A DNA stretch of 40,966 bases from contig CAZLJB010000001.1 in assembly GCA_964559195.1 (NCBI GenBank), forward strand, positions 1 through 40,966, in the 5' to 3' direction. Positions 1-40,966 of the stretch are shown piece after piece. This DNA comes from an uncultured Anaerolinea sp. GTDB lineage: Bacteria > Chloroflexota > Anaerolineae > Anaerolineales > Villigracilaceae. Under the pieces are notes generated by a model. It had not been told where the DNA came from and did no database searches. It saw nothing but the letters and a program-made list of their open reading frames with translations. How positions within the stretch are numbered: position 1 is the first letter of the stretch; the number at the start of each line of letters is the position of its first letter. Position numbers and translations under genes: made by a program.

Positions 1-546
1 CGACGATTGGCTCACGTTGCTGGGCTACCCGCCAGATTAACCTGGCTTTGCAAGTTCTTTTTATCATTGAGTAATTACATCCTACCCGCTCTGCCGGGGT
101 TACTTCGTTACCACCGGACCACAGTCCGTCGCATAATTTGTAAAGGTCCTATGTCCATTTTTTGAGCATTTCTGAACCGTGCCAAAAAACACTTTGGAGT
201 GATGGCTATTTTGTGTGTTCAAGCGGAAATGCCAGCCGTGAAACAATTGAGAAATATATTCAAAGTCAGGGCTAACAGAAAAGACAAGACCCCGCCATTC
301 ATCCGCTAGGCTGAAGACCGTAGCGGTTTTCTGTCGGAGTTTTATATAAACGGAAAAATGGAACACCGACTTTGTGTCATGCATATTGATGCCGAACAAG
401 ATGCTGAAGCCATCCGAACTGAACTCAGGTCCAGACTAAATATTCCAGAAATTCCATTATATATATTGCCACCAGCAATTATTGTACACGCCGGCCAAAA
501 GCACAAAAGCACTGGCAGTCGGGTTCTTTGCTTAGTTGTGTTATAA
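1..546 (+). pseudogene. DegV-family (fatty-acid-binding) protein, 3' portion, apparently disrupted; 5' end off-window
   Basis: Frame 1 is open for all 182 codons except two in-frame stops (TGA 163-165, TAG 307-309). The last 62 codons read RLCVMHIDAEQDAEAIRTEL...PLYILPPAIIVHAG, resembling the conserved DegV C-terminus (aVlHa..eeA..l...l....igpvIgtHaGPGalg). An 8-bp tandem duplication aaaagcac x2 (497-512) sits just after HAG, and frame 2 then ends ALAVGFFA*, which looks like the canonical DegV tail. Confidence 0.35.
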
Positions 547-624
547 TTTGTAGGCTATTTTCTCAAACCCCCACGAATTTAGTGGTTATTTCCCCTCTAT
601 GGGTCTATTTGAAGGAGAACGATT

Positions 625-1383
625 ATGTCTGGACACAGCCATTGGGCAACCATTCGCCGCAAAAAGGGTGCGGCTGATGCCAAGCGCGGGCAAGTTTTTA
701 CGCGCATTGCGAAAGAAATTGTAATGACCGCAAGAAGTGGCGGCGGTGACATTGGCAGCAATTTCCGGCTTGCACTGGCAATTGAAAAAGCTCGAGCAAG
801 CAACATGCCAAAAGACAGCATCGAACGTGCCATTAAACGCGGCGCTGGCGAGGACAAAGACGCAACTGCCTTTGAAGAATTCACCCTGGAAGGTTACGGC
901 CCACACGGTTCTGCTATCATGGTTGACTGTGTAACCGACAACCGCAACCGTACTGTGGCTGATATACGTCACGCTTTCAGTAAAAATGGTGGAACCATGG
1001 CCGAAGCTGGCGCAGTCGGCTGGCAATTTGAGCGAAAATCATACTTCTCCTTTCCAGTCAGCCAGCTTTCTTATGACAGGGCCTTTGAGCTTGGGATTGA
1101 AGCCGGGGCGGACGATGTTCAGGAAGACGGCGAAAATATCGAGATAATTGCTCCTGTGGAAGCCTTCAAAACCCTTAGCGATGCCCTTCGCAGCGCAAAA
1201 GTTACTCCAGATGATAGTGGTCTCCGATTGCTTGCCAAACAAGACCTCGAGTTGGATGTTGATGCCATTCTTCAGGTATTAAGAGTTGTCGAAACCATTG
1301 AAGAAATGGATGACGTACAAAACGTTTTCCACAATCTAAAAATCTCCGAAGAAGCCCTGGCCGCTCTCGAAGAAGAAGAATAA
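625..1383 (+). CDS. yebC: YebC/PmpR-family DNA-binding transcriptional regulator
   Basis: N-terminus MSGHSHWATIRRKKGAADAKRGQVFTRIAKEI is the family signature. 252 aa with an acidic C-tail. GAAGGAG RBS 7 nt upstream of the ATG. Lies upstream of ruvC-ruvA as in many bacteria. Confidence 0.95.
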   Translation: MSGHSHWATIRRKKGAADAKRGQVFTRIAKEIVMTARSGGGDIGSNFRLALAIEKARASNMPKDSIERAIKRGAGEDKDATAFEEFTLEGYGPHGSAIMVDCVTDNRNRTVADIRHAFSKNGGTMAEAGAVGWQFERKSYFSFPVSQLSYDRAFELGIEAGADDVQEDGENIEIIAPVEAFKTLSDALRSAKVTPDDSGLRLLAKQDLELDVDAILQVLRVVETIEEMDDVQNVFHNLKISEEALAALEEEE

Positions 1384-1389
1384 ATCAAT

Positions 1390-1422
1390 CGGGGCAGGTC
1401 TGGGACCTGCCCCGATAATTTT
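1390..1422 (+). terminator. Rho-independent terminator-like hairpin between yebC and ruvC
   Basis: Perfect 11-bp GC-rich stem cggggcaggtc / gacctgccccg with 3-nt loop (1390-1414), followed by ataattttt. It ends 1 nt before the ruvC ATG. Confidence 0.55.
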
Positions 1423-1423
1423 T

Positions 1424-1903
1424 ATGCCACTAGTCCTTGGTATTGATCCCGGCACAGCCACGATAGGCTATGCCATCGTGTACGATTTACCGGATGGCGG
1501 CTGTCATGCCGTCGATTACGGAGTTATTACCACGCCAAAGCAGGATACCGCTGCTGTGCGCCTGGTTCAAATTTACGAACAAATCAACAAAATCATTAAC
1601 ATCCACCATCCTGATTCAGCCGCAGTTGAAAAATTGTTCTTCCAGAGAAACATCACCACTGCCATCGCTGTTGGGCAAGCTCGCGGTGTAGTCATGTTGG
1701 CTCTCGCACAAGCTGGCTTGGAAATTGGTGAATATACTCCGAATGAAATTAAACAGGCCGTTACCGGCTATGGCGCGGCCGATAAACGTCAGGTGCAGGA
1801 AATGGTGCGAGTACTTTTATTACTTGATAAAATCCCAAAACCCGATGATGCGGCAGATGCCCTGGCAATCGCAATAACCCATCTGAACACAAGGCGATAT
1901 TAA
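1424..1903 (+). CDS. ruvC: Crossover junction endodeoxyribonuclease RuvC
   Basis: LGIDPGTATIGYAIV N-terminal catalytic Asp motif, internal AVEKLFF, C-terminal DAADALAIAITH. 159 aa. Confidence 0.93.
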   Translation: MPLVLGIDPGTATIGYAIVYDLPDGGCHAVDYGVITTPKQDTAAVRLVQIYEQINKIINIHHPDSAAVEKLFFQRNITTAIAVGQARGVVMLALAQAGLEIGEYTPNEIKQAVTGYGAADKRQVQEMVRVLLLLDKIPKPDDAADALAIAITHLNTRRY

Positions 1904-1905
1904 TT

Positions 1906-2481
1906 ATGATTGCTTCCTTACGCGGCGAAATTACCCAAATCGAAGAAAATGCATTAGTTTTGGAAGTGTCCGGTGTCGGTTTGCGAGTCTTTGTGCCCAA
2001 ACCACTGCTTTCAAAATTTACCACCGGCGAAATCATTCTTCTTCAAACTCATCTAGTCGTCCGGGAAAATGATCTTTCCCTTTATGGCTTTGAAACCAGC
2101 AGTGATCGCCAGCTTTTTTTGACCTTACTCGGAGTGGATGGGGTAGGCCCCAAAATGGCCCTCTCTGTACTTTCGACATTGACATTGGATGCCGTTCAAC
2201 GAGCTGTGTTTTCAGAAGAACCCGATTTATTAAGCCGCGTTCCAGGTGTTGGGAAAAAAACTGCCCAGAAAATGCAGCTTTATCTCAAAGACCGGCTCAA
2301 ACCCGTCACAGGCTTGGAAAAATTTGCGAGTATGTCTGAAGCAGATTCAGAAGTTTTGGCGGCTCTTACAGCACTCGGCTATTCTGTTATCGAGGCACAA
2401 TCAGCGTTGCAATCTCTTCCAAAAGATTCACCAGATGTGGTTGAAGAAAAATTAAGATTGGCATTGGGTTATTTTCAATAA
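1906..2481 (+). CDS. ruvA: Holliday junction branch migration complex subunit RuvA
   Basis: MIASLRGEI...LVLEVSGVGLRV OB-fold start, two helix-hairpin-helix motifs (GVDGVGPKMAL, VPGVGKKTAQKM), C-terminal domain III ALTALGYS. Starts 2 nt after the ruvC stop. Confidence 0.93.
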   Translation: MIASLRGEITQIEENALVLEVSGVGLRVFVPKPLLSKFTTGEIILLQTHLVVRENDLSLYGFETSSDRQLFLTLLGVDGVGPKMALSVLSTLTLDAVQRAVFSEEPDLLSRVPGVGKKTAQKMQLYLKDRLKPVTGLEKFASMSEADSEVLAALTALGYSVIEAQSALQSLPKDSPDVVEEKLRLALGYFQ

Positions 2482-2546
2482 TGTTTTTTACTCGTAGACA
2501 TTGATCGATTTCATCAACCATCTTTCTAAAATTGTGGAGTAACACC

Positions 2547-3404
2547 ATGCTTAACAAAACAATTGCTTTTATAGGTCCTGGCGCAATGGCAGAGGCGATG
2601 CTCAGTGGGCTGATCAGGAAAAACCTGGCTTCGCCAGAACATTTGCTGGTATCTGGCCCTCGTTCAGAACGCAGTCAACAACTCCATGAGAAATATGGTG
2701 TCCAACCCTTCCTCGATAACGCCGCTGCTGCAGCCCAGGCTGACGTAGTCGTTCTTTCCGTAAAACCTCAACGCTTGACCAATGTAATGGATAACCTGAA
2801 AGGGTCCATCCGAAAAGATGCACTCGTTCTTTCCATTATTGCAGGAGCAACGCTTCGAAAGATCAGTCGAGGCCTTAATCATCACACAATTGTGCGATCG
2901 ATGCCAAATACCCCAGCTCAAATTGGCGAGGGTATTACAGTCTGGACCATCTCGGCAACCGTTACAGATGAGCAAAAGGAAATCGCACGTGCAATTTTAG
3001 GAGCTCTTGGACAGGAAGTTTTCGTTGAAGATGAACATTATCTTGACATGGCCACTGCCCTTTCTGGGACCGGTCCTGCTTATGTGTTTATGTTCATGGA
3101 AGCCATGATTGATGCGGGTGTACATATGGGCTTTCCACGAAGGATCGCAGAACAACTCGTTGTCGAGACTATCCGTGGTTCAGTGGATTTTTACCAAACT
3201 AACGAAGTCCATGTTGCCGCACTGCGCAACCAGGTCACATCACCCGGTGGGACATCTGCAGAAGCACTTTATTATCTAGAAAAGGCAGGCTTTAGAACAG
3301 CAATTTCCAGGGCAATTTGGGCTGCCTACCAGCGATCGCTTGAATTGGGCAAGGAACAGCCTGTCCATATCCCAGAATCTCATACAAAAGAAGATGATAA
3401 TTAG
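2547..3404 (+). CDS. proC: Pyrroline-5-carboxylate reductase
   Basis: Rossmann start IAFIGPGAMAEAM, SVKPQ, MPNTPAQIGEG, SGTGPAYVFMFMEAM and VTSPGGTSAEAL motifs. ATG at 2547 has GGAG 6 nt upstream; the track ORF begins at an upstream TTG (2532). Confidence 0.9.
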   Translation: MLNKTIAFIGPGAMAEAMLSGLIRKNLASPEHLLVSGPRSERSQQLHEKYGVQPFLDNAAAAAQADVVVLSVKPQRLTNVMDNLKGSIRKDALVLSIIAGATLRKISRGLNHHTIVRSMPNTPAQIGEGITVWTISATVTDEQKEIARAILGALGQEVFVEDEHYLDMATALSGTGPAYVFMFMEAMIDAGVHMGFPRRIAEQLVVETIRGSVDFYQTNEVHVAALRNQVTSPGGTSAEALYYLEKAGFRTAISRAIWAAYQRSLELGKEQPVHIPESHTKEDDN

Positions 3405-3465
3405 TCAATAAAGTATTTCTTTTGGCATATAAAAGCCATGCAACTAATTTTGAGAGGAAAACATC

Positions 3466-3900
3466 ATGCAATGGATCACTCGTTCGCACGTTCATGTCGA
3501 TCGCGTAGCCTGTCCCTGGCTCATCACCCGCTTTATTGATAATGAGGCTGAATTTCTTTTCGTTCCTACCAACCAAATTGAAAAAGTTGCCCTTGAAACC
3601 GGCGCAATCCCTTTTGATGCTCCCGGAGTGGAGCTTGGGCACCATGAAAATCGCTGTTCCTTCGAATCGATCATCCAAAAATACAATTTAAAAGAACCAG
3701 GACTACTCAGGTTGGCAAAAATCATCCACGCGGCAGATATTAGCGAGGATATTGATAAAGACCCACTCGCACAAGGGCTGGAAGCAATTGCAAGCGGTTA
3801 CAGCCTGCGATTTCCAGACGATATGGAAAATATTGATCGGCAATTTGATATATACGACTCCCTGTATGCCTGGTGCAGAATGGATGTAGCCAAAAAATGA
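3466..3900 (+). CDS. ChrB C-terminal-domain-like protein (chromate-resistance-associated family)
   Basis: WITRSHVHVDRVACPWLITRFIDNEAEFLFVP...FDAPGVELGHH...CSFE matches my recollection of the ChrB_C domain. 144 aa. GAGAGGAAA RBS. Confidence 0.6.
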   Translation: MQWITRSHVHVDRVACPWLITRFIDNEAEFLFVPTNQIEKVALETGAIPFDAPGVELGHHENRCSFESIIQKYNLKEPGLLRLAKIIHAADISEDIDKDPLAQGLEAIASGYSLRFPDDMENIDRQFDIYDSLYAWCRMDVAKK

Positions 3901-5120
3901 TCCAAAAAAAGCGAGACTTCAACGTACTCTTTGCAACTAGGATCATACGTTTGTTTTGTTATGGATTTCTTTCAGTCATCTTAGCGCTGTATCTGGCGGA
4001 TACTGGCATGTCCGAAAGTCAGATTGGGCTGTTATTCACCATGACGTTGGTGGGTGATGCAGGAATTTCTCTCTGGCTAACTACTTCCGCAGACCGGATT
4101 GGACGAAAACGCACTCTCCTGGTTGGCGCACTGCTTATGGCGGGTGCTGGCATTGTCTTTCTGATGACCAATAACACAATCATTTTGATGGCGGCCGCCA
4201 TTATTGGTGTGATTAGCCCCAGCGGTAATGAGATCGGCCCATTTCTTGCCATCGAACAAGCTGGTCTGACCCAGATTATCTCTGATGAAAAACGAACCCA
4301 GGTATTCGCCTGGTACAACCTGGTTGGCTCTTTCGCAACCGCCACAGGTGCTTTATGTGGCGGTTGGCTGGCCCAGATACTACAATCTCAGGGCATGAGT
4401 GCCGGTTCGGCATACCGGGTAGTTTTAATGGGTTATGCTGCAGGTGGCTTCATTTTATCCATTTTATTTCTCTGGTTAACTTCTTCCGTAGAAGTTACGC
4501 CAACAAGCAACCCCGAAACCCCACGCATTTTTGGACTGCACAAATCACGCAATGTAGTATTAAGATTAAGTGCCCTCTTTGCCCTAGACGCTTTCGCAGG
4601 TGGCTTGATTGTCCAAAGCATGATCGCATACTGGTTCCATGTAAAATTTGGGATTGAATCAGGGATATTAGGAAGTATTTTCTTTGGCGCTAACGTCCTG
4701 GCTGGTATTTCTGCCCTGCTGGCAGTCAGAATTTCTCAAAAAATTGGACTTATTAACACCATGGTTTTTACCCACATCCCTTCAAATATCCTGCTGATGT
4801 TGGTACCTATCATGCCAAACCTGCCACTGGCGATTGGTGTATTGATGTTACGCTTTAGCATTTCGCAAATGGATGTGCCGACCCGCCAGTCTTATACAAT
4901 GGCAGTCGTTTCACCGGATGAACGCTCAGCAGCTTCGGGGGTTACAGGCATTGCCCGATCGGTTGGCGCTTCTCTGTCACCCGCACTGACAGGCATTTTC
5001 TTCAGCATTCCAGGCTTGTTCAGCCTTCCATTTTATTTATGTGGCAGTTTGAAAATTGTTTATGACTTACTTTTATATCGCAGTTTCCAAACTATGAAAC
5101 CTCCGGAAGAAAGTAATTAA
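3897..5120 (+). CDS. MFS-type transporter
   Basis: About 12 hydrophobic helices, a DRIGRKR loop between TM2 and TM3 (MFS signature position), 407 aa from the ATG at 3897. That ATG overlaps the upstream stop (ATGA, 3897-3900). Confidence 0.8.
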   Translation: MIQKKRDFNVLFATRIIRLFCYGFLSVILALYLADTGMSESQIGLLFTMTLVGDAGISLWLTTSADRIGRKRTLLVGALLMAGAGIVFLMTNNTIILMAAAIIGVISPSGNEIGPFLAIEQAGLTQIISDEKRTQVFAWYNLVGSFATATGALCGGWLAQILQSQGMSAGSAYRVVLMGYAAGGFILSILFLWLTSSVEVTPTSNPETPRIFGLHKSRNVVLRLSALFALDAFAGGLIVQSMIAYWFHVKFGIESGILGSIFFGANVLAGISALLAVRISQKIGLINTMVFTHIPSNILLMLVPIMPNLPLAIGVLMLRFSISQMDVPTRQSYTMAVVSPDERSAASGVTGIARSVGASLSPALTGIFFSIPGLFSLPFYLCGSLKIVYDLLLYRSFQTMKPPEESN

Positions 5121-5260
5121 TGATAATTTTTTTAGTTGGGCTGGGTGGAGTGCTTGGTTCAATGGCTCGTTAGTTGACCCACAAATGGGACACTCTCTCC
5201 CAAAATATCAATTTTAAACGGTATCCTTTCTCGTTTCGTGTTAATTAACTCGTCTGGACA
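5120..5260 (+). pseudogene. CrcB/FluC fluoride channel remnant
   Basis: ATG at 5120 overlaps the MFS stop. It reads MIIFLVGLGGVLGSMAR-TAG-LTHKW...YPFSFRVN-TAA-LVWT. The G-G-x-x-G-x-x-x-R-(Y) start and FP..T..VN-(L) motif of CrcB are recognisable. The two stops sit where Tyr (TAY) and Leu (TTA) are expected, then the frame collapses. Only about 310 bp is available before the next gene. Confidence 0.4.
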
Positions 5261-5430
5261 TGATAATCACATGCATCGCTCTTTCCAAAGTGCGAACTTG
5301 GATGTCATCATCCCCATATCCCCGCCGGTCTGGTTGCATTGGAATAAATCTCAGAAAATTCTATCGGGCAGAAAAGAAATAATAATCCGATAGCACTCCA
5401 GTTTTTCCGACCTGAAAGACCTGATTAATA

Positions 5431-7428
5431 ATGTCACTTATAACTGTTTCAAACCTGACTAAATCCTTTGGACACCGCGATATTTTCGCTGGTTTGTCCT
5501 TTGGCGTTGAAAAAGGAGCCAGGCTGGGTGTTGTTGGTCCAAATGGAGTCGGTAAAACATCTCTCCTGCGTATCCTGGCAGGTGAAGACGAAGCTTCATC
5601 CGGAAACATACACCGGGCTCGAGGCGTGCGTCTGGGTTATCTTCCCCAAGAAGCCGATTTTCAAATGTCCGGATCGCTTTGGGATGTTTGCGAATCAGTT
5701 TTTGCTGACATCATTGAACAACAAGAAGAACTGAACCGGCTCGAACACCAAATGGCCAATAATGACCCCGATATCATAGAAAAATATGGCGCTTTGCAGC
5801 ACGAATTTGAAAGACGCGGTGGTTACACCTATCAAACCCGCATCCGGCAGGTTCTAACTGGCCTGGGATTTGATCAAGAAAACTATACACTCAGCCTTGA
5901 CCACCTCTCTGGCGGTCAAAGGACCCGCGCTTTCCTGGCACGACTCTTGCTCTCAGACCCGGATTTATTACTACTAGACGAACCAACCAATCACCTCGAT
6001 ATTGCAGCAGTCGAATGGCTGGAAGGCTATCTGAGCAAATGGGAAGGCGCCGCTATCATTGTTTCTCACGATCGTTATTTCCTCGACAAAGCTGCCAACG
6101 GAATACTTGAAATGACTGCGGCAGGGATCGAGGAATATCGCGGCAATTACAGTCATTATCTTCGCCAACGACAGGAACGCTGGGAACGTCGTTTTGAAGT
6201 TTTCGAGAGTGAAAAAGGAAAACTTGTCAAGGACCTGGAATATATCAAAAAGAATATTGCCGGTCAAAACACGCTACAAGCTAAGGGAAAGCTAAAACGC
6301 CTGACTCGCGTTGTTCAAGCAATTGAACAGGTCGGGATGGATGCTTTCGCTAATTCAAGCTGGGCGCAGTTGGGCGTGGATACAACCACCAGCGCCTTCA
6401 GCGTAGACGAAGCCGATCGACGAGTTCGAGCACTACACTTACCCAATATTCGGCCACCTCAATTACACCTGCATTTACGTGCAGAGAAACGTTCTGGAGA
6501 ATTGGTCATCCGCACGCGTGATCTTGAAATTGGCTGGCCTGAAAAATCCTTATTTTTTACTCCCGATATTGAACTTCGCCGCACTGATTGCGCAGCACTG
6601 ATCGGACCCAACGGAGCCGGAAAAAGCACCTTTCTTAAAACCATCCTGGCACAACTTCAGCCGCGACAGGGCGAAGTACTCCTGGGAGCCAGTCTTCATA
6701 TTGGCTATTTTGCCCAGGCCCATGAAGGTTTAAATCCTGCAAACAGCCTGATTCAAGAAATACAGAGTGCAGCACCAAACATGCTCGCTACAGATGCACG
6801 GCAATATCTTGGTAAATTCCTTTTTAGCGGGGATGACGCCTATAAAAAAGTTGAAGTACTTTCCGGCGGTGAACGAGGGCGTCTCGCTCTTGCCAAGCTG
6901 GCTCTCGAAGATACCAACCTGCTCCTGCTTGACGAACCCACAAATCACCTCGATATTCCTTCCCAAGAAATTCTCGAGCAAGTTTTGGAAGCTTATGAAG
7001 GTACAATTTTACTTGTTAGCCATGACCGCTATCTGGTCGATGCCCTGGCAACCCAGGTCTGGGAAATTAAACCGGATGATTCAACCTTATCAATATTCAA
7101 AGGCACATATTCACAAATGCGCGATGAGCGTGATCGATTGGAAGCCCTTGGCACCCAGGATGAAACTAATTTACGCCAGGTCGAGGCGCCTCGCAAACCT
7201 GTAGCCGGACGTGACCCAGGTATAAAAGAAGAACGTCGTCGCCTTGCCCGACTACAGGAACTCGAGAACTTGATCGCCAATCTTGAGTTAAGACTGGCCG
7301 AGATAAGTAGAAATCTGGAAAACCGCCTTGTCAGCCCATCAGAAGTAGTAAAACTGGGGAACGAATACCAGATGGTGCAGAAGGAAATGGACATGAAACT
7401 CACCGAATGGGAAAGTCTTCAAAAATAG
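5431..7428 (+). CDS. ABC-F family ATPase (translation-factor type, no membrane domain)
   Basis: Two cassettes: Walker A GPNGVGKT and GPNGAGKS, signatures LSGGQ and LSGGE, LLLLDEPTNHLD twice, H-loop SHDRYF/SHDRYL. About 100-aa helical inter-domain linker. Charged coiled-coil C-terminal extension. Confidence 0.9.
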   Translation: MSLITVSNLTKSFGHRDIFAGLSFGVEKGARLGVVGPNGVGKTSLLRILAGEDEASSGNIHRARGVRLGYLPQEADFQMSGSLWDVCESVFADIIEQQEELNRLEHQMANNDPDIIEKYGALQHEFERRGGYTYQTRIRQVLTGLGFDQENYTLSLDHLSGGQRTRAFLARLLLSDPDLLLLDEPTNHLDIAAVEWLEGYLSKWEGAAIIVSHDRYFLDKAANGILEMTAAGIEEYRGNYSHYLRQRQERWERRFEVFESEKGKLVKDLEYIKKNIAGQNTLQAKGKLKRLTRVVQAIEQVGMDAFANSSWAQLGVDTTTSAFSVDEADRRVRALHLPNIRPPQLHLHLRAEKRSGELVIRTRDLEIGWPEKSLFFTPDIELRRTDCAALIGPNGAGKSTFLKTILAQLQPRQGEVLLGASLHIGYFAQAHEGLNPANSLIQEIQSAAPNMLATDARQYLGKFLFSGDDAYKKVEVLSGGERGRLALAKLALEDTNLLLLDEPTNHLDIPSQEILEQVLEAYEGTILLVSHDRYLVDALATQVWEIKPDDSTLSIFKGTYSQMRDERDRLEALGTQDETNLRQVEAPRKPVAGRDPGIKEERRRLARLQELENLIANLELRLAEISRNLENRLVSPSEVVKLGNEYQMVQKEMDMKLTEWESLQK

Positions 7429-7462
7429 CCAGCCTCAATGCAATCTGCATCTGGCTGGCTAT
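7425..7462. terminator. Hairpin between convergent ABC-F and CDF genes
   Basis: 10-bp stem atagccagcc / ggctggctat with an 18-nt loop. No strong T-tract. Confidence 0.3.
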
Positions 7463-7497
7463 CTTAATTGTTACGAAATAAAATTAAGTACTTTTAA

Positions 7498-8418
7498 CTA
7501 ATTTTCGTGAATGTCATCCATTGAAATAATATCTTCCGCAGGTTCAATGTGCGTACTGATCACTGCTTCTCCCAAAATGGCGCGAATATCGCCTTCAAAA
7601 TCCTCTGCAACATGATGAGCATCATGGACGGTCCACTCGCCTGGAACAAGCATGTGAACGGATATAAACCGGCGCGAGGCCGCCTGGCGAGTTCGCAAGG
7701 CATGGAATATGATATTTTTTTGCCTGTATTTCGCCATCACAGATTCGACAGCTTCCCGCTCATTTCCGGGCAAGGAAATATCCATTAATCCGTCGACAGA
7801 ACGGCGTACCAAACCAATCCCAGTCCAGACAATATTTACTGCAACAATCAAAGCAACTACTGGATCTAGCCGTTCCCAACCAGTGATAGAAATCAAGATA
7901 ATGCCGCCAATCACACCGACTGAAGTCCAAACATCTGTCATTAGATGTTGGGAATCGGCTTCAAGCGTTATCGAATTATTCTTTTTCCCTGCTGTCATCA
8001 GGATACGCGCAACTATAAAATTAATAACAGAAGCACCCACTGAAACAACCACGCCAATTCCAACCTGTTCCAATGGACGCGGACTGAAAATTCTCTCAAT
8101 AGCCGTAAATGCGATTCCACCAGCGGCAACCAGGATTAAGATACCCTCGACCACACTGGCGAAATATTCGGCCTTGGTGTGCCCAAACGAATGATCGTCA
8201 TCCGCAGGGCGAGCAGCAATTGTTAACATCCCCAATGCCATGATCGCACCCAGCAAATTGACAATCGACTCGACCGCATCAGATAATAGGCCAACCGACC
8301 CAGTCAAAAAATAGGCAACTGACTTCAGGATAATTGTCGTCACTGCTGCAGCTATCGAAAGCCAAGCAAAACGAGTCAAAGATGATCTTCCATTTGCAAT
8401 AATGGCTTCTTTATTCAT
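7498..8418 (-). CDS. Cation diffusion facilitator (CDF) family metal efflux transporter
   Basis: Six TM helices, metal-site motifs LLSDAVES (TM2) and HLMTDVW (TM5), C-terminal cytoplasmic domain with HVEP-like IEPAED. ATG at 8418 is preceded by GGAAGGGTG; the track ORF starts at TTG 8433. Confidence 0.88.
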   Translation of the reverse strand: MNKEAIIANGRSSLTRFAWLSIAAAVTTIILKSVAYFLTGSVGLLSDAVESIVNLLGAIMALGMLTIAARPADDDHSFGHTKAEYFASVVEGILILVAAGGIAFTAIERIFSPRPLEQVGIGVVVSVGASVINFIVARILMTAGKKNNSITLEADSQHLMTDVWTSVGVIGGIILISITGWERLDPVVALIVAVNIVWTGIGLVRRSVDGLMDISLPGNEREAVESVMAKYRQKNIIFHALRTRQAASRRFISVHMLVPGEWTVHDAHHVAEDFEGDIRAILGEAVISTHIEPAEDIISMDDIHEN

Positions 8419-8746
8419 TTCACCCTTCCACAACTCTTGCTAAATTTGAATTTTTAAATTATACACCATTCGTTACTACAAATTTTTCCGACGCACCAAA
8501 GAATGTAAATACGACCAAATAGACAGCCATCGGTGTTTTATGTATCTTGGTTTGCAATCCTGAGCGGAGGCTGTCCATGGTTTCCAGCAAAAATTTGTTC
8601 TCCGCGAAACATTTCCAACAAGGTTTTTCGGGCTGCGTTCCGACATTGGAGTCACATTTTTGGAATAACAATCACTTGTTCTGTCCCTGCCATGGCAAGA
8701 TAGATACACGAAATAGATTTTACCAGGTAAATAAATCATAAAAGCT

Positions 8747-9505
8747 ATGCTCACTCCCCGTGCATCCGAACCATCAAACGTACAGGAAACACCGCAAGGC
8801 TGGCGACTTCAAATTCCTTCAGATCAAACAACCAAATACCACCTTGCTCAATTGGATAATTACAAGAGACTACCACGAAGATTTTTCCTAAACCAATCTC
8901 CTTCAAGCCTCGACCTTATTTGCCGGGCTTCAAAAAACGATATACCCGGTACCTGGGGGTTCGGTTTTTGGAATGACCCTTTCACCCTATCAATTGGTCT
9001 TCGCGGTACCGAACAACGCCTGCCAGTATTGCCTAACGCCAGCTGGTTTTTTCACGCATCACCAGAAAACCATTTATCATTTCACAAGAACTTTCCTGGT
9101 AGCGGCTTTATGGCACAAACCTTTCGAAGTCCTAAAATACCTTCCAGCCTGCTACTACCCGCTGGATTGGCTGCGCCGTTCTTATTTATAAAAAGGATCT
9201 CAAAATTATTCCGCTCCTTTGCCGGGAAAATAATTGCTGAGGACAGCAAACTACTGCAGATTAACACCACTCAATGGCATGCATATAACATCTCTTGGGA
9301 TTCAACCGAAGTCCGGTTCTGCATTGACGGAGATATTGTATTTAAAACTTCTGTCAGTCCACAAGGGCCTTTGGGAATCGTAATTTGGATTGACAATCAA
9401 TTCGCGGCCTGGAAGCCCAATGGAATTGTTAGCATGGGGGCCATTTCTAGACATACACCGGCCTGGCTTGAAATCAAACAGATAACAATAAATTCCAGTA
9501 AATAA
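8747..9505 (+). CDS. Hypothetical protein, ConA-like/GH16-like beta-sandwich fold suspected
   Basis: C-terminal WHAYNISWDSTEVRFCIDGDIVFKT...PLGIVIWIDNQ resembles the GH16/ConA-like pattern WHtY.i.W....i.fyvDG. No ExDxxE catalytic motif seen. No obvious RBS. Confidence 0.5.
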   Translation: MLTPRASEPSNVQETPQGWRLQIPSDQTTKYHLAQLDNYKRLPRRFFLNQSPSSLDLICRASKNDIPGTWGFGFWNDPFTLSIGLRGTEQRLPVLPNASWFFHASPENHLSFHKNFPGSGFMAQTFRSPKIPSSLLLPAGLAAPFLFIKRISKLFRSFAGKIIAEDSKLLQINTTQWHAYNISWDSTEVRFCIDGDIVFKTSVSPQGPLGIVIWIDNQFAAWKPNGIVSMGAISRHTPAWLEIKQITINSSK

Positions 9506-9561
9506 TAATTTAAACAAATAATCCCACCTTCCACAATATTTCAAAGCAAGTGATGCGCCTT

Positions 9562-10458
9562 TCATCGAAATATTATTACGCCCAGCGCAAATAAAAGCGA
9601 AAAAATAAGCGCCAGCTGAGCTGTTCCACCCAGGGTCTGGTTGAGCTGTCGACCTTCGGAATTTATGAATTCGCGGTAAAGATTATAAGCCTTCGGTAAA
9701 GACAACCATGAAAGTAAAGGTCCCAGGGAAGTAAGTCCTGATAACCACAATCCGAATGGTACCAGGTAAGCGAAGGTCAGGCACAGCAAATACTCCTTGT
9801 ACATTGCATTTTTCCCCAATAATACCGCCATTGTGCGTTTATTTGCGGCTGTATCAGTCATTAGATCGCGAGTATTGTTGACTACCAATATGTTTACGAT
9901 TAGCAAACCCACCGCAAGTGAAGCCCAGGCGACAACCGGGGTAATCAATCCAGATTGGGCATAATATGACCCGCAAACTGCTGCAAAACCAAATGATAAT
10001 AAAACAAATACATCCCCCATTCCATAATACCCATAAGGAAAAGGGCCGCCGGTGTATGCCAGAGCAGCTGCCATGATTACCAAACCGAGTACCAAAATAG
10101 GCCATCCACGCAGCCAGGTCAGATAAAGACCCAGCAAACCAGCCATAACAAAAATAATGATTATCCCGGATCGCATCTGTGAAGGAGAAATTAATCCTGC
10201 TGCAGTAACACGAGTTGGGCCGAGCCGATCAGGCGTATCCGAGCCACGTTCGTGGTCGAACAAATCATTGGATAAATTCGCACCTATTTGCATCAAGAGT
10301 GAAATTAACAAGCACGCGAGTGCTGATGGTAAATGAAAGACACCATCCCGAAGCGCAAAAGCAATCGCTAATAAAACTGGAGCGGCGGCGGCAGGCAGGG
10401 TCCGTGGACGGGCAGCCATTATCCATGCAGTAGAAAATGATAAAGTTGTTGGTTCCAT
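9562..10458 (-). CDS. menA: 1,4-dihydroxy-2-naphthoate polyprenyltransferase (UbiA superfamily)
   Basis: WIMAARPRTLPAA start, NDLFDHERGSD (NDxxDxxxD) and a second Asp-rich region NNTRDLMTD, 8-9 TM helices, 298 aa. Confidence 0.85.
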   Translation of the reverse strand: MEPTTLSFSTAWIMAARPRTLPAAAAPVLLAIAFALRDGVFHLPSALACLLISLLMQIGANLSNDLFDHERGSDTPDRLGPTRVTAAGLISPSQMRSGIIIIFVMAGLLGLYLTWLRGWPILVLGLVIMAAALAYTGGPFPYGYYGMGDVFVLLSFGFAAVCGSYYAQSGLITPVVAWASLAVGLLIVNILVVNNTRDLMTDTAANKRTMAVLLGKNAMYKEYLLCLTFAYLVPFGLWLSGLTSLGPLLSWLSLPKAYNLYREFINSEGRQLNQTLGGTAQLALIFSLLFALGVIIFR

Positions 10459-10690
10459 GTATTTTCCGATTACCCAATTTCCTTTGTTTTGCGAACGGCC
10501 CGGAAAATAAAATTTGTAACCAAACCCGGGTCACTATCTCGAAATTAAACTCAGACGCAATCCATGCAAAATTTATTGCCAGAATAAACTGAAACCCTAT
10601 TTATCTCAACCTGTTCAACTTTAACAGCTAGCCAACTTTAATATTTATTACTTCTTCATCAGCTGAGAATAAATTCGGAGATTAGGGACC

Positions 10691-10724
10691 CTGGATGAGC
10701 AAGACAGCAGCCCTGCTCATCCAG
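10691..10724 (-). terminator. Hairpin 9 nt downstream of the acylase stop
   Basis: 11-bp perfect stem ctggatgagca / tgctcatccag with a 12-nt loop. The trailing sequence is not T-rich. Confidence 0.35.
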
Positions 10725-10732
10725 TAAATGTG

Positions 10733-13288
10733 CTAGGGGATCAGGTTTAGTGTCGCTTCAGCATCCTTGTTAACTGAATTAGAATTCCACCACATCGGAT
10801 AATATTGGATATTGCGCCAAAGATCTATCATGTCTGCATAGTGTGGGTGATATGCATGACCAGATTGCCCGGTAGTGTGAACTGTAACCGAGTTATTTAA
10901 ATCATTCAGATCTACAATCATGCGCATCGAAGGCAACCAGTTAACTTCATAAGACGCATAAATATCCCATCCGGTAGCATTAACGATTGATTCTCCTCCG
11001 TTGGTTGGGTATGGTCCACGATTGAATAAATTCTCAATCGGAGCTATTCCCGATTTTCCAAGGGTTCCATTCCGGAAAGTCGCAAAGTGCAAATCACCCC
11101 ACCTCCATTTGCTGATGTCAGATCCAAATTTAGCCTGACATTCCTGACATTTTACAGCCTCCGCAAAAGCCCTCGCAAATATATCGTCACGGGTCTCAAC
11201 TTTATCGGGGGTTGTTTTGTCATCCCACCAGGGTGAATCGGGTTGCGTCACAAGATTACGCATAATTTCATAAGTACGTGAACCTCCGGAGGGCTGATAA
11301 TCATCGGGAATATTTTCATCTTTGAAAGTCCCTGCCACCAGATCCCACCAAAAAGCTTCGAACAAGGCTGCTGGCGCCGAATTCATGGTTTCCTGATAAT
11401 CCCAATTGGCCAGGTATTGATCCCGAATTTTCGCCAGGGCTGGATCCAGATTCACTTTATTTAGAATGGGAATCATTGTCTCCGCATTTAAACTTTTATC
11501 ATCACCCTGCATTTTCTGGAAATATTGTATATCAATTTTTCCCGGCGCCTGCTGGATCATATCAACAATACGCTGTGCGCGAAAACCATAATCCCAATCC
11601 GTACCGACCAGGTATTTATAATCCGCAGGAGGTACCTGGTTATTGGCGGTCACGATATATCCAGAAGGAGGATTGAAAACATAGGGATGTTCTTCAAATG
11701 GAATATAACCTGTCCATTCATATTCGCCTGTCCAACCTGGCACCGGCAACCGGCCATCGCCCTTTGCGCGAATGGGAACATTTCCAGGCATTTGATAACC
11801 GATGTTGCCATCCAGGTCTGCGTAAATTAAATTTTGAGCTGGCACCACAAAATCACTGGCTGCTTTGCGGAATTCCTGCCAATTTTGAGCTTTGTCGAAG
11901 CCCCAAATCGCTTTAAAAACCGAGCCTGGTTCAAGAGCTGTCCAGCGCAGCGCAATCGCATAGTTTTTAGGCAAATCAATCCCAACGCGATCCTTAAAAG
12001 CTGTCGCAGTTGGAGTGACAAAATTCTTCAATGGTCCGTATGCATCAGAAATAATCGGACCATGCCGGGTAACACGTACCTGAAGTTCAACGGGTTGGCC
12101 ACCCCCAATCTTGATCGATTCGGTATGGACTTCCATATCAACCCACTTGCCCATATATTCATACTGATTAGAATTGGCAGGGTTTATTTTTTCTACAAAT
12201 AAATCCATAACGTCCGGACCTGTATTTGTAAAAGCCCATGCTATTTGATCATTATGTCCGATGACAACTCCTGGCACGCCAGCAAATGAGAAACCAGCCA
12301 CTTCAAACGGGCAGTCGGGACCCTTTGGTTCGCAATGCAACCCTATCTGGTACCAAATCGATGGCATCTGAATACTCAAATGCGGATCATTGGCCAACAG
12401 AGGCTTACCAGTAGTGGTCAATTTCCCCGAAACAACCCAATTATTTGATCCAATCGATGCGCCTGCCTTCCCTAATACCCCATCTAGTGATGCCAGTTTA
12501 CTGGAAACATAATCCAGATCAGACACTGACATCCCGGATGTAGAATCCGGGGCCAGTCCTGACACACCTGCAGTGGGCAAACCACTTAGATCACCAATTT
12601 GAGGAACAACAATAGGGTGGTCTGACGGGTAAGGAGGAAATAAGTCATTCACCTGTTGAGGGCTTAGAGTTTTCATTAAAATCGCACGTTCAATCTCAGC
12701 CCCCATATTGCCGCGTAAATCCCAAGCCATAGCTTTGGCCCAGGTCAGCGAATGAATTGGAGTCCATAATTCCGGTTTATAAGACGGTGTCAACAATCCA
12801 AGAATACCATATTCCAGACTAAGTTTTGTTCCGTCATGGTCTGCCAAATAAGCGTTGACCCCGTCAGAATATGCAAGAAGAATTGAGCGGGATTCAGGGT
12901 CCAGGGTTTCAAACTCTTTTTCGGCTATTTGTCTCCACCCGAGCGTACGCAAAAAGACATCCGTGTCCAACTGGCTTTTCCCGAACATTTCAGAAAGCCT
13001 TCCGGATCCTATGTGTCGCCAAAAATCCATTTGCCAGAAACGATCCTGGGCGTGAATATAACCCTGCGCCATAAATAAATCATGCAGACTGGCAGCATAA
13101 ATATGCGGGATGCCCATTTGATCTCGCACAACCTTCACTACACTATTCAAACCGGTTAACTTCAACTCTCCGCTGGTCTGGGGAAAAGAAGCCTTGATTA
13201 CGGCATTACCAGCCAGTCCTCCCAGAATGGCAAGTAATACCAGCACGATGATGAACGCTGTCAACAACTTTCTTATTTTTAGTGGCAT
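10733..13288 (-). CDS. Penicillin acylase-family Ntn hydrolase (penicillin/AHL acylase type), N-terminally anchored
   Basis: N-terminal hydrophobic anchor LLTAFIIVLVLLAILGGLAG. GSNNWVVSG (beta-subunit nucleophile Ser) followed by LLANDPHL. 851 aa. AAAGGAGAAGG RBS. Confidence 0.9.
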   Translation of the reverse strand: MPLKIRKLLTAFIIVLVLLAILGGLAGNAVIKASFPQTSGELKLTGLNSVVKVVRDQMGIPHIYAASLHDLFMAQGYIHAQDRFWQMDFWRHIGSGRLSEMFGKSQLDTDVFLRTLGWRQIAEKEFETLDPESRSILLAYSDGVNAYLADHDGTKLSLEYGILGLLTPSYKPELWTPIHSLTWAKAMAWDLRGNMGAEIERAILMKTLSPQQVNDLFPPYPSDHPIVVPQIGDLSGLPTAGVSGLAPDSTSGMSVSDLDYVSSKLASLDGVLGKAGASIGSNNWVVSGKLTTTGKPLLANDPHLSIQMPSIWYQIGLHCEPKGPDCPFEVAGFSFAGVPGVVIGHNDQIAWAFTNTGPDVMDLFVEKINPANSNQYEYMGKWVDMEVHTESIKIGGGQPVELQVRVTRHGPIISDAYGPLKNFVTPTATAFKDRVGIDLPKNYAIALRWTALEPGSVFKAIWGFDKAQNWQEFRKAASDFVVPAQNLIYADLDGNIGYQMPGNVPIRAKGDGRLPVPGWTGEYEWTGYIPFEEHPYVFNPPSGYIVTANNQVPPADYKYLVGTDWDYGFRAQRIVDMIQQAPGKIDIQYFQKMQGDDKSLNAETMIPILNKVNLDPALAKIRDQYLANWDYQETMNSAPAALFEAFWWDLVAGTFKDENIPDDYQPSGGSRTYEIMRNLVTQPDSPWWDDKTTPDKVETRDDIFARAFAEAVKCQECQAKFGSDISKWRWGDLHFATFRNGTLGKSGIAPIENLFNRGPYPTNGGESIVNATGWDIYASYEVNWLPSMRMIVDLNDLNNSVTVHTTGQSGHAYHPHYADMIDLWRNIQYYPMWWNSNSVNKDAEATLNLIP

Positions 13289-13412
13289 ACCTTCTCCTTT
13301 GAAATATTTGGTGCGATTATATACGAATGTTTACCAACTATTTACATTCCATTAATCTAGCGTTTACTTGAATAGGATATAATAGGTAAAATTATACGAA
13401 TAAAAGGAAAAA

Positions 13413-13712
13413 ATGTTAAATATTCTAGATGATCAAATAACAAGTTTCAATAGTTGGGAACAACTACAACAACCCGTTCATGGTGCCAGTCAGCACGCCG
13501 ATACGCTCCGTCTTCTCGCTGCACTTGATGAGGGTTGGCAAATCCAGGAAGTCGCCAATTACCTTGCCCATGGTCACAACGCAGAAGGACGGGGGTATTT
13601 AATCACACTTTACCATTCTCAACGAAGACTCACCCGCGAATGGAACGTAGCCCTAAGCTCTAGCATGAATGCCCTTCTGGCTTTTGAAGGTATTCCGGAT
13701 ATAAGCGCCTAA
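13413..13712 (+). CDS. Hypothetical protein (99 aa)
   Basis: ATG preceded by AAAGGAAAAA. Composition is not obviously random. No family recognised. Confidence 0.45.
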   Translation: MLNILDDQITSFNSWEQLQQPVHGASQHADTLRLLAALDEGWQIQEVANYLAHGHNAEGRGYLITLYHSQRRLTREWNVALSSSMNALLAFEGIPDISA

Positions 13713-13907
13713 TAAACTGGGAGTTTTTGGTTAAAAAAAGGCTCCCGCGTGGAGTTTTTTGCTTTAAAACCACTTGTTATTCAATTCGGCCCATAAAGTG
13801 TTGTAAAATACAAACGATTATTCAATATATAAAGTGTCCTTTCCCTTTTATTAAAATTGGTTCATTTATCACATAATCGTGAAGCTGGCAACTGAATAGG
13901 AGAATAC

Positions 13908-14711
13908 ATGGATAAATATCGAGTCGAGCCTGGAAAAAAAATCAACCTGAAGGATTTTAATCCTGATGATAACAGCCAGTTCTCTGGCGGAAAAAAGGAT
14001 GGGATAAGCAAATTAGCAGAACTCACTAAGAAGCTCGATGGTCTCCAAGAACTGCTATACGCAGAGCATCAACACAAAATACTGGTAGTTTTACAAGCCC
14101 GGGATGCAGGGGGCAAAGACGGCACGATTCGATCCGTTTTCAGTGGTGTCAACCCCCAGGGAGTCCGGGTGACAAGTTTCAAAATACCCACAGAACAAGA
14201 AAGAGATCACGATTTCCTATGGCGAATCCACCAACAAACACCCGGAAATGGAGAACTGGTGGTATTTAATCGCTCACATTACGAAGATGTACTTGTCGTA
14301 AGAGTTCACAAATTAATTACCAAAGATACATGGAACCGACGATATACCCAAATAAATGAGTTTGAAAAATTACTGGCAGATGAAGGCACAACAATATTAA
14401 AATTTTACCTTCATATTTCCAAGGAAGAGCAAAAGAATCGGCTCCAGGAACGAATTGATGACCCAGCCAAAAACTGGAAATTTAACCCAGGAGATTTAAA
14501 AGAACGTGCTCTTTGGGATGAGTATACAAACGCCTATGAAGATGCACTCAATGAAACCAGTACTTCCTGGGCACCCTGGTATGTAATTCCAGCCAACCAT
14601 AATTGGTATAGAAACTTGTGCGTAGCGTCCGTTTTAGTAAAAGCCCTTGAAAATCTAAAAATGAGCTATCCCACTCCGGCACCTGATCTTGGAAAGATTG
14701 TTATTGAATAA
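13908..14711 (+). CDS. ppk2: Polyphosphate kinase 2 family (polyphosphate:nucleotide phosphotransferase)
   Basis: P-loop-like LQARDAGGKDGTIR, FNRSHYEDVLVVRVH, WAPWYVIPANHNWYRN. Single-domain 267 aa. TAGGAGAA RBS. Confidence 0.88.
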   Translation: MDKYRVEPGKKINLKDFNPDDNSQFSGGKKDGISKLAELTKKLDGLQELLYAEHQHKILVVLQARDAGGKDGTIRSVFSGVNPQGVRVTSFKIPTEQERDHDFLWRIHQQTPGNGELVVFNRSHYEDVLVVRVHKLITKDTWNRRYTQINEFEKLLADEGTTILKFYLHISKEEQKNRLQERIDDPAKNWKFNPGDLKERALWDEYTNAYEDALNETSTSWAPWYVIPANHNWYRNLCVASVLVKALENLKMSYPTPAPDLGKIVIE

Positions 14712-14803
14712 TTGATTTAGGTTACCTTATTTTAGAAGTTATGTATACTCATTATTGGCTTGAACTGCTGTTGGATCAAACCTATAACAAAACAAGTAAC
14801 AGT

Positions 14804-15844
14804 TTACTCTTGGACTGTAATCTTGGTGATATGTCGAAATTTCCCGGGTTCGATGCCTAAACGCTGTGATATAACCAGGGATAGCATTTGTAAAGGCAAG
14901 ATTTCCACAAGGGAACGGACGCTTTCATCAACCCTGGGTATTTGAATGGTTGAAAGTTGATGATCGGCTTCAGTTGCAAACCAAAGAACTCGACCACCAT
15001 AAGAAACCACCTCCATGGCAAGCTCCCGGTTAAGGGTGGCAGTCTGCGGAGCACCCTCCATAACCAGCAGGGTCAGCCGTGGTGAGGCAAGTTCCAATGG
15101 GCCATGCCGGAAATCTGCAACATTCATTCCTTCAAAAACACTTTTAGCAGCTTCTTTATTGGTCAAGGAGCCATTCCAGACCGCCCCCATTGAAGCGCCT
15201 CTCCCAAGAATTAACATTTGGTCGATTGGCCCCAAGAGTGCATCCAATTCAGCCATCTTTTCTTGCCAATTTTCAAGATAACTCTCAATTGAATCGGCAG
15301 CTTTTACCATTGATTGAAGCAGCGATTGCCAATCCCCTCCCGCCAACTGCACAGACGCTAATCTTAACATTGCCATCATGTTAATGAAAGTCTTGGTACT
15401 GACAGTTGCCTCATCCCCAGCATGGATTGGGATAGCCAAATTTGCCTTTTTTGCCAAGGGACTATCTAAATTATTGGTCATGCTAAATTGAAAGGCAGGA
15501 CCTTTGGAGCTGATTTTTTCTAATAAACGCATTATCTCGACACTATAACCTGATTGGGAATTAATCCACAATAATGTTTTATGATCAATCGATTCATAAC
15601 CATAATGTAATAGCTCGGCTGCATTTATGTACATAGCAGGTGTTGGCTGAGATAATAAGGTCAGCCAGGCAGGGTAAGCGGAATAAATAGAGGAACCCAT
15701 GCCAGTCAAAACAATCCGGTTAAAATCGCCATTTTGCAAACTCAATCGCAGCGGTTCTATACTTTCAGCTTGATAATGCGATAAAGCGTCCCGCAGCGCG
15801 GTAGGTTGCGAGAGTATATCTTCGATAAAAGGATTTTTCTGCAT
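14804..15844 (-). CDS. SIS-domain phosphosugar isomerase/deglycase-like protein (GlmS isomerase-half architecture)
   Basis: Two SIS modules (VLTGMGSSIYSAY and ILGRGASMGAV). No glutaminase domain. 346 aa. Confidence 0.8.
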   Translation of the reverse strand: MQKNPFIEDILSQPTALRDALSHYQAESIEPLRLSLQNGDFNRIVLTGMGSSIYSAYPAWLTLLSQPTPAMYINAAELLHYGYESIDHKTLLWINSQSGYSVEIMRLLEKISSKGPAFQFSMTNNLDSPLAKKANLAIPIHAGDEATVSTKTFINMMAMLRLASVQLAGGDWQSLLQSMVKAADSIESYLENWQEKMAELDALLGPIDQMLILGRGASMGAVWNGSLTNKEAAKSVFEGMNVADFRHGPLELASPRLTLLVMEGAPQTATLNRELAMEVVSYGGRVLWFATEADHQLSTIQIPRVDESVRSLVEILPLQMLSLVISQRLGIEPGKFRHITKITVQE

Positions 15845-16215
15845 AAATTATCTCAATTCCTTAGGCAAATTTTTTGGAGAAGGCCGACGGTTATCCTTTT
15901 TCCGGCTCTTATTCGAAATGACCCTGGATGGAAAATAAATGACAAGTAAGTTTTTTGGAACCGTTCGATTATAATCTCGATAAGTAGTTTACCTGGTAAT
16001 TGTTTTATTAATTTATTATCAAACGCCAAAGAAAAACAGGAAATGGGGCGTCGACCAGGTCGGTTTTAAATAAGTTAGGCACACAAAACAGTTAATAATT
16101 TCCCCGTCTCACCTTTAATGGTACAAAATCAAGAAAGGAATATCTAAATGTTGACAATACCAACTACTTACGGCAGGATTTTTGGTGTAACAAATAACCT
16201 ATCAGGAGATTAAAA

Positions 16216-16857
16216 ATGCTTGAAAAACTAAAAGACGAATTGGCACAGCTTCATATGGAACTTCCAAAACACAATCTGGTGGTTTGGACTGGTGGTAACG
16301 TCAGTGCTCGCGACCCCGAAAGCAACCTGGTGGTTATAAAACCTTCTGGAATACGATACGAAGATCTGACTGCCGACAAAATGGTCGTTTTGGACTTGTC
16401 AGGAAATATCCTGGAAGGCAACTTAAAACCTTCATCTGATACCGCCAGTCATCTATTCATTTACCGCCACAGACCCGATGTTAACGGTGTTGTCCACACA
16501 CATTCTCGATACGCCACGGCTTTTGCCGCCGTAGGTAAAACCATCCCGGTTTATCTAACCGCTCAAGCGGATGAATTCGGCGGCGAAATACCTTGCGGGG
16601 GCTTTGCATTAATTGGTGGGGAAGAGATAGGCCAACAAGTTGTTGACCATATTGGCAAATCCAGCGCCTTGTTATTAAAAAACCATGGGGTCTTTACGAT
16701 TGGGAAAAATGCCAACTCAGCCGTTAAGTCTGCGGTTATGGTTGAAGACATTGCAGCAACGGTTTGGATGGCATTACAAATTGGGATACCACAGGAAATA
16801 GATTCGGAAAACGTCGAAAAATTACACTATCGTTATACCCATGTTTATGGACAATAA
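16216..16857 (+). CDS. araD: L-ribulose-5-phosphate 4-epimerase-like class II aldolase/adducin family protein
   Basis: Collinear with E. coli AraD as I recall it: LPKHNLV..TGGNVSARD, VIKPSG, KPSSDT.SH, VVHTHSRYAT, HG.F..GKNA, terminal YGQ. AGGAGA RBS. Confidence 0.75.
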   Translation: MLEKLKDELAQLHMELPKHNLVVWTGGNVSARDPESNLVVIKPSGIRYEDLTADKMVVLDLSGNILEGNLKPSSDTASHLFIYRHRPDVNGVVHTHSRYATAFAAVGKTIPVYLTAQADEFGGEIPCGGFALIGGEEIGQQVVDHIGKSSALLLKNHGVFTIGKNANSAVKSAVMVEDIAATVWMALQIGIPQEIDSENVEKLHYRYTHVYGQ

Positions 16858-16877
16858 ATAATAATCCTGCCTACGCG

Positions 16878-16912
16878 AAAAAATAGCAACTCGACCAGGG
16901 TTGCTATTTTTT
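16878..16912. terminator. Bidirectional rho-independent terminator between convergent genes
   Basis: aaaaaatagcaac / gttgctatttttt stem with a 9-nt loop. The A-run and T-run flanks let it work on both strands. Confidence 0.6.
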
Positions 16913-16949
16913 GTGAACAATTACAACCGTTTAGTATATTAATTGTTTA

Positions 16950-17369
16950 TTACTTCGGCCAACCCACAGGCGGATCACCTAAACCCAGGGTTACATGCAC
17001 AAGATTATTGCCAGCAGTCATCTTTTTTGATGAAAAAGATTTTACAGCCTTACCATCAAAATAAATCGGCTCCTTCCCCGCTACGTCTTCAAGTTCAATA
17101 GTATATAAATCGACCACATCCTCATAAGGATCATCAATAGAAGTATCCAGACTTTTGGTGGAGTCATGATGATCGATTTTCCGTAACTTAACACCAAAAT
17201 TATTTAACCAAATATAACCATCGGGCAAATTACTGGGGAAATCTTTTTGATAGACATCATATTTATCTGTCTGGAAATGTTTGATCGTAATATCTTTCGT
17301 TTCAGATTTTTTATCCAATTTTGGAATTTTAAAACCATTTTTGTCCGGTACAATTTTCTTATCAGCCAT
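16950..17369 (-). CDS. Hypothetical protein (139 aa), orphan
   Basis: CAGGAGA RBS 5 nt upstream of the ATG. Lys/Asp-rich soluble protein with no signal peptide and no family recognised. Confidence 0.6.
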   Translation of the reverse strand: MADKKIVPDKNGFKIPKLDKKSETKDITIKHFQTDKYDVYQKDFPSNLPDGYIWLNNFGVKLRKIDHHDSTKSLDTSIDDPYEDVVDLYTIELEDVAGKEPIYFDGKAVKSFSSKKMTAGNNLVHVTLGLGDPPVGWPK

Positions 17370-17760
17370 AAAAATCTCCTGAAATTAAAAATATGGATAG
17401 AATTATTTTTACCGATTATATCTTATTATGCATTCATGAATAATCTCAGATATTCTTATCAGCCAGAACCTGTCTGAATAATACAAATACCCAGATCAAA
17501 TCGATGGATCTTTAAATCGAGCTGCCAAAATCCAACTGTTCGCGACTTTTTCTTCATAACATCACAGCCGTCCTTGATGAAAGGATAACATCCAAAGTTA
17601 TTTCCCCAGATAGATATCGCTTCTTGAAATAGAAATAAACAAATATTTCCCCATAGCTTAATAAACAAACAAATTAATGGTTCTACTCACCTCTATTCAG
17701 TTTGGGACTCAACTATCCAGATTTTGCCGCCTTGACGCACAAAGATCGGTATTCTCTACA

Positions 17761-17801
17761 ATTTTGGTTTTCACGGGAAGATCACCCGTGAAAACCAAAA
17801 T
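17761..17801. repeat. Perfect 17-bp inverted repeat with 7-nt spacer
   Basis: attttggttttcacggg-aagatca-cccgtgaaaaccaaaat, verified base by base. Lies in a 680-bp AT-rich non-coding gap. Confidence 0.9.
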
Positions 17802-18053
17802 ACTTCTTCCTCACTTTTTTCGGTTTGTGTTCTAGTCTGGGAAAACACCCGGCGAGCAGTTACAAATTTAAAATGAAAATACAGATCATTAATGAAGCTG
17901 TAAATGATTGTCACGCCAATCAAATGACAGCCAGCTAAACCATATTTTATCCAAATGGACTTGCTTAAACGTCTGATGGATGGCCATTAGCCCAAATGCA
18001 TCAATGTTCGCCAACCGGACAACGGATCCCTGACTGAGTAAATAATCTGACAC

Positions 18054-18959
18054 TCACGACAGATAATGGCGCTTTAATTCTGATGCGTATTGCTTCCCAA
18101 CTAAATTTTTATTCTCAATCAGCCAACTAGCCAGATGGGTTGTTCCACGTGGCACTTCGTCAGAAACCAACAATCCTGCCCTTAAGCCATCGACTTCATC
18201 ACTGGTTAGAATGATGTCGCCAACAAAAGCACTGATCATCCTGGAAGCAAATAAAGCCATTCCAGCGGGCATGGGCAGAATAGGCCTGGGGCAACCAATA
18301 CTAGTTCCGATTAATTCCGCCATTTCCTTAAACGTAAAGATATCAGGGCCAACAGCATCCCATTTCAAATCAAATTCCTGTAATCCAGCCTCCACGGCTA
18401 ATTTTGCCAGGTCATCTACAAAAATTGGCTGCAACTGGTAACTACCGTTTCCCGGTAAGGCAAAAATCGGGAAACGCCGCAAAAGGTAGGCGATGTTGTT
18501 GATCAAGATATCTTCAGCTCCAAAAAGAACTGTTGGCCGAAGAATGGCATACGATAAACCAGATTCAATCAGAGCTTGTTCATTTAGAGCCTTGCCTCGA
18601 AAATAAGGCAAACTCGATTCCAGCGTAGGATTGGTAATACTAATATGAACAATTCGGCGCACACCTGCATTTTTAGCTGCAGTTATCAGGCGGGCAGTAT
18701 TTTCAACTGCTTTTTGCTGAGTATTGTTACCATGATCAAATCTGATCCAATATGTATTGTATAGTGTATCCACGCCCTTTAATGAGCGCACCATCCCAGC
18801 AATATCGAAATCCAACGGAAAAGCCTTAACACGCCCTCCAAATGGATCAGAATGGTTTGGGTGACCTGTCAGGGTGATGACTTCATCACCGTGCTCCAGC
18901 AAGCGTCGCGTAATGTACTTTCCTGAGTATGAGTATGAACCTGTCACAGCTATTTTCAT
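18054..18959 (-). CDS. NAD(P)-binding NmrA/NDUFA9-like atypical SDR family protein
   Basis: MKIAVTGSYSYSGKY (degenerate TGxxGxxG), RIVHIS, YFRGK (YxxxK-like), ILRPT. ATG 18959 has an AAGAGG RBS; the track ORF extends to 19031 through the upstream gene. Confidence 0.8.
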   Translation of the reverse strand: MKIAVTGSYSYSGKYITRRLLEHGDEVITLTGHPNHSDPFGGRVKAFPLDFDIAGMVRSLKGVDTLYNTYWIRFDHGNNTQQKAVENTARLITAAKNAGVRRIVHISITNPTLESSLPYFRGKALNEQALIESGLSYAILRPTVLFGAEDILINNIAYLLRRFPIFALPGNGSYQLQPIFVDDLAKLAVEAGLQEFDLKWDAVGPDIFTFKEMAELIGTSIGCPRPILPMPAGMALFASRMISAFVGDIILTSDEVDGLRAGLLVSDEVPRGTTHLASWLIENKNLVGKQYASELKRHYLS

Positions 18960-18975
18960 TTTGACCTCTTTTCCT

Positions 18976-19320
18976 TTATTTAATCGCCTTACGAGGCGCC
19001 ACAAGTGTGAAAAATAAAATAACCCCACCAATGCCTATCCATGCGAAAAGAAAACCGAGTAAATTAGTTCTTATCTGCCTGGCTATATCAAAAAATTGCG
19101 TTTCAGCAACACTTTTGAGAGGGTTGTACCCCAAACTAAAAAGAAGCGGCAATCCAAGTAATAAAATATAAGAAAACATCCCCCAGAATTTGGCTCGCTC
19201 CGAAGTCCCGCACAAATCCACCAACATGGAATGTAAATATGGGCGAAACCAGACGACAATTGCCAGGGTTACCCCGGCTGTGACCACCAGTTGAATACAG
19301 TAAATCCAAAGTGAATTCAT
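18976..19320 (-). CDS. Small integral membrane protein (114 aa, 3 predicted TM)
   Basis: Three hydrophobic helices. Sits between the GbsR-type regulator and the SDR gene on the same strand, ending 16 nt before the SDR start. Confidence 0.6.
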   Translation of the reverse strand: MNSLWIYCIQLVVTAGVTLAIVVWFRPYLHSMLVDLCGTSERAKFWGMFSYILLLGLPLLFSLGYNPLKSVAETQFFDIARQIRTNLLGFLFAWIGIGGVILFFTLVAPRKAIK

Positions 19321-19403
19321 AATTTACTCCTTCGGCAAAAAGGTAAGTTTATTAAACCTGGATCGTAATCCAAGCTATTTTATAAATTGGTGACACATGA
19401 GAT

Positions 19404-19922
19404 TTATTTGAGAATTTTTAATACTGCTTGAATTGTTACCGCGCCCAGGCTATCCAGGCGTGCGATCGCGCTGAAAAGACCATCCAGGGTGTTAAAAAAT
19501 GAATTCAAAGCTCTCACTCGTTCAATCAGAAATTGACGTTCTGGATCTGATACACCAGATTCTAATCGTTTAAGTGTGAGACTGACCGATTCCACTGCCC
19601 GGTCGAATTCACTATTTTGACGTTCTTTTAGAATGGCACGAATGGCCTTGTAAAAATCAGTTTCTGCCTCATAATAATCTTTCCGATCACCGAGGCGTGT
19701 AATCTGACGGATCAGTCCCATCCGGGAGAGAGACCGCACATTTGTACTAATAGAACCCTTGGTAAGGCCGGCTTGCTCAACAATTTCGTCCAAAGAAAGC
19801 GGATTGGGCGATAAATAAAGCACTGCAAAAATTGCACCCATGCCCTTTGGAAAACCCCAGAACTGACTGATGCTGCTCAGTCCTTCGACAAACTGTTGCT
19901 TTATTGGAGGAAGATCATCCAT
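19404..19922 (-). CDS. GbsR/MarR-family winged-helix transcriptional regulator
   Basis: FWGFPKGMGAIFAVLYLSP.PLSLDEIVEQAGLTKGSISTNVRSLSRMGLIR is the GbsR/OpcR-type N-terminal domain. AAGGTG RBS. Confidence 0.8.
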   Translation of the reverse strand: MDDLPPIKQQFVEGLSSISQFWGFPKGMGAIFAVLYLSPNPLSLDEIVEQAGLTKGSISTNVRSLSRMGLIRQITRLGDRKDYYEAETDFYKAIRAILKERQNSEFDRAVESVSLTLKRLESGVSDPERQFLIERVRALNSFFNTLDGLFSAIARLDSLGAVTIQAVLKILK

Positions 19923-19932
19923 TTTTCACCTT

Positions 19933-19970
19933 CGTATACTATGTTTAGTTATTACTAAACATAGTATACG
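19933..19970. promoter_or_regulatory. 38-bp near-perfect palindrome (17-bp arms), candidate operator
   Basis: cgtatactatgtttagt-tatt-actaaacatagtatacg. 18 of 19 position pairs are complementary. Located 11 nt upstream of the regulator ATG and overlaps the -10 box. Confidence 0.6.
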
Positions 19971-19991
19971 TTCAATATGACAATATGTCAA
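19963..19991 (-). promoter_or_regulatory. Sigma-70-type promoter of the GbsR-type regulator operon
   Basis: Minus strand reads TTGACA-17 nt-TATACT (-35 at 19986-19991, -10 at 19963-19968). Confidence 0.6.
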
Positions 19992-20514
19992 GGGTTTTCT
20001 GGTAAATGTTTTCTAGTAAATAATTTATTGGCAGCCTGCAAGTCAAACAACCGGTCTCCTTCCCACCACCCGGATTAATCCATCACCCCCGCGCGTTCAA
20101 GTTTAAATATTCCCTAAATTAACCTCCCTCACTAGACGTGTGATCTTCCCGCAGGCTGATTGACAAACAACCGCTCCTAAGCCAATGGCAGAAAAGGTTT
20201 TTCTGGAGAACTATACTTAATCTAAACAATAGATAACAATCCAGCCAGATTAGATTTCGGCCAAATGTGCTGCCCAGCGAGTGGGTTTCCCCTAGTCTTG
20301 TGTTTTTGGGCCTGATCCTGGCGCAAAAATACAAGAAAACCTCTTCCATGCAGTTATTGATAGAATTTGCTTTTCCATTATTGACGTTATTTAGGTCTTG
20401 CCCGTTTATAAATTCCAACTATTAAGCTGATATATCATTCTAGAATGGTTCAAAGTGAGGGCCAAACAATTCACATTTCAATCTAAACGAAAAAACAACA
20501 TGCCAGGAAAAATG

Positions 20515-21327
20515 TCACTCTTGCTGCAAATTTATAACTGGAGAGTACCCCAGGGCCGCTGAAATCTGGCCAGTTACATCGAGTAACGCTGGAATAATCT
20601 CCGAATTAAGTCGATCAAAACTGATACGATCAATTGTACCGGTCACATTTACCGCTGCAATCACTCGTCCAGAGATATCTCGGATTGGTGCGGAAACAGC
20701 CCGAAGACCAGATGCAAGCTCTTCATCGTCAATTGCATAACCGTTTTGCCGAGCCAACGCTAAATCAGCGGTCAATTTAGCGGGAGTGGAGACCGTTTTT
20801 GGAGTAAATCCATTTAACGGGTTGCTTTCCAGTAGTTTATTCAATTCATTCTCCGCTAGGTCAGCTAGCAAAATTTTCCCCAAGGATGTGCAATGCGCAG
20901 GAAGGCTGGAACCTACACCAAGCACAACACCCACAATCATTTGGTTTCGAATTCGATCAACATAAATGGTTTGAAAACCATTCAAAACAGCCATGCTGAC
21001 TGTTTCCCCAATACTTTGAGATAGACGTTCCAGGTGTGGGTGAACTAGTTGACGAATTTCGATACCGTTAATTGCTGTAAACCCCAGTTCCAATACTTTT
21101 AAACCTGGTCTATATAATCGAGTCGATGGGTCTTGTTCCAAATAATGCATGGCCTCCAAAGTAGAAAGTACTCGATAGGCTGTGCTTTTGTTTACCTGTA
21201 ATTTCTCAACAATTTGTGTCAGTGACAGTGCCGGGCAAAGAACAGAAAACAACGATAAAACTTCAAGCCCGCGCGCCAAGGCTTCAATATTGTATCTTGA
21301 TTTGAGAGGTCGTACATCTAGTTCCAT
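20515..21327 (-). CDS. IclR-family transcriptional regulator
   Basis: N-terminal HTH LSLTQIVEKLQVNKSTAYRVLSTLEAMHYLEQD plus a C-terminal IclR effector domain. 270 aa. Confidence 0.9.
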   Translation of the reverse strand: MELDVRPLKSRYNIEALARGLEVLSLFSVLCPALSLTQIVEKLQVNKSTAYRVLSTLEAMHYLEQDPSTRLYRPGLKVLELGFTAINGIEIRQLVHPHLERLSQSIGETVSMAVLNGFQTIYVDRIRNQMIVGVVLGVGSSLPAHCTSLGKILLADLAENELNKLLESNPLNGFTPKTVSTPAKLTADLALARQNGYAIDDEELASGLRAVSAPIRDISGRVIAAVNVTGTIDRISFDRLNSEIIPALLDVTGQISAALGYSPVINLQQE

Positions 21328-21557
21328 CTAATAAAACCTATTTTCTTTTGATGAAACCATTTTAGAGGTTGTATTCAGATTTGTCAATGGGAAACCAGGG
21401 CAGTCGAAGGGACAAATTAATAATCATTTCCCCTGCTTTGGGTTAACAAACCTGTATTCGAAAAATAAAAAGCAATTGCAATGCTTTGCCAGAATCCTAG
21501 CTGATATTAAAAGGTTCCGATAAAAAAAACTAAGAAAGCACCACATCCCAACTAGAC

Positions 21558-24500
21558 TTATTTAAGCCATTTTGCCAGAAATTTTCCGAGTTCTTCCATT
21601 CGAATAGGCTTGCTAAGATAATCATCCATCCCTGCCTCAATGCACATCGCCTGATCACCAACCATGGCATTTGCAGTAACTGCAATAATTGGGATATGCC
21701 GACCAGTACCGATTTCATGCTTGCGAATTCGTCTTGTCGCTGTTAAACCGTCAATATCTGGCATATTAATATCCATTAATACCAGTGCAAATTCATCAGC
21801 GCGAGTCTCGATCATTTCTATTACTTCCGCACCAGTGGCCACAGATTGCCCAATTAAACCAAAAGTACGAATCTGCTGGATTAGCAAATTTTGGCTAAAG
21901 CCATTGTCATCGGCAATTAACACAGGTTTTTGATCTTGAAATCGTATGGAATACTTGATAGGCTGAGAATTTTTCGCTGTTAGCACATTATCTCCCGAAT
22001 CTGATGAAGTTTTATCAAGCGCGAGAGGCACAGAAAACCAGAATGTTGATCCTTCGCCTTTTTTCGAAATTAAACCTACATCGCCAAACATTAGATCAAC
22101 CAATCGACGCGAAATTGCAAGCCCCAATCCTGTGCCACCATATTTCCTTGTAACTTTATCATCCGCCTGCGTAAAGGGTTCAAACAAGAGTTCACGAATA
22201 TCATCAGAGATTCCGATCCCGGTATCACGAATAGTAAACGTTACCAGCAGAAATCCGTTTGGAATGATGGTTCCATTTATATCGACATCAACTCTGCCTC
22301 TTTCGGTAAATTTAACAGCATTACTCACCAGGTTGATCAGAATTTGGCGAATACGACCTGCATCTCCCAGCAATTTTGAAGGAATGATTGGGGCAATAGT
22401 TACTAACAAAAGGATCCCCTTTTGCTCGGCTTTCGCTCGAAAAAGATCAATGGTTTCCCAAACAAGATTCTTTACATGAAAGGATTCAGACTTTATTATC
22501 AGTTTACCGGCTTCGATTTTCGAGAAATCAAGAATATCATTCAATATTGTGAGTAGGGCCTGGGCAGAATCGCTCACAATTCCTGCAAATTCAAGCTGTT
22601 CATCATTCAGTTCTGTATCTAGTAATAGTTCATTCATACCGATAATGGCATTCATTGGGGTACGTATCTCATGACTCATGGTAGCAAGAAACACGCTTTT
22701 TAAATTCGATGCTTCCACAGCGCGATCTCTAGCCGCAGCCAGATCTTTATTTTTCTTCTCAATTTCTGTTGCGTAAGTTTGCATACGACTGGCAGCTTCC
22801 TGCCGTTCGATTTCCGAGCCAACCCATTGCGCCATCAAATTGATGAAATTTTTATCACCATTAGTAAATGGCCAGCTGCGCCGATCGCGGCTAAAAAATG
22901 AGAGCGTTCCATAATCCATACCAGCAACTCGTACCGGGGACCCCAAATAGGCTTCCACTTTGTGAGACAGGTAGCACGGGTGATTGGCCCAACCACTGGC
23001 TGACGCATTTTCAATACCAATTGGACCACCCTCTCTGAGAGTCTCACGGCTGTACGTTTTCCCTAGCTCAAAATTATCACCCACCTTGATTGATTTATCT
23101 GGAATTTCCACAGCAACAACATGATAATTTTCATTTTCGATAAATGAAAGTATCCCAACCTGCAAACCATACCGCTCAACACCTAGTTGTAAAAACGCCT
23201 GAAGCTTATTCTTAAAAGTATCGTGCTTGGACGCAATATTGTACAATGTGCGGATGGATTCTTCACTTTCGCGCAAAGCAGTTTCAATAGCCCGGCGCTC
23301 GGTTAAATCAGTGACCACATTAATGAAACCAGCCTCCGGATCTTCAATGTTTTTATACACTCCAGTAATTAAAACAAAAACGGTCCCGCCATCTTTTTTT
23401 CGCAAACGTAATTCACACGATAATGGTTCCTGGGCCTGTCTTTGTTCCTGGGCATTCTTAAATAATTCAATATCTTCCGGAACAATCAAATCCAACGAGA
23501 TCATCCCGATTAATTCAACTGGAGCATAGCCAAGCATGCTCGCAAAAGCAGGGTTGACATATTCAAATCGGTTTTTGGAATTTGTTATCGTGAGACCCTG
23601 TCCCATATTATTCATTACCTGGCGGGATAGATCTCGCTGATCTTTTAATTGTGATTCAACTAACTTTCGGGAGGTAATATCCTGTAACAAACCATTTGAA
23701 CCTATAAATTTACCGTTTCCATCCACCACCGGAAAAGATGTGTCCGAAAGCCAGCGGGATTCACCGGTCTTGGTAATAATCCGGTAATCACCACTCCAAA
23801 TTCCACCATTTTCACCACTACGAACACGCGAGCTTGCTTCAATAGCAGGCACTCCGGCGAATTGTCCTCGCATAATAGATTCTTGAATCAGGCTCTTGAA
23901 TACTTCTGGGGTAAGTTCTTCTACGCTAAAACCCGTTAACCGTTCTATCTCTTCTCCAATAAATGGATATTTATTATTGATCGTATCCACACTGTACGGA
24001 ACAGCATCTGCAACATTAATCGCGAGGCGGTAACGGGCTTCACTCTCCCTAAGCGCTTCTTCTGATTGTTTAAGCCGGGTTATATCAGTTCCAATCCCAA
24101 TCAGCAAATCACCTGGGCCTTTGGCATCCGTTAACATGAATATTCGCCAGGTCCCATCCTTGTGTTTTAACCGATGCTCATATGGATTCGCATCTACAAA
24201 AACCATTCCGCCAGCTGCTTGCATGACGTAAGATCGTTCAACGGCGATATCCCCACCGGAAACGCGCTCCATTTCCCACCATCCATCCGCTAATAATTCA
24301 TCCGGCTCGTACCCAAGCAGCCCTTTTACAGATGGGCTTACATATACAATTTTTCCGGCGCTATTGGAAACAAGGACAAGGTTGCCTATCGATTCCAAAA
24401 CAAAGGATGAGAGCTCCCTTTCAGATTGCGAAACAACGCGCTCGGAAAAAACATGTAAGGATGCAATCACCAATTTCTGTCCATCGGCTTCTCCGATGCC

Positions 24501-24788
24501 AAGATATGTATCCAATGAAAACTCGGAATTGTCCTGACGTTTCCAAGCTATGTGCACAGGATCGCCAACAGGATTTTGTATTCTGCCACCCTCAAATATA
24601 TCGCGATATAACTGTTTATATCCGTCAATAAAACGATCCGGGATTAATTGTTCCAGTAGTTTTCCAACTAATTCGCCGGTAGGGTATCTGAATATTCTTT
24701 CAGCCGATTGATTGGCACGGATTATTTGTCCTTCAGTATTAATAAAGAGGACACCATCCGAACTAAGAGACATTAGCAAATCAAGCAT
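21558..24788 (-). CDS. Hybrid sensor histidine kinase/response regulator with multiple PAS and GAF sensory domains
   Basis: H-box MSHEIRTPMNAIIGM, N-box LINLVSNAVKFT, G1 RDTGIGI, G2 GGTGLGLAI, C-terminal receiver LVLMDINMPDIDG...LSKP. About 650 aa of PAS-like repeats and one GAF-like block upstream. No TM segment and no HPt domain seen. Confidence 0.93.
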   Translation of the reverse strand: MLDLLMSLSSDGVLFINTEGQIIRANQSAERIFRYPTGELVGKLLEQLIPDRFIDGYKQLYRDIFEGGRIQNPVGDPVHIAWKRQDNSEFSLDTYLGIGEADGQKLVIASLHVFSERVVSQSERELSSFVLESIGNLVLVSNSAGKIVYVSPSVKGLLGYEPDELLADGWWEMERVSGGDIAVERSYVMQAAGGMVFVDANPYEHRLKHKDGTWRIFMLTDAKGPGDLLIGIGTDITRLKQSEEALRESEARYRLAINVADAVPYSVDTINNKYPFIGEEIERLTGFSVEELTPEVFKSLIQESIMRGQFAGVPAIEASSRVRSGENGGIWSGDYRIITKTGESRWLSDTSFPVVDGNGKFIGSNGLLQDITSRKLVESQLKDQRDLSRQVMNNMGQGLTITNSKNRFEYVNPAFASMLGYAPVELIGMISLDLIVPEDIELFKNAQEQRQAQEPLSCELRLRKKDGGTVFVLITGVYKNIEDPEAGFINVVTDLTERRAIETALRESEESIRTLYNIASKHDTFKNKLQAFLQLGVERYGLQVGILSFIENENYHVVAVEIPDKSIKVGDNFELGKTYSRETLREGGPIGIENASASGWANHPCYLSHKVEAYLGSPVRVAGMDYGTLSFFSRDRRSWPFTNGDKNFINLMAQWVGSEIERQEAASRMQTYATEIEKKNKDLAAARDRAVEASNLKSVFLATMSHEIRTPMNAIIGMNELLLDTELNDEQLEFAGIVSDSAQALLTILNDILDFSKIEAGKLIIKSESFHVKNLVWETIDLFRAKAEQKGILLLVTIAPIIPSKLLGDAGRIRQILINLVSNAVKFTERGRVDVDINGTIIPNGFLLVTFTIRDTGIGISDDIRELLFEPFTQADDKVTRKYGGTGLGLAISRRLVDLMFGDVGLISKKGEGSTFWFSVPLALDKTSSDSGDNVLTAKNSQPIKYSIRFQDQKPVLIADDNGFSQNLLIQQIRTFGLIGQSVATGAEVIEMIETRADEFALVLMDINMPDIDGLTATRRIRKHEIGTGRHIPIIAVTANAMVGDQAMCIEAGMDDYLSKPIRMEELGKFLAKWLK

Positions 24789-24790
24789 TG

Positions 24791-25876
24791 TTATAAATAA
24801 CGCTCCTGGTGATGCTTTTTCAAATGAGCCACCACTGAGCGTACTTGTTGTGATTGATCAGATTTACAAATTAACAGCGCATCACCTTTGTCAACCACCA
24901 CAATATCATCGATACCGATCGTGACGATCAATCTCTCATTACCATTTCCAAAAACCAGGGTATTATGGGTTTCGAGTGCAAGATGTTGGCTGTTTATGGA
25001 AATATTCCCATTCATATCGGGCAGGAGTACTTCGAAAAGCGAATCCCATGAACCCACATCACTCCATCCGAGTCCGCTGGCAGGCAAAACAGCCACCTTT
25101 TCTGCGTTTTCCATAATGCCATAATCAATAGTTTCGACCTTCAAGTCGCCCCACTTTGCCGAAATTACGGCGTCACGATCTTCTGCGGAGGCTTTGCAAA
25201 TTTGATCCAGCACATCATTCAGCGCAGGCATTTGATGTCGAAACTCAGCTAAAATTCGGTCTGTCTTCCAAATGAACATACCACTATTCCAGGAATGATC
25301 ACCGGTCCGGATCAACTGTTGGGCTGTCTTTTCATCCGGCTTTTCAGTGAAGCGTTTGACAGTATAAACCGGATAATTAAATTTCTCCTGGATCAACAAG
25401 GCTTGCTGAATATAACCATACGCTGTTGAAGGAAAGGTAGGTGTTATTCCCAGGGTAACCAGGTAATCCAATTTTGCAACCTCAAAAGCGGTCCTCATCA
25501 AGTAATCGAAAAGGTCAATGTTACGAATATGGTGATCGGAAGGCAAAATTGCCATAATAGCTTGCGGATCACGTTGATGCAAAATTGCGGCTGCCAGACC
25601 CACCACTGAGGCAGTACCGCGAGGTCCTGGCTCGATTAAGTAGTTTTCAGCTGGAATGGTCGGAACCTGGTCTCTGATTTCTGCCATTTGGTCTTCGACC
25701 GTAACAATTAATATTCGTTCCGGTGGAAAGAGATTACGCAAACGGGATACAGTGCTCTGCAATAATGTTTCTTCCCCCAGTAACGGGAGAAGCTGCTTGG
25801 GTTTATTCTTCCGGGAAACAGGCCATAACCTGGTTCCACCACCACCAGCCATGATCACAGCATAAGAATGTTCCAT
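24791..25876 (-). CDS. manC: Mannose-1-phosphate guanylyltransferase (GDP-mannose pyrophosphorylase)
   Basis: AVIMAGGGGTRLWPVSRKNKPKQLL nucleotidyl-transferase loop, YGYI, WNSGMFIW. 361 aa with no PMI/cupin extension. Its stop lies 2 nt before the kinase start. Confidence 0.85.
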   Translation of the reverse strand: MEHSYAVIMAGGGGTRLWPVSRKNKPKQLLPLLGEETLLQSTVSRLRNLFPPERILIVTVEDQMAEIRDQVPTIPAENYLIEPGPRGTASVVGLAAAILHQRDPQAIMAILPSDHHIRNIDLFDYLMRTAFEVAKLDYLVTLGITPTFPSTAYGYIQQALLIQEKFNYPVYTVKRFTEKPDEKTAQQLIRTGDHSWNSGMFIWKTDRILAEFRHQMPALNDVLDQICKASAEDRDAVISAKWGDLKVETIDYGIMENAEKVAVLPASGLGWSDVGSWDSLFEVLLPDMNGNISINSQHLALETHNTLVFGNGNERLIVTIGIDDIVVVDKGDALLICKSDQSQQVRSVVAHLKKHHQERYL

Positions 25877-25917
25877 ATCAGCCTCCTAATATTTTATAGA
25901 AATCGATAACAGATAAT

Positions 25918-27174
25918 TCATCTCGAGATGGAAATTAATTTGTACTCATTGACCAGGTAATAAATTAATAATAATGTGAATAGTACCGCCATCACAATAA
26001 CCTGCACCCAAACCACCTGGGCCAGGGTCGCGTGGAAAAAGATAATTCCCAGCACTTGCGCAACACCAGCTGCTATTACAAATCCGGTGCTTTTCCCTGC
26101 ACCCAATGAAAGTCGATAATTAACGAGCACGTTCGCCAGCGCATAAAGGGAGGTGGCGAGAGCATACAACCAGAGCAGTGTGGCAACGCCCAAATATTGT
26201 TTTCCAAAAAGGATACTTACAATCCACTCTGGAAAGGATAAGGTTAGCAGCACCACCGGTAAGGAAATCGAGGTCACAATCCCCAATGATAGCCAAAGCA
26301 AGTAGGTGTGGGGTTCACCCTTTTTATGTTTTTGCGCCACAATTGGGAACATCGTAGTCACAACCGACCAGGTTGCAAAAAATACTATTCGACCGATCAA
26401 TGCCAGGGCGGCATATTGCCCTGCCAGCTCAGCCGGGAAAAAGCGCTTTACCAACAGAACATCACTATTATTAATTAATATTTGTCCAAGTTGAGAAACC
26501 AATACCGGCAATGCAAACAAACTTAAGGTTTTCTGCATTTTCTTATCTGGAAACACTCCGGCAGGCAAACCCTTTACCGCCAGTTTCGCGGTCAACCACG
26601 TCAGTACAAATGACAAACTGATGCCAAACACTGCGCCCACAATTGAAAAGCCCAACAAAACAAGACCAATTCCAATTAAGAAGCGCGTCCACATTTCAAC
26701 CTGATAGGTTAAGGCCAAAACCCCAAAACGAGTCTGCCCCTGCAGAACTCCTCGTTCTACTCCCTGAAGCAGGCTAAAAGGAAGTGCGATGCCAAATACT
26801 ATAAACGGGATGGCAGATGCAGTATTAAAAAACGTTTGCCAGAAGGCAGCCCCAATCGCAAACACGGTAACCAATAGCAGCCCAAACCCAAACCCAACTC
26901 GTTCCGCCCACTTTAAAACCCCCGCCAAGGCTACCGAATCTCCATCCGCAGTATATATGGCTGCATAACGGGCTGTAGTCATTTGAAGCGGAACAGTAAT
27001 AAAGGTAATAACCAACAGCAAAGTGACAATAAGTGATAAATCGGCAAACATAGCCGGACCAAGCCAGCGTCCGAGGATCAGGTTATAAATATAATTGCCA
27101 GCATTGACGACGGTCATGCTAATCATCAAAATCAAGCCGGCAGAAGTAATCGAACGGTTATTTTCTGATTTCAT
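25918..27174 (-). CDS. Polysaccharide/oligosaccharide flippase (MOP/Wzx-like)
   Basis: About 12-14 TM helices spread over about 420 aa, a layout typical of Wzx/MurJ-type exporters. ATG 27174 chosen; an in-frame GTG at 27198 is an alternative start. Confidence 0.78.
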   Translation of the reverse strand: MKSENNRSITSAGLILMISMTVVNAGNYIYNLILGRWLGPAMFADLSLIVTLLLVITFITVPLQMTTARYAAIYTADGDSVALAGVLKWAERVGFGFGLLLVTVFAIGAAFWQTFFNTASAIPFIVFGIALPFSLLQGVERGVLQGQTRFGVLALTYQVEMWTRFLIGIGLVLLGFSIVGAVFGISLSFVLTWLTAKLAVKGLPAGVFPDKKMQKTLSLFALPVLVSQLGQILINNSDVLLVKRFFPAELAGQYAALALIGRIVFFATWSVVTTMFPIVAQKHKKGEPHTYLLWLSLGIVTSISLPVVLLTLSFPEWIVSILFGKQYLGVATLLWLYALATSLYALANVLVNYRLSLGAGKSTGFVIAAGVAQVLGIIFFHATLAQVVWVQVIVMAVLFTLLLIYYLVNEYKLISISR

Positions 27175-27234
27175 GGATCCCGATTTTTCTTCCACCACTG
27201 ACTTTCGAAAATTAGTAGTAAATTGGGTTTAAGG

Positions 27235-27597
27235 TTAGGCGAGAGCAGCTTCTACTGTTTCGAGCAGAATACGCGAACTTGACGGTTTTGTTAAAAAGCC
27301 GCGGACACCAATTTGCGCAGCAGCCGCCATTTCCTGATCATCGCCACTGGCAGTCAGGATAATAACAGGCAGTTGGAGTAATTCATTATCGGTGCGAATC
27401 AAGCGCAACAAACTGAGACCATCCATTACCGGCATGGATAAATCCAAAATGGCAAGGTCAACCGGCGATTTATGCAAAATATCCAATCCACTCTGCCCAT
27501 TGGATGCAATCAGGACTGTATAACTGGCTTTCCGTAGCGTATAGCTAAGAATCCGTTGATTGTTTGAGTCGTCATCAATAATCAAGATTGTGGTCAT
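27235..27597 (-). CDS. Stand-alone response-regulator receiver (CheY-like)
   Basis: DDD acidic pocket (8-10), phospho-acceptor D52 in AILDLSMP, T82 in ILTAS, K104 in LTKP. 120 aa, no output domain. Confidence 0.9.
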   Translation of the reverse strand: MTTILIIDDDSNNQRILSYTLRKASYTVLIASNGQSGLDILHKSPVDLAILDLSMPVMDGLSLLRLIRTDNELLQLPVIILTASGDDQEMAAAAQIGVRGFLTKPSSSRILLETVEAALA

Positions 27598-27642
27598 AGG
27601 CCGGGTGAGTTCCAGGGTATGGCTTGAAAGAAAACAAACATT

Positions 27643-27987
27643 CTAAAAAGCCTTCGGGATAATTTGGGAAGGATCGATCGAAGTAAATACCTGATCAAAC
27701 TTTGTCAGCTTGAGAATTCGCGCAGCAGCTTCTTCGCGCGGCCATACCAGGCGAACATCTCCGCCCCCGATGCGTGTTCGTTTTAAGGCGCTAACCAATA
27801 CGGCCAGACCAGCCGAATCAATCATTTTAACATCCGTTAGATTGAATACCAGATGAATTACACCCGCATCAATAAACTCATCACAAATCTTTCGTAATGC
27901 TGGTGCATCAAAGGCATCCAAACGACCGGAAAGAACGATCGAAACAATTTTGATAATGTGTTCGGTGGGAAAAATTTGTAAAGACAC
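27643..27987 (-). CDS. STAS-domain anti-sigma-factor-antagonist-like protein (copy 2)
   Basis: VKMIDSAGLAVLVSALK with conserved Ser58 in DSAG, and ILKLTKFDQVF C-terminal helix. GTG start with an AAGGAG RBS 5 nt upstream. Confidence 0.85.
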   Translation of the reverse strand: MSLQIFPTEHIIKIVSIVLSGRLDAFDAPALRKICDEFIDAGVIHLVFNLTDVKMIDSAGLAVLVSALKRTRIGGGDVRLVWPREEAAARILKLTKFDQVFTSIDPSQIIPKAF

Positions 27988-28048
27988 AATAACTCCTTAT
28001 GCCATAGGTGCCAATTATTAAATAATCTTCGTTGAATTTTTCAGGACG

Positions 28049-28456
28049 CTATGATAGTTTCTTCATCAGTGTCCATTTATTTTGGTCGCCAGTTCTCTGA
28101 TAATCCATTTTATCAACCAGTAATTGTATTATTGCCATACCATACCCGCCCACGGCCAGACCGGTGGGATCTGGCATTGTAATTGCATCAAAATCAAGAA
28201 TCGCAGGTACCCCGCTGTCAAATGTTTGAATATTCAACACATCCTCGTTGATACTCAAATCAATTATGATGGAACCGTTTGGGTCGCCACGATAAGCATG
28301 ATCCACCAAATTAATAAGAAGTTCATGCAATGCCAATTCGCATCCACTGACAAGTTCATCCGAAATTTTTGTTTCGAGTAGGATGGAACGCAGGTTTTCA
28401 TCAGCGACGCGGATTTCTGGATAGGTAGATTTTATAACTATTTGTCTATTGTTCAT
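28049..28456 (-). CDS. RsbW/SpoIIAB-type serine protein kinase (anti-sigma-like, HATPase_c_2)
   Basis: N-box ELALHELLINLVDHAY, G-box FDSG and GGYGMAIIQLLVDKMDY. 135 aa. Start is 2 nt after the phosphatase stop. Confidence 0.85.
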   Translation of the reverse strand: MNNRQIVIKSTYPEIRVADENLRSILLETKISDELVSGCELALHELLINLVDHAYRGDPNGSIIIDLSINEDVLNIQTFDSGVPAILDFDAITMPDPTGLAVGGYGMAIIQLLVDKMDYQRTGDQNKWTLMKKLS

Positions 28457-28458
28457 GA

Positions 28459-29979
28459 TTAAATTATCTTGATAACAATGATAGTACGATCATCATCTTG
28501 AGAAAGGCCGCTAGAGAAATCACTCGTAGCCTCAAAGATTAGGGCGCCAATTTCTACGGAAGATCGCTGCCGGGATGAATCCAATAATTTCAATAATCTA
28601 TCATATCCAAACATTTCTCCTTCAGAATTATGCGATTCCGGGAATCCATCAGAGGCCGCAATAAAAATATCGCCGGGCGATAACGCCAGTGTGTAGGATG
28701 AATAATCGTAAGCCCCGAATATTCCTACCGGTATATCCTGCGCTTCAAGCAAAACAGGAACATTATTTACTGGCACGTACAATATGGGACTTTGTCCTGC
28801 ATTACAGTAAGACAGACTTAACGAAGATCGATCCAGAATACCAATAAATGCCGTTGTGAACATTCCCACAGTAGAGAAATCGTCCAGAAGATCAGCATTC
28901 AATCTTTTCATCAACTGATGGGGTTCAGTGAAAGGCATATTTCGCGCCGCAGACCGGGCAACCGTCCGAGTCATACTCATTAATAAAGCTGCCGGCATGC
29001 CTTTTCCAGTCACATCTCCCAATAGAAAAATTAGGGGCTGGTTTGGCAGTAAAACAATATCAAAAAAATCACCCCCCACTTCTAGGGCAGGGTTTGATGT
29101 AGCATAAAAATCAACACCTGGCACCAGAGGTAGCTTTTGGGGAAGTAAGGCAGTTTGAACCTGGTGAGCCAGACTCAATTCAGTTTCAAGGCGGGTTCGA
29201 GCCAAGGCCTCCTGAACGAGAAGGAAATTTTCTATCTGGGCACCGGCCTGTCCAGCCAGCGCTTTTGCAAGTTTGATATCGGGTGTAGTGAATTCAATAT
29301 TTTTATTAAAAACACCCAGAGCTGCAAAGATGTCTTCCTTGATAGGAATAGATACCATCATGAGGTTTCTCAAACCTGCAGGCAGATTTGCCAGATCCTT
29401 AAAATTGTGCTGTTCTGGGTTGTTCCGGTAATAAGTAGAAATAACCACAATCTCATCATTCGTCAATGGATTAATCCCAAACTGACAAACAATTGCTGCC
29501 TGACCAGGCTGTAGCATAATCGCAAATGCACCATTGACATCCAGAAGTCTGCAAGCTTCACTGACAAGTAATTCAAATAGTGCTGAACTTTCCAGACTAT
29601 TTTGGGGCGATTTGCTCAGGTCATAAAGCGCCACAAGTCGGTCCTGGGTTTCAACCAGGGCAGCCGTCAGACTTTCAAGCTCTGCTTCATTATTTAGAAG
29701 GCTCGAAAATAATTCAGCCATTGTGTCAGCGAAGGATTGCCAAAATTCACCAGTAAGACCATATATCTGAATTGCAAGTCCATATTCAGAACCAGACATT
29801 AATGGAAACCCGGTCGGATTTACGTCCATTGGATAGGAACCAATAATTCGATCCTTATCAACCAGGCGAACACAAATAGCGCCAGCGCGAATGCAAATTG
29901 CTGCGATGGCATGAAATCGGCTTTGATGATTGACAAATGAATCAAAAAGCATAGGGACTGAAAACCTATCCGAGATCAA
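28459..29979 (-). CDS. GAF-domain-containing PP2C (SpoIIE/RsbU-type) serine phosphatase
   Basis: SpoIIE-domain motifs GGDFFDIV, GDVTGKGMPAALLMS, YCNAGQSP, SDGFPES, DDRTIIVIKI. An N-terminal region of about 270 aa is GAF-like. TTG 29979 overlaps the upstream stop (TTGA); ATG 29952 is an alternative start. Confidence 0.9.
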   Translation of the reverse strand: MISDRFSVPMLFDSFVNHQSRFHAIAAICIRAGAICVRLVDKDRIIGSYPMDVNPTGFPLMSGSEYGLAIQIYGLTGEFWQSFADTMAELFSSLLNNEAELESLTAALVETQDRLVALYDLSKSPQNSLESSALFELLVSEACRLLDVNGAFAIMLQPGQAAIVCQFGINPLTNDEIVVISTYYRNNPEQHNFKDLANLPAGLRNLMMVSIPIKEDIFAALGVFNKNIEFTTPDIKLAKALAGQAGAQIENFLLVQEALARTRLETELSLAHQVQTALLPQKLPLVPGVDFYATSNPALEVGGDFFDIVLLPNQPLIFLLGDVTGKGMPAALLMSMTRTVARSAARNMPFTEPHQLMKRLNADLLDDFSTVGMFTTAFIGILDRSSLSLSYCNAGQSPILYVPVNNVPVLLEAQDIPVGIFGAYDYSSYTLALSPGDIFIAASDGFPESHNSEGEMFGYDRLLKLLDSSRQRSSVEIGALIFEATSDFSSGLSQDDDRTIIVIKII

Positions 29980-30305
29980 CTTTGGAGCGCAGACTTTTCA
30001 TCAGGGTAAATCGTAAACGCTTTATCCAACCTTGTAAGTTCGAATATTACTCTGACGGGTTGCTGAAGTGCACACAAAGAAAGTTCACCACCCTTTTCGC
30101 GACAATGTTTCAGGCCCTGTACCAGAGTTGAAAGTGCGGAAGAATCAACAAAATTTACATCCGCCAAATTAACCACCAGATGAGTCTGGCCCAAATCGAA
30201 CTGCTCCTTTAACCAGTCACGCACTGGCCCAACTTCATGAGCATCAAAACGACCTTTCAGATATAAAATGGGAATATTTCCCTGAGACGATTTTTTTATT
30301 TCCAT
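29976..30305 (-). CDS. STAS-domain anti-sigma-factor-antagonist-like protein (copy 1)
   Basis: LYLKGRFDA, VNFVDSSALSTLVQGLK with Ser55 in DSS, IFELTRLDKAF. 109 aa. Confidence 0.88.
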   Translation of the reverse strand: MEIKKSSQGNIPILYLKGRFDAHEVGPVRDWLKEQFDLGQTHLVVNLADVNFVDSSALSTLVQGLKHCREKGGELSLCALQQPVRVIFELTRLDKAFTIYPDEKSALQS

Positions 30306-30352
30306 GAACCTATCCTTTTAATGAGCTCATCGAATAAACAGTTCGAACTATT

Positions 30353-31540
30353 TTACTTCCGTTTTAACAATTCTTGAAAGTGAATCAAATACCAATCCAC
30401 CACATCATTAATCGGCAAACCATTTGCCGCCAGAAAATTACGAGTTCCAATTTCCAATTGCCGATCCGGGTAGTCAATCACACGAGAAATTGCATCTGCC
30501 AGGCTTTTTGAACTTGTTGCTTCAAAGAATTCGCCATCATAACCTTCCTCCAACACCAGCTCGGCTAAATCTCCCAGGTTTGGTAGCACTACCGCCTTTC
30601 CATAACCACCAGCCTGGTGTAAGACACCAGAACTACCCGTAGTACTTGTATATGGAAAAACAACCACCCAGGCGTCTCCGAAAATTCTCGGCACATCTTC
30701 TTCCGAAACGTATCCGGTAAAATGTAGGTTTGACAAATGAGAAAATTGAGCCTTAACTCCATCCAGGTAGCCTTTCATATTCGGGCTATCGGTCCCAGCG
30801 ATCACAAGTCTTGCGTCCGGGTGAGTAGGAAGTAGCATCTCAAATGCCTCGGCTAAAATCTCCACTTTTTTATAGGTGCCAAATTTCCCAAAGGTCATGA
30901 TATTTGGTACACCGCCTGGCATGCTATTCGGTTGAATGTCAGTGGATTCCTCAAATGAGCCGTGTGGTGCAAGGATTACATTTCTTGCACCATATTTTTT
31001 CTCCAGGATTTCGACATATTTCGGGATTGTTACTGCAACCAAATCTACGGATAATAGAAACCGCGTTACGATATTGCCAAACATCCGTATAAGATTTTCT
31101 ATGATGATATTTCCACCAAAGCCAGCGGATTTCAGATTAACTGTCTCCACAATGTTATGAAGCAGCACCACCGTACTGTAACCAGCATTTTTTACCAACC
31201 AGGGGGTTAATAAGCCCAGGGTAGCAGGAATTTTTTTATCAGCAAAAGATGCAAACTGAATATTGAACAACACGATGTCTGGATTTACCTGGCGCACGAC
31301 CTCTCGAATTCGAAACGCATTATTCAAAGCGCCAAACTTCCAGCATGGAATAAAACGTACAGGTATGGAATTTGCATCATCTATTTGTGGATAAGCCTGC
31401 CCTTCTGGGAGCTCATCAACCAACAAAACTAATTCGGTGACACTCTCAACTTTCAAACGTAGAAAGCGCACAAAATGATAAGCATATTCATTTAATGATC
31501 CCTTGGATGGTGGGTGAGCAGTTACCATGGCTATGCGCAT
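30353..31540 (-). CDS. Glycosyltransferase family 4 (GT-B, group 1)
   Basis: MRIAMVT start. The C-terminal half has the GT1/GT4 nucleotide-sugar-binding region (FPYTSTTGSSGVLHQAGGYGKAVVLPNLGDLAELVLEEG). 395 aa. Confidence 0.86.
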   Translation of the reverse strand: MRIAMVTAHPPSKGSLNEYAYHFVRFLRLKVESVTELVLLVDELPEGQAYPQIDDANSIPVRFIPCWKFGALNNAFRIREVVRQVNPDIVLFNIQFASFADKKIPATLGLLTPWLVKNAGYSTVVLLHNIVETVNLKSAGFGGNIIIENLIRMFGNIVTRFLLSVDLVAVTIPKYVEILEKKYGARNVILAPHGSFEESTDIQPNSMPGGVPNIMTFGKFGTYKKVEILAEAFEMLLPTHPDARLVIAGTDSPNMKGYLDGVKAQFSHLSNLHFTGYVSEEDVPRIFGDAWVVVFPYTSTTGSSGVLHQAGGYGKAVVLPNLGDLAELVLEEGYDGEFFEATSSKSLADAISRVIDYPDRQLEIGTRNFLAANGLPINDVVDWYLIHFQELLKRK

Positions 31541-31551
31541 ATTTTTACTCC

Positions 31552-32316
31552 TTAACGATAGACGCCCTTAAAATCGTTCGCCCAGATCACTGAAATGTCA
31601 CGCAAAAAACGCTGGACTTCTTTTTTTGTATTGACCTTTGAGCCTGGAGCATCGATCCATGAGACTGGCACTTCGGCGATTTTATAACCAAATTTATAAG
31701 CAAGATACAGGATTTCCAGGTCGAACGAAAAGCCCATAATGGTTTGTTTACCGTGCAGCTTTTTAGCGACTTCAGATGTATACATTTTAAAACCACATTG
31801 CGTATCCTTGACCCCAATATGCATCAAATACTTTACTATCAGGCGCAAACCTCCGCTCAAAATCCTGCGCAGCAGGGATTTCTTACCTTCGTCTGCACCT
31901 TCTGCAGCACGCGACCCGACTGCCAGATCATAACCATCCTGATCAAGTTTCGCCAACAATTTCGAGACTTCTTCAATGGGAGTCGAATTATCAGCATCAG
32001 CAAATAAAATATATTTCCCACGCGCTGCCAGCATTCCCCTTCTGACAGCACTGCCTTTTCCTCCATTCCTAGGAGTTCTTAAAACCGTCAAATTGACCAG
32101 TCCCAAATCCTCGCACAGTTTTGCGGTCTGATCTTTCGATCCATCGTCCGCAATCAACAATTCCCATGCAAAACCCAAATCTGAGACGTGTGATGCGATT
32201 GCTCCGATTGATGTAATAATCCGGTCTTGTTCATTATAGGCCGGAATTACAATCGACAGATACGGAGATTCGACAAGCGGTGTTGTTTTCCATTTAACAT
32301 AATTTTCGTATGGCAT
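31552..32316 (-). CDS. Glycosyltransferase family 2, polyprenyl/dolichyl-phosphate hexose synthase-like
   Basis: LSIVIPAYNEQDRI, ADDGSKDQT, FADADNS (DxD), QCGFK. Short (254 aa) soluble GT-A enzyme, as in Ppm1/DPM1/ALG5-type enzymes. Confidence 0.85.
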   Translation of the reverse strand: MPYENYVKWKTTPLVESPYLSIVIPAYNEQDRIITSIGAIASHVSDLGFAWELLIADDGSKDQTAKLCEDLGLVNLTVLRTPRNGGKGSAVRRGMLAARGKYILFADADNSTPIEEVSKLLAKLDQDGYDLAVGSRAAEGADEGKKSLLRRILSGGLRLIVKYLMHIGVKDTQCGFKMYTSEVAKKLHGKQTIMGFSFDLEILYLAYKFGYKIAEVPVSWIDAPGSKVNTKKEVQRFLRDISVIWANDFKGVYR

Positions 32317-32357
32317 GCGGGTGGCCTTTCTTCAAATAAATGGTTAATATTATATAC

Positions 32358-33521
32358 TCATGCAACAAAAATCCAATTCACAAAAATTGTCACAAACATA
32401 CCGAGCAAGACAGCAAAACAAATCAGCATTGTCCGATCGACACTCTCCCGGCGACCCCACCAACCCAATAGCATAAATGCGGGAAATGACGTCAAAACAT
32501 ATCGGATAATGCTGCTTGTTGCACTTGCTGAAGGTATTAACAGTATCAATAAAACAAAGATTGCATAACCTTCTCCCAGTCGAATCCAGATAAACGGAAC
32601 CATCACTAGGAAAGCCAGAAGGGTGGTTGTATTCCAAAAGTTAGTCATCCAGCTTTTATTGACCGTTGTACTCAATAATAACTTAATGTTTTGAACAATT
32701 ACAGACACAGGGCCAACGTTTTGCCGGCCCCAGGCCGCCTGGGTCTCAATAAAAGCCAGTGGGCGCTCGAAGTTTCTCTGCAAAAAATAGATATATGCAA
32801 TCAAGCCAAGTGGAATAATTGCAATAATTAATAAATCGAACCAATGCTCCCGAAAACCATGCAGCAGATTGGTCCAACTTTCCTTCTTATGCAATGTTTT
32901 CAAAGACCAACCCTGAACACGCAGCCACTCCCATATCACCAACGGCCACAAAAGAACACCCAGGTTTCGAGTGGCAGCCGCCAACATGCCAATTAAGGCC
33001 GCCGCAATCCACATTTGCCGGCGAGCATAATACATGGTTGCCAGGGCAAAAAGCAAAAACAGACTCTCGGTATAAACACTGCTGAAATAAAAGGAAGTTG
33101 GAAATAATGCCAGGTAAAAAACCGTTCTTTTGGCCGAGTCGCTGTCAAGTTCAAGTTCTGTTAATTTATATAAAAAAAACAATGCCCCTAAAAAGGCAAC
33201 ATTACTGAGCAAGAATCCAGCCAGAATTACATCATCCCCAACCAGAGGTGCCGTAAGCCGCATAAGAAGCGGGTATACTGGAAAAAATGCAACATTACTT
33301 TGTTGCTCAGGGCGGTACCAATAACCGTTCTCGGCAATATCAACATAGTATTGGCTGTCCCACTTGGCCCACATCGATAAAAAAGGTGAGTTCAGATTTG
33401 CTATCCAATGACCCGCGTCTGTGGGAAGCATTAAATCTCCCGCCATACCCACGCTAAATATTAATAGGCGCGATACCAGGAAAGCCAAAAGGGGGAGTAC
33501 CATCCATTTATAGGATTTCAT
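32358..33521 (-). CDS. PIG-V-like GT-C membrane glycosyl(mannosyl)transferase
   Basis: About 10 TM helices. The first extracytoplasmic loop has WDSQYYVDIAENGY...VAFFPVYPLLMR, the motif I associate with the PIG-V (GT76-like) family. ATG 33521 overlaps the upstream stop (ATGA); the track ORF extension to 33587 lies inside the upstream gene. Confidence 0.68.
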   Translation of the reverse strand: MKSYKWMVLPLLAFLVSRLLIFSVGMAGDLMLPTDAGHWIANLNSPFLSMWAKWDSQYYVDIAENGYWYRPEQQSNVAFFPVYPLLMRLTAPLVGDDVILAGFLLSNVAFLGALFFLYKLTELELDSDSAKRTVFYLALFPTSFYFSSVYTESLFLLFALATMYYARRQMWIAAALIGMLAAATRNLGVLLWPLVIWEWLRVQGWSLKTLHKKESWTNLLHGFREHWFDLLIIAIIPLGLIAYIYFLQRNFERPLAFIETQAAWGRQNVGPVSVIVQNIKLLLSTTVNKSWMTNFWNTTTLLAFLVMVPFIWIRLGEGYAIFVLLILLIPSASATSSIIRYVLTSFPAFMLLGWWGRRESVDRTMLICFAVLLGMFVTIFVNWIFVA

Positions 33522-36163
33522 TGGGTCACATCCAGCTTCAGGTCCTGAAATATCACAGGTCCTCCAAATGCGTCCATTCCGATCCAACCATCTACACCTG
33601 TGATGAGAATATTAGCGGCTATTTCCTTATCATCCACAGATATTGTTATTTTCCCGGCATCAACCGCTACTTTTAACACCATAGATTGAGTATTGGAGTT
33701 TAATTTAGCCGTTCCCTGCCCTTTAAATTTACCATTGGCATCATTTGAACCCCACAAAATACCTTTTCCGCCATTGATAAATCGCACAACGTAGGAATTA
33801 TTCTTAGTGCCGCGCTCTGACATATTCAGAATAAATCCGCCACCCACAGTGGATGATCCGCTGGGCAGCGTTATTTTCGAGCTAATCGTATAAACTGAGG
33901 CCTGCACGCCGGAATTCCACAGGTAATCTGCAACATTGGACACAGTCTGAGTAATTGTGTTGTTTCCAATCGTCCACTTACCACTAACCACACGCTGGTC
34001 AGTAAATCCATCCAATGCAGAATAATTCCCCTTAAAAGCTGCCCCGACCCCATCCACTGTGACTTCATCATAAGCTACGCTTGCCACCGATGTCAGTAAT
34101 CCGATATAACCATTATTTTGATTTGACCCAAAGGGTACACTCTGGATCACCATCCGATCATCCAGATATATGGAATAGGACGATTCCCCGCTGGTCACTC
34201 TCAAAGTGTGATGATCTGTGCCAGCATGGTTAACTTCTGCATAGCCCTGATTTTTATAAACGCCATTGGCATCAAAATAGCCCCAAATTAGGGCGTTATC
34301 ACGTTTGTCAGAATAACGTACCATCGACGAGCCGGTTAATCTGTCACTATTCGGCATATTGAATACCAGGCCGGCCCCGCTGCCCTGCTGATGCGTCAGG
34401 CCAATCTGATAACTGAAGTTCTTGTAGGTAGTTTTGGTATAGATGGCAGTCAGATCGAAGCCATCAGTGCGTGTTTGGACAAAATTCCCATTCTGAAAAC
34501 TCCAAGCTCCATTGATTGCCACCCAGTTCTGATCAGAAAGCTTACCAGTAAATACGCCGTGATACGGAGATTGTCCTCCGATAACGGCACCCGAAGAATC
34601 AACAGGGCCGGTCGTGCTTCCGGTGGAACCTGGTGTAGCCGGAACAGGAGTAGTTTTTGCGTTTCCAGAAACCGTCGAAGTGGATCTTACATGAACGCTA
34701 CCAGTATTGGTTAAAATTCCCGGAGTTGGGCCGCCATTTACTGGCTTTGGTTTTGTCGGGCTGGTTATTGTGGAATTAACTTTTGTGACAATTGGTCCGG
34801 GAGTCTTGGGAACGGGAGTAGACTGGCCGGGAGTCTTTGAAATGTGAGCTGGTGAACCTGTTATCGAAACAGGCGCAAGCGGGCCAGTCGGTGCGCCGGT
34901 CACACCGAACAATGGGTAAACCTCCACCAGCGAGAAGGCTACCGACGAAGCGGACGTGATCAGGCCGATGCTGCCTTGCTTGCTTTGTAAGGGCACATCT
35001 CTAACCAGAAGCTGATCGTCAAGAAATACATCAAAAGAACTATCCCCGGAAAATATTTGGAAATTATGCAACCCAGTTCCCGCTGGAGGAATACTGGTAA
35101 ATCCCTGACGGGTAAAGGCACCATTCGGATCAAAGTAACCCCAAATGACAGCGTCGGTTTGATCAGAAAAACGCACCACCTGTGCACCATTGACCTGGTA
35201 CGGAGATGGCATATTAAACAGTACACCCGCACCCTGACCGGAGTTATGGTTAAAAGTTGCGCGTAAGGTAAAATTCTGAAAAGTGCTTGTTTCATATCCC
35301 ATACCCGCGTTTAGAACAACCGGATCGGATTGCACCATTTTTTTATCTGCAATTTTCCAAGTTCCGGCAAACGGCACCCAGCCTGCACCTCCGGGATTCT
35401 GATCAAAATCGCTGGTATAAACCAGATTACCTGGATTGGGGTTATCAGCAGAGGTTAATTTAAAGGTATCGAAAATAGCCGGACCCAAAGTATAAAAACC
35501 GATCAGCCCATTTTTATAAAAAAGCGGGCGGTCTTCAATCAACTTTTGACCATTCAATTGGACAATATACGTGTTCTGGTAGACATACAGGTCCAGGCGA
35601 AATTCGGTGGTGTTGATGGAAAGCGGAACTTGAATCTGAGTGATAAAACTTCCAGAAGTATCCATATAACCGGCCACCAGGAAAAGAGTATTTGGATCTG
35701 GACGGGACAGGTAAATACGCTGCTGCTTGGCTGTCATATTTGGATATTGAGCGTTAAAGGATATGCCAGCCTCGCGTGTATCCTTTTTCAAGGTTATATA
35801 AACACTCGCATGGTATGGGGTATCCTCAATTAGTTTTGAAGGAATAAAAACCTGGGCAGAAGTATCACCCCCAACCGTCTGCGCCAAGGCTGAATCCCGA
35901 ATTGTCCAAACCCCATCCCCAAGAAACCACCTGCGCAGGTTAACATCATCAAAATTTTGTTCATAGGGTAGCGTAAAAGTGGTAAATTTATCTTTTGGGG
36001 CTAATAGGAACTGAATGGTACCGAGCAAAATCGCCACGGCAATAACCAACCCAACCGCAGAGAATACGGAGCGATTACTCGGCAAGCCTGGTATGCGAGT
36101 CCGTATACGGTTGAGCAAATTTTCAAGTTGAGTGACGATTTTTTTTAAAAAAGATAATTTCAT
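33518..36163 (-). CDS. Membrane-anchored extracytoplasmic protein with four ConA/LamG-like beta-sandwich repeats and a Pro/Thr/Ser-rich linker
   Basis: N-terminal single TM (VFSAVGLVIAVAILLGTIQFLL). Four repeats of about 170 aa share the pattern G.W.i....Q...y.NF......G.GAG..FNM......vVRfSd....iWGYfD.NG.f..QG......H...v......v.LDD. The linker lies between repeats 2 and 3. Confidence 0.8.
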   Translation of the reverse strand: MKLSFLKKIVTQLENLLNRIRTRIPGLPSNRSVFSAVGLVIAVAILLGTIQFLLAPKDKFTTFTLPYEQNFDDVNLRRWFLGDGVWTIRDSALAQTVGGDTSAQVFIPSKLIEDTPYHASVYITLKKDTREAGISFNAQYPNMTAKQQRIYLSRPDPNTLFLVAGYMDTSGSFITQIQVPLSINTTEFRLDLYVYQNTYIVQLNGQKLIEDRPLFYKNGLIGFYTLGPAIFDTFKLTSADNPNPGNLVYTSDFDQNPGGAGWVPFAGTWKIADKKMVQSDPVVLNAGMGYETSTFQNFTLRATFNHNSGQGAGVLFNMPSPYQVNGAQVVRFSDQTDAVIWGYFDPNGAFTRQGFTSIPPAGTGLHNFQIFSGDSSFDVFLDDQLLVRDVPLQSKQGSIGLITSASSVAFSLVEVYPLFGVTGAPTGPLAPVSITGSPAHISKTPGQSTPVPKTPGPIVTKVNSTITSPTKPKPVNGGPTPGILTNTGSVHVRSTSTVSGNAKTTPVPATPGSTGSTTGPVDSSGAVIGGQSPYHGVFTGKLSDQNWVAINGAWSFQNGNFVQTRTDGFDLTAIYTKTTYKNFSYQIGLTHQQGSGAGLVFNMPNSDRLTGSSMVRYSDKRDNALIWGYFDANGVYKNQGYAEVNHAGTDHHTLRVTSGESSYSIYLDDRMVIQSVPFGSNQNNGYIGLLTSVASVAYDEVTVDGVGAAFKGNYSALDGFTDQRVVSGKWTIGNNTITQTVSNVADYLWNSGVQASVYTISSKITLPSGSSTVGGGFILNMSERGTKNNSYVVRFINGGKGILWGSNDANGKFKGQGTAKLNSNTQSMVLKVAVDAGKITISVDDKEIAANILITGVDGWIGMDAFGGPVIFQDLKLDVTQ
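34560..34905 (-). other. Low-complexity Pro/Thr/Ser/Gly-rich linker-coding segment within the 881-aa protein (approximate bounds)
   Basis: Translates to GAPTGPLAPVSITGSPAHISKTPGQSTPVPKTPGPIVTKVNSTITSPTKPKPVNGGPTPG...TTPVPATPGSTGSTTGPVDSSG. Confidence 0.7.
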
Positions 36164-36230
36164 ATGACTATTCTAGTACTAGATTTACCTGAAAAACTAG
36201 TTGAATTACACGGTTGCTCCAACAAAAATA

Positions 36231-39110
36231 TTATTTCGGCTGTTGACCCTCAATTATAACCGGACTGCAGCATAAATCCTTTTCTTGAACGGCCTGCACA
36301 TTGGCTGGCAATGCCAGTGTTTCATACTCAGCTTCTGAAATTAAAAGCAACCCTTCCACAACCAGTGGTGCATCGTCCTGTTTGTCAAAGTAAAAAGCAT
36401 ATTGTCCTTTAAGGCCATTTACAGTACCCAGATCAAAAAACTGATATTTGCTGTTAATCACAACGATATCGGATGGGATCAATTTGCCAAGCTCCGCCGC
36501 GGAATAAGTACTTGTATCGAGAGGCTTGCGCGCAGAGGTAAAAACCATTCTTTTATCGTAAAATCCGAGGTTGATTGGATCAGATTGTAGTTCAAAGAAT
36601 TGCTTGTCAGAGTAGAGCTTGGACTGCACGATTAGATCATTCTTCGTGGCTGCCCCCCGTAATAGCAAATGAAAAACACCTGTTTCCGGCAAAGTCACAT
36701 CAATCCGAAAAGCTGTCTTACGTGGCACGCCGATAAAACCACCTTCAATCGTTCCCCATAAACCAGGCGTGATCATGTTTAGTCGGTTGTATTTACTGTC
36801 AGAAAAAAATTGAAACAGGCGGAACATTGGCGAAAGATAATAAGAACTCGAAATGATATTGGGGTTAAAAGCCAGAATAGTACTGCTCGGGCGAAAGAAC
36901 TGTTCCTTGTGAGCTTTCTCATATAAATTCAAAATCGAAGTGTGCAAATCACTTGTTACAAGCGTCAATCGATCATAATTTTCAAGATCACCAACCACAT
37001 TGGAGTGGCGCAGATCATAGTAACGGGTTAATTCCAAATTACGGGAAAGTATCTGGAGAAAAGTGTTCCAATCAGTATCAATAAAAAGTGGGACCCGGTT
37101 GGCCGGCGGTAAGTCTGTAAATTCATATAAGGCATAACTTTCATTTTCCATTAATTTTTTAACATAAGCGCTGCGCCGGTCAAACTCCGGCAACAGAACT
37201 CTTTCAACATCCTTCAAATATTCCTGCCCGCCCACCGTGCTGGCTACCAATTCTTTATTAACAATAATATATCGCAGATCCAGGTCACGAGCGATGTTGA
37301 TCCACCAGGGTTGTTGGTAGTATAAGGCCCTTAATAAAAGGAAAAATTCGTGCTTATTATCCGAATCTCCTGTCAGTCCATAATAATAACTGGGTAAATC
37401 GAGGTAATAAATATGGAACTTGTCAATGAATTTGTGCGCAACTCCATTGATATCAATTTCAGCCTTGGCCGTTTCAGTTGGAGGCAATACCACCACTTTG
37501 CCAGGCGGCAGTTGGAGCAAGGCTTCCTTGATTTCACGCAATGGACCCACCGGATAAGGCGCCAGAAAATTGCTAAAATTTCCGGAGAAAAAAACCTTGG
37601 TATAGGCTGTATTTGAAAAAATGGGTACCAGGGCGAATAGGGTAATTACCAAAGGCAGGTATCTGGTTTTGGATAGTCGCCCGAGTATGTCCTTCACCCA
37701 CTGAAGAAAGGCTTTGACAGCCGGTTTGTGAGAACCTGATTCACTGCTGACCCATTCCCTGATCTCCTGTTCAATCCAAACCAATGAAACCGGAATCATC
37801 ACACAGCCCATCACAAACATGATGAATTCAAACCGGTGTGGAAAACGTAAAACCTGAACCACGGTTGCCAACAGTGTCACAACCAGGTCGCCAACCATCG
37901 TGCGAGTTCCATTGGCATAATTGCTTATAAATGAAATTGTGCGGTGAAAGGTAGGAAGCCATTGTGGATCGGTATACCCGAGTGTAGCCCACATCGAAAA
38001 AAAAGTACTGATATAAACCACAACCATCAACGCCCGCATCGGCTCTGAATCAAACAGGCTCTCACGCGCTTTTCTATAAAAGAGTGGCATTAACATCAAG
38101 GTCGTATAAATTGCATTTGACCAGCGCGGGACCTTGGAGAGATAATCCCCGGTCGTGAACTTATCCATAATGCCAGCCATATCAAATGCCAACAAATGGC
38201 CAGGTGCAATCGAGGCATCGACAATAAAATAATAATCTGCCGGGACGGTCTCAGAAAGATTTGCAACCCCACTCAACGCGTAATATTTTACAAATAAATA
38301 ATAAGGAATTAATGTAACAACCGCAAGAATTGCGAAAGAGCCAATACAACGCCAGAAACGCACTTCCAAAAATAATCGTTTCCAATCTCTTCGAAAGGTA
38401 TTCCAGCCTTCACGCCAGGCCTTGGGTTTAAGAATTAACTTCCAGCGTCCATCTCTGATAACTTGTATCAAATCCATCACAACCAGCGTGGCAACTGCCA
38501 GGGCCATATACAAACCAAACAGCACCAGGTAATGCACCGCAGGATTAAATAAGGTAATCAAACATGCGGCAATCACGGGGGTGTACGGTTTTTTTTGTGG
38601 AAATAGCAATCCATAAGTCATCGCAACGATCGCGACCAGAAACATTGAAAAGCCAAGGATCAGGGTATAAAAGTGCGTTATCTTGGCATAATCCATAATC
38701 AAAAAAATCGCCATCACCGGCGCAGCGGTAATGGTATAGACTGTTTCAACTTTATAACGTGGTAGTATCTTGCTGATAAACCATGCTACCGCCAGGTATC
38801 CTACATAAGCAATGGTTGGGACAACAATTGGGATCGCAAATGGTAAAACTTTATAATACCGCAACCAGGTCGTGTGAAACGAATACCGAACCCGAAATTC
38901 ATAACCGTTGGTCAGCTGATTGAATTTTCCCGCCGCCTGGTCAATGAACTGGCTGTTTGGATTAAAAAATGGCACCAACTCATCGGCATTAATAACTGCA
39001 TCACCACGCAAAATGGATGGGATACTGGCAATCACACCCCGAAACATGATCACCGAAAGGGTGTAATAACAAAGACCGACAATTAAAATAATTTTACGTG
39101 TGGATGTCAT
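36231..39110 (-). CDS. Large polytopic membrane protein of unknown family (N-terminal half with 10 or more TM helices plus a C-terminal soluble domain of about 430 aa)
   Basis: TM helices are dense through about residue 520, then a hydrophilic domain runs to the stop. The layout is reminiscent of GT-C/YfhO-type enzymes, but I recognise no motif. ATG 39110 chosen; TTG 39125 is an alternative start. Confidence 0.75.
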   Translation of the reverse strand: MTSTRKIILIVGLCYYTLSVIMFRGVIASIPSILRGDAVINADELVPFFNPNSQFIDQAAGKFNQLTNGYEFRVRYSFHTTWLRYYKVLPFAIPIVVPTIAYVGYLAVAWFISKILPRYKVETVYTITAAPVMAIFLIMDYAKITHFYTLILGFSMFLVAIVAMTYGLLFPQKKPYTPVIAACLITLFNPAVHYLVLFGLYMALAVATLVVMDLIQVIRDGRWKLILKPKAWREGWNTFRRDWKRLFLEVRFWRCIGSFAILAVVTLIPYYLFVKYYALSGVANLSETVPADYYFIVDASIAPGHLLAFDMAGIMDKFTTGDYLSKVPRWSNAIYTTLMLMPLFYRKARESLFDSEPMRALMVVVYISTFFSMWATLGYTDPQWLPTFHRTISFISNYANGTRTMVGDLVVTLLATVVQVLRFPHRFEFIMFVMGCVMIPVSLVWIEQEIREWVSSESGSHKPAVKAFLQWVKDILGRLSKTRYLPLVITLFALVPIFSNTAYTKVFFSGNFSNFLAPYPVGPLREIKEALLQLPPGKVVVLPPTETAKAEIDINGVAHKFIDKFHIYYLDLPSYYYGLTGDSDNKHEFFLLLRALYYQQPWWINIARDLDLRYIIVNKELVASTVGGQEYLKDVERVLLPEFDRRSAYVKKLMENESYALYEFTDLPPANRVPLFIDTDWNTFLQILSRNLELTRYYDLRHSNVVGDLENYDRLTLVTSDLHTSILNLYEKAHKEQFFRPSSTILAFNPNIISSSYYLSPMFRLFQFFSDSKYNRLNMITPGLWGTIEGGFIGVPRKTAFRIDVTLPETGVFHLLLRGAATKNDLIVQSKLYSDKQFFELQSDPINLGFYDKRMVFTSARKPLDTSTYSAAELGKLIPSDIVVINSKYQFFDLGTVNGLKGQYAFYFDKQDDAPLVVEGLLLISEAEYETLALPANVQAVQEKDLCCSPVIIEGQQPK

Positions 39111-39157
39111 ATTTCTGGGTCTCAATCAAGGTAAGCCAACGGACCCAATATCCGGTG

Positions 39158-40288
39158 TTACTGAATTTTCGCGCGAATTTCAGCAAAATAAGCATCCAAT
39201 TCACCGCGTAATTCCCTGCTGCGCTTTACAAGGTGCTGTTGTATATTTTCCCGATTTAAAATGACAGTTTTAATTCCAACAAGCAGCGTCTCCGCTAAAA
39301 ATGGTTGGTTGATGTTCAAACTGTGCTCTGACATACCAAGGTAGTCAACCAATTCCTGCACTTTAACATCATAAACCAAACCAAAAAATGGTTTTCCCAG
39401 GATCGAAGAAATAACCAGTGTATGCAGGCGCTCGGCCAAAACCAGGTCACAGCTTGAAATAATTTCACCCGCTTCCTGAGCAGTTTGTGGATCATGAACA
39501 ACAAATGAAATGTCTGGAATTCGCTTTGCAAATTCTTTTAAGACGGATAAATCGTCATTCGCTTTAAATTTACTTTGCATCGGCAGCGCATGAATAGTAA
39601 TGGGTTTTTCCGCATTGAGTCTGGTCAAGCAGTCAGCCAGGTTTTGTAAAAAACCTTCCCATGCCTCCCGGTTTTCGATATCAAAATTCAAATTAAGCGC
39701 CAGGTGAAGCCTACCAGTCGGGTAAGCAGACACTCTACCCGGCGTAAATACTTCAGGGGAATTCGCAAAAACTGCATCAGGCACCCTGCGCATTTTTTCA
39801 GGATTGATCTTTAATCTCTGGCAGGTTTTATAGGATTTATCATCCCGAACAGAGACAAAATCCACCTGTGTAAGGATCATCCGTGCCAGGCGATCCCCTC
39901 CAGCCGAAAGCAAAGGCCCCACACCAATATTACTCATGATTACTTTTTTTCGGGCAACCAACTTTGTAAATGTAACGGACGCCAAAATCATCAGCAACGT
40001 CGAATATCGATTACGCCCCACGCTGGCATATAATTCCTTGATAATACTGCCCCCGCCGAAAAATAAAATATCACTGGTTAATAAATGGCGCAAAAAGCGT
40101 GGCAGCTCCCTGGTAGTGTGAAAAGACTCCACATCATAATTCGGTCTTAGATAAGATGTGGTAAATTCAGGATCGTAGGAATTGACTGCATAATGATGCT
40201 CCCGCCCCAACTGGGCCAAAAAAGTCTCCAGAAGCAGTTCATCTCCAATATTAAATTGTCCATGTGTGCCCAGGAAGGTTATTTTCAT
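39158..40288 (-). CDS. Polysaccharide pyruvyl transferase family protein (CsaB/WcaK/EpsO type)
   Basis: MKITFLGTHGQFNIGDELLLE N-terminal motif and C-terminal AERLHTLVISSILGKPFFGLVYDVK motif typical of the pyruvyl-transferase family. 376 aa. First gene of the cluster. Confidence 0.82.
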   Translation of the reverse strand: MKITFLGTHGQFNIGDELLLETFLAQLGREHHYAVNSYDPEFTTSYLRPNYDVESFHTTRELPRFLRHLLTSDILFFGGGSIIKELYASVGRNRYSTLLMILASVTFTKLVARKKVIMSNIGVGPLLSAGGDRLARMILTQVDFVSVRDDKSYKTCQRLKINPEKMRRVPDAVFANSPEVFTPGRVSAYPTGRLHLALNLNFDIENREAWEGFLQNLADCLTRLNAEKPITIHALPMQSKFKANDDLSVLKEFAKRIPDISFVVHDPQTAQEAGEIISSCDLVLAERLHTLVISSILGKPFFGLVYDVKVQELVDYLGMSEHSLNINQPFLAETLLVGIKTVILNRENIQQHLVKRSRELRGELDAYFAEIRAKIQ

Positions 40289-40488
40289 AAGCCTCTTTTA
40301 TTCAAAATAGTATAGCCCTGATAATTAATTCAATCCTATCAGGATGATTACAATATCCAAGCTGATTTAATATTTCAAAATCACATCAATGATAAATCAA
40401 TTTCACTATATTTAAACCATTTTTTAAAGGAGCAAATTTACGATCAAAAACCTTTCGATTTTCTACCCTTGACCTGCCATAAACAATG

Positions 40489-40525
40489 AAAAAATCCGTC
40501 TCTCTGTATTGAAGGGACGGATTTT
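40489..40525 (-). terminator. Rho-independent terminator downstream of the partial gene at the window end
   Basis: Minus strand: stem aaaatccgtc / gacggatttt with a 15-nt loop, followed by a run of six T. About 75 nt after the stop at 40599, and it separates that gene from the cluster promoter region. Confidence 0.55.
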
Positions 40526-40598
40526 CTTGCTATAAACCGAATGATTTTATAAACTCGCCTGGGCTTCTGCAACAATTCATTGTTGCAAATTTAAATAT

Positions 40599-40966
40599 TT
40601 ACTTCAGAAGCTGGACAGATGGTGGTACAGGTTCCAAGGGGTGCTCATTCGATTTGAAGCAAACATGCGCAGTGGATGAGCCACCCGCATTAACAATATA
40701 ACCAACCAGTTGTCCATGATTTTCCGTTACAGAATTACCCAACATGGTCAGGCAGGCTGTGGGTGCCATAACTGTTCCAAATATGCCGGTATTGCCATTC
40801 CCTCGCAGATCCATCCTGGGAGTGTCGGATGAACCCGTGCATGACGAGAGGGTCTGCTGACCAGCTTTCAGCAAGTTTAAATCACAAATAATATCGTGGT
40901 GTCCATTGGTCCCCTGGCAGGTCAACGGCAAAATGATGGCATAGCCCTTGTATTCATTGGCTGGGT
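40599..40966 (-). CDS. Partial CDS (5' end off-window), secreted protein with a TadG/pilus-assembly-like C-terminal region (tentative)
   Basis: The frame stays open to the window edge; codons upstream of the track start read PANEYKGYAII. GNGNTGIFGTVMAPTACLTMLGNSV...GQLVGYIVNAGGSS resembles the Gn..i.G.iyAP.a.v...Gn....G.iv motif of TadG-like proteins. Confidence 0.5.
   Translation of the reverse strand, partial: PANEYKGYAIILPLTCQGTNGHHDIICDLNLLKAGQQTLSSCTGSSDTPRMDLRGNGNTGIFGTVMAPTACLTMLGNSVTENHGQLVGYIVNAGGSSTAHVCFKSNEHPLEPVPPSVQLLK

Follow-up and report, generated by a model that had tools for sequence, protein, structure and literature searches.

A conserved Chloroflexota gene cluster with a new-family GT-C glycosyltransferase: a candidate Wzy-independent module for a pyruvylated glycan with a built-in phosphorylation switch

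How could 14 genes for glycan enzymes and signalling proteins work together in a locus that lacks most of the families expected of a classical capsule pathway? This question is raised by the minus strand of the window, the 40,966-bp stretch of DNA from an uncultured Anaerolineae bacterium analysed here, in which 14 ORFs occupy 18.7 kb (21558-40288; Table 1). A first-pass annotation had proposed that they form one transcription unit that builds and regulates a surface glycoconjugate rather than a classical capsule, and all of its domain calls were reproduced by Pfam and NCBIfam. Wzy/O-antigen ligase, Wzz/PCP, Poly_export and Bac_transf/WecA-type families were absent from the scanned ORFs of the cluster and of the remaining window, and Wzy, PCP, Poly_export and PGT families were likewise absent from the called genes within ±10 kb of four annotated related loci, arguing, in line with that proposal, against a classical Wzx/Wzy/PCP/OPX capsule locus. 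The annotation had allowed for the missing genes lying next door; however, the window is the entire contig, so nothing can hide just beyond it in this assembly, and in close relatives the genes upstream of the pyruvyl transferase are unrelated.

Table 1. Features of the cluster and its 5' boundary, from upstream to downstream
Feature	Position	Strand	Size and evidence
Intrinsic terminator	40489..40525	-	stem-loop then T-run in sequence; 5' cluster boundary
AT-rich leader/promoter region	40289..40488	-	GC 0.285
Polysaccharide pyruvyl transferase	39158..40288	-	376 aa, no TM segment; PF04230 122 bits
GT-C-fold glycosyltransferase	36231..39125	-	964 aa; AF2 model and Foldseek
Type-II membrane-anchored protein	33518..36163	-	881 aa; PF06439 match; four ConA-like/DUF1080/CBM66-like domains
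PIG-V-like GT-C mannosyltransferase homologue	32358..33521	-	387 aa, polytopic; PF04188 52 bits (cutoff 22.4)
GT2, polyprenyl-monophosphate sugar synthase type	31552..32316	-	254 aa, soluble; PF00535
GT4 (GT-B fold), cytoplasmic	30353..31540	-	395 aa; PF13692 and PF00534
STAS protein 1	29976..30305	-	109 aa; PF01740 73 bits; D-S phospho-acceptor motif DSSAL, Ser55
GAF-like + PP2C (SpoIIE-type) serine phosphatase	28459..29979	-	506 aa; PF07228 138 bits, weak GAF
RsbW/SpoIIAB-like serine kinase	28049..28456	-	135 aa; PF13581 60 bits
STAS protein 2	27643..27987	-	114 aa; PF01740 54 bits; D-S motif DSAGL, Ser58
Single-domain response regulator, REC only	27235..27597	-	120 aa; PF00072 98 bits
MOP-superfamily (Wzx-like) flippase	25918..27198	-	426 aa, polytopic; PF01943, PF13440, weak MatE
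Mannose-1-phosphate guanylyltransferase ManC	24791..25876	-	361 aa; PF00483, PF22640
Cytoplasmic hybrid histidine kinase	21558..24788	-	1076 aa; PAS x3, GAF, HisKA, HATPase_c, REC (Pfam)

The layout described by the first-pass annotation was recovered throughout. The intergenic distances are, in order, 32, 67, -4, 41, 11, 47, -4, 2, 61, 45, 36, 41 and 2 nt, with the largest gap at 36164-36230 and the two 4-nt overlaps at 33518-33521 and 29976-29979; the latter overlap depends on a TTG start of the PP2C gene, and an alternative ATG 27 nt downstream would replace it with a short gap. RNA folding shows the upstream terminator to be real (40525-40489; dG -17 kcal/mol, z = -5.26, none of 200 shuffles equally stable), and it is that of an unrelated upstream gene whose stop lies at 40599. 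The 310-nt leader (40289-40598) is AT-rich as described (GC 0.306 versus 0.437 for the window), with promoter-like hexamers at 40416-40389 and 40378-40350. An element at 40311-40354 (ATTGTAATCATCCTGATAGGATT...TTATCAGGGCTATA), which includes the inverted repeat CCTGATA/TATCAGG, is kept in two related loci, L007 and L009, while the remaining leader is unalignable; Rfam returned no match for the leader. Beyond the last gene lies the 230-nt gap (21328-21557), and the top-ranking promoter-like match of the scan, TTGACA-17-TAAAAT (21387-21359), precedes a gene for an IclR-type regulator there. Internal terminators, which would have split the cluster, did not emerge: no gap between the genes of the cluster forms a fold more stable than its shuffles. 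A terminator consensus scan does yield more sites than expected from shuffles (36 versus 19.6 ± 5.2), but its minus-strand hits inside the cluster all fall within coding sequence. Owing to the tight packing, the upstream terminator and leader, and the lack of internal hairpins, the sequence supports the view that the 14 genes act as one operon-like unit, and we infer that they are co-transcribed.

Comparison of gene neighbourhoods across genomes, which the first-pass annotation had suggested as a way to define a conserved core, shows that the set co-occurs in Chloroflexota and Actinomycetota, with 25 full-flank loci counted from each phylum. The pyruvyl transferase gene adjoins the gene for the 964-aa GT-C enzyme in 50/50 loci, and the latter is adjacent to the 881-aa gene in all 25 Chloroflexota loci. 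Of the Chloroflexota loci, 24 encode GT2, and the same number holds for GT4 and for PP2C, compared with 23 for REC and 22 for RsbW; the actinobacterial counts are 24 for GT4, 22 for GT2, 20 for the histidine kinase and 19 for REC. The flippase is found in 25/25 Actinomycetota loci and, in Chloroflexota, wherever the flank extends to it. Gene order varies among lineages, and the same set recurs shuffled in dozens of genomes. The gene set is no chance neighbourhood: two bacterial phyla share this conserved, uncharacterised kit, phosphorylation switch included. ManC is an accessory, variable member rather than part of the core, lying within or adjoining the cluster only in the window and in L103, L043, L027 and L086 and being absent from most related clusters; it scores 301 bits against TIGR01479, under a cutoff (373) that is set for the bifunctional enzyme. 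In L006, a PMI gene adjoins the trio.

The 964-aa GT-C is the module's defining enzyme. The first-pass annotation had listed this protein of about 960 aa as unknown, and it indeed has no Pfam or NCBIfam match; however, its AF2 model (pLDDT 83.5, pTM 0.83) and Foldseek identify a second GT-C-fold glycosyltransferase in the cluster, bearing a CBM-like domain. The best structural match is AftD (6w98, E 9e-8), with STT3, AftA, ArnT and AglB also matched; E-values against solved GT-Cs are good, although TM-scores are modest (0.28-0.47). By hydropathy, about 11-12 TM segments fall within residues 1-510; the first external loop, after TM1, is long and bears an invariant D48-E49, and the extracytoplasmic C-terminal domain closes with a beta-sandwich that has CBM6/35/61 matches. 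An invariant W607-W608 pair occurs only in 'PWWIN', and the WWDxG motif is absent from the sequence. The mechanical ORF begins at a TTG, and close homologues measure 954-960 aa. With only 168 clusters at 50% identity among 1.84 billion representatives, the protein is, as modelled, a GT-C-fold glycosyltransferase of a small, previously unclassified family. Its constant neighbour, the pyruvyl transferase, is CsaB-like yet not a CsaB equivalog (144 bits versus a cutoff of 213 for TIGR03609).

The closest relatives of GT2 are polyprenyl-monophosphate sugar synthases: its best NCBIfam matches are PpgS, AglJ, ArnC, PgfS and a Dol-P-hexose transferase, all far below equivalog cutoffs, and the nearest solved structures are Dol-P-Man synthase (5mlz, E 8e-18), ArnC and GtrB. 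GT2 could thus plausibly account for the missing initiating phosphoglycosyl transferase. In L005, GT2 is fused to GT4. Alternatively, synthesis of a conventional Und-PP-linked unit could be initiated by a WecA/TagO-like housekeeping transferase from another part of the genome, in which case GT2 would only supply a side-chain donor.

Two proteins are specific to Chloroflexota in this comparison. Homologues of the 881-aa protein occur in 25/25 Chloroflexota and 0/25 Actinomycetota loci, and its description as a four-repeat, lectin-like anchored protein was borne out by Pfam, self-alignment (four homologous domains, z 7-55), AF2 (pLDDT 78.8) and Foldseek, which matched neurexin LNS, BT3469, galectins and CBM66 (TM 0.86). 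It has one TM segment (residues 36-54) and a disordered 105-residue linker (62% T/P/G/S) between domains 2 and 3, with residues 419-523 below a pLDDT of 50. The PIG-V-like GT-C, whose family (PF04188) comprises mannosyltransferases and whose first 4 nt are shared with the end of the gene before it, is found in 22/25 and 0/25 loci, respectively.

Both signalling layers noticed at first pass, a partner switch and a hybrid kinase with REC, belong to what is conserved in the module, Actinomycetota included. The candidate phospho-acceptor serines of the two STAS proteins are conserved in 47/52 (Ser55) and 41/41 (Ser58) orthologues, and a STAS gene directly follows GT4 in most related loci with partner-switch genes. 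Gene fusions tie PP2C to the RsbW-like kinase (L001) and to a REC domain (Litorilinea L003). The hybrid kinase has no convincing TM segment and no Hpt domain; its orthologue directly follows the flippase in 7/7 Anaerolineae metagenome loci and marks the cluster end in Thermoflexales L040/L041. Actinobacterial clusters encode hybrid kinases with Hpt together with a lone REC. The window cluster encodes no sigma factor or DNA-binding output domain, and the annotated related loci contain no sigma factor genes. Collectively, the earlier surface-glycoconjugate proposal is partly supported: it stands with respect to the clustered set, its non-classical content and both signalling layers, but not with respect to the "unknown" 960-aa protein.

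We consider it fairly probable that the cluster forms a complete module which makes a pyruvylated glycan outside the cytoplasm, independently of Wzy, and which carries a phosphorylation switch of its own. Soluble GT2, of the Dol-P-Man synthase/ArnC/GtrB type, would load a hexose, probably mannose supplied by ManC as GDP-Man, onto polyprenyl monophosphate; mannose is suggested by ManC, by the PMI gene of L006 and by the mannosyltransferase family of the PIG-V-like protein. Still on the cytoplasmic side, this lipid-linked sugar or one related to it may be elaborated by GT4 and the PEP-dependent pyruvyl transferase, and the Wzx-like MOP flippase would carry it across the membrane. There, an acceptor glycan outside the cytoplasm would receive the sugar from the 964-aa GT-C, in one transfer or in several, with the Asp48-Glu49 loop predicted to be catalytic and the CBM-like domain holding the acceptor. 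In Chloroflexota, the PIG-V-like GT-C may attach further, probably mannosyl, residues outside the membrane, and the anchored four-lectin-domain protein may bind or organise the product. The PAS/GAF hybrid kinase could signal to the PP2C phosphatase by way of the stand-alone REC; together with the RsbW-like kinase, this phosphatase would fix the phosphorylation state of the two STAS proteins. These, in turn, would act on the biosynthetic machinery, with the neighbouring GT4 or the complex of flippase and GT-C as the likeliest targets, and not on a sigma factor. The phosphorelay-fed partner switch thus probably gates the pathway post-translationally. Sugar identity, step order, acceptor and STAS target are given here as we infer them.

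That two unrelated units merely abut, one for glycan synthesis and the other an independent stress partner-switch/two-component set regulating something else, is very improbable and already disfavoured by synteny. Partner-switch modules usually regulate sigma factors, ManC is variable, and only about half of the actinobacterial loci yielded PP2C and RsbW, so the partner switch is not obligatory for the enzymes. However, in the window the genes for STAS, PP2C, RsbW and REC are inserted among the enzyme genes, between those for GT4 and the flippase, and they stay inside the enzyme cluster, reordered, in Caldilineae, Thermoflexales and Actinomycetota, with at least one STAS gene in 24/25 Chloroflexota and 18/25 Actinomycetota loci. 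An ordinary Wzx/Wzy-type or TagO-initiated cell-wall polysaccharide would place the initiator and the polymerase or ligase (Wzy, LCP) elsewhere in the genome, with the local GT2, flippase and GT-C contributing no more than a side branch that bears pyruvate, and with the regulators acting on transcription. WecA, TagO and similar initiating enzymes are often encoded outside polysaccharide clusters, and the 41-kb contig is only one part of the genome. A Wzx-like flippase is present, and the role of three-component systems in their classical form is decoration (PMC11127046). This reading is nevertheless unlikely: Wzy, PCP and PGT families are absent from the scanned ORFs of the window and from the called genes flanking the four relatives, the window cluster has neither a DNA-binding output domain nor a sigma factor, and the five enzymes are retained as a group in both phyla amid changing surroundings, which suggests a self-sufficient unit.

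Protein glycosylation is similarly doubtful. Here, GT2, GT4 and the pyruvyl transferase would make a short lipid-linked oligosaccharide, and the 964-aa GT-C would be an AglB/PglB/PMT-like oligosaccharyltransferase whose main target in Chloroflexota is the T/P/S linker of the 881-aa protein, yielding a glycoprotein surface layer. The STT3, AglB and AglJ matches, the invariable adjacency of the GT-C and 881-aa genes in Chloroflexota, the composition of the linker, and the GT2-initiated Dol-P route of Haloferax ending in a GT-C (PMC3871713) are consistent with it. Yet the best GT-C match, AftD, is a polysaccharide enzyme, the C-terminus resembles carbohydrate-binding modules, a WWDxG motif is lacking, with a tryptophan pair only in 'PWWIN', and the actinobacterial clusters, although they retain GT-C, pyruvyl transferase, GT2, GT4 and flippase, contain no 881-aa homologue.

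For the Wzy-independent glycan module that we favour, polysaccharide synthesis under partner-switch control has published precedents in SypA/SypE and HsbR/HsbA. In HenR/All4160, a partner switch directly controls a polysaccharide glycosyltransferase (bioRxiv 10.64898/2026.04.08.717354). Pyruvyl transferases are known to pyruvylate lipid-linked intermediates in the cytoplasm (PMC6801904), and in Dol-P glycan assembly the GT2 AglJ begins what a GT-C completes (PMC3871713). There is also a likeness to three-component systems, in which a GT2-type synthase, a MATE flippase and a CBM-bearing GT-C operate together (PMC11127046); the present cluster, with its lipid-P-sugar synthase, flippase and GT-C, would amount to an expanded version of such a system.

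The cluster consists of 14 consecutive minus-strand ORFs, which encode, in order, a pyruvyl transferase (PyrT), a 964-aa polytopic protein, an 881-aa protein, a PIG-V-like GT-C, a GT2, a GT4, a STAS protein (STAS1), a GAF-PP2C protein, an RsbW-like kinase, a second STAS protein (STAS2), a lone receiver (REC), a MOP/Wzx-like flippase, ManC and a PAS x3-GAF-HisKA-HATPase-REC hybrid kinase. In the same order, the computed gaps are 32, 67, −4, 41, 11, 47, −4, 2, 61, 45, 36, 41 and 2 nt, one of the two 4-nt overlaps resting on a TTG start. This agrees with the layout and spacing described in the first-pass annotation, every domain call of which was recovered by Pfam and NCBIfam; its “960-aa” ORF comes to 964 aa by mechanical ORF call.

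Coordinates of the features discussed, in the window unless another locus is named
Feature	Locus	Position	Strand	Size
Cluster of consecutive ORFs	window	40288–21558	−	14 ORFs
pyrT	window	39158–40288	−	
964-aa polytopic protein	window	36231–39125	−	964 aa
881-aa protein	window	33518–36163	−	881 aa
Overlap resting on a TTG start	window	29976–29979		4 nt
Upstream partial ORF (stop at 40599)	window	40599–40966	−	
Intrinsic terminator	window	40525–40489	−	
Conserved leader element	window	40311–40354	−	
Conserved leader element	L007	~8760–8810		
Conserved leader element	L009	~165–215		
IclR-family regulator gene	window	20515–21327	−	
Sigma-70-like site	window	21359–21387	−	
Region counted for terminator-like sites	window	21000–40966		
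Stretch without ORF	window	17370–18053		~680 nt
Lowest-GC kilobase (GC 0.349)	window	17001–18000		
CDF and PPK2 genes	window	7498–8433 and 13908–14711		
CDF and PPK2 genes, variable upstream flank	L001	6657–7577		
CDF and PPK2 genes, variable upstream flank	L002	1047–2526		
PP2C-RsbW fusion	L001	19093–21006		637 aa
REC-PP2C fusion	L003 (Litorilinea)	5171–6439		422 aa
GT2-GT4 fusion	L005	5890–7830		646 aa

Upstream of the cluster, a strong intrinsic terminator (−17 kcal/mol, z −5.3) lies downstream of the stop of a partial ORF and is followed by an AT-rich stretch, the 310-nt gap from that stop to the first cluster gene having a GC content of 0.306 vs 0.437 for the window. The neighbours on this side differ even between the near-identical clusters of two related loci, L001 and L002, and we therefore place the 5′ boundary at pyrT. 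The partial ORF itself, of which only the 3′ end is present before it runs off the contig, is Gly/Thr/Asn-rich with the C-terminus ...GQLVGYIVNAGGSSTAHVCFKSNEHPLEPVPPSVQLLK, matches no Pfam family and is unrelated to the cluster. Within the cluster, none of the ten intergenic pieces is more stable than shuffled controls in RNA folding, and the coding-strand matches to a terminator-like consensus all fall inside genes, several of them genes for membrane proteins; such sites are about twice as frequent across the counted region as in shuffles (36 vs 19.6 ± 5.2). Beyond the last cluster gene, a 230-nt gap leads to an IclR-family regulator gene on the same strand, just upstream of which lies the best sigma-70-like site of the scanned region (TTGACA-17-TAAAAT, 11/12), consistent with a separate transcription unit for the IclR-type gene; the consensus promoter scan as a whole was uninformative, with 37 sites vs 43 expected. 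Judged from sequence, co-transcription of the 14 genes, which the first-pass annotation had proposed, is consistent with this arrangement.

The other 21 kb of the window encode a MarR-like regulator, an NAD-binding protein, an aldolase, a SIS protein, PPK2, a penicillin amidase, UbiA, a CDF transporter, an ABC-F protein, an MFS transporter, ProC, RuvA and YebC, functions unrelated to the cluster. CDF and PPK2 genes also occur in the variable upstream flanks of L001 and L002, a recurrence that hints at local rearrangement near the cluster rather than at a stable neighbourhood. Elsewhere in this part, a stretch without ORF falls in the window's kilobase of lowest GC content, flanked by a 139-aa ORF without family and an NAD-binding/epimerase-like gene, and has no Rfam match.

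The leader of pyrT contains a conserved element some 25–65 nt upstream of its ATG, ATTG(T/C)AAT(C/A)ATCCTGATAGG(A/G)TT...ATCAGG(G/A)CTA(T/C)A, which includes the inverted repeat CCTGATA/TATCAGG. It is common to the window and to two loci, L007 and L009, whose 964-aa homologues are 83–84% identical to that of the window, the remaining leader sequence being unalignable; L001 does not have it. It could serve as an operator or as part of a promoter. No riboswitch, whether for c-di-GMP or another ligand, is supported in the long leader, because neither the whole window nor the leader matched a riboswitch or other RNA family in Rfam.

To follow the cluster across genomes, we compared its 14 proteins with every ORF in 86 related loci, anchored on the 964-aa protein and with flanks of up to 10 kb, and counted presence in the 50 loci that extend for 8 kb or more in each direction.

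Presence of cluster components in related loci, by phylum
Component	Chloroflexota	Actinomycetota
PyrT	25/25	25/25
881-aa lectin-like protein	25/25	0/25
PIG-V-like GT-C	22/25	0/25
GT2	24/25	22/25
GT4	24/25	24/25
STAS1	24/25	18/25
STAS2	24/25	14/25
Any STAS	24/25	18/25
PP2C	24/25	13/25
RsbW-like kinase	22/25	12/25
REC	23/25	19/25
Flippase (Chloroflexota count limited by flank length)	21/25	25/25
Hybrid kinase (Chloroflexota count limited by flank length)	10/25	20/25

In window-ordered loci, 10-kb flanks miss ManC and the hybrid kinase, both of which are reached by a flippase-centred metagenome scan. In that scan, an orthologous hybrid kinase (582–751 bits) directly follows the flippase in 7/7 Anaerolineae loci, and ManC stands between the two only in the window and one other contig. 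Conserved gene order in relatives was named in the first-pass annotation as a check on the proposed single unit; across the 50 loci of two phyla it is the gene set that recurs, at the frequencies tabulated, and the order differs between lineages. Anaerolineae share the window type (pyrT, GT-C, lectin, PIG-V, GT2, GT4, STAS, PP2C, (RsbW), STAS, REC, flippase); Caldilineae and Thermoflexales have GT2, GT4, STAS, PP2C, RsbW, STAS, REC, flippase, pyrT, GT-C, lectin, PIG-V, hybrid kinase; and in Actinomycetota the genes are arranged in several other ways, in part on divergent strands. A STAS gene comes immediately after GT4 in most arrangements that carry partner-switch genes. Gene fusions in relatives, namely PP2C-RsbW, REC-PP2C and GT2-GT4, provide useful Rosetta-stone links that tie parts of the cluster together. 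The gene set is a conserved module, and the synteny data all but rule out that its regulators and enzymes lie side by side by chance.

The closest relatives are Anaerolineae MAGs from fresh water and lakes. One further locus, L058 (CALRJN020000004.1), belongs to a MAG labelled Synechococcus sp. UW140 and carries actinobacterial-type STAS, PP2C, RsbW, GT-C, pyrT, flippase, GT2, GT4, REC and hybrid kinase genes in an order nearly identical to that of the Microbacterium loci L071 and L082, which suggests a binning error or horizontal transfer.

At the centre of the module, the 964-aa protein is predicted to be a GT-C glycosyltransferase of a new family. Hydropathy analysis detects ~11–12 hydrophobic segments in residues 12–507, in agreement with the AlphaFold2 helices and within the 7–13 TM helices of the GT-C superfamily, followed by a soluble region of ~450 residues; the N-terminus is basic (R/K-rich), consistent with an N-in topology. 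A 65-residue loop after TM1 (residues 28–93) contains D48-E49 and the block G74-E76-F77-R78-V79-R80-Y81, all invariant in an alignment of 33 homologues down to 43% identity, and so presents the conserved acidic residues, predicted to be catalytic, that characterize the extracytoplasmic post-TM1 loop of GT-C enzymes. The AlphaFold2 model computed from the 33-homologue alignment, a confident one (pLDDT 83.5, pTM 0.83), was compared with the PDB by Foldseek, which returned mycobacterial AftD 6w98 (E 8.9e-8), yeast and human STT3 (3.5e-5), AftA (3.1e-4), ArnT and AglB, with a probability of 1.00 for all except AglB (0.60). The TM-scores to solved GT-Cs are modest (0.28–0.47), as expected for multi-domain membrane proteins at ~10% identity. 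A C-terminal beta-sandwich of 140–160 residues matches CBM6/35/61 and Cry-toxin domain III. Together, topology, acidic loop and fold matches place the modelled protein within the structural definition of a GT-C with CBM (summarised in PMC11127046). The first-pass annotation was right in calling this protein polytopic, but it is no longer unknown in kind, given the Foldseek GT-C matches and the acidic loop.

The GT-C relationship is visible by fold comparison only. The protein has no Pfam or NCBIfam match at E ≤ 0.01, ten distant representatives of its family hit no Pfam GT-C model (two have CBM-type C-terminal matches only), and no meaningful match emerged when PDB sequences were searched with a profile of the family. 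The WWDxG motif of STT3/AglB/PglB is absent; W607-W608 is invariant in “QQPWWINIARD”, with no D-x-G after it. By these sequence comparisons, the protein appears to fall outside every existing GT-C sequence family (PMT, STT3, AftD/DUF3367, YfhO, ArnT and others). Its own family is small and discrete, with 168 clusters at 50% identity among 1.84 billion representatives and a presence in 124 of 185,579 species genomes.

The neighbouring 881-aa protein has a short cytoplasmic helix, a single TM segment at residues 36–54 (hydropathy) and then four mutually homologous beta-sandwich domains (self-alignment z 7–55), with a 105-residue linker between domains 2 and 3 that is 62% T/P/G/S and predicted to be disordered. 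PF06439 (3keto-disac_hyd/DUF1080) matches domain 3 with 40.6 bits vs a cutoff of 26.8, and Foldseek returns neurexin LNS arrays, the DUF1080 protein BT3469, galectins and CBM66 (TM 0.86, rmsd 1.9 Å), so that family model and fold both place the protein with the ConA-like lectin/DUF1080/CBM66 group. Its earlier description as a four-repeat lectin-like anchored protein is right, because the anchor and the four domains are present and the fold matches are to LNS, BT3469, galectins and CBM66. A GH16-like catalytic role was considered, one homologue being named “family 16 glycoside hydrolase”, and rejected; because the fold matches are non-catalytic lectin/CBM domains, we treat the protein as a probable binding protein. 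An identical protein is on record from a contig of 40,966 bp, and the window is itself a complete NCBI contig of exactly that length; a second identical copy comes from a 22,983-bp ENA contig.

As for the remaining enzymes, PyrT matches PF04230 (PS_pyruv_trans) with 122 bits and is CsaB-like, but scores 144 bits against TIGR03609, whose equivalog cutoff is 213.1. The GT2 has as its nearest solved relatives the Pyrococcus Dol-P-Man synthase 5mlz (E 8e-18, full catalytic domain covered), ArnC and GtrB, and its best NCBIfam matches are PpgS, AglJ, ArnC and PgfS, the AglJ model being reached with 61 bits against a cutoff of 325. Enzymes of the PpgS, AglJ, ArnC, PgfS, Dol-P-Man synthase and GtrB types all make polyprenyl-monophosphate sugars, and the GT2 is probably a polyprenyl-phosphate sugar synthase of the GtrB/DPM1-like kind found in three-component systems. 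The co-conserved flippase is a Polysacc_synt protein of the MOP superfamily, Wzx-like rather than GtrA-like. Together, this DPMS/ArnC/GtrB-like GT2 and the flippase point to a polyprenyl-phosphate-linked donor for the 964-aa GT-C. A phmmer search against PDB sequences found nothing for PyrT, the PIG-V-like protein, the GT4 or the flippase.

The absence of a Wzy polymerase, Wzz/PCP, OPX exporter and initiating phosphoglycosyl transferase, remarked on in the first-pass annotation, was confirmed: PF04932, PF02706, PF02563, PF02397 and PF00953 are absent from the scanned window ORFs and from the precomputed Pfam hits of the genes in L001–L006, where the Wzx-like flippase stands alone; nor is a glycan backbone pathway linked in any locus examined. 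The five enzymes conserved in both phyla, the 964-aa GT-C, PyrT, GT2, GT4 and flippase, could instead form a minimal complete route. The GT2 would make a polyprenyl-monophosphate sugar, and this donor would then be elaborated and pyruvylated, the GT4 extending the lipid-linked acceptor, the Wzx-like MOP protein flipping it and the GT-C carrying out the transfer outside. Characterised pyruvyl transferases are cytoplasmic enzymes that use PEP and act on lipid-linked intermediates (PMC6801904, PMC6030368), and a lipid-linked acceptor must therefore precede flipping. By analogy, on a monophosphate route started by the GT2, the missing phosphoglycosyl transferase would be explained rather than anomalous. 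Our best guess for the sugar is mannose, because ManC is encoded in the window and in three further loci (L103, L043 and L027), a PMI gene adjoins the trio in L006, PIG-V is a mannosyltransferase family and Dol-P-Man synthase is the top GT2 match. What the cluster does is, throughout, something that we still infer.

The most far-reaching reading, which is rather unlikely, is that the conserved core of new GT-C, PyrT, GT2, GT4, Wzx-like flippase and partner switch is a hitherto unrecognised bacterial glycan route on polyprenyl monophosphate. As in haloarchaeal N-glycosylation, the DPM1-like GT2 would initiate; after pyruvylation and flipping of the unit, the new GT-C family would polymerise it or transfer it en bloc in place of a Wzy or ligase, STAS phosphorylation would gate the flux directly, and in Chloroflexota the four-domain lectin-like protein would recognise the pyruvylated product or carry it. 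If true, this would be a non-SLH pyruvyl-glycan/lectin surface-anchoring system in a clade reported to have lost CsaB/SLH. A conventional pathway whose initiator and polymerase are encoded elsewhere in the genome is an unlikely alternative, for which a contig of only 41 kb nevertheless leaves room. Transfer of a lipid-linked glycan to protein in the manner of an OST would fit the STT3/AglB fold matches, a GT2 resembling AglJ and the linker, rich in T/P, of the 881-aa protein, which is always adjacent in Chloroflexota; yet the similarity to AftD and CBMs, the missing WWDxG motif and the Actinomycetota loci without an 881-aa protein argue against it, and we consider it unlikely.

The proposed route on polyprenyl monophosphate would be under the control of a partner switch, all elements of which are encoded in the cluster: STAS proteins with a predicted phosphorylatable serine, an RsbW-type kinase and a PP2C phosphatase. 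PF01740 matches two cluster proteins, PF13581 the RsbW-like kinase (60 bits) and PF07228 the PP2C (138 bits); the D-S phospho-site motif is present in 47/52 orthologues of STAS1 and 41/41 of STAS2, and the PP2C metal-binding motifs GDVTGKG, DGF and DDDRT and the kinase N/G boxes are readable in the sequence. No sigma-70-family gene occurs in the window cluster or in the conserved gene blocks of L001–L005, and no DNA-binding output domain in the cluster. The window hybrid kinase has no convincing TM segments by hydropathy, and actinobacterial clusters contain HisKA-HATPase-REC-Hpt hybrid kinases together with a lone REC. The signal would most likely flow from the hybrid kinase (via Hpt where present) to REC and on to the PP2C opposing the RsbW-like kinase, whose balance would set the STAS phosphorylation state and, through it, the activity of the glycan machine. 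We favour this flow because of three partner-switch precedents, Anabaena HenR (REC-SpoIIE) with All4160 (STAS-glycosyltransferase) and Alr3423 (bioRxiv 10.64898/2026.04.08.717354), SypE/SypA in the syp locus of Vibrio fischeri (PMC4517449), and HptB-HsbR-HsbA of Pseudomonas (PMC5085249, PMC6482189).

With hybrid kinase, REC, PP2C, kinase and two STAS proteins all in one locus, the module would be an unusually complete case, independent in phylogeny, of a partner switch that acts on polysaccharide production in place of a sigma factor, and bears on how partner switches control EPS synthesis, a question posed by studies of Vibrio Syp and Anabaena Hep. Little is understood of Chloroflexota envelopes, above all in the abundant filamentous Anaerolineae and Caldilineae, and to our knowledge almost no glycan pathways have been assigned in this phylum. 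The module is a concrete, conserved candidate for one, with a GT-C family that has no current family assignment and is always paired with pyrT. Its cultured carriers include Litorilinea aerophila and, among Actinomycetota, Microbacterium spp. such as M. halimionae CECT 8593, Agreia bicolorata VKM Ac-1804, Mycolicibacterium palauense and iranicum, and Actinophytocola xanthii, and these cultivable members make it genetically tractable. In the literature on this gene combination in Chloroflexi and Actinobacteria and on Microbacteriaceae pyruvylated mannans, we found no description of the cluster, coverage being incomplete and absence no proof. New here are the GT-C family, its invariant partnership with pyruvylation and the complete embedded signalling chain, in a combination conserved in two phyla. 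The combination does not make a new category of system, because precedents exist for every type of component and for its logic as a whole.

Several known systems can be set beside the cluster. It shares with the three-component systems (GtrA/GtrB/Gtr*; CsbB/GtcA/YfhO; Citrobacter youngae ORF15/ORF13/ORF12, founder of GT136; PMC11127046) a predicted polyprenyl-phosphate sugar synthase of GT2 type, a candidate flippase of the donor (a MATE/MOP protein in the GT136 system) and a GT-C, which here, as in ORF12, AftD and EmbC, bears an extracytoplasmic CBM-like domain. It differs from them in having GT4 and pyrT as invariant partners, a pairing that implies a donor which is elaborated and pyruvylated and not a plain monosaccharide, in that its GT-C has no sequence-detectable relation to any Pfam/NCBIfam family, and in its embedded partner switch and phosphorelay and lack of a linked backbone pathway. 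The mycobacterial and corynebacterial group of AftD 6w98, AftA 8if8, EmbA-C and MptA/B with Ppm1 likewise combines a polytopic GT-C module and a large extracytoplasmic domain of CBM-type beta-sandwiches with a Ppm1/DPMS-like donor synthase; AftD is the top structural match, and the 964-aa family itself is also found in some Mycolicibacterium species. However, identity is ~10% without a profile match, the protein is smaller than AftD, and its links to pyruvylation and to a flippase of Wzx type have no counterpart in the arabinan/mannan pathways. In the Haloferax volcanii Agl pathway (AglJ/G/I/E, flippase, AglB), a DPM1-like GT2 starts an oligosaccharide on polyprenyl monophosphate, which is transferred by a GT-C once it has been flipped (PMC3871713). 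AglJ and AglB are among our family and fold matches; yet the present system is bacterial, lacks the STT3 WWDxG motif, has a GT2 far below the AglJ cutoff and would have a protein acceptor only hypothetically.

With the CsaB/SLH system of Firmicutes (PMC6030368, PMC6801904), the cluster shares a PS_pyruv_trans enzyme related to CsaB and, as its likely product, a pyruvylated surface glycan to which a surface protein could bind. In contrast to that system, its PyrT scores below the CsaB equivalog cutoff, TagO/TagA and MnaA are missing from the cluster, none of the scanned window proteins has an SLH domain, and the neighbouring surface protein uses ConA/CBM66-like domains; a survey of bacterial phyla reports that CsaB/SLH has been lost in the clade of monoderms to which Chloroflexi belong (bioRxiv 10.1101/2021.05.31.446380). 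The cluster is a member neither of the CsaB/SLH class nor of the Wzx/Wzy capsule class. Its regulatory part resembles the Syp, HenR and Hsb switches in combining phospho-serine STAS proteins, an RsbW-like kinase and a PP2C inside or adjoining polysaccharide genes without a sigma factor, and in coupling the switch to hybrid kinases through a receiver, as in HenR, SypE and HsbR, with REC-PP2C and PP2C-kinase fusions among its relatives; it differs in its hosts (Chloroflexota and Actinomycetota), in its two separate STAS proteins and in its association with a GT-C-based rather than a Wzy/synthase-based pathway. By analogy, the cluster would work like a three-component/AftD-type GT-C pathway placed under the control of a SypE/HenR-type switch.

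What the first reader, a model, noticed from the sequence alone, without database searches (positions are those of the whole stretch)
27235..30305. Partner-switching module with no sigma factor (2 STAS, RsbW-type kinase, GAF-PP2C phosphatase, orphan receiver) inside a glycan-assembly operon
Seen in sequence: five consecutive minus-strand genes encode STAS (DSS, Ser55), GAF-PP2C (GGDFFDIV, GDVTGKGMP), an RsbW-like kinase (ELALHELLINLVDHAY, GGYGMAI), a second STAS (DSAG, Ser58) and a CheY-like receiver (D52/T82/K104). Junctions are a 4-nt overlap, then gaps of 2, 61 and 45 nt. A GT4/GT2/GT-C block lies directly upstream and a flippase, manC and hybrid kinase directly downstream, all on the same strand. 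No ORF in the 41-kb window looks like a sigma factor.

Established knowledge: RsbW/SpoIIAB-type kinases classically sequester a sigma factor. Outputs other than a sigma factor are documented in only a few systems. These are Vibrio fischeri SypE/SypA inside the syp polysaccharide locus, Pseudomonas HptB-HsbR-HsbA, and Bordetella BtrUVW.

Inference: STAS phosphorylation state gates the neighbouring glycosyltransferase or export machinery post-translationally. The architecture differs from SypE, where kinase, REC and PP2C are fused and there is one STAS. Here all modules are separate, the phosphatase has a GAF input, and there are two STAS outputs. The direct target of the STAS proteins is unknown, and that is the open biology.
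Basis: partly seen in the sequence, partly recalled or inferred. Interest (0 to 1): 0.85.

Follow-up and report, generated by a model that had tools for sequence, protein, structure and literature searches.

The report
Sigma-less STAS phospho-switch in glycan operon
A five-gene protein-phosphorylation switch of the kind that normally controls a sigma factor sits inside a cell-envelope sugar-polymer operon of a Chloroflexota bacterium, is kept there across the phylum, and most likely switches the sugar-building enzymes on and off directly; this extends to a second phylum a mechanism shown experimentally only in cyanobacteria in 2026.

Summary
Five minus-strand genes encode STAS-A, an N-domain/GAF-PP2C phosphatase, an RsbW-type kinase, STAS-B and a single-domain receiver. 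They lie between GT-C/GT2/GT4 genes and a flippase, ManC and a PAS/GAF hybrid kinase. The window holds no sigma factor.

The order GT2-GT4-STAS-A-PP2C-kinase-STAS-B-REC-flippase recurs in Anaerolineae, Chloroflexia and Caldilineae. In a STAS-B-seeded metagenome survey, 22 of 27 loci with enough flank had GT4 in the expected place.

Natural fusions tie the parts together: PP2C+kinase, REC+PP2C, STAS-A+STAS-B and GT2+GT4. The fused STAS pair stays beside GT2/GT4 even where kinase, phosphatase and REC are absent. A paralogous Chloroflexota cluster encodes a TagA/WecG glycosyltransferase fused to two STAS domains.

An Anabaena study (June 2026) showed the same logic for a STAS-fused glycosyltransferase and called it lineage-specific.

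The most likely mechanism is hybrid kinase to REC to PP2C/kinase balance to STAS Ser55/Ser58 phosphorylation, which controls the GT2/GT4 machinery post-translationally. The direct target is unproven. A minority of paralogues lie in signalling-only contexts. An unlinked sigma factor cannot be excluded. I rate this a new variant of a known kind, interest about 0.6.

The parts
29976..30305 (-). STAS-A: single-domain STAS protein (109 aa) with phospho-acceptor Ser55 in the motif FVDSS
   Evidence: Pfam STAS 1.7e-20. TIGR00377 anti-sigma-factor antagonist superfamily 2.5e-22. The D-S motif is kept in 24 of 25 type-1 orthologues, with one D-T exception.
28459..29952 (-). PP2C (SpoIIE-type) phosphoserine phosphatase with an N-terminal alpha/beta domain, a long helix and a GAF-like domain (497 aa; an alternative TTG start at 29979 gives 506 aa)
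   Evidence: Pfam SpoIIE 3.3e-40 and sub-threshold GAF. Catalytic Asp/Gly residues are invariant in 16 orthologues. AF2 pLDDT 82.7. Best Foldseek matches are SiaA-PP2C, RssB, SpoIIE and Rv1364c. GAF is detected in 8 of 16 orthologues.
28049..28456 (-). RsbW/SpoIIAB-type GHKL serine kinase (135 aa)
   Evidence: Pfam HATPase_c_2 2.9e-16. Closest solved structures are RsbW 6m36 and SpoIIAB. N-box, G1 and G2 motifs are conserved in orthologues. The kinase is fused to the C-terminus of the PP2C in many orthologues.
27643..27987 (-). STAS-B: second single-domain STAS protein (114 aa) with phospho-acceptor Ser58 in the motif IDSAG
   Evidence: Pfam STAS 1.9e-14. D57 and S58 are invariant. It is found fused to STAS-A in P0252, P0254 and P0259.
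27235..27597 (-). Single-domain receiver (CheY-like, 120 aa), the probable input to the phosphatase
   Evidence: Pfam Response_reg 5e-28. D52, T82 and K104 are invariant in orthologues. In variant loci the REC is fused to the N-terminus of the PP2C, for example L154 at 376 aa.
30353..31540 (-). GT4-family (Glycos_transf_1) glycosyltransferase, always directly upstream of STAS-A; candidate target
   Evidence: Pfam. It is 55-87% identical and adjacent in type-1 loci. It is fused to GT2 in L089.
31552..32316 (-). Soluble GT2 resembling polyprenyl-phosphate sugar (mannose) synthases; candidate target
   Evidence: Pfam Glycos_transf_2. Best NCBIfam hits are PpgS, AglJ, ArnC and Dol-P-hexose transferase, all below the equivalog cut-offs. 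Closest solved structure is Dol-P-Man synthase 5mlz, E 8e-18. No TM helix. It is 63-85% identical across classes.
32358..33587 (-). PIG-V-like GT-C membrane mannosyltransferase (7 predicted TM helices)
   Evidence: Pfam Mannosyl_trans2 9.4e-14. Hydropathy analysis.
33518..36163 (-). 881-aa protein with one N-terminal TM helix and a 3-keto-disaccharide-hydrolase/LamG-like domain
   Evidence: Conserved in the cluster.
36231..39125 (-). 964-aa membrane protein with 11 TM helices and a large soluble C-terminal part, possibly GT-C-like
   Evidence: No Pfam or NCBIfam hit. Hydropathy analysis. A 1060-aa protein at the corresponding position in the L088 cluster has a weak PTPS_related hit; its similarity to this protein was not confirmed.
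39158..40288 (-). Polysaccharide pyruvyl transferase (CsaB-like), first gene of the array
   Evidence: Pfam PS_pyruv_trans 5e-35. TIGR03609 CsaB 6e-42, below its cut-off.
25918..27198 (-). MOP-family (Polysacc_synt) flippase with 10 TM helices, directly downstream of REC
   Evidence: Present downstream of the module in 20 of 35 surveyed loci.
24791..25876 (-). ManC, mannose-1-phosphate guanylyltransferase (GDP-mannose supply)
   Evidence: Pfam NTP_transferase plus ManC_GMP_beta-helix.
21558..24788 (-). PAS/GAF hybrid histidine kinase with a C-terminal REC, the probable cognate kinase of the stand-alone REC
   Evidence: Pfam. In many related loci a PAS histidine kinase directly follows the REC gene.

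Best explanation
This is a sigma-independent, partner-switching-type phospho-switch dedicated to an envelope glycan pathway that appears to be mannose-based.

Proposed flow:
1. The PAS/GAF hybrid histidine kinase phosphorylates the stand-alone receiver on D52.
2. The receiver, together with the N-terminal/GAF region of the phosphatase, sets the balance between the PP2C phosphatase and the RsbW-type kinase. These two work as one bifunctional unit.
3. That balance sets the phosphorylation of Ser55 of STAS-A and Ser58 of STAS-B, which act as a pair.
4. By analogy with SypA and All4160, the unphosphorylated pair binds and permits the cytoplasmic glycan-initiating enzymes to work, and phosphorylation switches synthesis off. 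The enzymes are the soluble polyprenyl-phosphate-sugar synthase-like GT2 and the GT4, or possibly the flippase.

Shown here: the domains, their catalytic and acceptor residues, the conserved gene order, the natural fusions and the lack of a linked sigma factor. Inferred: who phosphorylates whom, the direction of the effect and the identity of the target.
For: - Domains and active-site or acceptor residues are present and conserved.
- Fourteen co-directional genes have gaps of at most 67 nt and no intergenic terminator-like site.
- GT2-GT4-STAS-A-PP2C-KIN-STAS-B-REC-flippase is conserved in Anaerolineales, Herpetosiphonaceae, Oscillochloris, Chloroploca, Chloroheliaceae, Caldilineaceae and Roseilinea. 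There GT2 is 66-72% identical while PP2C is only 35-39% identical.
- In the STAS-B-seeded metagenome survey, 22 of 27 loci had GT4 in place and 20 of 35 had the flippase.
- Rosetta-stone fusions: PP2C+kinase, REC+PP2C, STAS-A+STAS-B and GT2+GT4.
- The fused STAS pair remains next to GT-C/GT2/GT4 in loci that lack PP2C, kinase and REC.
- A paralogous module is adjacent to TagA/WecG-STAS-STAS fusion proteins. The search gave 2168 significant hits, and all of the 120 best carry both domains. The D-S motif is invariant.
- No sigma factor is present in the window or in type-1 loci. A Chloroflexia genome carries a separate canonical STAS-kinase-sigma trio.
- Experimental precedent: Anabaena All4160 (STAS-Bac_transf) is inactivated by Ser74 phosphorylation by an RsbW-like kinase and reactivated by the REC-SpoIIE phosphatase HenR (PMC13555669). 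SypE/SypA control Syp polysaccharide at an unknown non-sigma level (PMC8256260, PMC11112999).
Against: - There is no direct evidence for any protein-protein contact or phosphorylation.
- No natural fusion of a type-1 GT2, GT4 or flippase with STAS was found, so the target is only inferred from adjacency.
- Some paralogous modules sit in signalling-only neighbourhoods without glycan genes. These are STAS-PP2C-KIN-REC-HHK, and HK-(KaiC)-PP2C-KIN-STAS-B-REC-HHK.
- A few loci keep the flippase but not GT2/GT4 next to the module, such as L150 and L168.
- The rest of the genome could not be searched for a sigma factor. The sigma search used ECF-type seeds and could miss other groups.
Confidence: 0.6

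Rival explanations
1. Classical anti-sigma switch. The RsbW-type kinase sequesters a sigma factor encoded elsewhere in the genome. Unphosphorylated STAS proteins release it, and it transcribes this glycan operon, so control is transcriptional.
For: The kinase's closest solved relatives are RsbW and SpoIIAB. Both STAS proteins hit the anti-sigma-antagonist superfamily model. Chloroflexia do have STAS-kinase-sigma trios. The genome outside the window could not be searched.
Against: No sigma factor is linked in the window or in any type-1 locus. The kinase is often fused to the phosphatase. The STAS pair stays with GT2/GT4 when the kinase is absent from the locus. STAS domains are fused to a glycosyltransferase in the paralogous system.
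Confidence: 0.15
2. True partner switch with a non-sigma partner of the kinase. The kinase itself binds and inhibits a glycan enzyme (GT4, GT2 or the flippase). Unphosphorylated STAS-A/B compete for the kinase and free the enzyme.
For: It has the same comparative support as the main model for coupling to glycan genes. It follows the canonical logic of RsbW-type proteins.
Against: The fused STAS pair is retained beside GT2/GT4 without any kinase in the locus. In WecG-STAS-STAS and All4160 it is the STAS domain, not the kinase, that is attached to the enzyme (PMC13555669).
Confidence: 0.12
3. Stressosome-like or relay module. STAS-A/B hold the kinase. On signal the kinase is released and activates the PP2C, as RsbT activates RsbU. 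The PP2C then acts on an unlinked STAS/kinase/sigma set, and its position in the glycan operon reflects only co-expression.
For: The module has two STAS proteins and one small kinase of 135 aa, the size of RsbT. The PP2C has an N-terminal regulatory region.
Against: Neither STAS protein has an RsbR-type N-terminal sensor domain. Permanent PP2C+kinase fusions in orthologues make release-and-capture unnecessary. There is no RsbX-type second phosphatase and no downstream RsbV/W/sigma.
Confidence: 0.05
4. No functional coupling. This is a general signalling cassette that happens to be inserted in a glycan operon.
For: Paralogous modules occur in non-glycan contexts.
Against: The insertion point between GT4 and the flippase is kept across classes at 35-40% PP2C identity, in 22 of 27 independently seeded loci. 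The STAS pair co-segregates with GT2/GT4.
Confidence: 0.05

Closest known systems
Anabaena sp. PCC 7120 HenR / Alr3423 / All4160 (PMC13555669, 2026)
   Same: An RsbW-like Ser kinase and a SpoIIE-type PP2C antagonistically set the phosphorylation of a STAS Ser that controls a polysaccharide-biosynthetic glycosyltransferase without a sigma factor. A receiver domain feeds the phosphatase. Some Chloroflexota variants even have the same REC-PP2C fusion. The paralogous Chloroflexota cluster has a GT-STAS fusion.
   Different: - In the window both STAS proteins are stand-alone and there are two of them.
- The phosphatase carries an N-domain/GAF instead of a fused REC.
- All components are encoded together inside the glycan operon, whereas in Anabaena they are scattered.
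- The fused enzyme in Chloroflexota is TagA/WecG (C-terminal double STAS), not Bac_transf (N-terminal single STAS).
- The phylum is different.
Vibrio fischeri SypE / SypA in the syp polysaccharide locus
   Same: A STAS protein with its kinase and PP2C activities is encoded inside a polysaccharide locus. A receiver domain and a hybrid-kinase phosphorelay act as input. The output is not a sigma factor and the target is unknown (PMC8256260, PMC11112999).
   Different: SypE is one polypeptide (kinase-REC-PP2C) with one STAS partner. Here there are four separate genes plus a second STAS, and a GAF-like input. Sequence orthology was not tested.
Pseudomonas aeruginosa HptB-HsbR-HsbA (from my own knowledge of the literature)
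   Same: The REC, PP2C and RsbW-type kinase activities act on one STAS protein whose output is not simply a sigma factor. The PP2C-then-kinase domain order matches the Chloroflexota fusions.
   Different: HsbR is a single REC-PP2C-kinase protein fed by an Hpt protein. No Hpt domain is found in the window. The HsbA outputs are FlgM and a diguanylate cyclase, not a glycan operon.
Bacillus RsbV-RsbW-SigB / SpoIIAA-SpoIIAB-SigF partner switches, and M. tuberculosis Rv1364c
   Same: The same three protein families and the same conserved Ser and kinase motifs. Rv1364c is a solved example of a PP2C-kinase fusion and is a structural match.
   Different: There is no cis-encoded sigma factor. The module has two STAS proteins and a separate REC, and it is embedded in glycosyltransferase genes.

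Membership tests
Partner-switching system (STAS / RsbW-type kinase / PP2C) | Single-domain STAS protein with the conserved phosphorylatable Ser | tested here: met
   Pfam and TIGR00377 hits. D-S is invariant at Ser58 of STAS-B. At Ser55 of STAS-A it is kept in 24 of 25 orthologues.
Partner-switching system (STAS / RsbW-type kinase / PP2C) | GHKL Ser kinase of the RsbW/SpoIIAB family with N, G1 and G2 boxes | tested here: met
   HATPase_c_2 2.9e-16. Aligns to RsbW 6m36 and SpoIIAB. Motifs are conserved.
Partner-switching system (STAS / RsbW-type kinase / PP2C) | SpoIIE/RsbU-type PP2C phosphatase with metal-binding Asp residues | tested here: met
   SpoIIE 3.3e-40. D295, D313, D435, D487 and D488 are invariant. 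Fold matches.
Partner-switching system (STAS / RsbW-type kinase / PP2C) | A sigma factor as the kinase's alternative partner, classically encoded in the same operon | tested here: not met
   No Sigma70 domain in the window ORFs scanned. jackhmmer found none in the window or in type-1 loci. An unlinked sigma factor could not be tested.
Partner-switching system (STAS / RsbW-type kinase / PP2C) | Phosphorylation-dependent exchange of binding partners | not testable with these tools
   Needs biochemistry or complex prediction.
SypE/SypA-type polysaccharide-locus switch | STAS protein and its kinase and phosphatase encoded inside a polysaccharide biosynthesis locus | tested here: met
SypE/SypA-type polysaccharide-locus switch | Kinase, REC and PP2C fused in one protein (SypE architecture) with a single STAS partner | tested here: not met
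   These are separate genes in the window. Orthologues show only the pairwise fusions PP2C+KIN or REC+PP2C. There are two STAS proteins.
SypE/SypA-type polysaccharide-locus switch | Sequence orthology to SypA/SypE | not tested
   No Syp sequences were compared.
HenR/All4160-type STAS-fused glycosyltransferase switch | STAS domain covalently fused to the regulated glycosyltransferase | tested here: not met
   The window STAS proteins are 109 and 114 aa and stand alone. The feature is met only in the paralogous Chloroflexota cluster, as WecG-STAS-STAS.
HenR/All4160-type STAS-fused glycosyltransferase switch | REC-SpoIIE phosphatase | tested here: not met
   The window phosphatase has an N-domain/GAF and the REC is a separate gene. 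REC-PP2C fusions exist in variant loci such as L154.
HenR/All4160-type STAS-fused glycosyltransferase switch | RsbW-like kinase acting on the STAS Ser, with no sigma factor as output | tested here: inconclusive
   The kinase is present and no sigma factor is linked. The activity and the output were not tested.
Stressosome (RsbR/RsbS/RsbT) | RsbR-type protein with an N-terminal sensor domain plus STAS, and a downstream RsbU/V/W/sigma or other output module | tested here: not met
   Both STAS proteins are single-domain. There is no second phosphatase, second kinase or sigma factor in the window.
HptB-HsbR-HsbA | Hpt phosphotransfer protein feeding a REC-PP2C-kinase fusion | tested here: not met
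   No Hpt domain was found in any of the window ORFs scanned. REC, PP2C and kinase are separate genes.

The most novel reading that the evidence does not exclude
STAS-A and STAS-B form a heterodimeric, phosphorylation-gated regulatory subunit. This subunit docks onto the soluble polyprenyl-phosphate-mannose-synthase-like GT2 / GT4 pair and licenses initiation of an envelope glycan.

This would be the first defined direct target of stand-alone 'SypA-type' STAS proteins. It would also show that phospho-STAS control of glycosyltransferases, in trans here and in cis in TagA-STAS-STAS, is an ancient strategy across Chloroflexota rather than a cyanobacterial speciality.
Probability: 0.35. Interest if true: 0.75.

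Novelty: new variant of a known kind. Interest (0 to 1): 0.6.

Why it matters
The target of stand-alone, non-sigma STAS proteins such as SypA has been an open question for over a decade. This Chloroflexota system narrows the candidates by comparative genomics alone to the GT2/GT4 pair, with the flippase less likely, and it offers natural fusions that can be tested directly.

It also contradicts the recent suggestion that phospho-STAS control of polysaccharide enzymes is specific to cyanobacteria. A search seeded with one TagA/WecG-STAS-STAS protein gave 2168 significant hits, and all of the 120 best carry both domains. A conserved trans-acting version also exists in Chloroflexota.

Chloroflexota envelopes are poorly understood. 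This conserved operon, apparently polyprenyl-phosphate-mannose dependent and under signal control, is a handle on how these filamentous bacteria remodel their surface.

Tried and rejected
- **Foldseek of the whole PP2C model.** It returned only PP2C-domain matches. The N-terminal domain (residues 1-64) and the long helix (69-118) remain unassigned.
- **Promoter and terminator scan.** Promoter-like sites were fewer than in shuffles. All terminator-like sites lie inside genes. The scan shows only that there is no obvious intergenic terminator.
- **Word-indexed homologue search with the kinase.** It gave only nine hits, so the phosphatase was the better seed.
- **Is linkage universal for the wider PP2C family?** No. 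The STAS-PP2C-KIN-REC-HHK operons L023, L030, L040 and L045 are flanked by TPR, GNAT, Ada and PBP genes. An HK-KaiC-HK-PP2C-KIN-STAS-B-REC-HHK class has no glycan genes.
- **Search for a fusion of STAS to a type-1 GT4, GT2 or flippase.** None was seen among the 150 best STAS-B relatives or in the loci.
- **Stressosome and Hpt relay models.** Considered and rejected; see the membership tests.
- **AF2 of the WecG-STAS-STAS fusion.** It gave pTM 0.72 with a disordered linker. The tool returns no contacts, so it says nothing firm about how STAS meets the enzyme.
- **Complex prediction for STAS with GT4 or GT2.** Not possible with the tools available.
- **Source organism.** It could not be named. 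The cluster look-up returned no accession or name. The closest named relative is a Chloroflexota MAG from Lac Pavin (L006).

Full report

Yes. The five minus-strand ORFs lie at the stated coordinates. Each hits the expected Pfam family well above threshold:
- STAS-A, 29976-30305: STAS, 1.7e-20.
- Phosphatase, 28459-29979: SpoIIE-type PP2C, 3.3e-40.
- Kinase, 28049-28456: HATPase_c_2, 2.9e-16.
- STAS-B, 27643-27987: STAS, 1.9e-14.
- Receiver, 27235-27597: Response_reg, 5e-28.

The GAF call is sub-threshold in this protein (20.4 bits against a cut-off of 22.4). It is backed by GAF hits in 8 of 16 orthologues (best E 9.6e-9). It is also backed by an alpha/beta domain at residues 122-222 of a confident AF2 model (pLDDT 82.7).

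One detail differs. The 4-nt overlap between STAS-A and the phosphatase assumes the TTG at 29979. Gene callers and the N-termini of orthologues point to the ATG at 29952, which gives 497 aa and a 23-nt gap.

**2. The neighbourhood.**

Fourteen co-directional genes run from 40288 down to 21558. Gaps are at most 67 nt and there is no intergenic terminator-like site. In order they are:
- a CsaB-like pyruvyl transferase;
- a 964-aa protein with 11 TM helices;
- an 881-aa single-TM protein with a LamG-like domain;
- a PIG-V-like GT-C;
- a soluble GT2, whose best solved relative is Dol-P-mannose synthase 5mlz (E 8e-18) and whose best NCBIfam hits are polyprenyl-phosphate sugar synthases;
- a GT4;
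- the five-gene module;
- a MOP flippase;
- ManC;
- a PAS/GAF hybrid histidine kinase.

From the known chemistry of these families, this looks like a pathway in which GDP-mannose feeds a cytoplasmic GT4 and a polyprenyl-phosphate-mannose synthase. GT-C enzymes would then extend the glycan outside the membrane. That reading is inference.

None of the window ORFs scanned against Pfam carries a sigma-70 domain. A jackhmmer search seeded with two Pfam-verified sigma factors from related loci found none in the window. The seeds were ECF-type, which limits sensitivity.

**3. Who has it?**

The phosphatase has more than 1400 homologues. Those that carry a source name are all from Chloroflexota or Anaerolineales MAGs.

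A scan of one genome per species, using a phosphatase alignment, returned 80 loci. I mapped all window proteins onto them by tblastn and blastp. The window's arrangement, which I call type 1, is GT2-GT4-STAS-A-PP2C-KIN-STAS-B-REC-flippase. It occurs in:
- the close Anaerolineales clade, where the whole cluster is syntenic;
- Herpetosiphonaceae, Oscillochloris, Candidatus Chloroploca and Chloroheliaceae;
- Caldilineaceae and Roseilinea.

In those distant lineages GT2 stays 66-72% identical and GT4 55-63% identical. The phosphatase is only 35-39% identical and the kinase about 31%.

That survey was seeded on the phosphatase, so I repeated it in metagenome contigs seeded on STAS-B. Of 27 loci with enough upstream sequence, 22 have GT4 in the expected position. 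Of 35 with enough downstream sequence, 20 have the flippase and 10 have a histidine kinase instead.

**4. Natural fusions.**

Several natural fusions (Rosetta-stone evidence) tie the parts together.
- **PP2C + kinase.** In many type-1 orthologues they form one protein of 636-655 aa. They therefore act as one bifunctional unit, as in HsbR and Rv1364c. Rv1364c is also a structural match.
- **REC + PP2C.** In L154 and relatives a REC is fused to the N-terminus of a short PP2C (376 aa) and the separate REC gene is gone. The REC therefore feeds the phosphatase, as in HenR.
- **STAS-A + STAS-B.** An exhaustive search with STAS-B against 1.84 billion representatives found double-STAS proteins of 220-280 aa among its closest relatives. 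The three I read (P0252, P0254, P0259) are STAS-A-like followed by STAS-B-like. The two therefore work as a pair.
- **The STAS pair stays with GT2/GT4.** In two contigs the fused pair sits directly after GT-C, GT2 and GT4, with no phosphatase, kinase or REC within 10 kb.
- **GT2 + GT4.** In a third contig GT2 and GT4 are fused into one 676-aa protein. The fused STAS pair, PP2C, kinase, REC and a PAS kinase follow.

The constant partner of the STAS pair is thus the GT2/GT4 block, not the kinase.

**5. A paralogous system with STAS fused to a glycosyltransferase.**

In Chloroflexus, other Chloroflexales, Ardenticatenaceae, Thermoflexales and some Anaerolineae, a second module (STAS-PP2C-KIN-REC) lies directly after this gene series: GT2, Bac_transf, a 500-aa TagA/WecG glycosyltransferase carrying two C-terminal STAS domains, and an NTP-transferase-Bac_transf fusion.
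- This fusion family is large. The search gave 2168 significant hits, and all of the 120 best carry both Pfam domains.
- It includes cultured Chloroflexus islandicus and Oscillochloris trichoides.
- It is annotated only as 'WecB/TagA/CpsF family glycosyltransferase'.
- Its first STAS domain keeps an invariant D-S. The second keeps Ser in at least 90% of 40 members.
- Profile scores put the first domain nearer STAS-A. The second is slightly nearer STAS-B.
- The enzyme part is a close TagA/TarA match: 38% identity, TM 0.92.

The same Chloroflexia contig also carries a separate, canonical STAS-kinase-sigma trio 8 kb away. These bacteria therefore keep sigma-linked and glycan-linked switches apart.

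**6. What is known.**

A Molecular Microbiology paper of June 2026 (PMC13555669) reports the following for Anabaena:
- All4160, a STAS-Bac_transf glycosyltransferase, is switched off by Ser74 phosphorylation by the RsbW-like kinase Alr3423.
- It is switched on by the REC-SpoIIE phosphatase HenR.
- No sigma factor is involved.
- The authors state that such fusions are rare outside cyanobacteria and call the strategy lineage-specific.

SypE/SypA in Vibrio fischeri control Syp polysaccharide at a still unknown level (PMC8256260; PMC11112999). Full-text searches found no paper on partner switching in Chloroflexota or on TagA/WecG-STAS fusions.

**7. Most likely mechanism (confidence about 0.6).**

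1. The hybrid kinase phosphorylates the REC.
2. The REC and the GAF-like region tune the PP2C against the kinase.
3. The net result is the phosphorylation state of Ser55 and Ser58.
4. By analogy with SypA and All4160, the unphosphorylated STAS pair allows the GT2/GT4 initiating enzymes to work, and phosphorylation stops them.

The soluble GT2 lacks the membrane helices of its closest solved relative. A regulatory or anchoring partner is therefore plausible.

Shown: domain content, conserved catalytic and acceptor residues, conserved order, the fusions, and the lack of a linked sigma factor. Inferred: substrate relations, the sign of the effect, and the target.

**8. Evidence that cuts the other way.**

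- Some paralogous modules are self-contained signalling operons with no glycan genes nearby.
- A few loci keep only the flippase, or only the GT-C, next to the module.
- No GT2, GT4 or flippase fused to STAS was found for type 1.
- The genome beyond this contig could not be searched, so a distant sigma partner of the kinase remains possible (rival, about 0.15).
- A version in which the kinase rather than the STAS pair contacts the enzyme is also open (about 0.12).

**9. Verdict.**

The principle is no longer new, but this trans-acting, two-STAS, operon-embedded form in a second phylum is undescribed in the searchable literature. So are the widespread TagA-STAS-STAS fusion and the series of natural fusions. 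I rate it a new variant of a known kind, with interest about 0.6.

Noticed in passing
L086:6364-7878 (Chloroflexia bacterium SDU3-3) and P0130-P0249: A large, unremarked family of TagA/WecG glycosyltransferases with two C-terminal STAS domains. It lies next to a paralogous STAS-PP2C-kinase-REC module and includes cultured Chloroflexus and Oscillochloris species.
   Followed up: yes
L086:19377-21095: A canonical STAS / HATPase_c_2 / Sigma70 trio lies 8 kb from the glycan-linked module on the same contig. Sigma-linked and glycan-linked switches therefore coexist.
   Followed up: partly
L047:7439-8566 (also about L151:7672): A PHP-domain protein, possibly a CpsB/YwqE-type phosphatase, is fused to a C-terminal STAS domain inside a rearranged type-1 glycan cluster.
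   Followed up: no
L140, L157, L167, L130 (between REC and the flippase): One or two additional RsbW-like kinase genes follow the REC gene in some type-1 loci.
   Followed up: no
L165:102-12346: A signalling-only relative: HK, a KaiC-like ATPase, HK, PP2C, kinase, STAS-B, REC and a hybrid HK, with no glycan genes.
   Followed up: partly
L168:156-4949: A 1597-aa protein with ice-binding-like and CBM30 domains lies directly upstream of a STAS / REC-PP2C / kinase / STAS-B / flippase array that lacks GT2/GT4.
   Followed up: no
window 29952-29979: The phosphatase start is ambiguous. A TTG at 29979 overlaps the STAS-A stop by 4 nt. An ATG at 29952 leaves a 23-nt gap. Orthologue N-termini agree with the ATG.
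   Followed up: yes
window 19404-19922 and 20515-21327: MarR-like and IclR-family regulators lie just downstream of the hybrid kinase on the same strand. The IclR gene is syntenic in the closest relative, L006. Whether they regulate the operon is unknown.
   Followed up: no
window 36231-39125: A 964-aa protein has 11 TM helices and a large soluble C-terminal part but no Pfam or NCBIfam hit. It is conserved in the cluster and may be an undescribed GT-C-like enzyme.
   Followed up: partly

Follow-up and report, generated by a model that had tools for sequence, protein, structure and literature searches.

The stretch analysed here, a window of 40,966 nt from an uncultured Anaerolinea sp. of the Chloroflexota, carries a gene for an 881-aa anchored protein between the genes of two membrane glycosyltransferases, and the question that it raises is what a protein of this kind does at such a place. 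The initial annotation had proposed that it is either the acceptor glycoprotein of the adjacent transferase or a glycan-binding scaffold for the product. The gene and its neighbours are as follows.

21558-24788, minus strand, PAS/GAF hybrid histidine kinase
24791-25876, minus strand, ManC GDP-mannose pyrophosphorylase
25918-27198, minus strand, Wzx-type flippase
27235..30305, minus strand, regulatory block: STAS, GAF-PP2C (SpoIIE), HATPase_c_2 kinase, STAS, response regulator
30353..31540, minus strand, glycosyltransferase of the Pfam 'group 1' families (GT4-type; PF13692 and PF00534)
31552..32316, minus strand, GT2 resembling polyprenyl-phosphate sugar synthases (PF00535)
32358..33521, minus strand, PIG-V-like GT-C glycosyltransferase, 387 aa (PF04188, E 8e-14)
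33518..33521, minus strand, ATGA stop/start overlap of the 881-aa gene and the small GT-C gene, read from the sequence
33518..36163, minus strand, 881-aa anchored-protein gene with four DUF1080/CBM66 modules (ORF with ATG start, stop codon included)
36231..39125, minus strand, 964-aa membrane protein with predicted GT-C fold and C-terminal soluble region (AF2 and Foldseek)
39158..40288, minus strand, CsaB-like polysaccharide pyruvyl transferase (PF04230, E 5e-35)

The 881-aa protein has 139 homologues (34-72% identity), most of which align over the full length, and it was divided as given below.

36002..36076, minus strand, signal-anchor TM helix, aa 30-54 (hydropathy and AF2)
35444..35992, minus strand, R1, aa 58-240 (BLASTP and HHalign to R2-R4; AF2 beta-sandwich, pLDDT >90)
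34907..35437, minus strand, R2, aa 243-419, DUF1080/CBM66-type beta-sandwich (PF06439 and similarity to R3)
34568..34906, minus strand, disordered P/T/S/G-rich spacer, aa 420-532, between R2 and R3 (composition and pLDDT)
34046..34567, minus strand, R3, aa 533-706, best PF06439 and CBM66 match (Pfam and phmmer)
33521..34030, minus strand, R4, aa 712-881 (HHalign; AF2 beta-sandwich)

As claimed initially, the protein has one N-terminal TM helix: hydropathy analysis gave a single hydrophobic segment, aa 36-54, and the AF2 model (mean pLDDT 84) has helices at aa 3-23 and aa 30-54, the former a basic cytoplasmic helix preceding the anchor. Since Pro56, right after 'LLA', is almost invariant among the orthologues, the N-terminal helix is best read as a signal anchor, and a cleaved signal peptide is disfavoured on the same ground. 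We concluded that it is an extracytoplasmic protein, anchored in the membrane as type II (N-in, C-out). By AF2 and hydropathy, all four modules lie outside the membrane and are positioned by the single signal-anchor helix, with R1-R2 proximal to the membrane, the disordered spacer of about 100 aa next, and R3-R4 distal.

The four repeats of about 170 aa that had been noticed at first reading were borne out by BLASTP, HHalign and the AF2 beta-sandwiches, with the borders listed; the three peptides quoted from them were located at aa 311-355 (R2), aa 596-641 (R3) and aa 774-818 (R4). In pairwise BLASTP, R2 and R3 are the closest pair (39% identity, E 1e-43), and the remaining pairs share 23-26% identity with E from 4e-4 to 4e-11. 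When per-repeat ortholog alignments were compared by HHalign, all six pairs gave a probability of 97-100% (E 4e-11 to 4e-70), including 99-99.9% for R4 against R1-R3, so that the similarity is far above chance. R1 is the most diverged paralogue, as had been remarked, with 18-22% identity to the others; nevertheless it ties R2 for the highest mean column conservation among orthologues (0.71, against 0.64 for R3 and 0.60 for R4). The higher conservation of the membrane-proximal R1 and R2 agrees with a conserved protein contact close to the membrane.

The modules proved to be of the DUF1080/ConA-like type that had been suggested. PF06439, a family now named '3-keto-disaccharide hydrolase', matches aa 545-703 (R3) with 40.6 bits, above the cut-off of 26.8; R2 scanned alone gave E 3.6e-4, and R1 and R4, scanned alone, are too diverged for this model. 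The only PDB sequence match found by phmmer is CBM66 (4azz/4b1l), to R3, with E 3e-5. The AF2 model contains four confident beta-sandwiches, and their best single-domain structural match is B. subtilis CBM66 4b1m (TM 0.86, rmsd 1.9 A; superpositions range over TM 0.83-0.86 with rmsd 1.9 A over about 157 columns), a carbohydrate-binding module, so the fold is not one foreign to carbohydrate binding. Multi-domain Foldseek matches were neurexin LNS, laminin LG and tandem galectins. We concluded from the Pfam match, the PDB sequence match and the fold match of the model that the repeats are DUF1080/CBM66 modules of the ConA-like lectin type. DUF1080 domains are common, and the family profile, run over 1.84 billion representatives, matched only 799 proteins at E <= 1e-3; the four-module family therefore seems to form a narrow subfamily of its own. 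The names DUF1080 and CBM66 denote one domain (PMC5673643), and members of CBM66 bind fructan ends or a xanthan side chain (PMC11002231); fructan is an unlikely ligand of the 881-aa protein. Of 18 longer relatives examined among the profile matches, four (P0316, P0317, P0320 and P0329) are fusions to a membrane Acyl_transf_3 domain, an enzyme class that modifies glycans outside the membrane.

The stop codon of the 881-aa gene overlaps the ATG of the PIG-V-like gene just as first described (...GTG ACC CAA TGA, with ATG AAA TCC in the -1 frame). Of 39 species-representative loci, 35 have retained this 4-nt NTGA overlap, even where protein identity falls to 34%, which argues for coupled, stoichiometric production with the small GT-C. 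The latter has about eight hydrophobic segments, two of them overlapping, and no large soluble domain as judged by hydropathy. In 39 of 43 species loci the next gene downstream is a homologue of it, or in 41 if two loci are counted in which only the N-terminal half aligned and this partial alignment of the 881-aa homologue inflates the apparent gap; linkage to GT-C genes is thus the rule in the family. An adjacent small GT-C is missing in three loci (L001, L040 and L007, the last from cultured Litorilinea aerophila), so the partnership is not obligatory in cis.

The upstream neighbour, the GT-C nature of which the initial annotation had overlooked, has no Pfam or NCBIfam match. Its AF2 model (pLDDT 85, pTM 0.85) gave AftD 6w98 (E 3e-8), STT3, AftA and ArnT as top Foldseek matches, and the 964-aa protein is on this model predicted to be a GT-C with an AftD/STT3/ArnT-like fold; its C-terminal soluble region includes a CBM-like beta-sandwich, and D48-E49 are invariant in its first external loop. 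It lies directly upstream of the 881-aa gene in 37 of 39 loci and, together with the CsaB-like pyruvyl transferase, is the most constant neighbour. The family occurs only in Chloroflexota of Anaerolineae type, at 46 species-level loci, and no member outside the cluster was seen among the sampled loci (at least 34% identity). The conserved cluster comprises about 14 genes: pyruvyl transferase, 964-aa protein, 881-aa gene, PIG-V-like GT-C, GT2 and GT4, followed by the STAS/SpoIIE/HATPase/STAS partner switch, response regulator, Wzx, ManC (at its cluster position only in the closest relatives) and hybrid kinase. The regulatory block, Wzx and the hybrid kinase keep their synteny in most of the related loci, and the 'GT2/GT-C pair' of the initial annotation is only part of this cluster with its partner-switching module. 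The pyruvyl transferase matches TIGR03609 CsaB with E 6e-42, below the family cut-off, and the best NCBIfam matches of the GT2 (PpgS, AglJ, ArnC, PgfS and Dol-P-hexose transferase) are all below cut-offs.

Because of its conserved place between two membrane glycosyltransferases in an envelope-glycan cluster, the 881-aa protein is most likely a glycan-holding subunit. We propose, with about even confidence, that it is a non-catalytic, membrane-tethered subunit that would bind glycan and keep the acceptor, or the growing polymer, in place for the two GT-C enzymes, with which it may be physically associated. The CBM66 fold match, the lack of a catalytic signature, the extracytoplasmic topology, the synteny, the 4-nt overlap, the small GT-C without soluble domain, the Acyl_transf_3 fusions, the conservation of R1/R2 and the fused CBMs of related GT-Cs such as AftD support this proposal. 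Against it, the 964-aa GT-C already has a CBM-like C-terminal domain, the small GT-C is not adjacent in three loci, and translational coupling is also compatible with an enzyme-substrate pair.

Such a pair is what the acceptor alternative supposes: one or both flanking GT-Cs would O-glycosylate the spacer with a polyprenyl-P-sugar made by the GT2, and the lectin modules would be functional cargo or bind glycans on neighbouring molecules. We regard this reading, which is compatible with a binding subunit, as doubtful. The P/T/S/G linker of about 110 aa reported between repeats 2 and 3 was found as 114 extracytoplasmic residues (aa 419-532) with 36 S+T and 18 P, net basic (7 K+R vs 1 D+E), with pLDDT <50 across aa 421-517; the protein is the only ORF of at least 150 aa in the window with at least 20 P/T/S in any 40-aa stretch, and the spacer keeps its position in 50 of 50 aligned homologues. 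The two GT-Cs, the GT2 of polyprenyl-P-sugar-synthase type and the presence of STT3, an oligosaccharyltransferase, among the structural matches of the 964-aa enzyme point the same way, and actinobacterial PMT-type GT-Cs are generally known to mannosylate S/T-rich linkers. However, neither the length (47-131 aa) nor the sequence of the spacer is kept; its P+T+S varies from 17 to 48%, Ala-rich spacers replace the P/T/S-rich type in several orthologues, and in one orthologue, encoded next to a GT-C, the 47-aa spacer contains just 5 S+T. This lack of conserved S/T content weakens the acceptor reading, though O-glycosylation of the spacer is possible. Moreover, the spacer is still present in L001 and L007, loci without adjacent small GT-C; Wzx, pyruvyl transferase and a GT4-type transferase are typical of polysaccharide, not protein, glycosylation; and the large GT-C has the polysaccharide-building AftD as best fold match and a CBM-like domain of its own. 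The modules and the GT-C linkage on which the initial proposal stood thus held, whereas sequence analysis makes no choice between its two alternatives; the fold, the conserved translational coupling and the acyltransferase fusions fit a binding subunit better than an acceptor.

[quoted passage not shown] One or more modules might accordingly work as an endo-glycanase, a lyase or a transglycosylase and so trim, release or remodel the polysaccharide of the locus, as many exopolysaccharide operons encode such a glycan-processing enzyme; every repeat retains conserved Asp, Asn, Gln, Arg, Trp and Tyr residues, and one homologue is named 'family 16 glycoside hydrolase' in UniRef (one source). We consider this rather improbable, for the GH16-type ExDxxE motif is absent from the protein, Pfam and NCBIfam scans found no catalytic domain in it, the cluster has no 3-dehydrogenase partner such as stands beside 3-keto-glycoside hydrolases, the solved structure nearest to it in sequence as well as in fold belongs to a non-catalytic CBM, and four tandem copies with a flexible spacer are a typical lectin/CBM arrangement. 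A surface lectin or adhesin of a generic kind, which would bind exogenous glycans in nutrient capture or attachment and be co-located by chance, is very improbable: the modules are predicted to be surface-exposed and CBM66/DUF1080 domains are usual in glycan-degrading systems (PMC11002231, PMC5673643), but the place between the same two genes is kept across 46 species-level loci, the following gene overlaps by a conserved 4 nt, and Pfam scans of the cluster found no degradative enzymes or sugar transporters.

Compared with known systems, the modules resemble BsCBM66 of the B. subtilis levanase SacC (4azz, 4b1l, 4b1m) in their ConA-like beta-sandwich and detectable sequence similarity, whereas here four tandem copies stand behind a membrane anchor without an appended catalytic module. 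The mycobacterial GT-C arabinosyltransferases AftD (6w98), the best structural match of the 964-aa neighbour, and EmbA/B/C likewise have extracytoplasmic beta-sandwich CBMs, three of them reportedly in AftD, beside a polyprenyl-P-sugar-dependent GT-C core; in contrast to these fused CBMs, the lectin modules here are of another CBM type on a separate, self-anchored polypeptide, the tie of which to the small GT-C is known only as a 4-nt gene overlap. BcsB, the periplasmic accessory subunit of bacterial cellulose synthase, with jelly-roll carbohydrate-binding domains, is also extracytoplasmic, anchored by a single helix and encoded beside a membrane synthase, and it presumably guides the growing polymer; it has no sequence relationship to the 881-aa protein, its anchor is C-terminal, its partner is a GT2 synthase rather than a GT-C, and it is without a long disordered spacer. 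PMT-dependent O-mannosylation in actinobacteria shares the exposed P/T/S linker, GT-C and GT2 polyprenyl-P-sugar synthase, but the GT-Cs here are not GT39/PMT (one is PF04188, the other without Pfam family), the S/T richness of the linker is not conserved, and glycosylation here is hypothetical. The syp polysaccharide locus of Vibrio fischeri, with its SypA (STAS)/SypE partner switch, resembles the present cluster in the embedded STAS/Ser-kinase/PP2C partner switch, hybrid sensor kinase and Wzx-type flippase, and differs in phylum, in enzymes (GT-Cs and pyruvyl transferase here) and in having no four-lectin counterpart.

On the proposal of a binding subunit, lipid-linked sugars would probably be built and pyruvylated in the cytoplasm by ManC, the GT2, the GT4-type transferase and the CsaB-like pyruvyl transferase, and probably be exported via the Wzx flippase. 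GT-C enzymes act on the outer side of the membrane, where transfer would probably be carried out by the 964-aa AftD-like and the 387-aa PIG-V-like enzymes. As a fixed component of this Chloroflexota envelope-glycan locus, the 881-aa protein would keep the acceptor or the growing polymer beside the GT-C active sites, supplying in trans the CBMs that are missing from the translationally coupled small PIG-V-like GT-C, and via the spacer its distal modules R3-R4 could retain the product further out in the wall.

The open reading frame proposed in the initial annotation, at 33518..36163 on the minus strand, starts with ATG and encodes a protein of 881 aa, which we refer to as the four-lectin protein. 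The single N-terminal transmembrane helix described there was recovered in two ways: only one hydrophobic segment (aa 36-54) was detected by hydropathy analysis, and in the AF2 model aa 30-54 form a helix, with a second, basic one ahead of it at aa 3-23. An n-region of 33 aa leads into the hydrophobic core, after which comes 'LLA-P'; among 50 homologues, Pro56 is nearly invariant. Signal peptidase I is blocked by a proline at +1. Because of the long n-region and the proline at +1 after 'LLA', a cleaved Sec signal peptide was rejected, and the N-terminus reads as an uncleaved signal anchor with N-in, C-out orientation.

The remainder of the chain comprises four repeats and one spacer, for which the positions or length and the mean column conservation among orthologues are as follows.

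R1, aa 58-240, repeat, conservation 0.71
R2, aa 243-419, repeat, conservation 0.71
Spacer between R2 and R3, 114 aa, conservation 0.20
R3, aa 533-706, repeat, conservation 0.64
R4, aa 712-881, repeat, conservation 0.60

By pairwise BLASTP, R2 and R3 share 39% identity (E 1e-43) and the remaining five pairs 23-26% (E 4e-4 to 4e-11). When per-repeat profiles excised from the 50-sequence ortholog alignment were compared by HHalign, all six pairs matched with a probability of 97-100% and E values of 4e-11 to 4e-70. We concluded from both sets of scores that the repeat structure is real, far beyond chance, as had been claimed from the sequence. A self-BLAST of the whole protein returned the identity match alone, the likeness emerging only from the excised pairwise comparison. 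The three peptide strings quoted in the initial annotation lie in R2, R3 and R4, and R1, singled out there as more diverged, is the most diverged paralogue, yet it is level with R2 as the best kept across species. The Pro/Thr/Ser/Gly linker described from the sequence is also present: the spacer contains 36 S+T and 18 P, is Gly-rich and net basic, and is modelled as disordered (pLDDT below 50 over aa 421-517).

In a scan of the whole protein, PF06439 (formerly DUF1080, now '3-keto-disaccharide hydrolase') matched aa 545-703, in R3, with 40.6 bits against a curated gathering cut-off of 26.8 bits. Scanned singly, R3 (24.6 bits) and R2 (21.1 bits) fall just under the cut-off, and R1 and R4, both too diverged, gave zero matches; these two are tied to R2/R3 by HHalign with a probability of 97-99.9%. 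The sole matches in a PDB sequence search were 4azz and 4b1l (E 3e-5), both of them structures of CBM66, a carbohydrate-binding module from the levanase of Bacillus subtilis. The 50-sequence alignment served to build the AF2 model, which has a mean pLDDT of 84 and consists of four beta-sandwiches, mostly above 90. With the whole chain as Foldseek query against the PDB, the matches were BT3469, which was deposited from Bacteroides under the name of a putative glycosyl hydrolase, and tandem LNS, LG and galectin proteins; since these multi-domain LNS, LG and galectin proteins dominate such a query with poor global TM, the single-domain CBM66 matches alone are informative. The best single-domain superposition was with CBM66 4b1m (TM 0.86, rmsd 1.9 A, about 157 columns), and across the matches to 4b1m, 4b1l and 4azz the TMt was 0.81-0.86 with rmsd 1.8-1.9 A. 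The protein is a member of PF06439, with an HMM score over the cut-off and a ConA-like beta-sandwich superposable on a solved member. The guess of DUF1080/ConA-type repeats in the initial annotation, for which structure prediction with Foldseek had been proposed as the check, proved correct on both the profile score and the CBM66 superposition at single-domain level. The names DUF1080 and CBM66 denote the same domain (PMC5673643), and the characterised binders recognise fructan chain ends or, in xanthan treated with lyase, the side chain (PMC11002231). Taken strictly, the CAZy term CBM66 means a non-catalytic module within a larger carbohydrate-active enzyme, whereas the 881-aa protein is stand-alone and lectin-like. 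It displays CBM66-type modules outside the membrane, two proximal and two distal, with a flexible spacer of about 100 aa between the pairs.

The four-lectin gene lies in one long co-directional cluster of about 14 genes on the minus strand of the window, listed here in the direction of transcription.

39158-40288, minus, CsaB-like pyruvyl transferase
36231-39125, minus, 964-aa membrane protein, no Pfam or NCBIfam match
33518-36163, minus, four-lectin gene
32358-33521, minus, PIG-V-like GT-C (PF04188), 387 aa
31552-32316, minus, GT2; best NCBIfam matches PpgS, AglJ, ArnC and PgfS, sub-cut-off
30353-31540, minus, GT4-type glycosyltransferase (Pfam 'group 1')
29976-30305, minus, STAS
28459-29979, minus, GAF-PP2C (SpoIIE)
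28049-28456, minus, HATPase_c_2 kinase
27643-27987, minus, second STAS
27235-27597, minus, response regulator
25918-27198, minus, Wzx-type flippase
24791-25876, minus, ManC
21558-24788, minus, PAS/GAF hybrid histidine kinase

The best NCBIfam matches of the GT2 are all polyprenyl-phosphate sugar synthases. A promoter and terminator scan of 21000-40966 found no intergenic terminator inside the cluster and no promoter-like sites above chance, so the operon structure is judged from gene spacing alone. Shuffled sequence gave roughly half as many terminator-like hairpins as this region (19.6 +/- 5.2 versus 36); all of those checked against the ORF map fall within coding sequence, none of them between genes of the cluster. 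The genes in 1-20000 are housekeeping genes (YebC, RuvA, P5C reductase, MFS, ABC-F, CDF transporter, UbiA, PPK2, an 851-aa penicillin amidase and IclR/MarR regulators), none of them related to the lectin locus.

A partner-switching module (STAS, GAF-PP2C, HATPase_c_2 and STAS, with the response regulator; 27235-30305, minus strand) is embedded in the cluster and syntenic across species. In L005, one of the loci compared in other genomes, a single 689-aa ORF (2301-4370) fuses HATPase_c_2 domains to the Wzx flippase, which hints that the partner switch acts directly on the flippase. Only in the window and its three closest relatives (L008, L009, L011) does ManC (GDP-mannose pyrophosphorylase) separate Wzx from the hybrid kinase; a ManC-like gene lies upstream on the opposite strand in L021, L025 and L038, and a type-I phosphomannose isomerase adjoins the lectin gene in the Anaerolineaceae locus L001. 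The ManC genes and this isomerase point to mannose in the product.

For the 964-aa upstream neighbour, 311 homologues were found at E <= 1e-3; Actinomycetota supply some of them, none carries a Pfam annotation, and the best 120 share 43-90% identity. The 964-aa protein is the better conserved of the two neighbours, at 85% identity with the nearest relative versus 72% for the lectin protein. The PDB sequence search gave nothing for it and only spurious matches for the PIG-V-like protein. Hydropathy analysis showed about 12 hydrophobic segments, and the AF2 model (pLDDT 85, pTM 0.85) has a multi-helix membrane domain and, after it, about 450 aa of soluble sequence ending in a beta-sandwich. The top Foldseek matches were AftD 6w98 (E 3e-8), STT3 9n9j_I / 8b6l_I, AftA 8if8 and ArnT 5f15, and those of the C-terminal sandwich CBM6, CBM35 and CBM61. 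D48-E49 is invariant in the first external loop, where the catalytic acidic motif of GT-C enzymes is located. Judged by this predicted fold, the 964-aa protein is a second GT-C at the locus and looks like an undescribed GT-C family; the lectin gene is thereby flanked by two enzymes of the predicted GT-C class, whose members work with lipid-linked sugars at the membrane's outer face. In locus L005 its homologue is split into overlapping ORFs (5734-6699 and 6464-8797, within 5734-8797) missed by the gene caller, which is a frameshift or assembly error. In an Actinomycetota MAG (JBDKJP010000019.1, L006) the family occurs at 5890-14334 with a pyruvyl transferase, a GT2-GT4 fusion and two STAS; the four-lectin gene was not found in the 15 kb of this MAG.

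A word-indexed search yielded 139 homologues of the 881-aa protein with 34-72% identity, most covering 94-100% of the query. Those with any taxonomic label are all Anaerolineales, Caldilineaceae or other Chloroflexota, and all are named hypothetical but one, the UniRef 'family 16 glycoside hydrolase'. In a profile search of 1.84 billion representatives, only 799 proteins passed E <= 1e-3, and 181 passed E <= 1e-30. DUF1080 domains are common, and so small a total therefore marks the four-lectin repeats as a narrow, diverged subfamily. Fringe variants with 24-34% identity include a protein of about 680 aa that has three repeats and its spacer behind R1 (L053, 175-2217), a 1254-codon open reading frame carrying at least four repeats (L057, 9626-13387), and two genes at contig ends directly preceded by Wzx (L054 and L055). 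Among the profile matches, 4 of 18 longer relatives examined (P0316, P0317, P0320 and P0329) are multi-pass Acyl_transf_3 (PF01757) acyltransferases with R2/R3-type repeats attached C-terminally. Acyl_transf_3 is a class of membrane enzymes that modify extracytoplasmic glycans, and the fusions suggest that such repeats provide membrane enzymes with a module that binds glycans on the outside.

To compare the locus across species, one genome per GTDB species was scanned, which gave 50 loci, all Chloroflexota by record title and 46 of them with at least 34% identity to the query; the window's 14 proteins were then aligned to all loci by tblastn. The 964-aa protein is directly upstream in 37 of the 39 loci with enough flanking sequence. 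The PIG-V-like GT-C is directly downstream in 39 of 43, or in 41 of 43 if two loci are added in which only the N-terminal half of the four-lectin protein aligned and the apparent gap was inflated. This linkage, whose absence from homologues had been named beforehand as a refutation, is accordingly widespread. Loci without an adjacent small GT-C are L040, L001 and L007, the last from the cultured Litorilinea aerophila. Gene calls around six homologues showed the same gene order in Anaerolineales and a complete but rearranged set in Caldilineaceae and Litorilinea.

At the junction in the window the lectin gene ends in GTG ACC CAA TGA, and ATG AAA TCC begins one base upstream of the stop in another frame; the gene entered at this ATG matches PF04188 (PIG-V mannosyltransferase, GT-C) with E 8e-14, in agreement with the ATGA overlap reported from the sequence. 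In 35 of 39 loci the TGA stop is likewise overlapped by a GT-C start one base earlier (29 ATGA, 6 GTGA); in three others the two genes are spaced by -1, +1 and +6 nt, and the remaining junction was not parsable. Alignments of the small GT-C start within 6 residues of the overlapping start codon in Anaerolineales loci and 19-47 residues downstream of it in more distant loci, an offset that we read as an N-terminal extension of the GT-C. That the NTGA overlap is kept down to 34% lectin-protein identity argues for selected translational coupling. The lectin protein is extracytoplasmic, membrane-tethered and encoded beside membrane enzymes in a conserved way, as expected of an accessory glycan-binding subunit of a membrane glycan synthase or transferase.

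We propose, at about even chances, that the four-lectin protein is a putative envelope-glycan binder that holds the acceptor at the membrane for the GT-C transferases. In such a pathway the cytoplasmic ManC, GT2, GT4-type transferase and pyruvyl transferase would make a lipid-linked sugar or short oligosaccharide, probably mannose-containing and pyruvylated; Wzx would flip it to the outer face, and the GT-C enzymes would transfer it onto a growing envelope glycan. The four-lectin protein would bind this glycan and keep the acceptor at the membrane, serving in particular the 387-aa GT-C, which by hydropathy has no soluble domain of its own, and the distal modules R3-R4 might keep a grip on polymer further out. 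BcsB of cellulose synthase and the CBMs fused to AftD/Emb enzymes are functional analogies.

It is also possible, though doubtful, that the protein is the acceptor glycoprotein, its spacer being glycosylated by the locus enzymes, which is compatible with the binding role. The spacer of the window protein is exposed, S/T-rich, disordered in the model and beside the right enzymes, and its position is constant in all 50 aligned homologues. However, its length varies from 47 to 131 aa and its sequence shows no conservation; S/T richness is not kept either, as P+T+S ranges from 17 to 48% across the 50 orthologues, S+T drops to 5 in one, and some spacers are Ala-rich. Moreover, the spacer persists in loci without an adjacent small GT-C, and the remainder of the cluster resembles polysaccharide biosynthesis. 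A scan of the window found no other P/T/S-rich protein. The conserved coupling, stoichiometric in character, and the Acyl_transf_3 fusions favour a binding subunit over a pure substrate.

That the four-lectin protein is itself catalytic, as a glycanase or transglycosylase, we consider unlikely. [quoted passage not shown] Pfam and NCBIfam scans detected no catalytic domain in the polypeptide, and the NCBIfam scan gave zero matches for the 881-aa, 964-aa and PIG-V-like proteins. The GH16 assignment carried by the name of one homologue was rejected, as a regular-expression search found no E-x-D-x(1,2)-E motif in the 881 aa. A 3-keto-glycoside hydrolase of the BT2157 / CCNA_01705 type was likewise discarded for want of a sugar 3-dehydrogenase partner: no LacABC or GFO/IDH/MocA-type enzyme occurs in the cluster or among the window ORFs scanned, and the dehydrogenase context of such hydrolases (PMC9007349) is absent around the protein.

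A bolder version of the binding role, to which we give little credence, is that the four-lectin protein and the small GT-C form a 'split' Emb/AftD-type enzyme in which the separately encoded lectin subunit recognises the acceptor, and that the spacer of this subunit is itself glycosylated and bound by the lectin modules of neighbouring molecules, so that a self-assembling glycoprotein-lectin layer or sheath, controlled by the partner switch, would cover filamentous Chloroflexota. A surface lectin unrelated to its neighbours is highly improbable, being contradicted by the synteny and the gene overlap.

The domain (DUF1080/CBM66) is already known. New are an architecture of four modules on a membrane anchor, which is stand-alone and limited to one bacterial lineage, the conserved coupling of the lectin gene to a GT-C, and the recognition of the four-lectin gene between two GT-C enzymes in a regulated locus of about 14 genes. 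The literature searched for Chloroflexi, pyruvyl transferase and GT-C contained nothing describing the locus, which is unnamed in databases; its distinctive proteins (two GT-C, the CsaB-like pyruvyl transferase, the four-lectin membrane protein and the partner-switching regulator) carry no annotation beyond 'hypothetical' in the databases searched.

Anaerolineae-type Chloroflexota are filamentous and abundant in sludge, sediments and lakes, and their cell envelope is poorly understood. The present analysis defines a conserved envelope-glycan locus of about 14 genes in these bacteria. Should the lectin protein bind the acceptor as a GT-C subunit, it would clearly exemplify carbohydrate-binding modules acting in trans for this enzyme class, and its repeats would be ready-made probes for a pyruvylated, probably mannose-containing surface polymer of Chloroflexota. 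Since the core genes are carried by Litorilinea aerophila, which is in culture, the idea is open to experiment, and the four-lectin locus offers a testable lead on the envelope biology of the Chloroflexota, with this one cultured carrier as the experimental handle.
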